Below are positions 1 through 64,000 of a DNA stretch of 64,000 bases, piece after piece (position 1 is the first letter of the stretch; the number at the start of each line of letters is the position of its first letter). Where the stretch lies: positions 92,531,147-92,595,146 of the forward strand of contig NC_057713.1 of NCBI RefSeq assembly GCF_004010195.1, read 5' to 3'. The notes beneath the pieces were generated by a model. The model was not told the origin of the DNA. It saw only the letters and a list, made by a program, of their open reading frames with translations, and made no database searches. The translations under genes were made by a program, and so were the position numbers. The stretch comes from Chiloscyllium plagiosum. Lineage: Eukaryota.

Positions 1-439
1 GGATCTTTCTTCCTTTTAGGAATGAACTGATCCTGCAACTTCTGCATTATACCCAGAAATATCTGCCATTGTTCCTCCACAGTCATCCCTTCTAAGGTAT
101 TGCACCATTGAACTTTGGCCAGCTCCTCCCTCATAGCTCCATAGTTCCCTTTACAATGTAATTAATGCTTGATGTTGTATGCACATGCTCAGCAGTGTAG
201 ATACTATACAATGAAATATCCATCTCATTTACATAAAGCCTACTTGTAACAAGTTAGTTATTTAAATCAAATTATGTGATAATCAACTTTTCAGAGAATT
301 ACATTGTACACAAGGGCTCATCTCACACATTAAATGGAAAATTTTAACTGTGGGACCTGTCAATCTTTAGTTCTGGGGGACATGAGCTCCAATTCCTGCA
401 GCTGTGGGTGGAAGCTTTGTATTACAGGGTGGAGAAAGC

Positions 440-660
440 TCCTATTTACATTTGAGATGAGGAGAATATTTTTCCACTCAGAGGGTGATTTCTCTTCCCC
501 CCCGAGAGCAATGGAGGCTGGGTCATTGAATGTATTCAAGTCTCAGTTAGATTCTTGATTGCAGAGAGCATCAGGGGTTTTCAGGGATAGCCTCGAGAAA
601 GGATTGCAAGCCATAATTCAGAGAATGTGGAAGAAATACTCTTGCTGCTTCTAATGCAGA
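440..660 (+). mobile_element. Degenerate CR1-clade LINE 3' end
   Basis: gagatgaggagaatatttttccactcagagggtga...gaggctgggtcattgaatgtattcaagtctcagttagat is typical of the CR1 ORF2 end/3'UTR. Confidence 0.6.
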
Positions 661-929
661 GTGCTCCCTTTCCTCAGCCTGGCTGAATTTGCCAGGCATG
701 TTACCCAACAATTAAACTCACAAAAGCAGGTTCAACATGAGGCTTTCAGCTTCATTAACATCCTTCAAATGCCACCCTGCATCTTTGGAATGGATCAACT
801 GTCAGCCACCACCCTGCCTGAGTTAAAGTCAACTGCAGAGACTTGGAAGCAAATTGAAAAAAAACCATTTGGTTTGTTTCATAAATCATGTGGATTATAT
901 GCGGCTTATTATAGGCTACTGCCACAATG

Positions 930-1292
930 ACGGAATAGACCAGGGACAGAATGGATCCAGAGAATGGTATGCAGGCCAGCAAAGAAAATTCCAGAATGTG
1001 TTTAAGACCAAAGGGCATACGTTTAAGGTGAGGAGTAAGTGGTTTAGAGGAGGTCTGAGAAAGGAAATTCAGCCAGATCGGTAGAAATATGAAATGTGCT
1101 GCCTGAAAGAGGGCTGGAGTCAGGTACTCTCATAATATTTAAGAAGCATCTGGATGAGCACTTAAAAGGCCATTGCACAGTAGGCTATGGACCAAGTGCA
1201 GGTAAATCGTATAGTTTGGTGCTTCTTAGTCGGCATAGATATGGTGGGCCAAAGGGTTTGTTTATATGTATGAGTCCATGACTATGACTCTA
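930..1292 (+). mobile_element. CR1/HER1-type LINE 3' end
   Basis: KTKGHTFKVRSKWFRGGLRK and LPE..LESGTLIIFKKHLDEHL motifs, gggccaaaggg 3'UTR, catgactatgact tail. Confidence 0.75.
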
Positions 1293-2349
1293 CAATTAAC
1301 ACTTCTCCCCCTGCCAAAAGAAAAACCCTGCCCATTGTTGGATGAGTCAGGCAAAGGCTGGATTCCTCCCAAACTGAGTGTGGAAAATATGGAAAGAGAA
1401 CTTTCTGGAGGTTTCTCTCTGAATTTCCACATTTCATCCTATGACATAAAGCAGAGTGAAAGATAAAGAGTGAGGTGTCATAAGGCATAATTATAAACTT
1501 TCAAAAGAAACAGCAAGAGATTTGTGTGAACAATACATTTCAAGGAAGTTCAAAATGAGGCCCCATGTGGAGTGGTTGAAGTTGTGATGAAGGTTTGTGA
1601 AATATATATTTTTTTGGAAACTTAGGTTCTAAAGAGGATAGAACCATTTATAGCTTTAGATTTGATTTGTATGTCTGTATTGTGCATAAAAAAGGGAAGG
1701 ACAGAGTCTAGTTTCATTACTGATAGCTAGGATTGGTGTGGAGTTGTCTGGAGGGTCATTTACATGTAATTTGAATAAAACTTTTAAAACCCTTGAGGGG
1801 AATATTTCAGTGCATTAGAAATAAGGGCAGAAAAGACAAAATGATTGGGCTGATGCTTATGAGCAAGTTGTTCAATGAAACAGGGAGACAGAAAAGAAAC
1901 AAGTTTGCTTAGAAAGGCGCTGTGCAGTTTTCTTTCAGAGAGGAGCAGGTCATTCAGAGCACAAATAAGTTTAATGGTCTCCAAAAAGCAAACTTCACAG
2001 AATTTAAGGGGGTTCTGTGAACCTTTAAAATGAGAATGTGGATGTATGAGCATAAAACAGTCAAATTGCTGTGAAGTTTATTACAAAGATTTTAATTTCA
2101 AAATGGCTTTGTCTGTTGCTAAGATTTTTGTGAGATCGAGGATGGGATAGTAGATTAGTTTAAATCTTTGTCTAAGGCAAAACTGAGAGTTAGCAGGCAA
2201 ATTGAGGTAGAAATTAAAGCAGAATATAATAAGGATGACATGATTGCAATGACTAGCCAGCACTTGAAATCAACATTATAGAATCTTAGAATCCCTACAG
2301 TGTGGAAGCAGGCCAATCAGCCCATCGAGCTCACACTGAAAGGAGGGAA

Positions 2350-3835
2350 AGCTGAAATTAATGTGACACTGCTAGGTTTAGGAGAGATTCATTTAGAAAT
2401 TTTAAAAGAACCTGAATTATAAGAAATGGACAGAGAATGTGGAATGAGGACAGAGAAGAATGAAAAATGAAAAAAGGGAAAGAATGAAAAGGAAAGAGCA
2501 ATGCAATTGGAGGACAGAGAAAGGAAAAGAGAACTGGAAATAAAAAATCTTGAATTAGAAAGTGAGGAGGAATTAAAAGGAAGAGTAATGGAATTAAAAG
2601 ACTAGAACACCAAAAGAATAGGGAATCAGACATGAGATGGTTAAAGAAAAGCTAAAGAAAGAAAGAAAGAAGAATATAGCAGCGCAGAGGATGATTTTGA
2701 TTCCAATTAGGGTTTTGATTTAACTAGAAATCTTGCCGAGGTTTGCAGAGGTTATCTCATTTGAAAAGGTAACTGTGGTGTTGAAATGGCCAAAAGATGC
2801 TTGGACCTAATGTTATAGAGTATCCTGATAGGTCTATGAATGTGTACACCAGTCTGTCAGAAGAACAGGCTGCAGACTATTTGGCGATTAAAATGGCAAT
2901 ATTCTATAGTTATTAACATGTCCCTAAAACTTATCAAAAAAATTTAGCATGTTATAAAGAAACTTAATAAAGAAATACTGTGGGATCAATTGTTTCAATC
3001 ACTGAAGTTAGTGAATATTTTAAAAAGGTAACATAATCCTTAACTTTGGGATTTGGAAGAATCCCAAAATAGTATTCCATTAACCACTAAGACTAATTTA
3101 GATGAGCATCGAGTAACAAAGGTCCAGGAAGTAGCAGGTCTGGTGGATATGTATGATATCTCACATAGTCACACATGTAGAAATGGTCTTATTGGGCTGA
3201 AGTTTACCAGAGATCAGCTAAGTTTCAATTTTAGTGAATTTCATCGAGGATTTCTCTCCGTGATTTCTCATGCCATTTTCCTAAAACTCACCTCATTACT
3301 TATGCACTGAGGCCCAATGGCTGGACTCACCAGTTTATTCACTCTTACTTTCGTGTTGGGAATTAGCAGAATCTAGTTTGCACCCAAATGCTGAAAAAAT
3401 GAGAAACTGCATATCAATGAGGTGAAAATAAGTCCAGCACCACCCACCTAGCAAAACTCCTTGCTCTCTGTTTAACACTTAGTTGAAAAATGGAGAGAAA
3501 TCCTCGATGAAATTCACTAAAATTGAAACTTAGCTGATCTCTGGTAAACTTCAGCCCAAGAAAATTCTTCCTCAAGTATAACCAGCCACCAAAGGTTATA
3601 AATATTTTAATTCAAAGACACAGGTTCTTATTCTTCTAATCAAAGTCATAAACTGATAAAGATATTGAGAAACACTGGAGTCAGTTGTTGATGGTGGCTG
3701 AGGATACAATTTAATTGGAGGTATATACAGAGGTTATAAACCAGTTCCATTATACAGAGCTGGATTAAAGAGCAACTTAGTAAGTGAAGATGTTGTGCTT
3801 GGAGGAATGGAAATAAATCCCGACATAAGAGGGGG
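2350..3835 (+). pseudogene. Degenerate Gypsy/Ty3 LTR retrotransposon gag (SCAN-like, Gmr1-type) plus protease remnant, interrupted by a MITE
   Basis: Purine-rich coiled-coil coding stretch 2350-2690. Broken frames SFEKVTVVLKWPKDAWT*, YTSLSEEQAADYLAIKMAI, LEESQNSIPLTTKTNLDEHRVTKVQEVAGLVDMY and ILRNTGVS (RDTG-like protease motif, about 3662-3685). Many stops and frameshifts. Confidence 0.7.
3192..3559. mobile_element. MITE / non-autonomous DNA transposon with perfect 68-bp terminal inverted repeats
   Basis: 3192-3259 is the exact reverse complement of 3492-3559 (ttgggctgaagtttaccagagatcagc...). GGGC...GCCC termini, non-coding interior. Confidence 0.85.
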
Positions 3836-4389
3836 ACCTTCGTTCAAAGGTACTATATGCCTGAGCAAAGAGTCAGGCATCAGGCAGTGGCTGGCCTGCT
3901 GTCTGCGCTACACCCCTCCCCACAGTCATCTTGCAAATGTGTTCATCCTCCATTGTAATATCCAGGTCTTTTTATCTTTCTGTATTTTTAACTTGTGAAC
4001 TGAAATGGGAAACTAACTGTTTTAAAAACCAAGAATTGTTAAGGGATGGCTACACTTTTTGAATGCAAGTACCTGACAGTCATGGTTGGTACTCTTTATA
4101 CAGCTGCTGGTTCAAGCTGTAGATGATTTGCAGGCGAGCTGGAGTCAACAGCTGTGTACAGATGGAGATTCAGCCAGCCACAAGTAGCTCCCTGGTCTGT
4201 GGGCCAGTGACCAGCATTCTGATTGACTCTCAAGTAACTGAACAGCTTGGGGCTGTGAGCAAGATATGGAGAAGCCATGAGATCTTTGCAAGCTCAGGAG
4301 CTGGCTCTGTTCTCGAAGGTAAAAAAGCACTTCAAGCCTGAAGAAAACCAGCTTATTTTTCTTTAAGAAGTTGCTGTAGATCTTGTTCA

Positions 4390-4492
4390 ATCAACCTGTT
4401 CAGCGATGTTATTCCACACATCTGGAACAGGTGGGACCTGAACTCAGGCCTCCTAGTTCAGAGGCAGGGCCACTACCAGTATGCCACAAGAT
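4390..4492 (-). mobile_element. Short tRNA-derived SINE (family also at about 12043, 22715, 22845, 53010, 60225)
   Basis: Minus strand cttgtggcatactggtagtgg...gagttcaggtccc with A-box/B-box-like motifs followed by ctgaacaggttga; recurs several times in the window. Confidence 0.6.
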
Positions 4493-4621
4493 CTCTTGTT
4501 CCACTTTCTGTAAGCTGTAACTTTTACAGAATAAGTCAGAGATCTTTATAAATGACAAAAATCACGCCATGCCTCTGGCAAACAAGTGAAGGAAGATCAA
4601 GAAGCAGTGTTCTGAGCAGTA

Positions 4622-5115
4622 TAAGACTCTTACCAATTTTTATAGATGCACCATAGAAAGCATCCTATCTAGATGTCGTGGTAATGCAACTACTGTGCCC
4701 AAAACCGCAAGAACCAACTAAGAGTTGTGAACAGAGCCACTCCAACACACAAACCACCCTTCTATCCATTGACTCCATCTATACTTCCTGCAGCCTCAGG
4801 AAAGCAACCAACATAATCAAAGACTCCTCCCACCCGGTTATACTTTCAGCCATCCTCTTCCATTGGATAAAAGGTATAAAAGTTTGAATACATGTACAAA
4901 CAGATTCAAGAACAGGTTCTCTCCCGCTGTTATCAGACTCCATTAACATTAACAAATGTTAATGTTGATCTCTCTCTGCATCTTCTATGCGGCTGTAATA
5001 CTGTATTCTGCACCCTGTTCTGTTACCTTGTATGGTCCGATCTGACTGTAGAGCTCACAAAATAACAATTTCCACCATACCTCAGTACATATGACAACAA
5101 AAATCAAATCAAATC
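4622..5115 (+). mobile_element. Rex1/Babar-like LINE 3' end
   Basis: LTNFYRCTIESIL and SCSLRKATNIIKDSSHP motifs, RFKNRFSPAVIRL end of ORF, (aaatc)n tail at about 5101-5115. Confidence 0.7.
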
Positions 5116-7987
5116 ATCTCAGCAAACCCTGTGAACAGGGACCACTGAACTACCTGCCAAGTCTTTCCCTTCCCCTGTACTCATGGTTTTTCCATGTCTG
5201 CATCTGTCGCTATGTTTGTGTACAGAATTTTCTTAAATGGGGTAAGAGTTTTAACCAGAGTTACATGCCATCCATTCAAACTTATTAATCTCTATCTGTA
5301 TAGTGCCTATTTATTTATAAATGAGTACATATTCTTGTTAAGTACAGAGACCTGCCCCATGCTTTCTGTCAACCATGTTCTTTAAAGACAGGTACCTGGG
5401 GGATTTCTGTCTAATTTTAAAACACTTAACCTCTGTGATGACTCTGGGAATGGAGGAGCTTGATTTTCAATGCACTACCCCTGCGAGGCATAACACCTCC
5501 AATCATGACTTCTGGCCAGAGTCTCGCCATGATCCCAGGTCTTTAGTAGGTGTATTTCCTTCAGCAGCTATTGCCTCCCTGGTGATGCTGGAGAGCAACA
5601 CAGCTGCCAGTTTCTGATATGTCAGCAGTTCTTAGTGGGTGCAATTTTAAGCAGCCTGCACATAAACATTTATGCTCACATTCTTCAATTATTTCCAGAC
5701 CTGTTTTTTTTTTCAAAAACAAGTGGACTGTCAGCCAAGATGCAGTGTAACTTTTGCAGGTGATGGGGAGACACTGATTCCTCTCACTCTGTCTCAGAGT
5801 AGTGTCCACCACATAACTTTCTCTATTCAGTGTTTGCAGTAGTGGATGCCAAGAGGAAATAGCTTCTTTCTAATGGAAGTTTGGCAAATATTGAGTCTTT
5901 GCACACAAGATAAGCCTTTCAAGTAGTTTTACATCCAAAAAGCCATTAAAAGTTTTTATTCTCCCCAGAAGTACACAGTTGTATTTTAACCTTTATTTTA
6001 ATGTCAACAGGGTGTAAAGAATCAGTTCTGGAATCAGGGTAATATCTTGTTCACTGCTGACTTGCAGGAGCCACTGTGAAAAATAGCGTTTTCAAAGGCT
6101 GCCCAAGGGATTTAAACTGCAAAAATCAGGGATGCATGCCAAAAGCAGCAAACAGCATGGCTTTCCCCATCCTGCTTGGCTGGTTACTGTTCATTACTGA
6201 CATCCGTCGCCATAGATCACATTTCACCACTGTAACAAATTTCATATGGAGTCTGATTAAAAGTCAGAAGCACCATAGAAATATAGTCAACTCACCCGGC
6301 AAGACTTTTTGCAAACATCAAATTAAGGATGAGAGAACAGTTGTCCATTTCCATAGCGTCGTGCATGACCACAAAGTGCTTCACCACTATAGGAATCACA
6401 TTTTAAAATGTAGTCACTGCCACAATGCAGGAGAGCAGGGCAGCCAATTTGCCCACAGCAAATATCCCATGATAGAATGAGACTTATGACCAGCTATAAC
6501 TATTACTGTGATATTGGTAGATGAATGAGCATTTCATGCTACACACACTTCTTAAACATTAAGGTTGTAAAGTAGTAAGTAATCACCACTTAGTAATCAG
6601 GCCGATCATCCCTTTCAAAAGAAGGATTCCTCAGAATGTGAATGAGAAAGATTGTGCTTCCTCTCTGCAGGTACTTCTGAACAGTTCTACACAAAGTAAA
6701 TATATCTAAATTTTGCTTCATGAATGTCATTTACTGAAAAAGGTCAGGGGAAACTCTCACTGCAGGACTCTAGTGGACCATTTATTCAAAGTAGGTAGAG
6801 ACGTCAATCATAAATCAGCAACTTTTTTTTATCATGCTTCAATATAAATTCTCTCTATTTTCCTTTTATCTGGCCAGTGATCTACTCCTAAAATTTTAAC
6901 AAAATATGACTTTCGATAACATATATTTTCTGCCCCTAAGAATGGAAGTCTCTGTTGCATTTGGGGTGTATTCACACTCCTTTAAGTAGCAAAGACTTCT
7001 CTTTGACTCTTCTGCACACGTGTCAGCTGTATAGTTGCCTTAATTGAAGTTGGGAATCACTCAGAGCCAAGTACTACTTCAGGATTTATAAAACGTGGTA
7101 TCAAATGACAGCAAGCATATCTCTGTGGTAAGTAAATTGGTCGCACACACTTCTATCTAAGACAGCCAGACAGCAGTCTGCTGACTAGTGCAACCAAATT
7201 TTTCTTTTTTTTTCCTCTGGCACTAGTGGCTTAGGCATTTCTAGATTTTTCTTTTGAGCTTGCTGCAAACGTTCATTGTTTTCCGGAACCTACTTCCTGC
7301 CATATCTAAAATAACACCAGCTGCAGTGACTTGATAGAAAGGAATCCCATGGTAAATACACAGAGAGATGGGTGGGAAAATGCTACATTTTGGGGAACTG
7401 ATAGCATTCTATCGAATCAACTTTTTGAAAAAGATAACTTCCACTCAAATCAGTGTGACGCACAATGAAAGAAAACACAAAATTGTAGTATCACAGATAT
7501 TAATCCCAAATCATATCCACTAATCTGGCATTTCATATGTAATGGAGAGGTTAAGCAAAAAAGTTAACTTTTTTGTCTGGATTTTTCTATGCTGAGTGAT
7601 AATAACACTACTAGGGATGGTCTCCATCAAATTTGAATTAAATCTGAAAAGGTTAAATTGCCATTTCCTCCCAGCTCATAACAAGGTAAAAAAAAAAACT
7701 GGCTCAACTTCAGCTTTCCATTTCATCATCTTGAGAGAGGAGGGAAGAAAAGAACTTGTGTGTGAGTGAAGGTTTTGAAGCTTCAGTTTGGCTCAGTTCA
7801 CTGAACCACTGAAGTTTGGATAAATGTACGGCTGAAAGGTACTTTACCTGACTCCTTGCAACATTTAAAGCTCCAACATGAAATTTCCTTTCATTAATCA
7901 TGATGGAATGGAGAGAAAGAAGATGGAATTCCAATCTTCATATCCCTTTACTGTAGGCGTTGTTTGGGTAGGCTTATACCTAAGCAT

Positions 7988-8209
7988 GGAAATGTGTTGC
8001 TGGAAAAGCGCAGCAGGTCAGGCAGCATCCAGGGAACAGGAGAATCGACGTTTCGGGCATAAGCCCTTCTTCAGGAATGAAGAAGGGCTTATGCCCGAAA
8101 CGTCGATTCTCCTGTTCCCTGGATGCTGCCTGACCTGCTGCGCTTTTCCAGCAACACATTTCCAGCTCTGATCTCCAGCATCTGCAGACCTCACTTTCTC
8201 CTCAAAGAT
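7988..8209. mobile_element. Fold-back Penelope-like element fragment (inverted pLTR arms plus 3' tail) with hammerhead motif
   Basis: Arms 7988-8073 and 8078-8163 are reverse complements around a 4-nt loop. Unpaired tail 8164-8209. 14-bp direct repeat ttatacctaagcat at 7974-7987 and 8210-8223. Related to the pLTR next to the Penelope RT at 36.3-38 kb. Confidence 0.85.
8042..8078 (-). ncRNA. Minimal type I hammerhead ribozyme motif (Penelope-type)
   Basis: Minus-strand RNA: auuc CUGAAGA a GGGC uuau GCCC GAAA CGUC gauuc. Core intact, helix II present, palindromic ACGU helix III, predicted cleavage after GUC. Helix I is weak. Confidence 0.7.
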
Positions 8210-8239
8210 TTATACCTAAGCATCCAGAGTTAATTAAAA

Positions 8240-9420
8240 AATTTATTGAACCAAAGAGGTTACAGTACAGAAGGGGGCATTGGGCCCATTGAATCTGTGT
8301 CAGCTGACTACAAGTATAATCCAGTTAGACCCACTTCTTTGGCTTTTACCTGTGGCAACATAATTTTTTTTCTCTTTTGAATTCCTTTTTAAAAGGCCTG
8401 ACTGAATCTTTCTCTAATACACCATTAGGTAGTGCATTCCAGAATACAACCACTTGATGCACTGAAAAAAAAAGTCTTTGGGATCACTAATTTTCTTGCC
8501 AATCAGCATAAGTCTGTGACTTCTGGTTCTCAACTCTTTGCAAAGGGGACAGTTATTTCTTTGCTGCTCAGTCTAGGCCCATGATTGAAGAAAGACTTGC
8601 ATTCATATTACACTTTTCATAACCACTGGATGTCTCAAAGTGTTTTACAGCCAATTAAATACTTTTGAAGTGTTGCATGATAGAAAATGCAGCCGTCAGT
8701 TTGCAGCCAGTAAGCTCATACTAACAGCAACATGTTGACAATCTTTTTGTGATTAAGGATTAAATATTGATTAGGACATTGGAGTTAAATGCCCTGATTC
8801 TTCTTCAAAATAGTGCCATAGGATATTTTATGTTGACCTGAGAGGCTAGATGGGTACTCAGTTTAACAGCTCAGGTGAGAGATGACACCTCAGATACTGC
8901 AATACTCCTTCTGCACTGAGCTGCAGAACCATCATGATTTTTGTGCTCAAGGCCTGCAATGAGACTTAAACTCACAACGCTCTGACTCAGGCGAAACATC
9001 TATTTACTTAGTCGTGGCAAACACCAATTTTGATGAGTTGAACATACTATCAAATCTCCTTTCAATTTCTTTGTTCAAACAAGCCTCAAATCCTCCTACC
9101 TACCTGCAATAAGTAAGTCCCTCATCTTGAATCATTCTCGTCAATCTTTTGTGCACCCTCTCCAAAGTCTTTACATCCTTTCTAAATTATGGTGCCCATA
9201 ATTGAACACCATACTCCAGTTGTGGCTCGGCCAATGTTTTATAAGGGATCATTTTGAGTTACTTGGTATCATACACTATACCTCTATTCAGGATGCTGTC
9301 TGCTTGCTTTTTTAACTTATCCTTTACCTGCCCTGCCAGGTTCAATGATTTGTGCTTACATATCTCTTTGGACTTTCTGTTCCATCAGCCTCTATGGAAT
9401 TGTAATCTTTATTTTATATT
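8240..9420 (-). mobile_element. Degenerate CR1 LINE 3' region, split by a Deu-domain SINE
   Basis: CR1 3'UTR (gggcattgggcccattgaatctgtg) and RT C-terminal motifs (tgcaccctctccaaag, aattgaacaccatactccagttgtgg) continue on both sides of 8588-9013. Confidence 0.65.
8588..9013 (-). mobile_element. Deu-domain SINE (SacSINE1/AmnSINE-related)
   Basis: 3' end aaagacttgcattcatattacacttttcat, Deu-like core (ttcttcaaaatagtgccataggatattttatgttgacctgagagg), tRNA-like head near 8960-9010. Confidence 0.7.
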
Positions 9421-9584
9421 TTAGTTTACATTTCCCTCTTTGCTTTGCAGATTGAATTTTTCATCTTTAAAACTGGTTCTTTTCATTTCAATAATTAAAT
9501 GGCCCTATTTCTAAAAAAGTAAGCAATACTAGGTGCAAATTTAGAACCTATCCTCATTAGCTATCCTGCTTTTTGAGAATAATA

Positions 9585-11190
9585 CCATAAGACATAGGAG
9601 TAGAAATGGACCATTAGAATCAGAGGTCTGCAGCACACATAAAGGCCCTTTGGTGCATCAAGTCTGCACCAGTCAAAAACAACCTAACTATTCTAATCCC
9701 ATTTTCCAGTACGTGGCCTTTTCTTTGTGTGCCTTGGCATTGCAAGTACACACCTAAATATTTCTTAAATGTTATGAGGGTTTCTGAGACTGCCATCCTT
9801 ACAGCCAGTGAAATTAATTTCCATCGTCCTCTGGGTGAAAAAAGTTTCTTCGCATTCTCTCTAAATCTCCTGTCTCTTATATTAGGAATAGTTAGAAATA
9901 TTAGAAATCTATGTACCCATTTATTGATCCCTCCATCAAGGGGAGATGTTATTTCCTACCTACCAAATCTTTGCTTCTTATAATTTTATCCACCAATCAA
10001 TGGCATCAAAGAACAAAGAACAAAGAAAATTTACAGCCCAGGAACAGGCCCTTCGGCCTTCCAAGCCTGAGCCAATCCAAATCCACTGTCTAAACCTATC
10101 ATCCAATTCCTAAGGATCTGTATCCCCCTGCTCCCCACCTACTCATGCATCTGTCCAGACGCACCTTAAATGAATCTACCATGTCTGCCTCTACTACCTC
10201 TGCTGGCAACACATTTCAGGCACCTACCACCCTCTGTGTAAAGTATTTGCCGCGTACATCCCCTTTAAACTTTTCACCTCTCACCTTGAAAAACCCTGAT
10301 ATGATTCATCAATTCTACTTTCAAGCCTTATCTTCATAACCCTTGATCCCCTCACTGATTAAAAATCTGTCTATCTCAACCTTAAATACACTTAACTAAC
10401 CAACCTCAACAATCCTCTGCAGCAAATAATTCCACAGATTCACTAATCTCTGAAAAAAGAAATGTCTCATTTCAGTCTTAAGTATGTGATCCCTAACTCT
10501 GAGATTTTGGCCCCTGGTCATAGATTTCTCCTGTCAAGACCTGAAGAATTTTTATGTTTCAATTTGGTCACCTCTCATTTTTCTAAAATCCAATGAATAC
10601 AAGCCCAACCTAATCGACCTCTCCTCATAAGAAAATCCTTCCATACTCAGAACAAATCTAGTGAGCCTTCTCTCGACTGCCTCCAATGTCAATATATCTT
10701 TCCTTAGATAAGGGGACCAAAACTGTTCATAGTATTCCAGCTGTGGTCTGATAAGTCTCTTGTATAGCTTTAGGAAGTCTTCCCCATTGCTATATTCCAT
10801 TTCTGTTGAAATGAAGACCAATAGTCCTTTTGCCATCCCTACTACCTGCTGAATTTGTATGTTAGCCATTTTGTGATTCACGCGTGAGAATCCCAAATCT
10901 CTCAGTGTATTGGATTTCTACAATCCTTTTCCATTTAAACAATATTCAGCTTTTATACTTCTCCTGCCAAAGTGCATAACCCCACATTTTCCCCAGTCTA
11001 TATTCCATCTGCCAAATTTCTCCCAGTCACTCAACCTGTCTATAGCCCCCTATAAACTCTGTGTCTCCTCACTATTTACTTCCCACCTACATCTGTGTCA
11101 TCCACAAATTTAACAATAGTATGTTCACTTCTGTCACCATTGTAAATAATTGTGATCTCAGCATTGAACCCTGTGGCACTCCACTCAGTC
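9585..11190 (-). mobile_element. Nested CR1 LINEs: an RT-bearing copy (9585-9615 plus about 10290-11190) containing two further CR1 3' ends (about 9620-9990 and 10008-10290)
   Basis: ORF 10552-10896 LYKRLIRPQLEYYEQFWSPYLRKDILTLEAVERRLTR; GVPQGS and KFVDDT RT motifs near 11085-11190; separate tails (cataagacatagga, aaagaacaaagaacaaagaa). Confidence 0.8.
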
Positions 11191-11394
11191 GCAAGATTCT
11201 GCCATGGGTCTTAATGTTATTGACAAGAATGATTCTTGACTTGTAGAGCTTTGGACACATGATGGAGGTGTCCAATAAGGAAGTAGGATCTGCAGTGCAG
11301 GACGTGTTTGCATTTCTTTCCCATTCTGACTCATCATTAAGACATCTGTACACAAAGCATATGATAGCTTAATAGGCAAGTCACTATTTTGATT

Positions 11395-11660
11395 GACTAA
11401 TAGCAAATCCCTCCCAATCTTTAATGCCAGTCTCTGGTATTCTGGCCAAAATGTATCCCTCATTCAACATGATTTAAAAAACAAACAGATTATCTGGTCA
11501 TTATTACATTTCAGTTTTTGGGAGCTTGCTATGTGCAAATTGGTTATGAAGTTTCCTAAAATATAATGGTGACAACACTTCACAAGTACTTCTTTAGCTG
11601 TAAGGCACTTCAAGATATCCAGTAATCCTAAACGGCACCACATAAATGCAAATCTTACTT
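11395..11660 (+). mobile_element. Deu-domain SINE 3' half
   Basis: cagattatctggtcattattacatt...gggagcttgctatgtgcaaattgg...cataaatgcaaatct matches other copies in the window. Confidence 0.6.
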
Positions 11661-12124
11661 GCTTTCTCCACACATCTTAATGGCCCATTCTGTTGCATTT
11701 TTTTTGAAGTATCATGCCATGTATTTTATTTTTATTCATATGACATGGGTGGTCTAAATGTTGTGCTGAAACATCCTGAGGAACTCAGCACATGTTGCTT
11801 GCAGCTGTTTATACCAAACAAAGCTTCATATCAATAATATGAAGTATCAGATCTTACAATTAAACAAGTATCATAATTGTTAATTTGAAATCAGATTCTA
11901 GTTTAAAGAGTTCAAAGGTAAGTATTTTTGAATTTTTTTCTAGCTAATTTAGAGATGGCATGAAATTATTTTTATATTTTATGCTAGTAGTTGTTCTGTT
12001 GGTGGTATCTTGATATAAATATTTAAGAGGATACAGGACAATTAGTCTTGTGGTGGAGTGGGTGAGCTCCCCACCTCTAAGCCAGAAGCTTCAGATTCGA
12101 GTCAAACCCAATGTTTCCATCCTA

Positions 12125-13800
12125 CATAGGGGAGTGGTAGCAGCCAGAGCCAGGTGCATGGCACCATGGTAGTTTGCCTGTACAGTAGGGTACATGGAGA
12201 GACTGGAAGAATAACAACAACAAGAGGTTCAATAGTTTTGGGAACAGATGGGCACTTTGATGGCCACAGACATGAATCCAGAATGGTGTATTGCTTTCCT
12301 GGTGCCACTGTCAAGGATGTCCCTGCTAAGCATCCAGAATTGGAAGGATGAACAACCAGCAGTCAAGGTCCACACAAGTACAAACAACATATGCTGAAAA
12401 AGGCATGTGGCCCTGCAATCACAGTTTATGGACATAGATGAGAAATGAGCAAGGAACTCCTCCAGATTAGGACCTCAAGATTACTTCTGGTACTATACAG
12501 AGTTGACTATAGATAAAGCAGATGAATATGAGTCTGGAAAGATGGTGCAGGAGGGAGGGTTCTGAATACTTTGGACATTGGGAACAGCTCTGGAGAAAAA
12601 GGAACTGACAAAGGCGGAACAGTTTGCACTGAAGCAGAGTAAGGATTGAGGTCTTTGTGTAGTGGTTTGCTAAGGTTATTGAGGTAAATTTAAATTAACA
12701 TGGCATGAGTGTGTGATCCATTAGATTATACCAGAGAGGAAAACTAAGGTGCACAAAATACTTTGGGAGATAGATACCACTAGAACCTGAAATTTTAAAG
12801 TTAATAGATGGGGTCAGAGGAAGGGTGAAAGCAACAAAGTCTAAATCAGCATTACTGTGTACTTATGTGAATACATGGATGTAGGAAATTAGATCAGTTA
12901 ATTATAGGCACAGTTATCAGGTAGAAATTCAATGTTGTGGTTATAGCAGAGATCTGGCTCAAAGAAGGATGGGATGTTGTGAAATATTCCTGGATACAAG
13001 GTGCTCAGGTGGTAAAGGAAAGGAGGAAAAGAGGGAAAGATGGCAGTATTAAGTATGGGCAGCACAGTGGTGCTGGAGGAAGAGAGATGTCAAAGAAAAA
13101 TCAAAGACAGAATCGATTTGGCTTCAATTAATGAACATAAAAGATGCAGTTACATGGCTCAATGTTGTCTATAGGTCAGAAACTAGTGGAAATGATGAAG
13201 GGGTACAAATGCACAAAGAAATTAGAGGGGTACAAAAATTCAATGGAAGATAATGGGGAACTTTAATTCTCCGAATATAGACTGGGATAGTAGCAGTAGT
13301 GTAAAGGGTAGTGAAGGACAAAGGCTCCTAGTGCGTGTTCAGGGAAATTTTCGTTAGCACTATGTTTTCAGTCCAATGAGAAAGGCGGCATTGCTAGGCC
13401 TGGAATAGGGTGGACCAAGAAGATCAAGTCTCAGTGGGAGAATATTTGGGGGACAGTGATCATTATATCATAAGATTTAAGCTAACCATGGAAAAAGACA
13501 AAAAGCAGTCTTCCACAGAGCTGAAGATGGTGCCAGAAGACTGGAAAATTGCACACATTACACTCTTGTTCAAAAAAAAAGTGAAATGTTAAGCCTAGCA
13601 ACTGCAGAAGACCCATTTTAACTTTGGTTATATGTAAAGTTCTACAAAGAATAATTTGGCACAAAATTAATATTCACATGAACAAATGGAGTGTGATTTA
13701 AAAGAAAACAGTGGATTTCTTCAGAGTAAATCATACTTAACTAACTTGCTGGAGTTCCTGAAGAAGTAGCAGAGAGGAATGGTAAGGATAATACTGTTTA
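12125..13800 (+). pseudogene. Degenerate CR1 LINE 5' region: ORF1 esterase (SGNH-like), endonuclease and RT N-terminal remnants
   Basis: SRMVYCFPGATVKDV and VHTSTNN (ORF1), VVIAEIWLKEG, IMGNFNSPNIDW and YLGDSDH (endonuclease), VPEDWKIAHITLLFKK (RT N-terminus); many disruptions. Confidence 0.8.
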
Positions 13801-14559
13801 TCAGCTGCCATGACTAAAATTAGACTTTGGAGTCCTGGTGCCTGGAACTTGAATGTGGAAATTAGACATAAAAGCATTGTCCCTTCTCAGTGCACTTTTC
13901 TATGATAGCCAGGGCACTCCTTTGTAGAGCTGAGGTACCCAGTGGATATGGTCCCTTGGCATGAAATGTCACGAACCCTTTCAGTGGGTGGCTTCTCTCT
14001 GGGACCATTAACTGTAGAGCAAACTGTGCATTAAAGGTGCATGATTGCTTTGGAACTGTTCAACTAGTCAAGATGTGTCCATTACAGTTAATTTGACCAG
14101 AAATTTCAAAAAGTGTTTTTATGAATGACAATTCTTTTCTTAGTCCAGTGTTGTTTGTAATAAAGAGCTTTATGCAATAGAACTACATTTTTTTCACCTA
14201 GCTATATAGGTACTTGTGAATACTCTATAATTTGGCATGCTAGTTGAAGGGGCATATGATAATGAGGAAGTAGGCACTAAATTGGCATGACAATGTGAGG
14301 GGCAATTGGCATGGTGTAACATAGGTGATATGATGGGCTACAAAGGATGAGCAGAGAGAATTAGGTTGCATGGCATGGGCTGAGAAGAAGTGAGGGGGTT
14401 GTGAGGGGTGAGGACTGGAGGAGAGTTTCATAATTCTTCCCTTTAGGAGAGACAAGGTATTCCTTTGGATTTGGACCCATGACACTTTTGGTGTAGATAA
14501 GGCACATTTTGTGAGTATACGGTACATTAACTTGTTGACACTGCCAAAGTTTTAAAAAA

Positions 14560-14885
14560 ATTCTTTCATGAAATTGGGCATCACTGGCAAGTCCAGCATT
14601 TGTTTCTGGGAGGCCATTGCAAAATGAAGTGAAGAGTCACCCACACTACAGTGGGTCTGGACTTACATGTCAGATGGCTGATTTCCTTCCCTGAATGAAC
14701 CAGTTGATTTTTTACAACAATCACCATTACTAAAGCGAAATGCAGTAGCTTTCAATTCCAGTTTATTGATTTAATTGAAATTTCACCAGCTATAGTGATG
14801 GATTTTGAACACACATCCCCAGAGTATTAACCTGGCCCTCTGGATTACCATTCTAGTGACATATCACTGTGCCACCTTCTCCCCC
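14560..14885 (-). mobile_element. tRNA-derived SINE of the family at 54123-54447
   Basis: gtgggtctggacttacatgtcag...atttccttccctgaa...ggattttgaacaca...ctctggatta; homologous to the 54.1 kb and 34.8 kb copies. Confidence 0.6.
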
Positions 14886-16596
14886 TACTGTCAAATAACT
14901 GTTCAAGAATACGTAGAACTTTAAAGAAAGAAAATGTTATGCATTCCAGAGTACCTGTCGACATAAAATCATTATGGGGTTTGTACTACATGATTGACTT
15001 CCTAAACTGCCATTTTACGATGCAATACCTATCAAGTGAGCATTTTGATTGGCAGCTTCAATTGTGCGTTGATCAGACATTTTTGTTTATGCAAGGAATT
15101 AGTTAAAGTAATTTCAATGTTTTGAAGTTATCTTGTCACCAAAGGGAGAGTTTTTTTCCAAAAATCTGCACATCTCCTGAGCTTTGCCAATGGTGGCTGC
15201 TTGGAAATGAGATGATGAGGGTGGTGGGTAGGGAGGTGCGTGTTGGAATGAGGTAATAAGGGGTCATGAAGATGGCTGGACACATAGAATGACGCAGGGG
15301 TAATGGTGGGACCATGGGGATAGGTTTAGAGTTGACTGGATGAGGACTAGGGAGTGAATGGAGTGGGGGTGGTGGTGGGGAGAAAGACGGATGCTTATTT
15401 TTACACTTTGACCACAATGCTACAGCTTCAAATCAGGCTTTCCTCCCAGGCTGTGTGGGGACCTGCAGCCTCTAAGGTTCTTCTCAGATCGCCCAGCCCA
15501 ACTCCAAATCCAGCTTAGCCACTCTACCCCCTGACTAAATCGCATAGGTGGCTATTTTTAAGGGTCAGTTCTGTGAAGCTGGGATTTCTCCCACCTCTAC
15601 ACACCTGACCAAGGAACAAAGACTGGGGCCAGTATCGTACAACAGGCTTGAGAGTTGCTTTCCCTGTTAATTTTCCTGACATTGTTGGGACTTTACAAGG
15701 TCTGTAGACTGAATAGCTTCCCCCTGTGCTGTAACAATGCTGCAATGATTCTGCACCATGATGGCCAAGGAAGGCACATTCATCAGCTTGTAAACATTTC
15801 TTACAAAAAGCAATGATAGACAGTAAGATTTGGGGAGATTCCAGGCAGCCATGCGATAAGAGTAAAGTTGGAGCATCCCCAAACACTGACCATAGTTCCA
15901 GAATACACCATGCACGTACAAGTACTTGTTGCCACAGCAACTTGGTCTTCCTGAATGAAATGCAATACAGGAATGATTTCAGTCACCAAAATCACAAGAT
16001 CTCCAACACAGATTTAGGAACAGAAGCACCACACACTAAGAGAGAGATTTGAACCCTCTCTGGTGGGAACCAGGCAATAATGGGGTTACATTAGGTATCA
16101 GTGCTGTCATTATTTTTCCCACAAGGCATCTTCTGAGCAGCCACAGTATCCCAGGATCCTGTTCAACTTTTATTGGTGCAACATGAACTGCTGATGCTAC
16201 ACTCAGTAAGAATTGGCAGTGAGACAGAAGAAACTCAAAAAGGCAGGTGTCAAAATAACTGTGGACCTGGTGGAAATAAGGCTCTTTTACAACAGTAATA
16301 TGGAGCACTGGTGAATCTCTACTTTCTTACCAACTTCCCTCAAAATTGTATCCCTGCCCCAGGATCCCTACCTCCATGCTGACCAGTGTTATACCAGTGC
16401 CAATGAGTTACAGTGGTGCACTTCTGCAGTTTCCATACCTGCTTGATGGCATGATAGTGAGACACTACCTCAAAGTGATTCAAACTTTCCACTAGTACAA
16501 TCAGTAACCAACCAACACACACTGTTCAATAGTTAAAATCTACCTTCATTTCCGAATCCTTTAACAGTTTACCAAGAAGGCTTGCTTTTAATGATG

Positions 16597-16822
16597 CTGG
16601 AAATGTGTTGCTGGAAAAGTGCAGCAGGTCAGGCAGCATCCAAGGAACAGGAGAATCGACGTTTCGGGCATAAGCCCTTCTTCAGGCTTATGCCCTTCCT
16701 GAAGAAGGGCTTATGCCCGAAACATCGATTCTCCTGTTCCCTGGATGCTGCTTGACCTGCTGCGCTTTTCCAGCAACACATTTCCAGCTCTGATCTCCAG
16801 CATCTGCAGACCTTACTTTCTC
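16597..16822. mobile_element. Fold-back Penelope-like fragment with hammerhead motifs in both arms
   Basis: Inverted arms about 16597-16686 and 16698-16787, tail to 16822. 16-bp direct repeat cttgcttttaatgatg at 16581-16596 and 16823-16838. Same family as 7988-8209. Confidence 0.85.
16653..16686 (-). ncRNA. Minimal hammerhead ribozyme motif
   Basis: Minus strand c CUGAAGA a GGGC uuau GCCC GAAA CGUC gauuc. The plus-strand arm has GAAACAUC instead. Confidence 0.6.
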
Positions 16823-17094
16823 CTTGCTTTTAATGATGTCATATAGAATTAGACATTAGTAGATCGGCATTAATTCCAACCTAGTTACAACCAAACAAGA
16901 ATATGAACACAAAAATTACAGATGGTTATTAATCAGAACTTGATGAATGGGATACTGATGGTTCCAAAATCAAACAATTAATATTAAACTGGTGTGAGAA
17001 GTCTATTAATTCTTAAATTGGGGATTAAGATAACCATTTTAGTACAGAATCTCAGATAATGCAGCAGGACTGAAATTCAGAAGTTCCCAGCTGT

Positions 17095-17548
17095 AACTCA
17101 GTTACTAGCATACCTATCTACGAATCACAAGCTTCTGAGTCAAGACCCAATCCAGGGCTTCAGCACAAAAATCAGTGTTGACATTGACATGTAGAACTGA
17201 GGGAGTGCTGCATTGTTGGAGGTGCTGTGTTTCAATGCAACATTAAAGCGAGGCACCATTTGACTTTTTGGGTGGATGTAAACCATTCCATGGAAATTTC
17301 TTTTGAATATGATTTGGGGAATTATCACTGATATTCTGATCAATATTTATTTCTTCATTAACATCAACAATAAAACACAATTATCTGGCTATTATCACCA
17401 GTCTGTTTGCTGTAGATTTTCATGCGCAGGTTGCCTGCTGAATGTCCTACAATACAATGCTAACCACACATTAAAAAGTACTTGATTGGCCATGAAGCGC
17501 TTTGAAACATCCATGTTGTGAAAGGCTGAATGTTAATGCAAGACTTTT
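17095..17548 (+). mobile_element. Deu-domain SINE, near full length
   Basis: tRNA-like head, agaactgagggagtgctgcattgttggaggtgctg, cattaaagcgaggcaccat...ggtggatgtaaaccattccatgg, 3' end aatgcaagact. Confidence 0.7.
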
Positions 17549-17689
17549 ATTCATTTTACATGCTGGAGAATGAAGCATCCTAACAATGACAGCAAAAAGG
17601 ACATTAAGATGTGACAGATTCTCAGAGGCTAAAGTCACAACTTTTTTTTCTTTTCCTCCGAGCTTTCACTGCCAATTCACACATGAATT

Positions 17690-18090
17690 TTAAATATGTC
17701 TAGAGATTTCATTGAAACTTCTATGAAGAGCTGAGGTTTAGGACATGCTGTCATAGTGGTCAGAAGAAGCACAACAAGGATGCTCTGAAGGCTTCACTTA
17801 GGAGTTTTGATATTGACATTGAGTGCTGGGACAGCTTGGAGAACCCTGAGCTCACCCAGGGTCACTGCAGTTGGCGTAATCAAATAAAAAATGATGCAAC
17901 CTTCTTTGAAAGCAAATGTGTATCAAAGGCAAGGAGGAATCACAAGGAGAGGAACTCTTCTGAGACAGAAGCTCATACAAAACTCAATCACTTGCATTAT
18001 CCTGTCTGATTTGTAGCAAAACCTTCCAGGCCTGGATCAGCCTCAGCAATCACCTATGATTTATCCAGGTGGTGAGTGTGGTTATCTTCA
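17690..18090 (+). mobile_element. Degenerate RTE-clade LINE 3' end
   Basis: SGQKKHNKDALKASLRSFDIDIECWDSL resembles the RTE C-terminal GGQKKRYKDTLK motif; ends in catctcgaaggatgaa. Confidence 0.6.
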
Positions 18091-18515
18091 TCTCGAAGGA
18101 TGAACAAGAAAGGATCACTTACCGTGTCACAGTTCCAATGTAACTAGTTGACCATTGGTCTGTGGACAGCAGCTCATTTGAAAATATAAAGGCAAAAACA
18201 CCAAAGCTTTCATCTTAAATCTTTGGTCCCTACAGGAATGGAGTGTTTTTGAGTTAAACAGAGTAATTGATTTTCCACTTGCATTGACCTCCTGCTGGTT
18301 GCTATTTCATGTTCTGAGTTTCAGGAAGAATCTGAGGTCCTTGCCTCAAGCAGATGAAGGCCAGATGAACATCAAATGCCTGAGTAGAATGATAGCATTT
18401 GGACCTCAATGTGATTTCAACATGTGGAGAAAGCTGGTGAGAGCAAGCAAGTTAAGGACATGAACAGACTCATATTATTGCTCTCCTGACAAAAAGGAAT
18501 TTGATTATCCAATAT

Positions 18516-18789
18516 TAGATTAGATTACTTACAGTATGCCCAATAAGTCCACACTGCCCCTCCAAAGAGCAACCCACCCAGAACCATTCCCCTACATTTA
18601 CCCCTTCACCTAATACTACGGGCAATTTAGCATGGCCAATTCACCTAACCTGCACATCTTTTGATTGTGGGAGGAAACCCACGCAGATACGTGGAGAATG
18701 TGCAAACTCCACACAGACAGTTGCCTGAGGCGGGAATTGAATCTGGGTCTCTGGTGCTGGGAGGCAGCAGTGCTAACCACTGTGCCACC
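18516..18789 (-). mobile_element. HE1-type V-SINE (tRNA-derived)
   Basis: A/B boxes (ggtggcacagtggttagc, gattcaattcc), V-domain gagtttgcacattctcc...ggtttcctcc, (tctaa)n tail, 7-bp TSD ccaatat at 18509-18515 and 18790-18796. Confidence 0.85.
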
Positions 18790-18929
18790 CCAATATCTTT
18801 TCTGTAAGCAAGCAACTTTTTGAAAAGTTATCTAAAGGATGTTCTTTATAAACATAACTATTGTCTGCATGAGAACAGAAACAGGGTATGGGAAATGGTG
18901 TCACTATTTTCTACGTCAGGATTTTGTGG

Positions 18930-19290
18930 TCAGAAGCAAAAGCAGAAATTGATGGAAAGATTCAGCTGGGGTGGCAGTATCTACTGAGAAAGAAACAAAA
19001 TTACATATTTTATGTCAATGAGCTTTCATCAGAAGGGGAAGAAGTTAGACGTGTGAGAGATTTTAAGAAAGTGCAGAGGTGTGGGAAAGGAGGAGGAGCA
19101 AAGACAAAAGGGAAGGTCTGGCTGTGTTAGGGTGAAAGGCATAAATCGCAAAAGGGATGATGATGTCAGGGTGAATGAGATATTTCTGCAATAGGTATAG
19201 TAGCAAAGGATGGGCCGAGAGGTGTGAATGAGAAATGCAGAATCCCCACCAGTAAGTGCCATTTGTTTGGTCTGTGTGTTTTGTGTACTT
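18930..19290 (-). mobile_element. Old, diverged Penelope-like pLTR with decayed hammerhead
   Basis: Minus strand ttCTGATGAaagctcattgacataaaatatgtaa...gatactgccaccccagctgaatctttccatcaatttctgc resembles the pLTR layout of the younger copies. Confidence 0.45.
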
Positions 19291-20899
19291 TGAATGGCAA
19301 TTGCTGGAAATGCTAGAGCACTATATTTGCCTGGGGAAATGATACATTCCCTAGGAGGGGAGGGAGCAAGAGTCAATAATTCTCCCTTAATAACCCTGCT
19401 CAGACTATGGCAGGTACAACTGACATACAGCAATGATCTCTCAACTTCAGTCACATTCAAGGTCAACTCTCCATTAATACACGTTAGGTTTCAGCATTTA
19501 TTCTTTTATTGCCTGCATAGCAACTTGTAAAAGTGAGAACATCTCTGAGCCACTTTTGATTGTTAGCACCGACACAGTGACAAGCACGTCAGGCTTGGTG
19601 CGGGCATCTATAGTTGATAAATGCTGACCAGGTATGCCCTGGGGAACTTCACTCCAATAGCAGCTGTATGCAAAATTATAAACAAATCAAATATTCAATG
19701 AACATCATTTTCCTAAACTTCTATTTTATGAAACTGCTTGTGCACTCTAGAATTTTTGGCTGTCCAAGAGAGATGCTAAGAAGCTCAATATTTCTCAGTT
19801 GATGTGTCAGCTCACAAGTGCACCCTTAACATTCCATGGTCAGAATAGTTGCTTCCTAGCCCACCTGAATACAATAGAATGAACCACAACATGATCTCTT
19901 TGAAAATCCTGTGTCAAGGTTTAATCACTTCGCAGACCAGATTAAATAAAAACAGACCCACATTTAAGATTATTTTGCACCTAAAGATGAAAATGCTATA
20001 ACTCACACTTTTATTTTTGAAATCACAATTAACCAGTAGTTCAACATTCTCTTCTGAAATGCACTGGCTAATTAGACCTCCAATTAGTCATCACTCATAA
20101 TTTACAACTAAAATGTTAACAGCTCAGCAGGTTTTATCCCAGCATGTAAAGTTTCTTTCAGTTATTTCAAACGCAAAAGGCTGGAAGCTGGGCAGAATTC
20201 CAGATTAGTAAAAGTTTCCATGAGGAAAGCCTTTTGTTTTCCTAAGGGGAAGGAAACTTCAGTTGGCTAGACTGGTGGGGAGACTGATCTCTGTATGCAG
20301 TGGCATACCTGCACATTACCTATTATACATCTCACATCTGGACGACTGAGTAAAGTTTACTATACCAAAAATAAAGTCAGGATTTTTGGAAGTCAAAAAC
20401 TGCAGTGTCAGCATAAATATTACACATTCTCAAATATAATCATTTGCTTCACTTTTACTTATTTTAAGACTATTTTTTAACGTAGAAGATGGAATTGATT
20501 CGGTATAAATTGAACAGGAGGGATCCAAGTGCAATTAAATAATGTTGATATAGAGAAGTGAACTGCAGCAAATGCATTTATCCAGGCATTCAAAATTAAT
20601 TTACTTGTTTGAAATACATAATCAAATGTCCTAGTAATATATACTGTACATTTTGGCAATACCAATAGATAAAGTTGGTATTTCAAGTTATCAATGCACG
20701 GACTACAAAATACCAGAATGCTGGTGCATGTCATTCCGTTGAACTTAAGTTTAGGGGAGCATTAAATATATTATTTCAAGCTGGCGATCACCTAATTTCC
20801 ATATGGAAGATGACACATTTAAATCACAGAGCTGTGCCTTTATCCTGTTTGCTTTGGTTGGCAAAGCATCAAGCACTCTTCGGATTTTTGGATTGCTTT

Positions 20900-21320
20900 T
20901 TTTATTCATTTGTGGGACTTTTATGCACTGGTTGGCTAACATTTATTGCCAGAGCCTTGAGACAGTGGTGGTGAGCTGCCTTCTTGAATCGCTGCAGTCC
21001 ATGAGCCGTAGGTAGACCCATAATGCCGTTAGGGAGGGAATTCCAAGATTCTGACCCAGCAATAGTGAAGGAATGGCAATAAATTTCCAACTCAAGATTA
21101 GAGTGGTGCTGGAAAAGCACAGCAAGTCAGGCAGCATCCGAGGAACAGGAAAATCGATGTTTCAGGCAAAAGCCCTTCATCAGGAATGAGGAAGGTGGTA
21201 GGAAAGTCAGGATGGTGACTGGCTTGGACGGGAACTTGCAGGTGGTGGTGTTCCCATTTATCTGCTGCCCTTGTTCTTCAAGTTGGAAGTGGTCATGGGT
21301 TTGGAAGGTGCGATCTGAGG
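20900..21320 (-). mobile_element. LINE 3' end (family at 55120-55845), interrupted by a Penelope pLTR arm
   Basis: ORF text AGSESWNSLPNGIMGLPTAHGLQRFKKAAHHHCLK, ending ggcaataaatgttagccaaccag. Confidence 0.7.
21096..21187 (-). mobile_element. Single-arm Penelope pLTR fragment with degenerate hammerhead
   Basis: Minus strand attcCTGATGAaGGGCttttGCCTGAAAcatcgattttcc...; homologous to the arms at 36.4 kb and 44.2 kb. Confidence 0.75.
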
Positions 21321-21729
21321 ATCTTTGGTCAATTTAGGAATTCAGACACTAAAGCATTGCAAAACTGTGAAACTTGTTCAGCAAAGAATTTATTTAAAGT
21401 TTGATAACAGACTTTGGGATTGCATAAAACTGCTAAATAATGGACACACACTTCTGAGATTGTACTTCCTACAAGTGTAAATTGCTTCCTGTAACCCTTT
21501 CCATATTGAATATTTTTACTGTCACACTTTGTGTTTCAAATTTCTTACATGTTTAAAACCTTAATTATATACGAGATGATCTTCTGTTATATTGCGTTTG
21601 ACATGTGGAATATTCAGGTGAAGCGGGGTTAGAAAGATAGAAATGATCACACAAGAGTGGTCAGTCATAATTCAGCCTCTTCTTAGTCAATTATGAATGT
21701 TGTGCTTACATTATAAATGCTCATGCTCA

Positions 21730-22525
21730 GATTTATAGTGGTTATGTGCTACCAGAGAAGCAAGATTGCGCTAGAACTGTATAAACCATTGTGACAGTAT
21801 TCTGGACCCATATTATGGTGGGAAGTGATTGGACTAGAGATGGTACAGAAGACATTTATGACAAAGTTGACAGGGAAGGAGAATTTTAGCTAATGAAGAA
21901 AGGTTAGATAGACAGGAGTTTTTGTTTCAAAACAGAGGCTGATGGGAAATCATCTTGTAGGATGAATTGCAAGAACCAAAAGGTTTTGAATTAAAATAAT
22001 TGTCAGAAGGATTACAGGAAAGTTTAAATTAGATTAGATTCCCCACAATGTGCAAACAGGTCCTTCGGTCCAACAAGTCTACACCGCCCCTCCTTAGAGT
22101 AACCCACCCAGACCCATTTACCTCTGACTAATGCACCTTACACTATGGGTAATTAAGCATGGCCAATTCACCTGACCTGCACATCTTTTGGACTATGGGG
22201 GGAAACCCATGCAGACATGGGGCGAATGTGCAAACTCCACAGTCACTCGAGGCTAGAATCGAACCTGGGTCCCTGGCGCTGTGAGGCAGCAGTGCGAACC
22301 AATGAAAGTTGCGGAGATTTTTCTATCTAGACTGTGATGGGGTCTCGATCTTAATGCGTTAAATGCTGGTAAATGCATTTAAAACTACCGGAGATGTGTT
22401 GGAGGTGCTCCAACCTATGGCGCAAGAGCTGAAAAATGGCATTTGACTGGATATTTCTTCCACAGTCACTACAGTTACGATGCATCCAATGGCATCCTTC
22501 TGTGTTATAACGTTTTGATATTTCT
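21730..22525 (+). mobile_element. Degenerate CR1 LINE 3' region interrupted by an HE1 SINE
   Basis: ctagaactgtataaaccattg, ggactagagatggtacagaagacatttatg, gaagaaaggttagatagac CR1 RT C-terminal motifs. Confidence 0.6.
22029..22303 (-). mobile_element. HE1-type V-SINE
   Basis: Same head, V-domain and (tctaa)n tail as 43631-43935. Confidence 0.85.
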
Positions 22526-22714
22526 ATGAAAATACTCCCTCACTAACCACCCGTCCAACCCCTCCAATTGTGACATTTGAGTACTTTCAACTTCTGTTTG
22601 AATTTGTAACCACAATTCAGTACATTTGGACGGATAATTTCCATTCTAAATGTAGACACAGGAATTGTGTACACAGACATTGGAATTTTAATTTATTGTG
22701 CACAGATTATAGAT

Positions 22715-22960
22715 ATTTTCCAATGAACCTGTTCAGAAATATTCTTACAAACCACTGGAGCAAGTGGGACTTGAGCCCAGGCCTCCTGGCTCAGATGTAG
22801 GGACAATCCCATTACACCATGAGAGCCCATGAGTAAACAGATTTTAGATATTTTCCTCATCACCTTGTTCCAGTGTGTTTGACACACCTCTAAGACAGGT
22901 GGGACTTGAACATGGGCCTCCTGGCTCAGAGATAGGAACATTATCACCCTAGCATGAGCT
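22715..22960 (-). mobile_element. Head-to-tail tandem pair of short tRNA-derived SINEs
   Basis: Two units of about 115-120 nt (22715-22826 and 22845-22960), each with gtgggacttga...gcctcctggctcaga..taggga/taggaa. Confidence 0.65.
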
Positions 22961-23216
22961 TCCACTACATAGATTATACTTAATCTTCACTGATTTCTTT
23001 TAGAAGTACCATGACAGTAAGCGTTGCTGTTATCGCCACAGCCATTTGTTTATGATAATAAATGCAAAGCCAATGTGCCAAATAATATAAGAAATTCTTC
23101 AGTTGCGAGTGGGAGCATTTATACGAGGTCTGCATCATAAATGGTTCAGGCCACTCTGAAGACTTTTCTCTGTCTGGGAGAATGTCAAAAATTGTTTTCT
23201 GCTAACCCCATCTACA

Positions 23217-23385
23217 TGATTTGATTTATTGTAGCCATGTATACCTAAGTACAGTGAAAAGCTTTATTTGCAAGCAGTACAGGCAGATCATAGTAAGCAA
23301 GGACATACAGACAATGGGGTGGTTAGACAGAGTGAGGCGTACGAGTTACGCTGCACTGGAGGTGTATGTAGCAAGATCAACATTA
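23217..23385 (-). mobile_element. Rex1/Babar-like LINE 3' tail fragment
   Basis: gatttgatttattg...tacctaagtacagtgaaaagc is the reverse complement of the tails at about 5070-5115 and 39780-39842. Confidence 0.55.
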
Positions 23386-24554
23386 TTTACCTGCACTTCC
23401 TCAATCCTCTCAAATCTATCTTTTCATTGAAGTAGATTTTCATACTTTTTACAACTTTGTTCTACATCCCCCAACTAACACTCCCAAATTGCCACATTCA
23501 CTGCCTACTGGTTTCAGACGGCAGATGTACCTTTCCAGAGTCTGATGTCCTCACAGAACATTTCCGAAACACCTCACAAGATATTTTTATCCTATGTCTC
23601 ATTGAAAAATTATCTTCTCAGCACTGTCTTTTACTTTATCACACCTGGTGTTCCCAAACAAGCTTCCCACCATTCTCAGACACAGGGATTCCCCTCCCTA
23701 TACCTCAATACTCTGCCATTCCCTTTACATATTTCAAACATCACATTGCATTGGCCCCAATAACATAATACTCACTACAGAATGTGAAATGGATCCTGCT
23801 GGTTGCTGAAAACACAGGAAAGAGCTTCAGAAATTGAATTGGGTTACTAAAGTGTAGCAGATTTCCCATGATCTAAAACATATCTCAGTGCCTGTCTCTG
23901 GCTCAAGTGATTAAATCTACATTTAAACTTATGTCTGCAAAAGAAGCTCCATCAAACAATGCTGGTGTCCAAGAGAGGATGCTGCAGGTAGGAGAGACAG
24001 GGCATGAGGTTTATTCATTTGGTTCTTAGTGAAGATATGTTGATTGTATTGTACATTGATTGCTGCTGAGAAACTTCAGGAAACTCTTGTATTTCTCTTG
24101 CTGGGTATTAAAAAGAATTTGAAAGCCATCCTTGTTCAGTGCGGCATCGGGCCAGCTCTGGCACATAGGAGCCATTGGGGTTGGGCAGACAAGATTATTG
24201 CCCTAATAGGAAATAACTGCCTTTATCTTTTTAGGCCGAAATTTGCCATCTCGCAGCTTGCATGCTTGTGTCAGCTGCAGATTGACGGAATCACATTTCT
24301 CACACTTTGGGAGCTACATTATCCAAAGTACAGGTAATCCGAAGCCACTGATATTTCCCTTATTCCACATGTACTTATTAATCTGGCTGCTCCAAATTGC
24401 TGCTTTTGTTATTGCAAGCAATAGGCCAGTGATGACAAATGCACCATACTCCATGGCTGACTGCAGAGCCCTAAAACAAAAGATTATTTTCATTTGCAGT
24501 TTATAAAATAGGCAATTATATTCCATAACTCTATAGTTAAAGTGGTAAAAGAAC

Positions 24555-24780
24555 AACTGGCACTTATTTAGTGCCTTTCAAAACCTCAGAGAATCTAAAT
24601 GCATTTTACAGCAATGAAGATGTAGTCACTGTTTGATACAGGTAATGCAGTAACCAATTTGCACATAGCAAGCTTCCAAAATCAGTAATATAATGAGAGA
24701 TAAGCTTTTCTACAGTGTTGGTTGAAGGATAAATGTTGGTCAAGGCACCAGGGAGAATTCCTCTGCTCTTCTTCAACATA
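24555..24780 (-). mobile_element. Deu-domain SINE fragment
   Basis: caactggcacttatttagtgcctttca...ccaatttgcacatagcaagcttcc...gggagaattcctctgctcttcttcaa. Confidence 0.6.
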
Positions 24781-26143
24781 ATTTAATCTTTTCAGCCAAA
24801 TAAGTGGGAAATTTTTAACATTTTATCCAAAACTATCAGGCAATAATGTGCAATGAGAACATGTTAAAATTTATACACAGTGGTGGTATCACTGTCTCTG
24901 GGATAATGATCGTTCTACAAATTTGACTGGCCTGCCATTTCTATTAATTCTTATAAGTAAGTATATAGATTTACACTGAGTAACACGCACCTCATGTAGT
25001 AATAAACTACATTTTAGACCTGCAGTTAGTGCTCATTGACAAAAATGACTCAATTTATGTCCTGTTATCAATTAGGTTTACAAAAAATGAACAGCTAGAA
25101 GCTAAGATTTGCGATATTTACACACATTTGGTACAATTCTTTATCATACCTTGATCTCCTGCATTGATTCAAGAAATTCAGCTCTGAATGTTTAAAAATA
25201 AAGCCGCATTTTGCATCTTATGATCTGTTTATGCTAACCAAAACAGGCTTTTGATTAAGTACCTTCAGTGGATTTGTAAAAAACTTATCTGAAGAGGGTA
25301 AAATGAAGAAGAGTGGGAGAAGGCTCACATGGACCATGAAGACTTGCATCACTATATAGCATTGAATGATCGGTTTCTATTCGGTATTAATTTTGTTCCA
25401 GCTCCCACTCCCAAAATGCAATTTTAAAATGTGTTATTATCACTTCAGAGGATTCATGTTTCATTTGAATAGATTTGACCCGGACACAAATTTTAATTTT
25501 AATAGCAATTAGGAATTGCGGCATCTGATGCAAGTGTACGTAAGAGCTGTTTGTGAGGACTAGTATCCTTGATCTCCCGCCAAGCTTCACATCATTGGCA
25601 ACAGTGTGCACCTTAACTTTCTAACTCTTATTTATGACTCCAAGAAATGGATTGTGCACACCAACAGCCATTTTCTGGGATGTTGACTTGGCAGTTACCT
25701 AAAACATGGTGAGGGCCTCATCAGCTTTGGCTACTATGGTGTGAGGACATCACCCTTTCTATTGTGCTTAAAGACTGGCAGCAGTCAATGAGCTGGAAGT
25801 TCCTAACAAGTTGGAATATAAGAAGATGGAGAGTAGCAAGGCATGTGACATACCCAAGGGTACTGTCATGAAACTTAATAGGCAAGCAGCCAGTTATCTA
25901 CGAACAATCTGTGACCTCACACAGCATATAAGGTCAGTAATGGGAAGTCAGAGATGAAAGTAGGCGATACAGAAGCAGTTGACCTCTCTGCAACCAATTC
26001 CATTGTAAATAATGACCCAGGTATAGCTGGAATAATACATGACACAAAGTGGTTACAGACGACCTATAGTGGATGTGTGAGGATGGCTCTGAACATGCAT
26101 TACATACCATGTTGGCAGATCTCCTGATAGGACTAGCTACAAC

Positions 26144-26163
26144 TGCAGCAGCAGCAGCAGCAG
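26144..26163 (+). repeat. (GCA)n microsatellite
   Basis: tgcagcagcagcagcagcag. Confidence 0.8.
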
Positions 26164-26924
26164 TACATGGTGCTGCATTGGAATTGTCAACAGGGTGAAG
26201 ATGTGTCCAAGGGATCAGACTGCTACCATTAATTGCTCCCAATGCAAAATGATTCCCAAATTCTTCATTGTAATATGGTGTAAGTAACTATGACATAATT
26301 TGAAACAGATTCAAAACCTTTATAGATCCCCAGCTATAAAATTACTATAGAACTTTACGATAATGGCCAAAGTCAGCTGTGTAATGCATGAATGCTCCAG
26401 GGTCTTAGAAAATGCTTTATTTAATATTGGAAGCATTTCTCGTATTCATTTACAAGATTTGAAAACTAATGGAGCTAAACCAGGTACTAAACTAGATCCT
26501 TCTGCAACCAATGTCTGTCTACAAGGATTAATTATTTTTTGAGGTAGTCACCTTACACTGTAATAGTCCATCTTAATAACATGACAAAAGATATCACTGT
26601 CTATTCAAAAATACAAAATAATCAGTGACTCCATTTTTATAACTCACAAATGATTAAATATAGTGAAGTGACAATGTCTGAATTGCTCTACTAGACATTA
26701 AATTTAGACCAGCTGTTTTTCATTTTGAGGAATATTTTTATTAGATTTTAACTGTGGGTTCAATTTTCAAAAATGCCTCTGTAGTTTGAGTTTGCATTGC
26801 ATCTTTCCTGACATTTTTATATCGTTGACTGAATTCACCACAGCGCTGATTTATACTTATATGCCACAATCATATAGGAATGGGCTGATTATTATGCAAA
26901 TCATGAGCAACATACTGTTTACTT

Positions 26925-27315
26925 GATTGAGTCTTGAAGTCAGATTGTTGTGGACCCAAGTTCCATTCTACAAACCTCAAGCATAAATTCAAGGCACATA
27001 CTCTTGGCACAGTACTGATGGAGCGCTGCACTGCCATAGACTGTGTTTTTTGGATGAGACATTAAATCTAGACCTGTCTGTCTTCTCAGATGGGCATTAA
27101 AAATCCCATGACACTATTCAAAGAAAAGTAGGTAAGCTTTCTCCTTTGTGCTGAACAATATTTGCCCCTCAAATGACCTGGTCATTTATCCCATGGGATC
27201 TTGCTTGTGTAACTTGGTTGTCACATGACCTACTTTACAATGTACTTCAAAAGTATTTAAAGGTTTTGGGACACCCAAAAACTTGGAAGGCACTACTGAA
27301 CCACAAACTGTTTCT
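26925..27315 (+). mobile_element. Deu-domain SINE
   Basis: ttttggatgagacattaaatctagacc...ctcagatgggcattaaaaatcccatgacactattcaaagaaaagtagg resembles the recalled Deu core. Confidence 0.7.
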
Positions 27316-29999
27316 TTCATTATTTACTACTTAGCCTGGAGGTTAGAAAATAATGCACAATTCGTAGAGAATACATCAAAATATAGAATTGGTAACAGTA
27401 ATTATAGAAATCTTCCTTTTGTTTGTGTGACCATGCTCAGTACTGTAAAAGGAACTCTTCACCTATGGGCTACCTGGAGTTGGAATAAATCTGGTTAAGA
27501 TGAAAGTTCAAAATCCCGACATAAATCAAGCTCAGCAGGCTGCCAACAAAAAGTGAATCTTCTTCTCTTGTTTGTAAGCCGAGTGGTAATAAATGCTCAT
27601 CAGTAGCCTCTCGAACTTTGTTTCACACAGAAACCTGTCAAAACTCAAGGAGGGAGGAAAACGTAAACATCAGCATTCCATTTCTATTCCCAGCTATGTT
27701 GTTGGCCATTAATTGGTCAGCCAGTGTGAAATTGTAAATAGGGCGATAAAATCACATTATCCTATACCACTGACAAGAAAGATCACAACTCCCCTTTTCA
27801 GATTATACTTTTTTCACTGCTCTCAGTGTACCAGTGTGAGATTGTAACATGATCAAAAGTCAAAGTCGGAGTGCGCTTGCCACCCACCTCCAGTTCCTGG
27901 TCCACCTGAGTCCCCAGAAGTCCTGTCCAAAGAAACTTACAGCACAGAAAGAGGCCATTTCATACATTGTGCCAATAAATTAAGGTAAAGAATAGCCCTT
28001 TTTACCCAGGTTTGCATGTTGATGCAAAGGAACAGAGCATTTGACCCTATCAATCCATGTCTATGACTAAGCTTCGCTTGAACCTCTTTCTATCTAACTA
28101 CAACATCCAACCCTTTTACTCCCTTTTCAGTCTACCATTGTCCAGTTTCTAAGTATTTATGTTATTCATGCTAACCATTTCCTCTGGTATAATGTTTCAC
28201 ATTCTTACCACTATCTCAGTTAAGTTTCTTCTGAATTCCTCATTTGATTTCTTGGCAATTATGCTAAAATGAAAGTGCCAAGTGAAATTCTTCCCCATAT
28301 TCATGCCAACAAAACCATTCATAAATTTAAATATGCAGCCCAGGTAAGTACATGGTAGTAGTCTGGTAGAAAGAATAGGCAAATTATGTATTACTTGAAG
28401 ATGCATGTAAAGGTACGGTAGATGACAATGTCCCCTCTCTCTTTCTTAACTCCTTGAAAGATTTAATATGTTCACAAAGTAAGATTGTCCCTGCTCTCTG
28501 TTATCTTGGATATTGCTGGAGGCATTGCATGCACTTAGTGAGGAGGTGATGCACCAGTAGCTGGGTTCACCATGTAAAGAGTTGATGATTTCTTTTTCCC
28601 TTCCTGCTCAATTTCTGCAGAAGATGGAGGACAGCATTGATGGTATGGATGGAGGGCAGGGGAGAGCAATGGACACAGTCTACAAGGGAGGGAGATGACT
28701 GAATTATCATCAATTGAAGTGCTAATAGGAGATAGGTGCTAAAATGTAGTTTGCTACTACATGACGAGAATGTGTTACTCAGTGTAAATCTATATACTTA
28801 CTTATAAGACTTAATAGAAATGGCAGGCCAGTCAAAGTTACAGAATAATTATTCTCCAAGGGACAGTGATATTGCCACTGTGTATAAATTTGTAAATATC
28901 CTCATTGCACAGATTCACATTATTGCCTGATGGTTTGTGCGCAAGTTGACAGTCTTTTTTGAACATTTTCAATATTTTCAAAATAGTTAATTAGTTGTAA
29001 AACACTTCGGAACATCTTGTGGCAAAGGTGCCATATAAATACAAGTCTTTCCTTCCTTTTACTGATGAGAAACCACATTCTGAGGACACATCTACTGATT
29101 GTGGGATCAGGTATTTTAGGGATAAGATTATCAGGAAATCTCTACTTCAGTAGAAAATGAAACAAAAAAGAACAAAATTTTCTTCTTTCAAAGAAGTACT
29201 TATATGGTAATTACAGTTATCACCTTTTGAAAAAAAAATGAAGTTTTTTAACAAAATAATAGGTCTGAAGTATTTAATCTTGTTTAATAATTTGCAGCAA
29301 ATTTTAATACAATTTATATTTTAGGGTGACATTTCTGTTATCTTGTGCATTATGGTCTGTTGCACAGCAGCAAGGGATTTGATGTGTGATCTTGAAGGTT
29401 TTGGGAGTTCAGTTGAGATCTTTCACACAAATATCCTAAACTGTGTCCAAGGGACATTTGGGATCAGCTGTTTAAAGCTGTCCCAGTGAAAGCAGTATAC
29501 AATGGAGGGCATTCCAGGAGTCCACAGATCATACATGACAAAAATTCAGCAGCGGAGTAAATCTGACAATATTTTAATGATCAATTATTTATTGTTTTAT
29601 TACTTGAAATAATATTGTTTACAGTATTAGATACTCATCAATTTGTGAAAATGTGAAATGTCTATAAGTTAAGGCAGCTTGTCACAACAGTCAACTTAAT
29701 GAATGATACTGTATATAGAAAAATGATGAATAATGAGGATTGCAGCTTTAAAATATCGTTCTGTGAATATTCATTTGATTTGTAGTAAATTGATAGTATT
29801 ACTCTTGCAATAGATAAATTAAAACAATGAATGACCTCTTGCAACTGTTGGGCCTCCTGCCTCCGAATGGAAATTATAATTCCTTTATAAAAATGTTTTG
29901 CTTTCAAACTGAGCACCACACGAAGAAATACTCTTAAGAAAGATGTAGCAAAGTTACAAGCAAAATGCTTCAAACCAACAATGTGTATTAACCCTAACC

Positions 30000-30200
30000 T
30001 TAGAAAGTAATAAGGGTATGGAATGCTTTGCCTGCAATGGTAGTAGATTCACCAACTTTAAGTACATTTAAGTTGTCATTGGACAAGTATATGGACGTAC
30101 ATGGAATAGTGTATGTTAGATGGGCTTCAAATTGGTATGACAGGTCGGCGCAACATCGAGGACCGAAGGGCCTGTACTGCGCTGTAATGTTCTATGTTCT
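30000..30200 (+). mobile_element. CR1 LINE 3' end
   Basis: VIRVWNALPAMVVDSPTLSTFKLSLDKYM; ggaccgaagggcctgtactgcgctgtaatgttctatgttcta tail. Confidence 0.8.
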
Positions 30201-30474
30201 AAAACAAACCTACTACACTATTGGCATGTTTGCATTTCCATATCACTCATACTGGGTTTTCTTTGAGAGATTATCATTTATTTTGCCTTATATTTGGAAT
30301 TAATCAATATTGATTTGAACTAGTGACACCAAAAGCACCGCAGCAACCAACATTTGAGATTAACTTTACTGGTCCTTGTTAGAAAGCTAGATAGAGTACT
30401 CTGTGATTGCCAAATTCCTCAGTGTTCACTCTGGGAAGATAATATAAATGAACAAGTATATTCAACATGGCGAC

Positions 30475-30942
30475 AAAGAATTAGAGATGTACAACTTGTC
30501 CATGCCAACTAGAAGTCCTAACCTGATCTCCTCCCATTTGCTAGCACTTGGCCCATATCCCTCTGAACCTTTGCTATTCATATACCCATCCAGATGCCTT
30601 TTAAATTTTGTAATTGTACCAGCCTCCACCGCTTCCTCTGGCAGCTCATTCTTTACACGCACCACCCTCTGCATGAAAAAGTTGTCCCTAATGTCCCTTT
30701 TATATCTTTACCCGCTCACCCTAAACCTATGCTCTCTTGTTCTAGACTCCCCCAGCCCAGGGAAAAGACCGTGTCTTTTTACCCTATCCATGCCCCCTCC
30801 ATGATATTGTAAACCTTTATAAGGTCACCCCTCACCCTCCGACACTCCAGGGAAAACAGCTGCTGCCTATTCAGCCTCTCCCTGTAGCTCAAATCCTCAA
30901 ACCCAGGCAACATCCTTGTAAATCTTTTCTGAACCTTTTCAA
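30475..30942 (-). mobile_element. HER1-type CR1 LINE 3' end
   Basis: EKVQKRFTRMLPGFEDLSYRERLNR and QRVVRVKNELPEEAVEAGTITKFKRHLDGYM; homologous to 42733-43133. Confidence 0.85.
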
Positions 30943-32107
30943 AGGTCATCTGCCAACCTACCAACCAGAATTCTCCCCTAACTGGAATTTCAGACAACGC
31001 GATACTGTTTTAAAAGCTTGTTACTTGTAGTGTCATGTAATACATTCTTTGATTCTAAAAATCCAATAAATTGTAAATCTGTAAAGGCTGTTCCGAGGCT
31101 TTGCAGTGAAATTATTAAATGATTGGATCAGTCTTGGTTACTGTGCCCGACAAAAGTTGTACTGCCCCAAGCAACTGTCAGTGAAACAGGTTAATTTTTT
31201 CCAAGGGAAGTCTGAAGGTCATGGTGCCAGCCTGATGGTTCTTCTTGTGACGGGTCCTCTTGGGTCCTCGGCTGCCCAGTTACTTCCTTTCAATTTCTCA
31301 GCGACAAAGTGGCACCTGGCCTGTGTCGGCATTTTTGATTAACAGGTACTACTGAGCATCCTGGCTAACAAAGATTTTACACTAGATGCATTCATTATTG
31401 TTATATGATTATACATCTAACCAGCAGATTAATGCACTGACAACATTTGGTACAGATTTCACTAAGAAATCAGTGGAATGGATATTTTCAACATCATGAA
31501 ATAAAGCTGCAATAAGTTCATTTGTAAAGATGCAAACCATCCCACAGTGCTGCACCCAAAGAAAATGGATGATTTTTCAGCAAGGGAGAGAGCAAGATGC
31601 TTTATTGAAAGATTTGTCAGAGATTTTGAGAACAGAGAACAAATAAAACAGCGCACAGGAACAGGCCCTTTGGCCCTCCAAGTCTGTGTTGACACATTTT
31701 GCCCTTTAATTCTAAAACTGTCTTCACTTACAGGATCTGTATTCCTATATTCACTTACTATTCATGCATTCCTCCAGGTGCTTCTTGAAAGAAGGATTTC
31801 ATAAAGAAAAGTGATGGATGTGTTTGTGTAGGTCATTCCTGGAAGTTAGGTCTGAGTGGCTGATAGTTCTGTCACCAGTAATGCAGCAAAGAAAGGGGAA
31901 AAACAGAAAGACTGGACTCTGAGGAATTGAAATAATGTGAATATGAATGTAGCATTGGAGAAGATTGCAGAGTTTAGCCTAAGGAGAGACCACGTAGTGA
32001 TTTTTTATACAGACAAGAAAGTTAGTTTGACTGAACTTGGGAGTAGAGATGCAAACTTAGGTCAGGAGGTCATGGATGATGGATGAGCAGGACTTAGTGT
32101 AGGACTT

Positions 32108-32388
32108 GATTAGATTAGATTCCCTACAGTGTGGAAACAGGCTTTTCGGCCCAACCAGTCCACATCGACCCTCCGAGAAGTAACTCACTCAGACCCATTT
32201 CCTTCTGACTAATGCACCTAACACTACAGGCAATTTTAGCATGGCCAATTCACCTGACCTGCACATCTTTGGACTGTGGGAGGAAACCCACGCAGATACG
32301 GGGAGAACGTGCAAACTGCACACAGACAATTTCCCAAGTCTGGAACCTGAGACCTTGGCTGTGAGGCAGCAGTGCTAACCACTGAGCC
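32108..32388 (-). mobile_element. HE1-type V-SINE
   Basis: Same structure as the other copies, (tctaa)n tail. Confidence 0.85.
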
Positions 32389-33934
32389 TGTGGTAAAAGT
32401 TTTGGATCTGTTGGTGTTGGGTAAGGTGAGACCTGGAGACTGGCAAGGAGAACATTGAAGAAATTAAGTCTGCTGGCCAGGACAGCATGTAAAAAGGCTT
32501 CCAATGGCAAAGTAAGGATCTGATTACTGTTTTTCATTCAAAATAAAGTTTTATTTATAATTAAATGTCACATCTAGAAGAAAAATACACTACTGACTGA
32601 ATAATGTTATTTTTATTTCAGTCTTGTAAAGACCTGAAACCTGGGATTATTCAATATGCTGTGCTGTGGAAATCCTGTGCCACATAGCATAATGATTGTA
32701 ATTTAACTTAAAAACTCACAAAATCTATACCACGAGAGAGGTTATTTGTCCATCATCTCTGTGCTGACTGCGAAAGAGTTGCTCAGCCTAATCCCACAAC
32801 ACTACAGCTCTTCATGTGCACACCCAAATATTAAATGAAGTAAGTGTTTACCCCTCTTCCATTTTTTCAGGCAGTGACTTCCACCATCTCAACATTCGTT
32901 GAAATCCTGCTGCCAATTACTTTCAATTTATTTCCCTGGTTATTGATCTCGCTGCTAAGGAGAATAAGTTCTTCCCATCCACTCTGGTTATTGACTCCTC
33001 TACAAGGGAACTCAAGTTCTTTCCATCCACTTTATTTAAGTCTTTATACTGTCATATGTCTCAATCAAATCTCCCCTCAGTCACTTCTGATCTAACAGCC
33101 CCAGCCTATCAACTTTTTCTCAAAAGGTAGATTTCTCTAAACCTGGCAAATTTGTATCCTGTTTATTTAATTAAATCAATTAATGGAAAATTACATAAGT
33201 AAATTACAGGTAATGCCCTTTTCTGAATCATATTACATAATTCCAGCTTTCATACAAGAGTGCGTGCAATTCTTTTAACAACCATCATTGTAAACTTGTT
33301 TTTCTGTAATCCTATTCAACAATATAAAGGCATACTCAGTCATGAGTTGAAATGGTTTACTAATCCAGGATGGATACATTTAAAATGCATTTCAGATTCA
33401 TAAAAATCTATAATAATTTTCATTAGCATACTCTAAGGGAGGTCATGTATCACATTATGGATAAAATTGACTGCACTTCTGGGACATATAATGCTAAGTG
33501 TTAAATCATGAAACAATGAGATCATATAATCACATTTCTTTTTCTCTCAGAATGTATAGATTAGTTAAGAGTAATTTTTGTTCTCAAAAGAGGTACTATC
33601 TTGACATCTACAAATCTGTGTTGAAAATGACTAAGGATCTCTCATGTGCATTGCTGTTTAGAAAATCAAAATAGCTTTTTCTTGCTTTAGTAAGTTGATC
33701 AGGTACACAATCTCCAGCTAGGTTGTTCTTCAGCAGATATTTGGTTTATAACTTTTAAAGATACGAATTATTGGCAGATTGCTTCCTTTACTTTGCACTG
33801 CATAGCTTTAGGACAAAACTGATGCTGACCTCACTGATCATCCACATGAACTGATACCCTTTTAAGAGGTAATTCGATGGTAATTTAAATTGCAGCAATT
33901 TCTGGCACTGATATTGCAATTGTGGTCAGTTTGG

Positions 33935-34500
33935 AGTCATAGAGTTATAGAAAGAGGCCCTTTAGCTCACCATGTCTATGTGTTCTAACAAATACTAAAC
34001 TACACTGATCTCGATTACCTGCACTTGATCCATAGTCTAGTATACCTCAGCATTTTAAGTACTCATCCAGATGTTTCTTAAATGTTGCAAGAGTACTTGC
34101 GTCCACCACTCTTTTAGGCTGCACCTCCCATATATCTACCACCTCCCAGATAAAAACATTTCTCAGATTGCCTCTAAACTATTTACTCCTCATTTTACAT
34201 TTATGCTCTCTGGTTTCAGACATGTCTGCCATGGGGAAAAGGTTCTCATGATTTACCCTGTCTTTGCCTCACATAATTTTGTATACCTCAATCGCATTCT
34301 CCGTCAGCCCCCTCTGCTCCAAGGAAAACAAACCCAGCCTATCCAGTCTCTCTTCATAACTGGGACTTTTCATTCCAGACAACATCTGAGGGAATCTTCA
34401 CTGCATCCTCTCCAGTGAAATCATGTTATTCTGGCAGCATGGTGACCAGAACTGCACACAGTATTCCACCTGTGACCTAATGAACATTTTATGAACATAA
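33935..34500 (-). mobile_element. CR1 LINE 3' region
   Basis: gagtcatagagttatag tail and RT C-terminal motifs (ctgcatcctctccagtg, gaccagaactgcacacagtattcca). Confidence 0.75.
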
Positions 34501-34789
34501 ACATGCTAGCATGGGAATAATTGGGTTGAATAACAGATATGTCAAAGGAGGGGATAAACAAGGAAAAGAAGACTATGTTGAAGAACCAGGTTTTTATGGC
34601 TACCATAAGAACCCCCTCAGCTGCAGGACTCTTTCTAGGCAGGGTGTCCACCGTGAGATCTCTCTTGAAGTGGAAGGCCTGCCATTAACCTCACCTACTT
34701 GGCAAACCGTCTTCCCGAAAAGAAGAACAACCAGTCTCGCACCAGCTCTTCAATCAGCAGACGAGACATCCTAGACTATAACAAGATTA

Positions 34790-35175
34790 CGCCCAGTGGT
34801 TACTGCCCATCACTCACTGACATTGAGAAGGTGGTAGTGAGTTGCTTTTTCGGATACAAGTAATTGACTCACTGGGCCATATCACAGTCACTTACGCTGT
34901 TACCTGTCTGGAGTCACCAATAGGATCGACCAGCTAAGTATTTAGATTTGCTTCTCTGAAGGACATTAGAGAAACAGTTGTATTTTTATGAGAGGTCTAT
35001 AGTTTCAGTGCCACCTATACTGTTACTAGTTTCTTTCTATTCCAGACTTATTTAATATATTAAATTTTAAATTCCTCAGCTGCCATGGTGGGATTTGAAC
35101 TGAAGGTTTTGCATGTTCCAGTCCAGCCTCTGGATTTCCTCATCGAGTAATATAATCAGTCTGCTAATGGGACCC
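34790..35175 (-). mobile_element. tRNA-derived SINE of the family at 54123-54447
   Basis: gtctggagtcacca...tgaaggacattagagaaacag...gctgccatggtgggatttgaact...cctctggat. Confidence 0.6.
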
Positions 35176-36346
35176 CCACACCCTGCAAAAAATGCTGTTC
35201 TCCTCTCAACAAGAAAGTCTGATTAGAAAACCTTTTGCATTATCTGGATTTTTGTATTTGCAGTTGGGACCAAAAATGCATCAAGGTTAGAGAGAAAACA
35301 TCAGCATTCAGGCCGATAGTGTAGGTTACTGCAAATATATCATTTTGTAGCATAATACAATGAAGATTTAGGGATTTAGTTTTACTCATGTTCTTAACTC
35401 TAATCTTGAGGTGTTTGCGGAGCATGAGATGATGACAGTAGTTGTCAGGGATGTCACTAAGGTCCTGCCAACCAGTCGTCCCATGGAGATGTGGAAACAT
35501 TATCAAAGTAAAATTCCCCTTTGAATTCATAAGCTACTTAGATATTCCTTAAAACCTATAGCTGACTAAAAAAAATTTGATTGCCAGTCTTAATATTTCC
35601 TTATGTGACTTACTGTCAAACTTTGCTTGGTAATTCTCTGGCAAAGTGCCTTGGGATGATATATTAATGCAAATGCTGTTGTTGCACTTTGTTTACAAAG
35701 TTTTAAAAATATTTTTCCTTTAAAATGTGGCTCAGGTGATACTGGCTAGGGGAGCTATTGCAGCAAATTCCTCTCCCTACTCAAGGAAGGTAATACAGAT
35801 GGAAGTTGGACAAGGTTACGATCAGGATGACTCCCATATAGTTTGATGAGTCAGAACAAAAATTCTTCACTGCTGCTAATCTCAAGGACTCTCTGTTGGA
35901 TCAGAACTTCAAGATTAAATTTTAAACAAAGCATTGTAGTGGAGCATAGGATGGGTTAATCTTAACTGCAGGGTTGATGTTGTAACTTAAGATAACTGAG
36001 CCAAGCCACTGAACTGTAGGCTGGCCACTGCACACAAACTCACTGAATTCTTGTTGCATAGTCAGGACCAATGAGTCTCCCCTAAAAGAAGTCAGCTAGA
36101 AATACCAGTAAAACCATAAAATCCGACACAAAACTATCCATCAAACTCAACTTGGCTTTAAATTTTAAAAATTACAATATTACTGAAAAACTGTGTGTTA
36201 CACTGTTGTCCACATTCTCATTAGTGAAAACTAAAGAAATTGCCTTTCAAATTTTGTAAGTAAAATTGTCTTATTGCTGCATCTGAAATTGAGCTGGTTC
36301 ACTGATCCTACATTGGTAGTACCTGGGCTAAATTAAAGGGAATTAT

Positions 36347-36640
36347 GGATTAGTGGTGGTGGAAGAGCACAGCAGTTCAGGCAGCATCCAAGGAGCTTCA
36401 AAATCGACATTTCGGGCAAAAGCCCTTCATCAGGAATAAAGGCAGTGAGCTTGAAGCGTGGAGAGATAAGCTAGAGGAGGGTGGGGGGGGGAGAAAGTAG
36501 CATAGATCCCCACCCCCACCCTCCTCTAGCTTATCTCTCCACGCTTCAAGCTCACTGCCTTTATTCCTGATGAAGGGCTTTTGCCCGAAATGTCGATTTT
36601 GAAGCTCCTTGGATGCTGCCTGAACTGCTGTGCTCTTCCA
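36347..36640. mobile_element. Penelope pLTR fold-back with perfect 128-nt arms, abutting an assembly gap
   Basis: 36360-36487 is the exact reverse complement of 36513-36640; each arm carries CUGAUGA a GGGC uuuu GCCC GAAA UGUC. Confidence 0.75.
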
Positions 36641-37079
36641 NNNNNNNNNNNNNNNNNNNNNNNNNNNNNNNNNNNNNNNNNNNNNNNNNNNNNNNNNNNN
36701 NNNNNNNNNNNNNNNNNNNNNNNNNNNNNNNNNNNNNNNNNNNNNNNNNNNNNNNNNNNNNNNNNNNNNNNNNNNNNNNNNNNNNNNNNNNNNNNNNNNN
36801 NNNNNNNNNNNNNNNNNNNNNNNNNNNNNNNNNNNNNNNNNNNNNNNNNNNNNNNNNNNNNNNNNNNNNNNNNNNNNNNNNNNNNNNNNNNNNNNNNNNN
36901 NNNNNNNNNNNNNNNNNNNNNNNNNNNNNNNNNNNNNNNNNNNNNNNNNNNNNNNNNNNNNNNNNNNNNNNNNNNNNNNNNNNNNNNNNNNNNNNNNNNN
37001 NNNNNNNNNNNNNNNNNNNNNNNNNNNNNNNNNNNNNNNNNNNNNNNNNNNNNNNNNNNNNNNNNNNNNNNNNNNNNNN
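36641..37079. other. Assembly gap (N run)
   Basis: 439 Ns; ORFs spanning it are artefactual. Confidence 0.99.
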
Positions 37080-37972
37080 GGTCTGAGGGCGGGGGTGCGG
37101 GATGTGGATGAGATGCGTTGGAGGGCATCTTTGACCACGTGGGAAGGGAAATTGCGGTCTCTAAAGAAGGAGGCCATCTGGTGTGTTCTATGGTGGAACC
37201 GCTCCTCCTGGGAGCAGATACGGCGGAGGAATTGGGAATACGGGATGGCATTTTTGCAAGAGGTAGGGTGGGAAGAGGTGTAATCCAGGTAGCTGTGGGA
37301 GTCGGTGGGTTTGTAGAAAATGTCAGTGTCAAGTCGGTCGTCACTGATGGAGATGGAGAGGTCCAGGAAGGGGAGCCAGGTGTCGGAGATGGTCCAGGTA
37401 AATTTAAGGTCAGGGTGGAATGTGTTGGTGAAGTTGATGAATTGCTCACCCTCCTCGCGGGAGCACGAGGTGGCGCCAATGCAGTCATCAATGTAGCGGA
37501 GGAAGAGGTGGGGAGTGGTGCTGGTGTAATTACGGAAGATCAACTGCTCTACATAGCCAACAAAGATACAGGCATAGCTGGGGCCCATACGTGTGCTCAT
37601 GGCTACCCCTTTGGTCTGGAGGAAGTGGGAGGATTCGAAGGAGAAATTGTTAAGGGTGAGGACCAGTTCGGCCAAACGAATGAGAGTGTCGGTGGAAGGG
37701 TACTGTTGGGGACGTCTGGAGAGGAAAAACCGGAGGGCTTGGAGGCCCTGGTCATGGCGGATGGAAGTGTAGAGGGATTGGATATTCATGGTGAAGATGA
37801 GGCGTTGGGGGCCGGGGAAACGGAAGTCTTGGAGGAGGTGGAGAGCGTTAGTGGTGTCTTGAACGTATGTGGGGAGTTCCTGGACTAGGGGGATAGGACA
37901 GTGTCGAGGTAGGTGGAGATGAGTTCAGTGGGGCAGGAGCATGCTGAGACAATGGGTCGGCCAGGGTGGTCA
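37080..37972 (-). pseudogene. Penelope-like element reverse transcriptase (5'-truncated, probably inactive)
   Basis: GRPIVSACSCPTE...IFTMNIQSLYTSI...QTKGVAMSTRMGPSYA...LRYIDD...LPFLDL...YKPTDSHSYLDYTSSHP are Penelope/telomerase-like RT motifs. The expected motif-A Asp reads Asn (MNIQ). Confidence 0.92.
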
Positions 37973-39605
37973 GGGAATGCTGGTTAAAAAATATTTAAAA
38001 ATAACGTGTGCAATTACACGAGATGTCTCAAAGCACTTTACAAATAATGAAGCATTTTTGATGTACAGTTACAGTTGAATTTAGGAAATGTGACTTAACA
38101 TCTCATTCTCACTCCAGCAATGCACTTGGAGTGTAAAAGTAGATCTTGAGCTCAAGTCTTGGTGTGGGATTTGAATCCACAACCTTCTGGAATGTTTCTT
38201 TTGATCCTGCATATGCTTGGCTTGTTCTGACTGCATGACACAGTATAAGACCAGCTCATTAGAATACTAGCATGACAATCCCTCCATTCATAATATGCGT
38301 TGGAAACAGACAAGGGCCAGGCAGAGAATACTGGGCACAGCCAAAAGTGTGCCTTTCTTCCTCAAAGCATTACTGCTTAGGCAAATTTAGGGAACTAACA
38401 ACACACCTTCATTAGACATAGTTAAAGGAGCTTAAAATTGGGAGCATCTCTATTTCACTGGTACAAGATAGACTATGTTAGTTGGTGAGAAATGGCGCAG
38501 TACTCACAGGGCTTGACGTGCAGCTGTGTAAGATGGAAGGAGTCCTGTACTTGGTTAGGTTACTGAGTATGTGTGGTTTTAGTTACCTCACAGATTTTGC
38601 TGAATGTATTGTCACGCAGAGTCTGTCTTACTGCTGGGATACTTGCTGATTGTTTTGTAAAACACAGGGTTGGCAGGAAGTAGTGATGAGGGGGTAATGT
38701 TGAAGTGGATGATAGTCTTGAAACAAATATTATAGTTATGCTTGATTTTATCTCGACATGATGGGATACTTGGCAGAGCAATTTTTTGAGTAGGTTAGTT
38801 TAGCATTTGTAACAATAACAGCCTATGTAAGCTCATTATTCATTACTTTACAGAGTAAGGAGATAATGGAAACAGAAGGCTAAACAGAGTGGTTGAGGCA
38901 ACTAGCAGACAAAGGCTTAAGGTTGATTTAACAGGGAATTGCATCAAGTTGAGAATTATAAATATAAACTGCATACTCCATATTATTGTGAAGTTCTTTA
39001 GACAATAAACCTCTGGTCAAGTATTCCATCATGCTAACAAGTTTTTTTGGGTCATTGAGATGCTTGCATAAGGTTTTTGCTTCCTTTACTCACACAAAAT
39101 TTAGAGCGGTCCTTTTTCGCCACAACACAGCCATTACATTCAAAAAGAGAACAGAAATGAAATGGAAACTGCATGTTTTTAAGGAAATGAAAACTGAAAC
39201 TGAGATTGGAAACCAAAATATCAGGGGAAATAGAAACTGTTTGAGGCTCTGTGAGGGGATGTAGAACTGTAAAAGCTCCATTATTAGAAGTTGATGAGTG
39301 CAGTAATGTAATTACAGGTAGGTAGAACACAACAGAAGTTCAGTCCAGAAGCTGAGAACAAATTGCATTGCAGTTGCTTTACTTTTTGAAAATAACACTT
39401 TTGGATCGAAATTGGGCGATGACACTTTGCAGACATGTTATTTTTGCTGATGACCACGCCCATGAAACTCAGGATGGCTGTGTGCTGTTGTCAGCTATGG
39501 AGAAGGCTAGCTCTGAGAATCAGAGCAGCTAGAATTTTTGTGAGAAAACAATTTCAAAGGACTTTGCGACTGTGCTTGATTACCTATTTGCTCTTCACAA
39601 ACCAT

Positions 39606-39842
39606 CAGGTTCAAGAACAGTTTCTTCGCTGCTGTTATTAGACTTCTGAATGGACCTCTCAAATTTCAAATCTAATGTTGATCTTGCTTTTTGTGCACCT
39701 TCTTTACAGCTGTAACTTTGTATTCCTTGCTCTGTTTAATCACCCTATGATCTTTATATGTTATGTACTGCACACAAAACAAAACTTTTCACTGTACCTA
39801 GGTACATGTGACAATAATATATCAAATCAAATCAAATCAAAC
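39606..39842 (+). mobile_element. Rex1/Babar-like LINE 3' tail
   Basis: aggttcaagaacagtttcttcgctgctgttattagac... and (aaatc)n tail; homologous to 4900-5115. Confidence 0.7.
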
Positions 39843-40729
39843 CAATTTGTATCATTGGTCTTAATTGTATTTCTATTTAATATGAAATTAATAGTTTTTA
39901 ATTGACTGTAGTTTGCATGTTAACTTATGCTTAACTGATTTAGTTTAGGGTTTTAGTATACAGAAGATGGTTGATTTATTTGACTCTTGTCTACTTATAA
40001 TTCTTCTGTTTGAATCTAAGAATACTGGACTAGTGTAGATTTAGAGTAGTTTTGTCAGTGCAGACTTGAAGTATCTTCTGTGCTGTATGATTTTATGATT
40101 CCTATTGCTTCATTCTTTTAGTCAATAACTAGGATTTTGGAAAGGTATTGTTCTCTACAGAGACACTAACATCTGTTTGAAATTTATTAATTTCAATGGT
40201 CTGCTAATTTGAAACTGTGTGAGCAAGAAACACCTTCTGTGTTTTTTTTGTTAAGATTGCTTTATTTAAATTATGGAATAATTCAATACTTTTCCTAGAA
40301 AATAATTTTCCGATTGAATAGAAGTGGACTGTACTTGAAGTAGAACTCAATATTGGCAAATGCAAAGAGCGGAAAAACTGACAATTGGCTAGTCACCCAG
40401 AACTGAGCAATGGTTTTGCTGTGGAAATATAGAATCCCCTTCAAGTGCTGGCTACAGTCAGCAATGTCAAGATATTTCGGTGAACTTAAAATATAGGCAA
40501 ATATGTCAGCTGGGGAAACTGCTGAGGATAAAACAAGGTTGAAAGAAAATAGACCATTTAGAGGCTGGTAAATGGAATCAAATATACGGATGCCAGGGTT
40601 CTAAAGAAGAACACGAGCAAAATAAAGCATGCAGAAATGAAGTCAAGTATATTGAAAGAGGTTACAAAATAAAAAATAGATATTGAAACTGAAAGATATA
40701 TGAAGCACACTGGGATGAAATTATTTCGT

Positions 40730-41450
40730 GCATACTGCCCACTTATGCAGTAGAGTCACCAATCACATTGGATAGCCCTCATCTCCTAATTGCCAGCCTA
40801 TGAGTTTGGCATGACAGCTTAATTGCAGATAGCACAGAAGACCCCAGAAAATGGATGTATCATGACTGCTACTGGGGTATGAGGCACTGAGCTGCAGCAT
40901 TTTCCATCTGTGGTCGCAAAGCAGCTAGAGGTTGAGGGAATAGAATCCCTTTTGTTTGTGGCTCATCTCAGAGTTGACATGCAGGTATCTGCAAAGTGAT
41001 GTGCATATGTTTGTACCAGGGAGAAACTTGTGAAACTCCCTAGGCCACATGCTCACTCCACCTGCTTGACTGTGATAACAAAATGAAAGATAGTTAGCTT
41101 TCCATGTGTTTTTTAAAAATGTTTATCCTTTCATGGGATGTGACATCACTAGCTAGGTTGCACTTGTTGCCCGTCCCTAATTCACTTAGAGAATACGGTG
41201 CATCAGTGACCTTCCTCAGGCAGCAGTAGACAGAAAGCTACCAGATGTTGTGAATTTCTTCAGTTCCAACCTTGCTAGGAGCCAGACACATAAAACCCCA
41301 TGGCTACAGTCACTTTCTTAGCCAAAGGCAATGCCAGTATTGTCTGCTTGAAGACTGCAGCTGTGGCAGATTTCAGAATGTTTAATTTAAGGGTAGCCAT
41401 CTCAGATACTGTTCCTCCCTGTGGTTCATGTAGTAGAACCACTTCAAGCA
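40730..41450 (-). pseudogene. PIF/Harbinger (HARBI1-like) transposase remnant, interrupted by a LINE tail at about 41125-41220
   Basis: Minus-strand frames LALPLAKKVTVAMGFYVSGS*Q, QKGFYSLNL*LLCDHRWKMLQLSASYPSSSHDTSIF and GWQLGDEGYP correspond, in the right order, to the Harbinger motifs ALPVAVKVTVALNFYATGSFQ, RKGFHSLNVQLVCD, PGSxHD and LGDxGYP. Confidence 0.8.
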
Positions 41451-42732
41451 GCTTATCCTGCTATTTGAGCCTTCAGGACCTTCTCCAAGTCGTGTGTTCC
41501 AAGGGGAGTACCCATCACTGCATCCATACCTAAAAGTTGCTGCTTTGTACAGAATTCAGGATACCAATTGCCATAACACTCAGCATGGATTTCAGCAACC
41601 TTAAAGAACTGTGGAAAACACCAATTATTGCACAATTGTAGCAAAAGCAAGAAGAAATCAATCAACAATTAACTTGAAAGTAGTTGACAATCCATTGAAA
41701 TGGTTGGCAGGAAGTGGGGGTGACTTCCTTCCTGCTGCTGATTGGCATGTTCCATAATGCATGATGAAGAGACAGCTTTAGCTGGAGCACCAAGCTCCAA
41801 AATGACACCAGTGCATGAAGCATGCATCCAATTGATTTTCACCATGCACACCTTCGCCAGTATAGGATCTGGCACAATGTATCTTGTAGATGCAGTTTTA
41901 TACCTACAATGCCACTCACCCGAAAATTGGTGCGACACAGCTGAACTTTGTATGCTAAGATGTAACAGGGAAAGGAATTGCAAGTAAAATGTATAATTAG
42001 CAAAACTGCATATCATTTTCAGGATCTCCCAGAAGAAAGGCAAAATAAAATGACATAGCCTTGACAGTTATTACGAGTATCAATACTGACTTATAAGAGA
42101 TATATGTAAAATGTAAGCTATATCACCCACTGCAAAAGATAATCTGTGATTCAAAGATTGCAAGCGAGCTATTAGTTGACAAATCAGTTGGCATCTATAA
42201 CCAAGACAAAACTTTTATTGAAAACTTATGCTATATGTATACTAGGGTAGTACTAACAATACTGAAATTCATCACAGGTGATAAAAAGACAGGAACATGG
42301 TATAAAGTTAAAACTTTAATGATGGTATTTTTAATATTGAATACTTTTCCTATATACTGAGGTAAGTTGAACAGATAAACAACAATAACTTACACAGTGT
42401 CTATAAAGTAATATATTGCATCATGGTATTATGAGGAGCAATATCAAATAAATATTAGGACAAGAGACCAAGACTTTGGAAAAATATATGAATTTTACAA
42501 AGTACTTTAAAGATTGGCAGGTTGAGAGGCTTAGAGAGGAAAGACCAGAGTTGAAGGGCTAGACAGCTACAAGCATCAACGCCTTATGTGGGGAGATTAA
42601 AAGCAGTTATGTATCACAGGATTCAACTGTAGGACAGCAGAGATCTGAAATGTTGCTTAGATGCAGAGATTGGAATTGAAGTGAAATCAGGGCCATGGAC
42701 ATATTTGAAAACAAGGATGAGAATTTCAAATT

Positions 42733-43133
42733 TAGCTATAGGGAGAGGTTGAGAGGTGATTTTATAGAGGCTTACAAAATCATGACAGGCATGGATAGGC
42801 TAAATAGACAATCCTTTTCCCTGGGGTCAGGGAGTCTAGAACTAGAGGGCATAGGTTTAGGGTGAGAGGGGAAAGATATAAAAGAGACCTAAGGGGCAAC
42901 TTTTTCACACAGAGGGTGGTACGTGTATGGAATGAGCTGCCAGAGGAAGTGGTGGAGGCTGGTATAATTGCAACATTTAAAAGGCATCTGGATGGGTATA
43001 TGAATAGAAAGGGTTGGGGGGGCAATGGGCCAGGTGCTGGCAGGTGGGACTCGATTGGGTTGGGATATCTGGTCGGCATGGATGAGTTGGACCGAAGGGT
43101 CTGTTTCCGTGCTGTACATCCCTATGACTCTAT
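42733..43133 (+). mobile_element. HER1-type CR1 LINE 3' end (relatively young)
   Basis: RGHRFRVRGERYKRDLRGNFFTQRVVRVWNELPEEVVEAGIIATFKRHLDGYM; 3'UTR ggaccgaagggtctgtttcc resembles the HE1 SINE tail. Confidence 0.88.
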
Positions 43134-43630
43134 AACTGACCCGGAATCAACGCAAGTTAGAAAGCACAAGGATATGAGTTATGATAAAAAGCAGGAGGAT
43201 TTTGGATAAGCTAGAGTTTCTGTCAGGTGAAAGATGGGGCGCTGGCCAGGAGAACAGAGAATAACAGTCAAGTCTGGAGTTAACTGCATTTCAGGAACAT
43301 TTTCAGGCAGGGCAGGTGCAGATGATTTTAAAGAGGTGCAAATCAGCAGTTTTATGTGACAGCGTGAATAGGAACAGTGTAATGCCACCTCAGATGGTTG
43401 CCAGGGAGGGAATAACATTGATTATGAGGGAACAGATTTTGAGGTAGAGACTGAAGACAACATAATTGGAGGAAACTTCTGCTCATAAAGTACTGGATGA
43501 CAGCAGTGGGACAAAAAAGAGACAGCATGAAGAAGATTGTGGCAAGGTTGGACTGGGCATCACCTATATATACATAGAATGTGACATGTTTTCAGATGAT
43601 GCTGTTAGGAGGCAGCATGTAAGTGAGTAA

Positions 43631-43935
43631 ATTAGATTACATTACAGTGTGGAAACAGGCCCTTCGGCCCAACATGTCCACACCGACCCACTGAAGCGCA
43701 ACCCACCCATACCCCTACATTTACCCCTTACCTAACACTAAGGGCAATTTAGCATGGCCAATTCACCTGACCTGCACATCTTTGGACTGTGGGAGGAAAC
43801 CGGAGCACCCGGAGGAAACCCACGCAGACACGGGGAGAATGTGCAAACTCCACACAGTCAGTCACCTGAGGCGGGAATTGAACCCGGGTCTCAGGCGCTG
43901 TGAGACAGCAGTGCTAACCACTGTGCCACCGTGCC
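43631..43935 (-). mobile_element. HE1-type V-SINE, most intact copy
   Basis: Minus strand ggcacggTGGCACAGTGGttagcactgctgtctcacagcgcctgagacccgGGTTCAATTCCcgcc, complete V-domain, CR1-derived tail gggccgaagggcctgtttccacactgtaatgtaatctaat. Confidence 0.9.
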
Positions 43936-44150
43936 ACTCATCAGTCGGATGAGCCAGATACTTGGAATGCAAAGCTCCATAATACACACCAAGTCCTGTA
44001 ATGGAAAAACGGCAAGCCATTTGTTGAGAGATTAAGCGTACCTCACAGGGACCTGTACAGAAATAATTTCTAGAAACTGACATTGTCTGGGATGAGGTAC
44101 AGTCGCCAGACAAAAGCAGGATGGAGTGAATGTGGCTAAATTCACTCTAG

Positions 44151-44372
44151 ATTCTGGATTAGTGGTGCTGGAAAAGCACAGCAGTTCAGGCAGCATCCGA
44201 GGAGCAGTAAAACCGACATTTCGGGCAAAAGCCCATCACCTGTATTCCTGATGAAGGGCTTTTGCCCGAAATGTCGATTTTATTGCTCCTTGGATGCTGC
44301 CTGCACTGCTGTGCTTTTCCAGCACCACTAATCCAGAATCTGGCTTCCAGCATCTGCAGTCATTGTTTTTAC
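44151..44372. mobile_element. Fold-back Penelope-like fragment with hammerhead motif
   Basis: Inverted arms about 44151-44234 and 44256-44339; plus-strand CUGAUGA a GGGC uuuu GCCC GAAA UGUC at about 44248-44275; tail to 44372; 15-bp direct repeat ctaaattcactctag at 44136-44150 and 44373-44387. Confidence 0.85.
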
Positions 44373-44506
44373 CTAAATTCACTCTAGGCCTCAAATTCTC
44401 AATCTGCCCAGCACCACCTCCACAGGGTCCTGGCACTAAGTGGCCTGACAGGTTGGACTCCTACAAGATGGTCAAGGGCCTAATGTGCTTTTCAGGTCCA
44501 AACTGG

Positions 44507-44508
<2 letters not shown>

Positions 44509-44544
<36 letters not shown>

Positions 44545-44560
44545 GTATATTATTTCCNNN
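44509..44560. repeat. Poly-G run next to a 3-N gap
   Basis: About 35 G, then NNN, with a locally repeated tgtatattatttc; likely low-quality assembly. Confidence 0.7.
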
Positions 44561-46425
44561 GGGGAGGTTGTATATTATTTCAGAAGTAGCATAGCTTGGC
44601 TTTCAGAACAGATTTTGAGAAGTGAGGAGGAGCAGCACAAGTCCCTGCAAATCATGCCAATCCCTCTCTCCACTCACCCATCCCAGCTCAACTGCCAATG
44701 CCAATAAGTCAATAAGTCTTGGCTCAACTCACATCCTCACTAGTAAGGTGCAAATGAGGTTAAACCACCATGATATTCCTCTGTCTGACATTGCTATCCC
44801 ATAAACAGAGTGAGCCCCATGAGGACAGCCCAGCAATTGGGATAGTTGCAAGAACATTTGGCTAGGTAAAAAGCTCTGGAAAGATGAGATCAACACACAG
44901 ATCAGGTTCTTGCAATGCTACTCACGCTAATAATATTTGCTATTCAAAATAAATAATTTAAACAATGAAAGTTTTAACTTAATATTTTATTATGGATCTC
45001 TGGTCTAGCTTGAATAATCAATATAATTATAAATAAAGAAGCTATTTCATAATCAAAACCTCACCCCATTTCCCTCCAACAACAAACCCTCGCCACCTTC
45101 TCCTGCAGACAATCTAATTTAGGCTTTTATTTTATGGAATAAATAGATTTTCTGCACATTGGTTATAAGTGGATGGAAATCTAATCCAATTTTCAAAAGG
45201 CAAATTCTGCTTATTACTTATCAAATATGATTTGCCATCCTACTAATTCCTCTCTGATTGAAATTGGGAGGGAGATTCATCTGAATCTCTGCAATATATA
45301 CACAGTATGCTTTTTCTAAAGTAACTGAAGGTTGCATCGATGTCATCAATCAAATGATCAGCAAAATATCCTGATTGTTGGAACAGCACAACAAATCAGA
45401 AATTTAACTCTTCAAAGTAACAAAAGCAGCTTTCAATTTCAATAATGACAATATTGTTGTTACGTGCAAATTCAACCTATTTCATGAAGTATAAAACCAG
45501 ATTGTAATACCTTTCTCGACTATAGTATTTTTTTCCAAATGTAGTATTACAGATGTTGGCTTCTTTCCATCTAACTCCAATGCCCTACCAGTATCTCGGA
45601 GTGTTCAAATACTTAATTACCTAACTCTTTACCATACAAACAATGTTACTTTACCATATAAACAATCGTCCAGGACAAATTCCAGTCTGAGGTGCCCACC
45701 AATTGTTGTCTTAGGTTTACTAGCCAGCTTCGTATACTTCCCACTCCAGTGTCATCAGGGTATCATCAAGTCTGTGGAGGAGAGACAACTATCTCCTGCG
45801 TGTGGTGACACCAAGAATGGACCTAGGAAGCATTTTTTTACACCTGATATTCCAATAATGTCTTCCATCCATGCACTAACTCATCAGCTCATCATGAAAG
45901 GGTCCATGTGATTTAGCAGTCACACAGCAACCAAGGAACATACATGAGGAAAACACATCCAGATGGTTTCAATAAATTGCTACATAGATGTTTCAGGAAT
46001 CTTGTTTGGATCAGTAATATGAAGAATCAGTTTAAGCATGTTACAGATATTACTGTCGTCCAACTGGTTTTCTTCCTATCTCAACTGCTGGTGATGCATA
46101 CTTTTTACATTTTAATCACTTTCAAAGTGAAAGAGTATGTCAAAATAATCCATTAAACAAAGGAACTGTATAAACTTAATAACAATAATATTTTTCTACT
46201 GCCAACCACATAGTCTTGTCTGACATGACCACCAATTGTCGCCTCAAGTTCATCAGTGAACATGACATAACCCCTTCTTCAGTGTACTCGAGCACAGACA
46301 AGTTTGTGGAAGAGACCATTAACCCAGGCATTTATTAACTCCTGTAATAAATATAATGAATCAAGACAATTTTCAAATTTAAACTGCAATTTGGCATAAA
46401 AACATTGCAATAATAACGCACTTAC

Positions 46426-47118
46426 CGTCATCAAGATACAACTGATCCAGTTCTTGAGGCTCCTGCTTCACTGTAATTTGCAAGGGAGTCAAATCCTGAC
46501 TGTTTTCCTGGTGCACTGGCAACATCATTGATTGGCTAGATTGAGATCCATTTCGTGGAGGCTTCGGAGCTTGCTGCTGTTGACCCATGGCTGCTGAGTT
46601 AGTGGGGCTGAAGGGCTGCACATAAGCAGCCTCTGGGGAAGCAGACGGGCCTTGTGGAGAAAGATTGTTGGGGTACAGAGTTTGCTGGAAACCATGGGAA
46701 CAGCTGCTGTTCAGATGCTGACTCATCTGGGGCTGCATCATAACGTGTGCTGAGTGAGTGGGTGAACTTGGATGCACAACAACAGATCTATGCACTTCTT
46801 GGATAGTGGGCACTGTTGCTCCAGACTGCTGGTGACTGAGCTGAGCACTGGTAGGGCTGCTGACACATTTGGTATAAGAGATGGGTGTAATTTCATGCTG
46901 TTTGTGACCTGAAGTAGGGGAAGACGACAACCCAGTGCTTCGCTGCTGACAAGAGGGAAAACTACTTACAAGGCAAGAACCAGGATCCGGTGTCATTTCA
47001 GGTGTCATGACCTGTTGGGAGTAGTAAGATTGGGACACTGGGTTCATCCCTTGATTAAGCGATCCGTAGACCAAGGCAGGTTCGTAGTCATCGGTGGGTT
47101 CTGTTTTTATAACAGGAA
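46426..47118 (-). CDS. NFATC1: Internal coding exon (693 nt, phase 1-1) of nuclear factor of activated T-cells c1; equivalent to the human penultimate exon (exon 9) encoding the C-terminal transactivation region
   Basis: Translation (V)PVIKTEPTDDYEPALVYG...YYSQQ...PDPGSCLVSSFPSCQQRST...ITVKQEPQELDQLYLDD closely matches recalled human NFATc1 VPIIKTEPTDDYEPAP...YYSQQ...PDPSSCLVAGFPPCPQRST...VTVKREPEELDQLYLDD. Acceptor: polypyrimidine tttttttctctctccccc-AG (AG = 47120-47119). Donor: GAC G/GTAAGT (intron starts 46425). Length divisible by 3. Confidence 0.95.
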
Positions 47119-50100
47119 CTGGGGGAGAGAGAAAAAAAACAAGACGATAGATATTCAAGTGTGTGTGTGGGTCTGTGGCTGGGATACTCTGCAAAATAAA
47201 CATGATTCTCAATCAGTCTCTGTATGTCAGTAGCCTCAGTCTCCCACCCAATAAAAATGGATGAGTCATGTGTGCAAGAGAGTCACAGCTGTTTCTCATA
47301 TTGAAAACACTATTTTTTTTGGAATCGCCCTCACCCACAAAAGTACTGTATAAACACATTTTTTACAGGCCTGCATTATAGCAAAGGCCTAAAGCCCAAA
47401 GCTTCCACACGATAACCTTTGTTATTTGTATCGAGAACTTTTCAATATGAACATTGAAAGAAAAGTTATAACAAATTCACTAACGACAACTGGTAATGAT
47501 CACTGAATAATTTGTTCAGATTCATTTGTGCACCACTACTACGACCAAGTTGGAAGCAGTGAATGACAATATTAATTATTATAACTGGAGCCTGAAATCT
47601 AATCATTTAGACCTTTTCTAATTCTATAATTTTCCTCTTACTTTCCCCCCTAATTTTTTTTTCTTTACAGCCATTAGGTCAGCTTACATTCCTTAGTGAG
47701 GGCTTGTTGTCAGCAGCATTCACTGATTGGACAGTGGAGAGATTAGTTACAAATAAAATTTGCATTGGCTTGGAAAGTTGGCTTAGTTCAGATTCAGAAC
47801 TTGCTATTACAGTGAGATCAGAAGGAGTGCTGATATGAAAGCAAGATAAATAAAATTCCCAATAAAGATGGAGACATCAGCCACATAAATATCGCATTTA
47901 ATGGCATCAATGAACTTAAAGGATGTGCAACAACTTAGGAACTGATATAACAAATCTAGTTTACTCTTCAACTCCATTTTTACTTAAAAGCAACTCTGAC
48001 ACTTTGAAAGGCCCAATTATTGTACAGGTTTTCCTGAATTTACAGTCAATAAATCTTTGGATTAAGACAGAAGTGAAGAATATGGTTTTGCATTTTTAAT
48101 GTTTACTGCCTCAACATGGTATCCATTTTTTGCATTTATTAAATAATGCCATAGGCTTTACCAATCTTCCCTCCTATCCTCTGTATTGGCATTACAATTT
48201 CCCTCAATATTTCCCTCAATCACAGTTATGACTGGCTTATTCTGTTAATAAAGCAGCCCTTGTTAAGTTGCAGCACAACCTGGTTGTCACTACTGCTTGG
48301 CTTAGTAGGTGAGATCAGACATTTGCTTCTCCAAAAGTAAAACCCCAAATACCTCTCCTGAGGACCTTCAACAACATCAACATTGCCGAGGCCTTCATAA
48401 TCAATGGTCACCAATGACCAGAACATTGACTGCATCAACCAAAACAAGGCTATTGTTCATACAGCAGGACAGAGGTGTTTGTAATGCTTATCTCACCTCC
48501 TGACTCCATACATCCATTGAACTTTCTGTTGGTGTCAAGATGGGAAACTCAGCACTCAACGAAATGGATACAGCCATAACATTTACGAAGTTCATTACAT
48601 CCAAGGTGAAGCAGTCCCTTTGATCAGTGCTCTTGTTAAGAAACTTGGAGAGCACCCCGTTCACCTCTGATCCACTGTGGCTAGAGGTAGATACAGAATA
48701 TATTCTAACATTTCACCAAGCTTTCTTTGAACTAATCTCTTATTTTACTGAGAAGGGCAAATTCAGCAATATCATGCTCAGAATACCACCAGCTCTATGT
48801 CCATTCCAGCTTAATTTGATCAAATGTTACTATTCCTTACTTAACAGTGGCTCAAAATCCTACTGTTCCCTGCCCATCCTCCACTGGATGATAACTCCTG
48901 CCACAAGATTTGAGAACGTGGACACTACCATGGTCAATGTTTATCCTTCAAACAATATCATTATAAAATGTTGCACATCGTAGTATATACGTTTGGCCCA
49001 ACCATTTATCAGCTCCAGAAATATGCTGTTTGCACACAACTATAAGTCAACCACATGTTTCGGCCGTTTTATGTCATATTCACATTAGTAGTCAGTCTCA
49101 ACTTTTCACCTCAAAAATGCATGCTTCATGATTAATACCTGATGAAGACAGGGGCAGGGACAGAATCATGTGCCCTGGTTCTACCACTGATCCTGGACCC
49201 CAACCCCAGACCCTGACCTGAGCAAAGTGGCATCATCCAGCCTGAGCTCAGCAGCATCCTGGAACCTTAGTTATTGGGCCTTAATGTACCCACACACACA
49301 CAACCCCAGACTCCGGGTGCAAAAGATCAAACAAGCATCAAACTGTGTTGCAAAGATGCACAGGAGTTTGATATGCCCATACATATCAAATAAGATTACC
49401 CAAACCAGTTGTTCGCTTTTATACGTGGTATATAAATCAACATCATTCTTTGAGGGATTATCGAGCTTCAAGAATCAAGTTATCTGTGAAAATTTATCTA
49501 GTCAGCATCTCATTGCTGTTTGTGGGAGCTTGCTGTCACTGTAGCTCCTACATTACAATAGTGCATACACTTCAAAATGTACTCCATTTTATGGGAAACA
49601 CTTTGAGGTATCTGAAGGTGTTGCAGAATGCTATATAAATGTAAATAATAAGGATGAGCAATGAAAGCAGCCACATGGCACCCACACAACAAAGAGTATT
49701 CACATGGAAAACCTGTTTTTCCATTATGTATCATACATCTTTTCCAAAGTCTGATAAGTAGGATTCTAAAATCAGAATTGGAAATGTCTTTTGGAAACAT
49801 TTTCTCCTTTAAAATGTTACCAAATTGCTTGTTGCAGAGTAGAATGTAGTTAGTAAATGTCCACAAAGTGATCACACAGTCGCAGCTAAAATTTGAATCC
49901 AGTGTGCATCTAGTATGCTGATCCCTGAAATTTAATTAATCTTTGAATGTTTGAATAGATCCGCAATTCCCTACAAATTAGATAAACCCATGAATTCATG
50001 ACATGTTCTCTTTAGCATGAAATTCCATATGGATCATTAAAGGTCAGGATTTACAGCTGAAATGTAAATATTACATTGAAAAAACATCTGTACAATCACA

Positions 50101-50409
50101 ACTTCTAAAAATATCACACCGCAAAGTGTGACACTTCAGAAGCATCACCTCAAAAGTGTCACGAATTTGAAAGGCTCAAATTAACCATTATCTGTTAAGC
50201 TGCCAATCAAATAGTTGATTATCCAATTGTGAATGGATCAAAGGCAGGAGTGTTCACTCAGCAGATCAGACAAAAGACCTAATGAGGAAAGAGTAACCAG
50301 CATTAAATGGGCAATCAAACTGCTTAGGATTCTCTTTCAAAGTTATCATTCACAAGTCAACAAGTATCATGAAACTGAAGAAACACATTTGTTAGAAAGA
50401 AAACGAATG

Positions 50410-51700
50410 GAAACATGGAACAGTACAGCAGAAAAGAAAAGCATTAAGCACAGGAGAGCTGTCCAACTCAACCCACTCCCTTGTTCTCACCCCCATGACC
50501 CTGTAAAAGTTTCCTTTCTAACATTTGTCAAATGCCCTTTTGATTAATAATCAATCTGCTTCAAACACTCTAAGGCAGTGATTTCCCAGATCACAACTTA
50601 TTGAATAAAAACTTCTCTCTCTCTTCTGGCTTCCTTCACTTATTCTAAGTCAGTGTCCTTTAGTATCAAGTTTTTTACCATTGTAAGCAGTTGCAACTTA
50701 GTTATGATGAGGAGATGCCGGAGTTGGACTCAGCGGACAAGATCAAAAATCAGACAACACCAGTCTATAGTCAAACAGGTTTATTTGCAACTTAATTACT
50801 TTCACATAACTCTTCTAGATCTGAACAATTCAACTGAATCTCTCTTTTGCCTTTTCTGCTTTAAGGAGACAATCACAGTTTCTTAAGTCTCCCCACAGAA
50901 TGGTTACCAATTAAGTAAATCCCCTCACTACACTCTCTAAAGCCTTTAAATTCCATTTCAAAGTGTGGTTACTTCCAAAATATGGGATACAATACTTCAG
51001 ATGGGATCTAACCAGTGTTTGATAACTTCATAACTTCCTTGTTTTTATACTGTATGTTGCTATTTATAAAATCATGAATCCTATATGCCTTTGTTCAAAT
51101 GGATGGATATGGGCCGGGTGCTGGCAGGTGGGACTAGATTGGGTTGGGATATCTGGTCGGCATGATGGATTGGACCGAAGGGTTTGTTTCCATGCTGTAC
51201 ATCTCTATGATTCTAATTGTCTACATGCATGTTCAGATCATGCACCTCCTTTGAAATTGCACCAATTCACTTATATTTCTTCTATTCAATCTTCCCACTA
51301 AAAGCAATCACCTCAACCTCCCTCGTATTACATTTCATCTGGCATGTTGTCCACCCATGTCATCAGTCTATCTTTGCTCTCCTAAAGTCTGTTACTATTT
51401 TTCCCCTCATTGTTCCATGTTCGTTGCAAACTTTGAATTATGCCCTAGTCCAGTTTATTTAGAGACTTTCCTCCAGTCTAGGAAACAAATATTCACCACT
51501 ACTCTCTGCTTTCTGTCCCTTAGCCAATTGCATATTTGCACAGCCACTGACTACTCCTTGAATCTCAGGCTTCAATTTTGCTAATTAGTCTATTATGTGG
51601 TATTTATCAAACACCTTTTGAAAGCTAATAGATACAACATCAAAAGCACTACCTTTAGCCACTTTCTGCCATGATATCAAAATAGTTCAATCCTGCACTC
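50410..51700 (-). mobile_element. Degenerate CR1 LINE, with a Penelope tail fragment (about 50705-50790) and a plus-strand HER1 tail (about 51100-51215) inserted
   Basis: CR1 3'UTR at 50410-50600 and RT motifs (atcaaacaccttttgaaagctaatagatacaacatc); the inserts match 57540-57630 and 43020-43130 respectively. Confidence 0.55.
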
Positions 51701-52454
51701 TTTTTGTGTACAAGATGAGATATTTGTAAATTTAACATTTCAAGGGGAACATATTTTAACAGTGTGAATTACATCACTAAACTTAATTTTAAACCCAGGG
51801 AAGGGACTGTAGAAATCTCCAAACATTTCTTTTTACTCAATGCAATCCAGTCATTATGCTTAGGAGCTGATATTCCATTAGGATCACAAATACCTTTAGT
51901 GAGATTGGTACAATCAGTATACCACATACTTCACTTTTTCCAGCCTGTAAAAGTTACTTTCGTTCTAAACTACACAGAATCTCTCTGTTGCTGCAAAAAA
52001 AGTTTTCAAAATAAAGTTGGGAATTTTTGCAGCTTTTCTTGCTGCATTGTGGTAAAGTGCAATGCCAGGCTATGTTTAGTCTATTAGCAGGCAATGTTTA
52101 GCCTACGAATATGGATTGTGCTTGGGGGGTCATCTACTGGGACATTGAGTTGTAACTAATGGAGATTGTGTGGAACAGAGTTAACTACCTGTGTTGTTTT
52201 TTGGCACTGCTCTGGGAAGTTATCACAGTTTGTTTCAAAACTAACCACACCAGAGGAATCTTTTAACACTCTCAAACTCCTTCCATTCATACACTTCAAC
52301 AAGACCTGTGCTACATTCAAGCTCCAACCCTTTCAACCACACAGACACAGGTGTCAGGTTTCTCCCCACAACATGAGCAACCCAGATAATAATGAATATA
52401 GATAAACAGGGACTTGATCTGGAATCATTGAATCAATACAGTGAAGAAAGAGGC

Positions 52455-52757
52455 TGTACCGACTCTCTGAAGAGCATTCCACCCAAAGCCAGCTCCCTAC
52501 CCTATCCCCGTAACCCTGCATTTCCCCTGGCTAAACCACCTAGTCTGCACAACCCTGGACACTATGGGCAATTTAGCATGGCCAATCCACCTAAACTTCG
52601 CATTTTGGACTGAAAGAGGAAACTGGAGCACTTGGCAGAAACCTATGCAGGCACAGAGAGAACATGCAAACTTCACACACGAGTCACCCAAGGCTGGAAT
52701 CGAACCCAGGTCCCTGGTGCTGAGAGAGACAGCAGTGCTAACCATTGAGCCACTGTG
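52455..52757 (-). mobile_element. HE1-type V-SINE (diverged)
   Basis: gggcaatttagcatggccaatccacctaa...gaatcgaacccaggtccctggtgctg...agtgctaacc. Confidence 0.8.
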
Positions 52758-54122
52758 CAACCCACTGGGTCCCATCAGGGTCAAAGGCCAGAATGGATGG
52801 GTGTGTACACTACCTTTACATTGGATTCCCCAGCTCCTTCCAGCCACTCCGAGGCAATTTTCAAAGAGTTGGTGTGAGTAGGGTAGGCAATCGCAGGGAT
52901 ACCCTTCTGCATGCATCAGGTAGACAATCAGGTTCTTTAAGAGCCACTTAAAAACTAACTGAAGGAAGGTGACTGGAACTCTGCAGTCAGCCTCCAGGTT
53001 CCCTCAGAGGGCTTCTTCTTGTTAGTAGCAGTGTCCCTACCTCCGGGACTGAAGATTCCAGAGTCAAATCCCACCTATCCTAAAAGCATGTCATAACACA
53101 ATCCAAGGTTGATTGGAAATATTTTATAAGGTTCTTGAGGAAGAGAGTTTCAAGTCTCACCCGTTCCAGAGCTGTGCCAATACATCAAAACAGGTTGATT
53201 TTCCCTCAGGCAGTTTAACTACGTGAAACACTGTGCTCAAAGCAAGCCTTGGGACCCTTGGTGCTAGGATTGCCTACTTACACAGGGGCATACTGAGGGA
53301 GACGTAGATGAAAGTTACAGCAGGTAAATTTCTTCACAAGCTCAATTCCTTATCTAGCTCATACTCTGCCATAACAGCCCACCTCCTTTGGCTGAACACC
53401 TGCAGTTTTAGTTCATCGATTTTTTTTTGGCTTCTCCCTGCTCTTCCTCACAACTTCCACTTTGGGGTATTTTAAATGTTTAATTTTGGTTTCCAAAGTG
53501 AGTTGTGTTCAATGTCCCAAAATTAGAAGAAAACAAATAAAACAATATTTATGCTGCACTGACTGAGTTAATAGCACATCACATTTGGAATCAGCAACAG
53601 GTCTAACTGAAATGACTCGTGTTGGAAATGTTGATATCTAACTGTATTAATCTCGTAGCTCTATTTATAGCACAAACAGCTACGTCAATTCCATTTGCAG
53701 AACTTGCAAGTGCTCAGCACATAAACAGAGTCCACTGTCTTTGAACGGTGGATTTGCCCTGGTGGCTCAGCTCAGGGGTTGTCCCTGTTGCTGAGCTCGA
53801 TGGCTGATGCCTTGCAACCTAAAACCTTGGTCACATTCACTGATCTGAGGTTTTCTCAGCACCGAGTGGCATCAACGATATCATTCTACAAATGGTTGTC
53901 TTTCCCAAGATAATGATCAGAAACAATCCCATCAATTCAAATTCAAGTTTATATTGTCAATTTATATGTCTTCTTCTAGCGATAAGTGCAAGGAAGGGTA
54001 AAAGAGAATCCTTTATCATCTTCTGGATTGTGTCTGAAAACCACTGAGAGATTGATGATGAATCTGATCGAATCCTGGCCCTTGAAGGAGGCTGAAAACC
54101 CAATCCATGGCAGTAGCTTCCA

Positions 54123-54447
54123 AGGGGAGACAATGTTATAGTGGTATTATCACTGGACTGTTAACCCAGGTAATGTTCTAGGGACCTGGCTTTGAAGCCT
54201 GGCAGGGCAGACACAGAATATGAACTCAATAAAATTCTGGAATTAAGAATCTGATCGTGACCACAAACTGATTATCATAAAAACAACCCAATCTTGTCCA
54301 CTAATGTCCTTTAGGGAAAGAAACTGCCATCCTTTACTTGTCTGGTCTACATGTCACTCCAGGCCCACAGCAATGTGGTTGACTCTTAACTGCCCTCTGA
54401 GATTGGCAATAAATGTTGGCCCAGCCAGCGATGACGTTATCTCGTGA
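54123..54447 (+). mobile_element. tRNA-derived SINE with a LINE-like 3' tail
   Basis: Head tgttatagtggtattatcactggact...ggacctggctttgaagcc, body ctaatgtcctttagggaaagaaactgcc...ctacatgtcactccaggcccacagcaatgtgg, tail ggcaataaatgttggcccagccagcgatg. Confidence 0.7.
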
Positions 54448-55119
54448 TAGCCAATGACTGACCACACCCTATAACACTGCTCCCCAAATCCTCAACCCTT
54501 AAGGTCGACTGACTGCAAAATGCCAATTTTTTAACATTAAATTTTAAATGTTTGGAGAGAAGTTGCCTCTACCTTGTAAACCTATCTTCTTGCTAACCTT
54601 CCAGTGCATCTTATAGCTGCTTTCAAACTGGAATGCCAGTGATCAGACCTGCAGCCTCAAACCCTGCCAGCATCCTTAAATTGACAACGAGACTGTCCTC
54701 CTGCTATTGGACCAGCCATCCTGAAGAAAAGCACAAGTGTTACTGTTTCCTACAAACACAATGGAGCTTGAAGGAATCGATCCTTTACACAATAATTCTT
54801 TCAGAGGAAGTCAATTGACTAAGAGATTCAGATCATACGGCAAAGAAAAGCAGCCTACAAATATACTGATGTCATGCCCAACTTACAGACACTCAAAAAT
54901 CCATCAGGTTGGCATCAGGGCTTTGTGTGGGTGCACGTTTCATGCGGAATTATGAGCATCCCAAGCAGATGGTAGGCCCTGTACATTTGGATGTGTGTCT
55001 ATTTTGAGATTTCTGTCCACAGTTAGGCAGTCTTGAATATATGATAGGATAAGAGTCTATATCTGACCTGATCGGTGGTTGTTAAAAGGACCCTGGAGGC
55101 TGCTTATAAAAGCCAAGTG

Positions 55120-55845
55120 ATACTTGCATTACACAAGTGCCAGGAAATGAACATCTACAATGACAGAAAATCTAACCATTTTCTTTGACATTCAAAGGCA
55201 TCACCATTGCTGAAATCTCTACTGTTATGATCCCGGAGTTACAATTGATCAAAAATTTAAATGGACCAGCCATGTAAATACTGTGGCTACAAGAACAGGT
55301 CAGAAACTGGGAATCCTGCAGTGACTAACTCACCCTTGACACCCCAGTACTTGTCCTTTATCTGTAAGGTGCAAGGCATCATGCCTGGATGAGTGTTGCT
55401 CCATCAATACTCCAGACACTTGACACCATCCAAGACGAAGCAGCCCAGTTAATTGGCATTCCATCTATGTTCATTATTGACCTGATGCAAATTGCAGCAG
55501 TGTGTACCATCCATAAGATCCACTGCAGCAACATCAAAGGTTCTTTAACAGCACTGTTCAAATCCACAACCTGTGTTACTTAGAAGGACAAGGGCAACAA
55601 TGCATGGGAAAAATATTGCAATTTCCTATCCAAGTCCTTCATAATCCTGACTTGAATCCATACCACCGTTCCCTTGTTGTCACTGGCTCAAAATCCTGAA
55701 GTTCTTTTTCTAACAGCGCTGTAGGTGCTCCTTCACCAGGTGGAGTGAAATGGTTCAGTGCAGCTGCTCACCACCACCACCTTGATGGAAATTAAAGATG
55801 AATAATAAAAACTGGTCTTGCCAGTGACGCTTACATGCAAAGAAT
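55120..55845 (+). mobile_element. Degenerate LINE 3' region (CR1/L2 group, clade uncertain)
   Basis: AWMSVAPSILQTLDTIQDEAAQLIG, AAVCTIHKIHCSN and GSKS*SSFSN motifs; ends gctcaccaccaccaccttg...aataaaactggtcttgccagtgacgc. Confidence 0.7.
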
Positions 55846-56764
55846 TAATTAAAGAAGATATGTTTTAAAACTCCACCCATCTCTGGCAGAGTCCCAGTGA
55901 CTACTGTCAGATATCTCTAGATGTCCCCTTACCCTCTCAATAGCTTCCACAAAACCAACATAATCAAAGATTTACATTATGGTCATTCCAGACAACACAG
56001 TAACTCAAAATGTGCATCTGCTTTCCTGATAAATGGTTGGGACCACATTGTGAACATCAACAGCTCTGGTCTGACTTTACATAAGACCCAATGTTGAATT
56101 TTGTATCGGCATTTCCAGTGCAGTGTTAACATTGGCCCCTGTACCCTATCAGCATTAGGGTGGTAAAAACAGCTGGCCTGCACTGTCCAGCTCTAACCCC
56201 AAAGACATGGAAGGCCATGCTTTTGAGGATTTGAAGTTGTCATATAAAAATTCTGGGGGTGTATAAACATCAACATAAAAGACTATTTTAAAACATAGTT
56301 TAAATATGTCATTCTGAAACATTATATTTTAAGGTCTTTTAAAACATACCCTCTTTTGTACTTTAGAAAATTCAGTTATTACAAAAAATACATTTAAATT
56401 CTTTTAAGGCAATTTGAATGAATTCATTGATATTCAGTTGAGCAATTTCATTAATACATTCTGTTAATTGGGCATTTTTGATGTTCTTTGTGATTTTTCA
56501 TTGGTAATTTATATGTTATTTCTCAATATTTTGATTTGTGCATCCTTATCACTTCAGTTTTGGATATTACTTCAAACCTGTCTTGAATGTATGAGCTTTA
56601 TAAATTATTTTAGAGGATGTGGGCACCACTGACATAAAGGGATACAATGAAAACATACAACAGTTCTATGGGCCAGGATGAATTAAAAATCTGTGCAAGA
56701 GCTGCTGCTAATTACACACTTTTACGTTGTTGTGGTTCTGTTCGCCGAGCTGGGAGTTTGTGTT

Positions 56765-56804
56765 GCAGACGTTTCATCCCCTGTCTAGGTGACATCCTCA
56801 GTGC
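56765..56804 (-). ncRNA. Minimal hammerhead motif, opposite-strand twin of 57182-57221
   Basis: Minus strand GCA CUGAGGA uGUCaCCUagacAGGgGAU GAAA CGUC UGC (G-U instead of G-C at the base of helix II). Confidence 0.68.
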
Positions 56805-57181
56805 TTGGGAGCCTCCTGTGAAGCGCTTTTGTGATGTTTCCTCCGGCATTTATAGTGGTTTGAATCTGCCGCTTCCGGTTGTTAGTTCCAGCTGTCCGTT
56901 ACAGTGGTCGGTATATTGGGTCCAGGTCGATGTGCTTATTGAGTGAATCTGTGGATGAGTGCCATGCCTCTAGGAAATCCCTGGAGTGTTGTCCTAGTCG
57001 AATTCAGAGAACAGCCAGGGAATTCCTAGAGGCATGGCACTCATCCACAGATTCACTCAATAAGCACATCGACCTGGACCCAATATCCCGACCACTGCAA
57101 CGGACAGCTGGAACTGACAACCGGAAGCGGCAGATTCAAACCACTACAAATGCCAGAGGAAACATCACAGAAGGCTCCCAA

Positions 57182-57221
57182 GCACTGAGGATGTCACCTA
57201 GACAGGGGACGAAACGTCTGC
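57182..57221 (+). ncRNA. Minimal type I hammerhead ribozyme motif
   Basis: GCA CUGAGGA u GUC a CCU agac AGG g GAC GAAA CGUC UGC: helix I GCA/UGC, helix II, intact core, predicted cleavage after C57218. Confidence 0.78.
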
Positions 57222-57435
57222 CACACAAATTCCCAGCTCGGCGAACAGAACCACAACGAGCACCAAGCTACAAATCTTCTCACAAACCTTTATACACTTT
57301 TACCCTAAGCATTTTGAGCTAATTCTATTGTCTTCATAATATTCAACAAATATTTCTCGTCCTGCCACATAAGGCAACTGCATTTGGGAAGCCAACTTGC
57401 TTTACTTGCACTTAAAACAACGGATGTAATTAAAG

Positions 57436-57632
57436 TTAAAAATCGCACAACACCAGGTTATAGTCCAACAGGTTTAATTGGAAGCACACTAGCTTTTGGA
57501 GCGACACTCCTTCATAAGGAGCGTCGCTCCGAAAGCTAGTGTACTTCCAATTAAACCTGTTGGACTATAACCTGGTGTTGTGAGATTTTTAACTTTGTAC
57601 ACCCCAGTCCAACACCAGCATCTCTGAATCAT
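57436..57632. mobile_element. Fold-back Penelope-like fragment (third family), hammerhead truncated at the fold-back point
   Basis: Arms about 57432-57512 and 57516-57596; aGGAGC guc GCUCC GAAA GCUA gug retained but CUGAUGA lost; tail to 57632; 13-bp TSD gatgtaattaaag at 57423-57435 and 57633-57645. Confidence 0.82.
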
Positions 57633-58939
57633 GATGTAATTAAAGATATGCAACAGAGCGTCATCAAATCATTAAACCCCACTTTTACTTCAGATTCATT
57701 TAAGTTTTTTTTCTTTTGCTGAGCAGTTATCTCGATTCTATGCAAACAAAAGTCAAATAATTTTTTGGCCCAGACTTGTGAGGCTAGTGCGTGATGGATT
57801 CCATTCTCATATGCTTTCCTTTAATACTAACAGTGAAATTAGTTAAAATTTTCTGTGGGCTGCTGCAAGGGATGATCAATCCCCGCCCTCTGCCCCCAAC
57901 CCCATTTTTAATCCAGTTGAACCATATTGTGATTTTAGAAACTGAGTTGATGCTGACTGAAGGACGAAGTTTAGCACGTTTAAGGTGTATTGAAGAGAGA
58001 TTTTTTAAACAGTACAGCTCTTGATTCTGTCTGCAAGTGAGTCATTAAATGTCACCAAGAAACCTTGTAATAATAAAAATAGAAGATAATAAAGGCATAA
58101 ATACTAACAATAGCATAAATACTAATTAAGAATAGGCATTAGTTATATTCTTAGTTCAAATCCTGTTCAATCCATTTCCCAGTTCCAGATTTTGTGTCTT
58201 TCTCGACACAGGACCTGGTTCCCATCATCTCCACACAACTCCAGCAGGCGACACATCAAGCAGTCCACATTCAGACAGGGATAAGATCATCGCTATAGCT
58301 GTTAGAGGTTTGGAGCCTAAACTCTGGCTCCACATTACTGTGGGAGTTGAGATGAAAAGGAGAGTATGAAACATGTAGAATAAAGGAAAAGGGAGAGAAA
58401 CCAGACAAGTGATGTGGTGGTGGCGTGTTAGAGATCACTCAGGGAATCAGAGTTGCTGTGGCAACATGCACTTTTACATGTAAGCCCTAGCTTGAGCTAT
58501 GGATAATGATAATAGATGTACCAATATTCTTTCCATCAGATAGATGACCAGAAATTTTTCCCACACTTATCGCCTGCCAGTGGCACATATGGGAAGGATT
58601 TGCAGTTTGATACTCACCTTCCTTGGTTATCAAGTTCAACGGTAGGACCTTACACCAAATCTACTGGCTCAGAGGCAGGAATGCTACTCATTGCAGCCAA
58701 AGGCCATTTAAAGGACATAAAAGGTAACAAACATAAACGTGAAGAAATACAGAATGAGAACTAGAAACAAAAAATGTGTGCGATTCAAGTAAGGAATGAA
58801 ACTTACATAAGGAAAGACTTACAAAATTGGAGAAAGAGTGCCAGACAGTAGAAGGAGTACATGTGAGACAAAGCAGCCGAATAAGAGAGTACAAAAATAA
58901 ATAAATTATGAAAGAGCAATTGGGATTAGGAATTCTAGA

Positions 58940-59032
58940 CAAGTTATGTTGGACTCAAAATGCTAATGTTGTTTCTCTCTCCACAGATGCTGCCAGACCT
59001 GCTGAGATTTTCCAGCATTTTCTATTTTTAGA
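58940..59032 (+). mobile_element. Old Penelope pLTR fragment
   Basis: gtttctctctccacagatgctgccagacctgctgagattttccagcattttc resembles the gatgctgcctgacctgctg...ttttccagca arm of the younger copies. Confidence 0.55.
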
Positions 59033-59834
59033 AATGAATTATGTAATGGAAAATCAGAATAATGTCAGTTGCATGGAGAGGGATTATATTTTCTCTAATT
59101 ACTGTCAGCAAGCAAACGCACATATCAATGAGATTTAATAAAGAAACACTGAATTTCAAGATGTACGACTACTATTATTGTCAACCAATTTATACTCTAT
59201 CATTTCATAAGCACGAAAGGAAACTTGCTTGTTGTTCATTAACTTGAAACATTTCTGCAAATGGGAAACTGCAGAAAATGATAAAAGGTGCGAAAAATCA
59301 GCGTAAGGCCTGGCAATGTCTGAATCATGGATCTTGTGCATTATGATAACATTTACTTATCATTTGTCTCGCTTAAAAACTGTTTAATGTAATTTTAAAA
59401 AATATTTCACAGCATCCTAATAGTTTGTAATCAAAACAGTAGAGAATGAAATATAGGCTAACTTTATACCAATTAGTCTAAAATGTTCAACTGAAGTTAA
59501 CAAGACAGGCATTGACGGTTAAACAGAACTACGCCTCAGACAAAATAAACACTAATGGTCTAGAAGCAATACTATAACTTCACATAATTACCAACTAAAT
59601 TGCTTTCAAATTTTAAAGTTGAGTTATAGTGACAGATTCTGAATAGGGATCAAACTTTGCTGTGTGCTTAGAAATATGAAGCTCTTGAAGCTGTTTATAT
59701 TTTCCATAGATGAAATTCCTGCCAACCCGTCATGAGATCAGTACCAACGAAAGCTTTTGGAAGGTCAAAATTGTACATTAATACGTGATCTTAGTTGTTG
59801 TGAATCACCAGTTGGGCTTGAAAGAAAGATGTGG

Positions 59835-60105
59835 ACTCATGTAATATATGTTACTCTCTCAGGGTGCCCCAAAGTGCCCTATGGTCAGTAAATTATTTCT
59901 GAAGTGTAGTTACTGTTATTGTACAAGAAATGAGCAGCTAAATTATACGCAATAAGCTCCTCCAATAAGTAATGAAATATATGATCAGATCATTTGTTTT
60001 TAGCTGGCTGCGGGAATACAGGTTGGCCAGGAAACCAGGAGAACTCTCCTCCTCCTCCTTTTCTTTGGAATAGTGCCATCCATTTGAGAGGGCAGATGGT
60101 CTCAA
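59835..60105 (-). mobile_element. Deu-domain SINE fragment
   Basis: gaagtgtagttactgttattgtac...ttggccaggaaaccaggagaactctcc...gaatagtgccat...gagagggcagatgg. Confidence 0.6.
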
Positions 60106-62744
60106 TTTTATTTTATGGATTTTACGGAGGAGGGAATGGGACAGATTACACTCCCAGATAAAAAGTCAGTTCGCACCTTGCTGTCGTGAAGTCTGGCTGT
60201 CCTGCAACGATCGTTTTATGTTATATAAACCAACCTGTTTGTACATGTTATGACACAACTCTGGAGCAAGGGGGACTTGAACCTGGACCTTATAGCCTGA
60301 GGCAGAGACACTATCACTGCCAGTAGATGCTCACTCCCACAGTGACGAGATGCTAGGGTAGTCTGAATTGATTCCAAATGGGATTTCCACCCCTTGGGGA
60401 CAGGATTTCCCATCCTAGAAAGCTGCCAGTCAGTCTCATTGGTTGATAAATCTGCAGTCCCACTATGGTATTGAAAGCCATCCCTCAGGAAAAGGGAGAC
60501 ATGGATGTAAGATCCTAGCAAGGCAGAATGGGGTTGGGAGGGGTGTTCAAGATGCTAAGGGAAGGGTGATTGGTTGGTCCACAAAGGGCATGGAGACACC
60601 TACAAAGAGGAATTCCCTCCCCCTTCCTGTCTGCCAATAAAACATGCAATGAAAGCTGCATACCTATTCATAATGTTCGCCTCTTCTCCTGCAGAAGCAA
60701 AATGAGGCTCTTAAGCAGTTTATGAACTGCAACTTATTATAGGCCTAATATAGGACTAAGTACAGGTGGGCTGCCTGACATGTTACACCTTCCCCACCAA
60801 ATGAATAATATAGAGTACACATACCTGGTGGGCAGAAAGATGGCAGGCTGAGAACCCACTTTATTTTGGGTGCTTCCCCCATTCATCAAATACCCCAATA
60901 GGTGGGCCACAAAAAGCACTGTAATGTCTCATCTGAAAGATGCACGTTCAACAATGATGCACCCCCACAAGTGTCAGGCTTGATTTTCATTCTCTAGTTT
61001 CTACAGTGGGGTTTGAACCCATGGGCACTTTGTTTAGAGATGAAAGAGCTGCCAACTGAGGTATGACTTGACACTTTCTGCAAATAACTTTTTTTCACTG
61101 ATAATTAAATACTTTTCTTCAGTGATAACTGAAAAACAATTTTAAAGATGAAACATATAATTATGAAGAGACATGTTTTAGCTCCCAGTAAAGTCAAGTA
61201 AAATATCAGCAGGAAGAAATTAAATTTAAATTTTTATCAAAATAGAAAAATATTCTCTGTCCCATTGGATCTCCTACACCAGTCCTTCTGTTTAACACTG
61301 AGGACAGGTGTGACATGTGGCTGTTAAATGGAGTTGTGCTAAATTTGAACTGTTCCCTTAAGCCCAATGCTCAAGTAGTCCCTATAGGAATACACACTAC
61401 GTAGACAAGTGTGAGAAATCATTGATAACTACTGAGCTCAGTTGGATGCTCTTGTTAAGGTCTGTCCCAGGACAATGAGATCCTATGATAAATGGCCGGC
61501 TTTCATTTAATTAAGAATGATCTATAACAAAACATGGAACTTTGAAGAGCATTGTATTTGTTCAACATGTGCACGCAATGGTGCTTTAAGTTAAAATACC
61601 ACAGGAAACATTCTCAACTGTCTTATTTAAAGATGTGTTATGATGTCCCTCTGCTAATACCTTCTGTTTGGAAAAATGACTCCAAATGGTGCAAATTTTA
61701 TACTAACCCATTAATATATTTTTATAAATATTCACTGTTCTTCCATCATTAAATTGCTGCCATAGTTTAGAAAAATGAAAGGTATTGTCATTGAATGGTA
61801 ACATATTCTTAGAAGTCTTCTCTGTCTCAACAATGGCTGCTTATTCAACGATTACATCCAATAATGAAATTGATAGATGTCTGGAAACTAAAGGAATCAG
61901 GAGATCTGGGAAATAGGGCTGGAAAGTGAAATCGAGGTGAGGATAGCTGTGATCTTACAAAATAATGGCACAGGCTAGAAGGGTTATCTGTCCTCCTGGT
62001 CTGATTTCTTATGTTTTTATGCTTATCTGTGTTAATGAATGCAAGTAATTTTGTTGGTGAAGAAGCAACTGTTAAAGTCTGGTCTCTCTGATCTTATGCA
62101 TCAATCATTTATCCTGGTGCATTGAATATACAGGCTAGCTTTGAATCAAGACTTTTCTTTATTACGTAATGTATATAATATATATCCTAATGTGATTCAC
62201 AACTACATTAAAATGGCAACAATTCTGACTTTTATTAATAACATCATGGCTTCTCTGTGCCTGCAGCTGAAATAGCTCAGCTTTTCTAGTACTCAGACAA
62301 TTTATGAGTCTTTAAATGAATCTTGACACAATGAATTTTCATTTCTGTGCTGAAGAATTTAAAGCTATTCTATCTCATAACACATACTGTTAAAATGGTG
62401 ATACAATTGAAGAAAAGTTTGTCAGCTTTTATCATTTTGTTTTGGTTTGCATTTTTTTTGTAAATAACTGTTCTGCTTAAATATCAATTGGTGACACTTT
62501 CATGGTCAATCTTTTGCACTGTGTACAACAATATAGCATGTTCTACTTTCATCTCATCTAGCAAGATCAAAGCTCCCTCTGGTGTCAGGACCAGCTTGTG
62601 TTTATAGTGCCATGACCCCACAAACTGAAACCCATACACCCAAGCTGTTTAGAAAAGTGGCTTGACTGAAGGAATACTCTCAAGGTGAGACTGGAATGAA
62701 CACTGCAAACAACTTGCAAGGCAAACGGGATCCATAACAATGGC

Positions 62745-63630
62745 TGTTACAGCATTGTAGCTGTCATGCATCTGAGCTGGAGGGTTCAAGTCCCACTCCA
62801 CAGCTTTGAGCGTAAAGCTCTTGCTTGATCCTGCAAGGCAGGAAGGACGGAGTGGTGCACTGTCAGAAGTCATCTTTTTCGGATCAGCTATTAATTGAAA
62901 TGCCCTATCGGCCCTCTCAGAATGATGTGAAAGACCTTTCTAACAAAGTGTTGAAGAGTTAGCTCACATGACCCAGCCAGCATTATCAATCAGATCAGCA
63001 TCACACTGTAAACTTTTGCTATAAATCCTGTGTCCTAAGATCTCATACTCCACAACCACCTGAAGGAGCAGCACTCCGAAAGCTAGTACTTCCAAATAAA
63101 CCTGTTGGTCTATAACCTGGTGCTGTGTGATTTTTAACTTTGTACACCCCAGTCCAACACTGGCACCTCCAAATTAATAAAGCATATAATCTTGTTATCA
63201 CTTCATTGCTGTTTGAAAGAGCTTGTTGTGCTCAAATTGTCTGGTATGTTTCCTATATCAAATCATTAATACTCTTTAAAAGTACATTGCAGTCTAAGAA
63301 CAAGGTGTAAGCCATTCAGGACTGAGAGCAGGAAGAATTTCTTCAGAGTGTTGTGAACCTGTGGAATTCTCTGGGATCAGTTCGTTAGATATATTCAAGA
63401 GAGAGCTGGACGTGGCCCTTGTGGCTAAAGGGATTGAGGGGTAGGAGAGAAATCATGAGTGGGATACTGAAGTTGCAGGATCAGCCATGATCATACTGAA
63501 TGGTGGTGCAGGCTCAAAGGGTCAAATTAGCTTCCAGTTTTTAGCTCAAGTTTTAGGCCAAATTAGTTTCGGCCAATTTAGCTGTGTAAAGCCCTTCAGT
63601 ACTATGCTGAGGCCTTGAAAGGTACTATAC
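62745..63630 (+). mobile_element. Deu-domain SINE split by a Penelope pLTR arm (about 63040-63175) and a CR1 3' end (about 63295-63530)
   Basis: Head gggttcaagtcccactcca and Deu core at 62870-62960; SINE resumes at 63190-63290 and 63580-63630. Confidence 0.6.
63040..63175 (+). mobile_element. Single-arm Penelope pLTR plus tail (family of 57436-57632) with a decayed hammerhead
   Basis: ccacCTGAaggagcagcactccGAAAgctagtacttccaaataaacctgttggtctataacctgg...tgtacaccccagtccaacac. Confidence 0.78.
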
Positions 63631-64000
63631 CAGGTGTTTCTGTATAAACCTATATTTACATTAAAGAGCATTAAGTGCTACTATAAGCTTGTCTTAGACA
63701 TTGCATTCACCAATGTTCACTTATGGCTTCTTCCACAGTAGACAACCCATTAAAAAAATTATAATAGCTCTTCCTTTTGATTTCTTATCCATACAACACA
63801 AGAGTCCTATTATTTGTCCTATGGATTCTGAGGAGTCACATGCTCAACCTGCAGCTTATTATTGCTAAATGATCAGTCTGTTCATCCTCTCCAATAAAAG
63901 AGGATCCCTCAAGCTACATAAGATGTATAAGAAGATATGCAGGATCCTTTATGAACCGTGCGATAGAATAAAAGGGTAGGGAGATTTAGCTCCACAGCTA

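What the first reader, a model, noticed from the sequence alone, without database searches (positions are those of the whole stretch)
7974..57645. Recurrent fold-back Penelope insertions from three families, each built on a hammerhead ribozyme, with one-sided tails and 13-16-bp TSDs
Seen: five complete elements (7988-8209, 16597-16822, 44151-44372, 56726-57289, 57436-57632) share one architecture: TSD, inverted arm, short loop, sense arm, unpaired 30-45-nt tail, TSD. The TSDs are 14, 16, 15, 14 and 13 bp with unrelated sequences. A sixth (36347-36640) lies beside Penelope RT and runs into a gap. The elements come from at least three families with unrelated primary sequence but the same CUGANGA-helix II-GAAA-palindrome-UH layout. 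Established: Penelope-like elements carry minimal hammerheads in their pLTRs and often have inverted 5' pLTRs. Inference: these look like MITEs but are independent retro-insertion products, since the two same-family copies (8 kb, 16.6 kb) differ in loop and tail end. The density of ribozyme hairpins with such clean long TSDs suggests a reproducible insertion mechanism.
Basis: partly seen in the sequence, partly recalled or inferred. Interest (0 to 1): 0.8.

Follow-up and report, generated by a model that had tools for sequence, protein, structure and literature searches.

The report
Twin run-off Penelope hairpin insertions
These short hairpin-shaped insertions are real pieces of Penelope-type jumping genes in a layout already known for that class, but their ends suggest each was made by two reverse-transcription events, one from each cut DNA strand, that ran off the capped start of the element's RNA, which is a testable answer to how such inverted copies form.

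Summary
The five elements are real. [quoted passage not shown] Inverted copy + one tail + TSD is published for PLEs, and this scan noted it twice before in this genome. Not every element keeps a hammerhead core (57.4 kb has none intact).

Added here, from 196 copies and genome-wide counts:
1. 28 of 29 resolvable hairpins have exactly one tail; outer ends fall in two classes about 35 nt apart, matching two published RT start sites.
2. The untailed arm is the longer in 53 of 90, which cDNA snap-back cannot give.
3. In A and D, arms stop at a sharp wall, an initiator-like A just 5' of the hammerhead, preceded by an untemplated G (64 of 100 rows; 13 and 17 at control positions). In L1 that is the mark of a copied RNA cap.

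Best model: both staggered nicks prime cDNA, one per start site; both run off the capped 5' end and join by microhomology. C shows no wall. Not found in my literature searches; inferred from DNA only.

The parts
7974..7987 (.). left TSD, element 1 (14 bp)
   Evidence: exact repeat of 8210-8223
7988..8077 (-). family A inverted, tail-less arm; reaches about -5 (0 = C3 of CUGANGA); intact hammerhead core with C3 at 8074
8078..8209 (+). family A sense arm starting at +1 (C3 lost), with tail 8165-8209
8210..8223 (.). right TSD, element 1
   Evidence: junction also on contigs of X15 and X17
16581..16596 (.). left TSD, element 2 (16 bp)
16597..16686 (-). family A inverted arm, reaches -1
16687..16695 (.). 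9-nt filler that repeats hammerhead helix II sequence
16696..16822 (+). family A sense arm from -3, hammerhead C3 at 16699, tail 16789-16822
16823..16838 (.). right TSD, element 2
36342..36506 (-). family B inverted, tail-less arm (+92 to -74)
36507..36640 (+). family B sense arm from -60, cut by assembly gap 36641-37079; no TSD seen
37080..37924 (-). 5'-truncated RT of the family B element; link to the hairpin unresolved
   Evidence: (RVT_1, E 0.0015, below cut-off)
44136..44150 (.). left TSD, element 3 (15 bp)
44151..44238 (-). family B inverted arm, stops near +4 to +8 (no core)
44239..44372 (+). family B sense arm from about -9, hammerhead C3 at 44248, tail 44342-44372
44373..44387 (.). 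right TSD, element 3
56712..56725 (.). left TSD, element 4 (14 bp with one mismatch, 10 exact)
56726..56984 (-). family C inverted arm to -183, hammerhead C3 at 56801
56985..57004 (.). about 20-nt filler at the joint
57005..57289 (+). family C sense arm from -193 with the endonuclease C-terminus, hammerhead C3 at 57185, tail 57258-57289
57290..57303 (.). right TSD, element 4
57423..57435 (.). left TSD, element 5 (13 bp)
57436..57515 (-). family D inverted arm; no intact CUGAUGA
57516..57632 (+). family D sense arm from +6, tail 57597-57632
57633..57645 (.). right TSD, element 5

Best explanation
Each hairpin is one PLE insertion made by twin target-primed reverse transcription. (1) The GIY-YIG endonuclease nicks both strands 12-16 nt apart, leaving two 3' overhangs that become the TSD (TSD shown; nicks inferred). 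(2) Each 3' end primes a cDNA inside the element RNA, one at the start site about +90 and one at about +126 from hammerhead C3. The gap between the sites is the one-sided tail (end classes shown; use as RT starts inferred from the anole PLE). (3) In families A and D, and probably B, the RNA is a capped transcript starting at an initiator-like A just 5' of the hammerhead (-4 in A/B, -8 in D). Each cDNA runs off this end after 95-135 nt, often copying the cap as an extra G (wall and G shown; cap inferred). (4) The two cDNA ends are joined head to head by microhomology or filler, so either arm can be the longer (shown; repair route inferred). If only one nick primes, a single short copy with the same TSD results. 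The hammerhead is carried along because it is the first thing in the RNA; it probably cannot fold in a hairpin transcript (inference).
For: Two end classes: of 56 chosen family-A copies, 27 end at +85 to +96 and 24 at +122 to +127; 5 are shorter. One tail in 28 of 30 fold-backs in an unselected 464 kb, both tails in 1, 1 cut by a gap (28/29 against 0.5, p 6e-8). Inverted arm longer 53, tailed arm longer 27, equal 10 of 90; in the less diverged half 23 against 6 of 39. Wall: of arms reaching C3, 57 of 73 A, 20 of 27 D and 8 of 23 B stop within -9..0, while only 3 of the remaining 16 A stop in the next 50 nt. Genome-wide, 6,412 A copies break at -4/-3, 6,114 at -5/-4, 1,130 at -7/-6, and 18,101 keep C at -5. 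Base before A(-4): G 64, A 19, T 17 of the first 100 rows (hand tally), against G 13/100 and 17/100 at control positions. After removing rows where element sequence or a duplicate explains the base: G 33, A 9, T 12 (p 2e-8 against 0.25). In 10 single copies with filler between TSD and element the filler ends in G in 9, and in 4 it is exactly one G. The unrelated family D repeats this at A(-8): G 17, A 3, T 0, or 8:3:0 after exclusions (hand tally; p 0.001). Microhomology of 2 nt or more in 30 of 44 direct joins against 12-17% by chance. Published: the anole PLE protein nicks and extends both strands, has two internal RT starts that define the tail, and is predicted to be a dimer (PMC11167929); D. 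virilis Penelope starts transcription inside the pLTR; an extra 5' G marks a copied cap in L1 (PMC11702581; PMC2912911).
Against: No RNA start was seen: run X19 showed no place where many molecules begin or end (only 2% of a poly(A) single-cell run was read). Family C has the same hairpins but no wall (0 of 37 stop in -9..0), so run-off is not needed for hairpin formation. The B wall is weaker (8/23) and its G was not tested at scale. In my first small sample the G excess was weak (A: G 7, A 5, T 4). In 7 of 16 single G copies with a TSD the G lies inside the TSD, so the target could supply it; an A precedes the G more often than expected, which a bare cap does not explain. 46 of 90 joints have filler, not microhomology, and the aligner can overstate microhomology. 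[quoted passage not shown] The sample comes mostly from the start of contig C1, and gaps hide long copies. One RNA against two RNAs of the same source cannot be told apart.
Confidence: 0.62

Rival explanations
1. Self-priming or snap-back: one cDNA (or an antisense template, as proposed by Arkhipova et al. 2013) folds back and copies itself to make the inverted arm; later deletions reshape the centre.
For: The two arms carry the same subfamily pattern, apart from isolated single-site differences (A: 4.2% apart within an element, 9.5% between elements). Microhomology and templated fillers occur at joints. In 27 of 90 the tailed arm is longer, as snap-back predicts. Proposed in PMC3846280.
Against: In 53 of 90 the untailed arm holds 5' sequence absent from the tailed arm while the tailed arm holds a tail absent from the other, so neither can be a copy of the other. 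This is strongest in the youngest half (23:6), against later deletion. The extra G lies at the 5' end of the sense RNA.
Confidence: 0.14
2. Twin priming is right, but the wall is not a capped start: RT stalls at the hammerhead, or the RNA end is made by splicing or cleavage, and the G is ordinary terminal addition or target microhomology.
For: The wall coincides with the 5' edge of helix I; in D. virilis the intron end maps there (PMC4209133). G is inside the TSD in 7 of 16 cases. A small excess of ends lies at the predicted cleavage site (10 in +27..+33 against 2-5 in five other 7-nt windows, of 157 ends).
Against: There is no AG acceptor before A(-4) in A or B, and upstream sequence differs from copy to copy. 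RT has already passed the hammerhead helices at the wall. The wall sits at a pyrimidine-A in both unrelated families, at different distances from C3 (-4, -8). G excess is absent 1 nt downstream and 2 nt upstream.
Confidence: 0.15
3. The hairpins or short copies are themselves the transcribed masters (SINE-like non-autonomous PLEs) and hairpins spread as units.
For: Short forms are very abundant (61,177 exact A tails). A few centres recur, one with the same 11-nt filler. Tail reads in one RNA run are strand-biased 607:190 and run on into varied flanks.
Against: 82 of 90 centres are distinct, and six of the seven recurrent ones are microhomology joins expected to arise repeatedly. The two elements with the same filler differ in tail status. 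Short single copies acting as masters is not excluded; hairpins moving as units is unlikely.
Confidence: 0.07
4. MITEs of a DNA transposon, or assembly artefacts.
For: Inverted arms, nearly fixed outer ends, high copy number; the assembly has many gaps at these repeats.
Against: Arms continue into RT/GIY-YIG ORFs; one-sided tail; variable centres; TSD length varies; single-arm copies have the same TSDs; junctions of element 1 occur in other DNA runs.
Confidence: 0.02

Closest known systems
Complex insertions of EN+ Penelope-like elements: inverted 5'-truncated copy, 30-40-bp tail at one end, TSD (PMC8557442; PMC3846280)
   Same: Head-to-head inverted pLTR, tail on one side, TSD, hammerhead in the pLTR, C-terminal GIY-YIG.
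   Different: Here most resolved copies are ORF-less, about 200 nt, with a sharp 5' wall and an extra G; TSDs are 12-16 bp against 8-10 bp in Adineta. The passages read call the mechanism undefined or propose self-priming.
PAc (Poseidon, Anolis carolinensis) in vitro TPRT (PMC11167929)
   Same: Both strands nicked and extended; two internal RT starts bracket the tail; hammerhead downstream of the pLTR boundary region; cleavage not needed.
   Different: The parts read do not explain inverted copies, TSD length or 5' ends. Their data show no strand difference in start site.
LINE-1 twin priming and cap-derived G (PMC2912911; PMC11702581)
   Same: Second nick primes a second cDNA; discrete 12-18-bp TSD; microhomology joint; extra G at full-length 5' ends.
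   Different: L1's two cDNAs cover adjacent, mostly non-overlapping RNA and start at poly(A) and at a microhomology. Here both cover the same 90 nt from two fixed internal starts, giving a palindrome.
Minus-strand strong-stop DNA of LTR retroelements (recalled, no call)
   Same: RT starts about 100-130 nt from the capped 5' end and runs off it.
   Different: There it is tRNA-primed, extrachromosomal and followed by strand transfer; here it is target-primed and fixed in the genome. A working analogy, not membership.
Minimal PLE hammerheads and animal retrozymes (PMC4209133; 10.64898/2026.07.22.740005)
   Same: CUGANGA, extra base between 9 and 10.1, G10.1-C11.1, palindromic 15.2-16.2, short helix I.
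   Different: Retrozymes are tandem direct repeats; these are head-to-head pairs, often with an incomplete core. Cleavage was not tested.

Membership tests
EN+ Penelope-like element | Arms are the 3' end of an RT + C-terminal GIY-YIG ORF | tested here: met
   B: RT to GIY-YIG to arm in L052. A, C: endonuclease C-terminus in the family consensus. D: GIY-YIG upstream in L186. RT itself was seen in cis only for B.
EN+ Penelope-like element | PLE-type RT placed by phylogeny or a PLE-specific profile | tested here: inconclusive
   Pfam RVT_1 E 0.0015, below cut-off; no PDB match; no tree built. The labels Neptune-like and Poseidon-like rest on recalled motifs and on a Cys-rich RT-EN linker seen in B DNA.
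EN+ Penelope-like element | Minimal hammerhead in the pLTR | tested here: met
   All four consensuses have the core, the extra base, G-C closing pair and a 4-nt palindrome as defined in PMC4209133. At least one arm reaches C3 in 74 of 90 fold-backs. Rfam had no hammerhead match.
EN+ Penelope-like element | Optional 30-40-nt tail at one end | tested here: met
   Inverted arms end mostly 28-46 nt short of the tail end; one tail in 28 of 30.
EN+ Penelope-like element | Variable TSD made on insertion | tested here: inconclusive
   56 of 90 fold-backs have an exact TSD, 50 of them 12-16 bp, all different. No empty site was seen, so duplication on insertion is inferred.
EN+ Penelope-like element | Full-length copy with tandem pLTRs | not tested
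   Long copies break at assembly gaps; no full-length element was recovered.
Hammerhead ribozyme | Self-cleavage | not testable with these tools
   Only a weak excess of ends at the predicted site (10 against 2-5).
MITE | TIRs at both termini, fixed TSD, fixed internal sequence, transposase partner | tested here: not met
   One-sided tail, TSD 9-17 bp, 82 centres in 90, partners encode RT/GIY-YIG.
L1-type twin priming (works like) | Two cDNAs from two nicks, discrete TSD, microhomology joint | tested here: met
   Either arm longer; microhomology 30 of 44; TSD modes 14-15 (A), 14 (B), 13-14 (C), 12 (D). Genomic signature only.
Capped Pol II template run-off | Capped 5' end at the wall | tested here: inconclusive
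   Extra G supports it; RNA reads showed no start pile-up.

The most novel reading that the evidence does not exclude
PLEs normally reverse-transcribe from both nicks at once, one protein subunit per internal start site near the 5' end of a capped RNA, making two 'strong-stop' cDNAs. Hairpins are the products in which both ran off and were joined. The same intermediate, with a jump or a start in the downstream pLTR, would explain tails, inverted pLTRs and pLTR regeneration in one scheme. Because priming is internal, any 130-nt run-off copy that keeps a promoter could act as a SINE-like master and fill the genome with some 10^5 ribozyme hairpins.
Probability: 0.35. Interest if true: 0.8.

Novelty: new variant of a known kind. 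Interest (0 to 1): 0.58.

Why it matters
How PLEs make their inverted and tailed insertions is described as undefined in the passages read (PMC8557442), and no mechanism for pLTR regeneration was evident (PMC2377424). This genome holds tens of thousands of frozen products (61,177 exact A tails; about one hairpin per 15 kb locally). They give numbers that the existing in vitro anole system can test directly: nick stagger, one start site per strand, RNA start, cap copying. They also warn annotators that these MITE- or miRNA-like hairpins are retroelement ends; Rfam's best matches were miRNA models below threshold. If the mechanism is wrong, what remains is an ordinary, very abundant PLE debris class.

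Tried and rejected
DNA search of G000 with the A arm found nothing because common words are skipped; patterns were used instead. Rfam and PDB gave no useful match. A Pfam check of the endonuclease frames returned no result because the frames hold stops, so those domains are read by eye and by tblastn. Empty-site test: laying three DNA runs and one RNA run on 7600-17100 was swamped by repeats; no skip with a single TSD was among the joints shown (15 of 888), which proves nothing. No indexed holder was on record as RNA. Chimeric arms from two subfamilies were looked for in 34 A fold-backs and no clear case was seen; AB/BA labels are probably intermediate subfamilies and were not followed up. A splice-acceptor explanation of the wall was rejected: no AG at the site. 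MFE folding does not form the hammerhead core in monomer or dimer, so structure is assigned by motif only. Dropped rows: 5 of 95 fold-back calls (low score or arm not reaching the 3' region); one double-tailed element (L198) is counted from both sides. Planned extra samples of B, C and D were not obtained, so those stay at 39, 34 and 31 copies. Literature searches: 'twin priming' + Penelope gave 3 unrelated papers; Penelope + 'untemplated G' + cap gave 0; searches listed nothing on a 5' wall or on shark PLE hairpins by title or abstract start.
Full report
OBSERVATION. All six inverted repeats exist with 94-100% arm complementarity. Four TSDs are exact at 14, 16, 15 and 13 bp; the 56.7-kb one is 14 bp with one mismatch; the 36.3-kb element runs into a gap. 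A (8.0, 16.6 kb) and B (36.3, 44.2 kb) are about 80% identical; C (56.7 kb) and D (57.4 kb) are unrelated to them. An intact hammerhead core is on both arms in three elements, on one arm in two, and on neither at 57.4 kb. Both junctions of the 8.0-kb element are on contigs of other DNA runs.

IDENTITY. The window RT had 76,175 first-look candidates in G000 (138 scored). Of the 12 loci returned, 9 carry the B arm downstream in the same orientation, six with the tail and three ending about 35 nt earlier. L052 reads RT, GIY-YIG, 3' UTR, hammerhead, tail. A and C consensuses encode endonuclease C-termini, and D follows a GIY-YIG in L186. The arms are therefore PLE 3' ends. The clade names Neptune-like (A, B, D) and Poseidon-like (C) are from recalled motifs. 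Exact tail patterns occur 61,177 (A), 19,452 (B), 4,835 (C) and 6,015 (D) times.

SAMPLE. 196 tail-anchored copies (A 92, B 39, C 34, D 31), mostly the first matches on contig C1, were parsed: 95 fold-backs (90 kept), 64 single, 25 at gaps, 12 long. In an unselected 464 kb around the window there are 30 fold-backs and 48 single arms. Positions below are relative to C3 of CUGANGA.

RESULT 1, TSD AND ENDS. 56 of 90 fold-backs have an exact TSD, 50 of them 12-16 bp. Modes are 14-15 (A), 14 (B), 13-14 (C) and 12 (D); these are maximal matches and may include 1-2 chance bases. Single copies have TSDs of similar length. 3' ends are bimodal: 27 of 56 at +85 to +96, 24 at +122 to +127, 5 shorter. 28 of 30 fold-backs have one tail, 1 has two and 1 is cut by a gap. 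Independent choice of site by each arm would give about half (p 6e-8).

RESULT 2, NEITHER ARM IS A COPY OF THE OTHER. The untailed arm reaches further 5' in 53 of 90, the tailed arm in 27, equal in 10. Snap-back of the tailed cDNA can only leave the tailed arm longer; snap-back of the untailed one cannot make a tail. The excess is 23:6 in the less diverged half and 15:15 in the more diverged half, so later deletion does not explain it. The arms share subfamily markers, so both come from one source. 30 of 44 direct joins have microhomology of 2 nt or more (chance 12-17%); 46 of 90 have filler. 82 of 90 centres are distinct.

RESULT 3, A WALL WITH AN EXTRA G. Of arms reaching C3, 57/73 (A), 20/27 (D), 8/23 (B) and 0/37 (C) stop within -9..0. 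Genome-wide, A copies break 6,412 times at -4/-3 and 6,114 times at -5/-4, but 1,130 times at -7/-6; 18,101 keep C at -5, and about four in five of the first 100 of these are long (hand tallies). The wall is the A of TCATTCC (TTATTCC in B), which fits the recalled initiator consensus. The base before it is G in 64 of the first 100 non-templated rows, against 13 and 17 at the two control positions. After removing rows explained by element sequence or duplication the count is G 33, A 9, T 12. I fetched 56 of these rows (35 G, 21 A/T). Of 16 single G copies with a TSD, 9 have the G outside the TSD (4 as one extra G) and 7 inside, 6 of them as a GA/GAT/GATT overlap with the element; only 1 A/T copy had filler. 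Family D repeats this at the A of TCCACAA (-8): G 17, A 3, T 0, or 8:3:0 after exclusions; only about 13 of 100 rows continue to -14 (hand tally). An extra 5' G is read as a copied cap in L1 and SVA. There is no AG acceptor at the wall, although an intron ends at this point of the hammerhead in D. virilis.

MECHANISM. Shown: TSD, two end classes, one tail per hairpin, either arm longer, wall, extra G, microhomology. From the literature: a PLE protein nicks and extends both strands, starts RT internally at two sites that define the tail, and is predicted to dimerise; Penelope's start site is inside the pLTR. Inferred: two nicks 12-16 nt apart each prime a cDNA, one per start site; both run off the capped RNA end; the ends anneal and are repaired. 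Long copies would arise by starting in the downstream pLTR or by a jump; I did not test which. C makes hairpins without a wall, so twin priming is the general step and run-off is family-specific. RNA evidence is thin: tail reads in one single-cell run are strand-biased 607:190, with no start pile-up.

COMPARISON. The layout is known: an inverted 5'-truncated copy and a 30-40-bp tail at one end (PMC8557442), with 8-10-bp TSDs in Adineta and self-priming proposed (PMC3846280). Two earlier notes of this scan on the same genome judged the pattern ordinary; none matched the mechanism words. The wall, the extra G and the twin-priming reading were not found in searches. What I saw: PMC11167929, parts 1-2 of 4 (abstract, results, part of methods; no figures; 3 supplement files searched with no hits); passages only of PMC8557442, PMC3846280, PMC8969392, PMC6155905, PMC2377424, PMC4209133, PMC2912911, PMC11702581 and 10.64898/2026.07.22.740005 (its supplements were not seen). 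[quoted passage not shown]

VERDICT. Real, PLE-derived, known in layout. The population anatomy supports a specific and testable mechanism (about 0.6) for a question the field calls open. New variant of a known kind; interest 0.58.

Noticed in passing
window 3189-3259 / 3492-3562: 71-bp inverted repeat, 99% complementary, 232 nt apart, with no TSD found and no other copy in 464 kb plus loci L042-L067; not PLE-derived. A local inverted duplication or an assembly feature.
   Followed up: partly
window 46379-47212 (-): 277-codon open frame with no Pfam match; its end resembles an NFATC1-type C-terminal exon (recalled, not tested), so the elements probably lie in introns.
   Followed up: partly
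window 21102-21195, 50704-50790, 58986-59017, 62999-63174: Single-arm copies of the same families; the first is tail-less and stops at the -4 wall.
   Followed up: partly
window 36342-37975: The RT is on the minus strand while the arm next to the gap is on the plus strand, and the 439-N gap is shorter than the roughly 1 kb from RT to tail in L052; either two insertions or a scaffolding join.
   Followed up: partly
L186 (G000:C1:21803798-21806830): A family-A fold-back with a 16-bp TSD (one mismatch) inserted into the 3' end of a family-D element.
   Followed up: partly
L111, L125: Two family-B copies begin exactly at the predicted hammerhead cleavage site (+28); 10 of 157 A/B ends lie in +27..+33 against 2-5 in other 7-nt windows. 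A minor class may be templated on cleaved RNA.
   Followed up: partly
L198, L162 and window-relative 146889-147096 (downstream stretch): Rare hairpins with tails on both arms; the two family-A ones had no TSD found and the D one only 9 bp.
   Followed up: no
window 10552-11463, 30004-30804, 42780-43209: Broken frames that look like CR1-type LINE 3' ends (recalled).
   Followed up: no
family C consensus, about -53 and -18 from C3: A TATA-like motif and a downstream initiator-like motif; three arm ends lie between -20 and -11.
   Followed up: no

What the first reader, a model, noticed from the sequence alone, without database searches (positions are those of the whole stretch)
8068..57520. Fold-back points coincide with the 5' edge of the hammerhead catalytic core
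Seen: in four palindromes the axis lies on or within about 10 nt of the CUGANGA box. The loop is ggaa at 8074-8077, at 16687-16697, at about 44235-44255, and at 57513-57515, where CUGAUGA is cut in both arms. The single arm at 21096-21187 also stops just past this box. The 36.5 kb and 57.0 kb elements are exceptions. Inference: reverse transcriptase stalls or switches template at the folded ribozyme, or the template or pLTR boundary is set there. Alternatively, longer palindromes collapse after insertion. I do not know of this positional bias having been described.
Basis: partly seen in the sequence, partly recalled or inferred. Interest (0 to 1): 0.72.

Follow-up and report, generated by a model that had tools for sequence, protein, structure and literature searches.

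The report
Penelope fold-backs mark the transcription start
Hairpin-shaped insertions of Penelope-like jumping genes in this genome do pivot at the front edge of their small hammerhead ribozyme motif, likely because the element's capped RNA begins there and two DNA copies would run off that end and be joined head to head, and likely not because the copying enzyme stalls at the ribozyme.

Summary
The bias is real and genome-wide. In 1.66 Mb of this genome, 70 of 107 close head-to-head pairs of two Neptune-type Penelope-like families pivot within 10 nt of CUGANGA. The per-base rate of 5' ends peaks about 12-fold at 0..-9, in single copies as well as pairs. A Poseidon-type family with its own hammerhead motif shows no peak, and target duplications argue against assembly collapse. 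The peak lies about 31 nt behind a TATA-like box. An extra G precedes the predicted start (3444 G vs 646 T genome-wide; 818 vs 1999 one base over), the known trace of a copied cap. One arm has the tail and the other not (101 of 107), and in 53 pairs each arm holds sequence the other lacks, which fits two separately primed cDNAs. RNA of one family is polyadenylated before both RT start sites, a U3-R-U5-like layout. No RNA 5' end was seen directly. Earlier scan notes saw these fold-backs in this and another genome; the few lines shown of them give no cap or promoter explanation. Verdict: known insertion type, likely new explanation.

The parts
7974..7987 (.). Left target-site duplication of the 8.1 kb element (14 nt, exact; right copy 8210-8223)
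7987..8080 (-). Family A (Neptune-type) inverted tail-less arm; intact minimal hammerhead core with C3 at 8074; reaches the initiator-like TCATTCC, predicted start A(-4) at 8078
8078..8202 (+). Family A tailed arm, +1..+125; core lacks its first C; joined to the other arm through a 3-nt overlap (TGA)
16581..16596 (.). Left target-site duplication of the 16.7 kb element (16 nt, exact; right copy 16823-16838)
16593..16685 (-). Family A inverted tail-less arm, 0..+92
16687..16695 (+). Junction filler that repeats the stem II region (+11..+19), a templated filler
   Evidence: sequence
16696..16825 (+). Family A tailed arm, about -3..+126
21092..21187 (-). Family A/B single tail-less arm, -4..+89, inside another repeat; no target duplication found by the script
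36342..36640 (.). Family B (Neptune-type) pair that passed the start site: arms -74..+93 (36342-36506, minus) and -60..+77 (36507-36640, plus), then N gap 36641-37079
44136..44387 (.). Family B pair: duplication 44136-44150/44373-44387 (15 nt, exact), tail-less arm from +4 (44144-44238, minus), tailed arm from about -8 (44240-44375, plus)
56712..57303 (.). Family C (Penelope/Poseidon-type) pair joined inside the endonuclease coding end (arms from -182 and -192); duplication 56712-56725/57290-57303; cores at 56801 (minus) and 57185 (plus). Internal control: hammerhead motif present, no pivot there
57423..57648 (.). Family D (Neptune-type, one supporting locus) pair: duplication 57423-57438/57633-57648, tail-less arm 57432-57515 (minus), tailed arm 57516-57632 (plus, from +6); ATTAAA poly(A)-signal-like hexamer at 57550-57555
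62999..63174 (+). Family D single tailed copy, -61..+117, that keeps the predicted promoter (TATAAA 63020-63025) and AATAAA (63095-63100); core has a 3-nt deletion

Best explanation
These are single insertion events of Neptune-type Penelope-like retroelements whose arms stop at the front edge of the hammerhead motif, likely because that is where the element's capped RNA starts. Shown: 5' ends pile up at 0..-9; a TATA-like box lies 30-33 nt upstream of the predicted start in two unrelated families; an extra non-element G precedes that base; one arm ends at the short 3' site and the other carries the tail; target duplications flank the pair. Inferred mechanism: the element protein nicks both target strands; each 3' end primes cDNA at one of the two internal RT start sites (about +88 and +120-125) in the copy near the RNA's 5' end; each cDNA runs only 90-135 nt before falling off the capped end and often copies the cap as an extra C; one or both ends are trimmed and joined head to head by end-joining with microhomology or filler. 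The hammerhead lies there because it is the first structure of the transcript, not because it blocks RT.
For: Peak and sharp upstream drop: A/B 89 ends in 1116 nt at risk at 0..-9, 0 of 63 arms ending in -20..-35; D 35 in 436 nt. Extra G genome-wide before A(-4) in one family A variant: C 15396 (natural), G 3444, A 1634, T 646; one base downstream G 818, T 1999; family D before A(-8): G 1055, A+T 761; background G 0.205, A and T 0.295. 0 of 30 and 0 of 12 G loci continue the natural upstream sequence. In single copies only, G is an estimated 0.55 (95% range 0.39-0.69) of non-C bases against 0.28 expected. An extra G at full-length 5' junctions reflects the mRNA cap in L1 (PMC11702581, passages). 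Promoter geometry: TTTATC-like at -34..-37 in 21 of 23 A/B references by script (the other 2 read CTTATC at about -36), TATAAA-like at -38/-40 in 9 of 9 D references. Two primings: one tail and one short arm in 101 of 107 pairs; the short arm reaches at least 5 nt further 5' in 53; the lizard element's protein cleaves and extends both strands from two internal sites, and RNA 5' truncation shortens the product (PMC11167929, main text). Same source for both arms: loop II variant identical in 13 of 15 pairs, 0.25 expected.
Against: No RNA 5' end was observed: neither lay listed a place where many molecules begin (a poly(A) single-cell library, poorly suited). The ends are not one sharp base: in A/B about 33 of 100 ends in -15..0 map upstream of -4 and many map at -3..+6, which needs scattered starts, trimming or chance alignment extension. 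In A/B, -4 is also the first base of hammerhead helix I, so only family D (-8) separates promoter from ribozyme, and D has no neighbouring-position control. Family C has TATAAA at -53 yet no peak at its predicted start (1 of 51 at -20..-35). By eye up to 10 of 20 G junctions in pairs could take the G from the partner arm (5 of 20 by the script). An RT-added C at any template end would give the same G. TTTATCT is not a canonical TATA box.
Confidence: 0.72

Rival explanations
1. RT copies a longer RNA and stalls or switches template at the folded (possibly dimeric or protein-bound) hammerhead, adding an untemplated base.
For: The peak overlaps the core's 5' edge; in A/B the -4 end coincides with helix I; the rate is already raised at +10..+1 (0.020-0.025); the lizard ribozyme is protein-assisted (PMC11167929), so monomer folding may understate the barrier.
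Against: Family C has the core motif and a flat rate of 0.003-0.004 across the core; RT would meet the structure from its 3' side (+28..+32), where there is no clear peak (A/B 4 ends at +28, D 0); the G in D lies at -9, five bases beyond its 3-bp helix I; monomer folding z +0.73, +0.80, -0.62.
Confidence: 0.1
2. One cDNA reaches the RNA end, snaps back on itself and copies itself (self-priming, as in R2 snap-backs, or on an antisense template as proposed for rotifer Penelope).
For: Overlap at the junction in 37 of 107 pairs and same-source arms; snap-backs after full-length cDNA are seen for R2 (PMC11371274, passages); self-priming was proposed for head-to-head Penelope repeats (PMC3846280, passages). 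It could make the 21 pairs where the tailed arm reaches further, and the templated fillers.
Against: In 53 of 107 pairs the tail-less arm holds 5' sequence the tailed arm lacks and the tailed arm holds the tail, so neither can be a copy of the other; the short arm ends at a fixed site in 91 of 101; the extra G is on the sense strand, which points to a sense template.
Confidence: 0.1
3. The peak is a filter: long palindromes collapse after insertion or fail to assemble from short reads, leaving arms of about 90 nt.
For: The assembly has gaps beside elements (23 of 310 A/B arms censored; the 36.5 kb element runs into one); HHR position and arm length are confounded, since all families have 73-94 nt from core to short end; such structures are known to trouble short-read assembly (PMC8557442, passage).
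Against: Even if each of 63 gaps hid two long arms, the peak stays 8-fold over the 3' side (0.0375 vs 0.0046); single copies with no palindrome end there too; family C arms of 250-330 nt are assembled with no spacer; duplications are intact; a filter would not create a position-specific G; contigs of other runs show a depth step at the same place (partly due to subfamily divergence upstream).
Confidence: 0.04
4. The palindromes are a self-propagating non-autonomous family copied from a few master hairpins.
For: Some junctions recur, such as the perfect GGAATTCC centre (listing) and the 36.5 kb junction at one other locus.
Against: Junctions are mostly different from copy to copy; the 36.5 kb junction occurs only 2 times in the genome; tail and longer 5' end assort independently.
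Confidence: 0.04

Closest known systems
Insertion unit of canonical endonuclease-bearing Penelope-like elements (Craig et al. 2021, PMC8557442; Arkhipova et al. 2013, PMC3846280)
   Same: Inverted 5'-truncated copy next to the 5' end, 30-40 bp tail on one end, target duplication, hammerhead motif and TATA/Inr-like motifs in the pseudo-LTR.
   Different: The passages read describe inverted copies of variable length and propose self-priming on an antisense template. Here about 70% of arms that reach +10 stop at one place with a cap-like G on the sense strand, in Neptune-type but not Poseidon-type families.
Poseidon of Anolis carolinensis, in vitro (Frangieh et al. 2024, PMC11167929)
   Same: Two internal RT start sites that define the tail; both target strands cut and extended; product runs to the template's 5' end; uncleaved RNA is the substrate.
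   Different: The main text does not map a transcription start, cap or poly(A) site and does not treat inverted pairs. The Poseidon-type family in this genome lacks the peak.
LINE-1 twin priming and the extra G of full-length insertions (PMC11702581)
   Same: Second target end primes a second cDNA, giving an inversion with a clean duplication; extra G from the mRNA cap at the 5' junction.
   Different: In L1 the inverted part is a different, upstream piece of the RNA and priming starts at poly(A). Here both cDNAs cover the same 90-130 nt, start at two fixed internal sites, and no copy carries poly(A) (0 of 99 D arms).
Minus-strand strong-stop DNA of retroviruses and LTR retrotransposons (recalled, not from a call)
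   Same: RT starts about 100 nt from the capped 5' end; in family D the repeat has promoter, start, poly(A) site and RT starts in the order of U3-R-U5.
   Different: Primed by nicked genomic DNA rather than tRNA and integrated directly; strand transfer is not shown here.

Membership tests
Canonical EN+ Penelope-like element | C-terminal GIY-YIG endonuclease upstream of the terminal repeat | tested here: met
   Family B: Pfam GIY-YIG E 3.8e-05, above cut-off; family C: E 0.015, below cut-off but motif visible; family D: tblastn E 1.5e-09 (L159) and 7.6e-04 (L092) upstream of long copies
Canonical EN+ Penelope-like element | Telomerase-related reverse transcriptase in the same ORF | not tested
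   No full-length copy was fetched; references reach at most 900 nt upstream
Canonical EN+ Penelope-like element | Inverted 5'-truncated copy with a 30-40 bp tail on one end only | tested here: met
   101 of 107 close A/B and D pairs have one tailed and one short arm
Canonical EN+ Penelope-like element | Target-site duplication | tested here: met
   73 of 111 pairs, mostly 12-16 nt; 0 of 150 mismatched-flank controls; 5 of 7 window elements tested
Canonical EN+ Penelope-like element | Partial tandem: terminal repeat followed by element body | tested here: inconclusive
   Only 2 of 25 family B tail ends (L038, L058) continue into shared body sequence, 142 nt at 96%; none at independent loci for A, C or D
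Minimal hammerhead of metazoan PLEs (PMC4209133) | CUGANGA and GAAA boxes, one base between 9 and 10.1, G10.1-C11.1 pair, palindromic 15.2-16.2, short helix I | tested here: met
   Core pattern found in 8 of 13 window arms, several with a mutation in the palindrome or helix; family cores
Minimal hammerhead of metazoan PLEs (PMC4209133) | Self-cleavage | not testable with these tools
   RNA depth on a family D copy shows no drop across the cut site; no clear pile of 5' ends at the cut site
Neptune clade | [quoted passage not shown] | tested here: met
   Families A and B show the Cys motif; family D in one degenerate locus, L159; family C lacks it in 7 of 7 loci. No phylogeny was built
LTR retroelement-type replication | U3-R-U5 order of promoter, start, poly(A) site and RT start | tested here: inconclusive
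   Family D: poly(A) at +55/+58 in RNA (391 and 694 reads), signal in 61 of 76 arms, start inferred only. Signal absent from 215 of 235 A/B arms and 64 of 64 C arms
LTR retroelement-type replication | First-strand transfer of the strong-stop cDNA | not testable with these tools
   Needs an in vitro or marked-element assay

The most novel reading that the evidence does not exclude
Neptune-type Penelope-like elements replicate through a retrovirus-like strong-stop step: their terminal repeat is a true U3-R-U5 unit with the hammerhead in R, the polyadenylated mRNA keeps the RT start sites only at its 5' end, target-primed RT first makes a cDNA of about 100 nt to the cap, and longer copies arise only when that cDNA jumps to the 3' R. 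The many mini-palindromes are failed jumps, and the pseudo-LTR is regenerated by strand transfer.
Probability: 0.3. Interest if true: 0.85.

Novelty: new variant of a known kind. Interest (0 to 1): 0.62.

Why it matters
[quoted passage not shown] If the reading holds, thousands of genomic copies act as a fossil 5' RACE: they give the start base, show a capped sense RNA as template (against the antisense self-priming proposal), and show a clade difference in where RT begins. It gives base-exact predictions for the existing in vitro system and raises a link between target-primed and LTR-type replication in relatives of telomerase.

Tried and rejected
Rfam scan: only hairpin-driven miRNA matches below gathering score, no hammerhead family; uninformative. 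DNA search of the own genome with the family A arm: no match because common words are skipped. Pile of 5' ends at the ribozyme cut site: not clear (A/B 4 ends at +28 and 4 at +30, 0-4 per base nearby; D 0-1). Five apparent family C ends at -2 were older relatives with no matching upstream reference and were dropped with the identity filter. Prediction that family C peaks near -22: failed. Splice acceptor at -5 as the source of the G: rejected, the natural bases are TC and upstream sequences are unrelated. Cap-base errors in copies that pass the start, a possible trace of strand transfer: 0 of 30 and 0 of 12. RNA starts: the look-up of sequencing runs listed no RNA holder on record; raw-read lays listed no pile of starts, and run X20 laid 0 reads. 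One of the four sequences (a 17-nt stretch of L064) was a wrong coordinate and is ignored. Master-hairpin propagation of the 36.5 kb junction: 2 copies only. tRNA scan: none. Paper searches found no description of the positional bias, a cap G or a strong-stop step in these elements.
Full report
Numbering. Position 0 is the C of CUGANGA; negative numbers are upstream. Families: A and B (8.1, 16.7, 21.1, 36.5, 44.2 kb), C (57.0 kb), D (57.5, 63.0 kb). The label 'shark-type genome' comes from earlier scan notes and was not tested.

1. Observation. The four short pairs and the 57.0 kb pair have 14-16 nt target duplications; the two single arms tested have none by script. One arm of each complete pair carries an extra 3' tail.

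2. What they are. Longer copies elsewhere in the genome lead upstream into a GIY-YIG endonuclease end. A and B have the Cys motif of the Neptune clade, D shows it in one degenerate locus, C lacks it in 7 of 7 loci. Inverted truncated copy, tail and duplication are the known insertion unit of these elements (PMC8557442, passages and section 10; PMC3846280, passages). The cores fit the minimal hammerhead of PMC4209133 (parts 1-2 of 4 read).

3. Is the bias real? I fetched 160 ten-kb loci (20 adjoining the window, 140 at evenly spaced coordinates on other stretches; not random draws) and mapped every arm onto real long copies by BLAST. Ends are good to about 3-5 nt. The 20 search-selected loci L041-L060 served as references only. 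Treating N gaps and locus edges as censoring, the rate of 5' ends per base is 0.080 at 0..-9 in both A/B (310 arms, 23 censored) and D (99 arms, 2 censored), against 0.006-0.007 on the 3' side and 0.003-0.004 upstream; 0 of 63 A/B arms end in -20..-35. The peak holds for arms of at least 88% identity, without the window, and if each of 63 gaps hid two long arms. Family C (60 arms from the sample plus search loci; arms under 84% identity and 3 duplicate loci dropped) is flat at 0.003-0.004; 6 of 57 end in +10..-19 against 150 of 218 in A/B (Fisher p 6e-16). The search loci were chosen by their 0..+73 part, which cannot hide a peak at 0..-9. Duplications flank 73 of 111 close pairs and 0 of 150 controls. 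Single copies end at the same place, so the peak belongs to cDNA ends, not to palindromes.

4. Why there? The natural sequence upstream of the core looks like a core promoter: TTTATC-like at -34..-37 and TCATTCC with A at -4 in A/B; TATAAA-like at -38/-40 and CCACAAC with A at -8 in D (the TATA and initiator consensus and spacing are recalled). Exact genome-wide counts for one family A variant give, at -5, C 15396 (natural), G 3444, A 1634, T 646. One base downstream G is 818 and T 1999, a 13-fold change in G:T. In D, G 1055 against A+T 761 at -9; I had no search left for a neighbouring-position control there. None of 30 A and 12 D G loci continues the natural upstream sequence. Because the partner arm can supply a G, I classed the first 30 G, 20 T and 20 A loci: 10, 6 and 9 were single copies, giving a G share of 0.55 (0.39-0.69) against 0.28 expected. 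In L1 such a G marks the copied cap (PMC11702581, passages). Transcription starts inside the terminal repeat in Penelope and Chlamys (PMC2377424, part 1 and passages; PMC8557442, section 10).

5. How the pair forms. One arm is tailed and one short in 101 of 107 pairs; the short arm ends at a fixed site in 91 of 101; in 53 the short arm reaches at least 5 nt further upstream, so each arm has sequence the other lacks; junctions show overlap in 37, a gap of 0-1 nt in 13 and filler in 57; loop II variants agree in 13 of 15 callable pairs. This fits two RNA-templated cDNAs from the same source, primed at the two internal start sites that define the tail in the lizard element, whose protein extends both target strands (PMC11167929, parts 1-2 of 4 and passages). 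That the shark-type 3' ends are RT start sites is inferred from that paper.

6. RNA. Raw reads of run X19 (poly(A) single-cell RNA, same species label as the best DNA holders, about 2% read) laid on a family D copy are biased to one strand and show poly(A) after +55 (391 reads) and +58 (694 reads), 12-15 nt past AATAAA; the DNA contigs of X17 do not list this, and 0 of 99 D arms have a genomic A-run there. That site lies before both 3' ends (+86-88, +120). A polyadenylated D transcript would therefore keep its RT start sites only near its 5' end, which would force a short first cDNA ending at the cap. Depth does not drop across the ribozyme cut site, and 652 reads run upstream past -12 into promoter-like sequence, so these RNAs started further upstream: they may be 3' ends of full elements or host transcripts that use the signal. 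The signal is in 61 of 76 D arms, 20 of 235 A/B arms (at +60 to +89) and 0 of 64 C arms, so the layout is shown for D only. The family A lay ended at +88 and showed neither starts nor poly(A).

7. Against my reading. No RNA start was seen. Ends spread from -15 to +20. Family C has a TATA box and no peak at its predicted start, so a promoter alone does not give the peak; I infer that C uses the 3' copy of its start sites. In A/B the start coincides with helix I. About 30% of arms pass the start, which read-through RNA or strand transfer must explain; I could not tell which.

8. Novelty. The insertion type is known, and earlier scan notes recorded these fold-backs as ordinary by-products, two of them noting the pivot beside the ribozyme (only a few lines of each are shown). 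Look-ups for cap, start or poly(A) wording found none. Ten paper searches found no account of the bias, a cap G or a strong-stop step in these elements. Also seen: 10.64898/2026.07.22.740005 and PMC11371274 (passages only). I read no supplements; Fig. S2 of PMC11167929 (genomic coverage of the template) could show a similar pile. Subscription papers and repeat databases were not searchable. Verdict: observation confirmed, interpretation partly supported, new variant of a known kind, interest 0.62.

Noticed in passing
L040:9369-9427 (family D) with run X19: Family D terminal repeat is polyadenylated in RNA at +55/+58, upstream of both 3' ends of genomic copies; very many dispersed copies may act as cryptic poly(A) sites in host transcripts.
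   Followed up: partly
window 36492-36520 and L059 (G000:C33:12153748-12153768): The same junction at axis -67 occurs at exactly two loci with different flanks; independent recurrence or copying of a whole palindrome is unresolved.
   Followed up: partly
G000:C1:19034656-19034713 and other paired hits: A recurrent perfect centre GGAATTCC, where two arms ending near -4 meet through AATT with no loop.
   Followed up: no
L107:9230-9243: A pair in which both arms end at -4 with the extra G and a palindromic filler between them.
   Followed up: no
window 8190-8202 and 44360-44375: The tail ends of A and B read like branch point plus pyrimidine tract, as before a splice acceptor (by eye); an intron in the 5' region is known in other Penelope-like elements.
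   Followed up: no
L038 and L058: Two family B loci continue past the tail into 142 nt of shared body sequence, the likely 5' part of the full element.
   Followed up: partly
L192/L193 (G000:C2:102.68 Mb): Family C copies 311 nt apart share 116 nt of downstream flank at 96%, a local tandem duplication that includes host DNA.
   Followed up: no
window 3189-3259 and 3492-3562: An unrelated element with 71-nt terminal inverted repeats (99%) around 232 nt, MITE-like.
   Followed up: no
window 50712-50790 (minus) and 58979-59019 (plus): Two further short, older fragments of families D and A/B that start 3' of the core.
   Followed up: no
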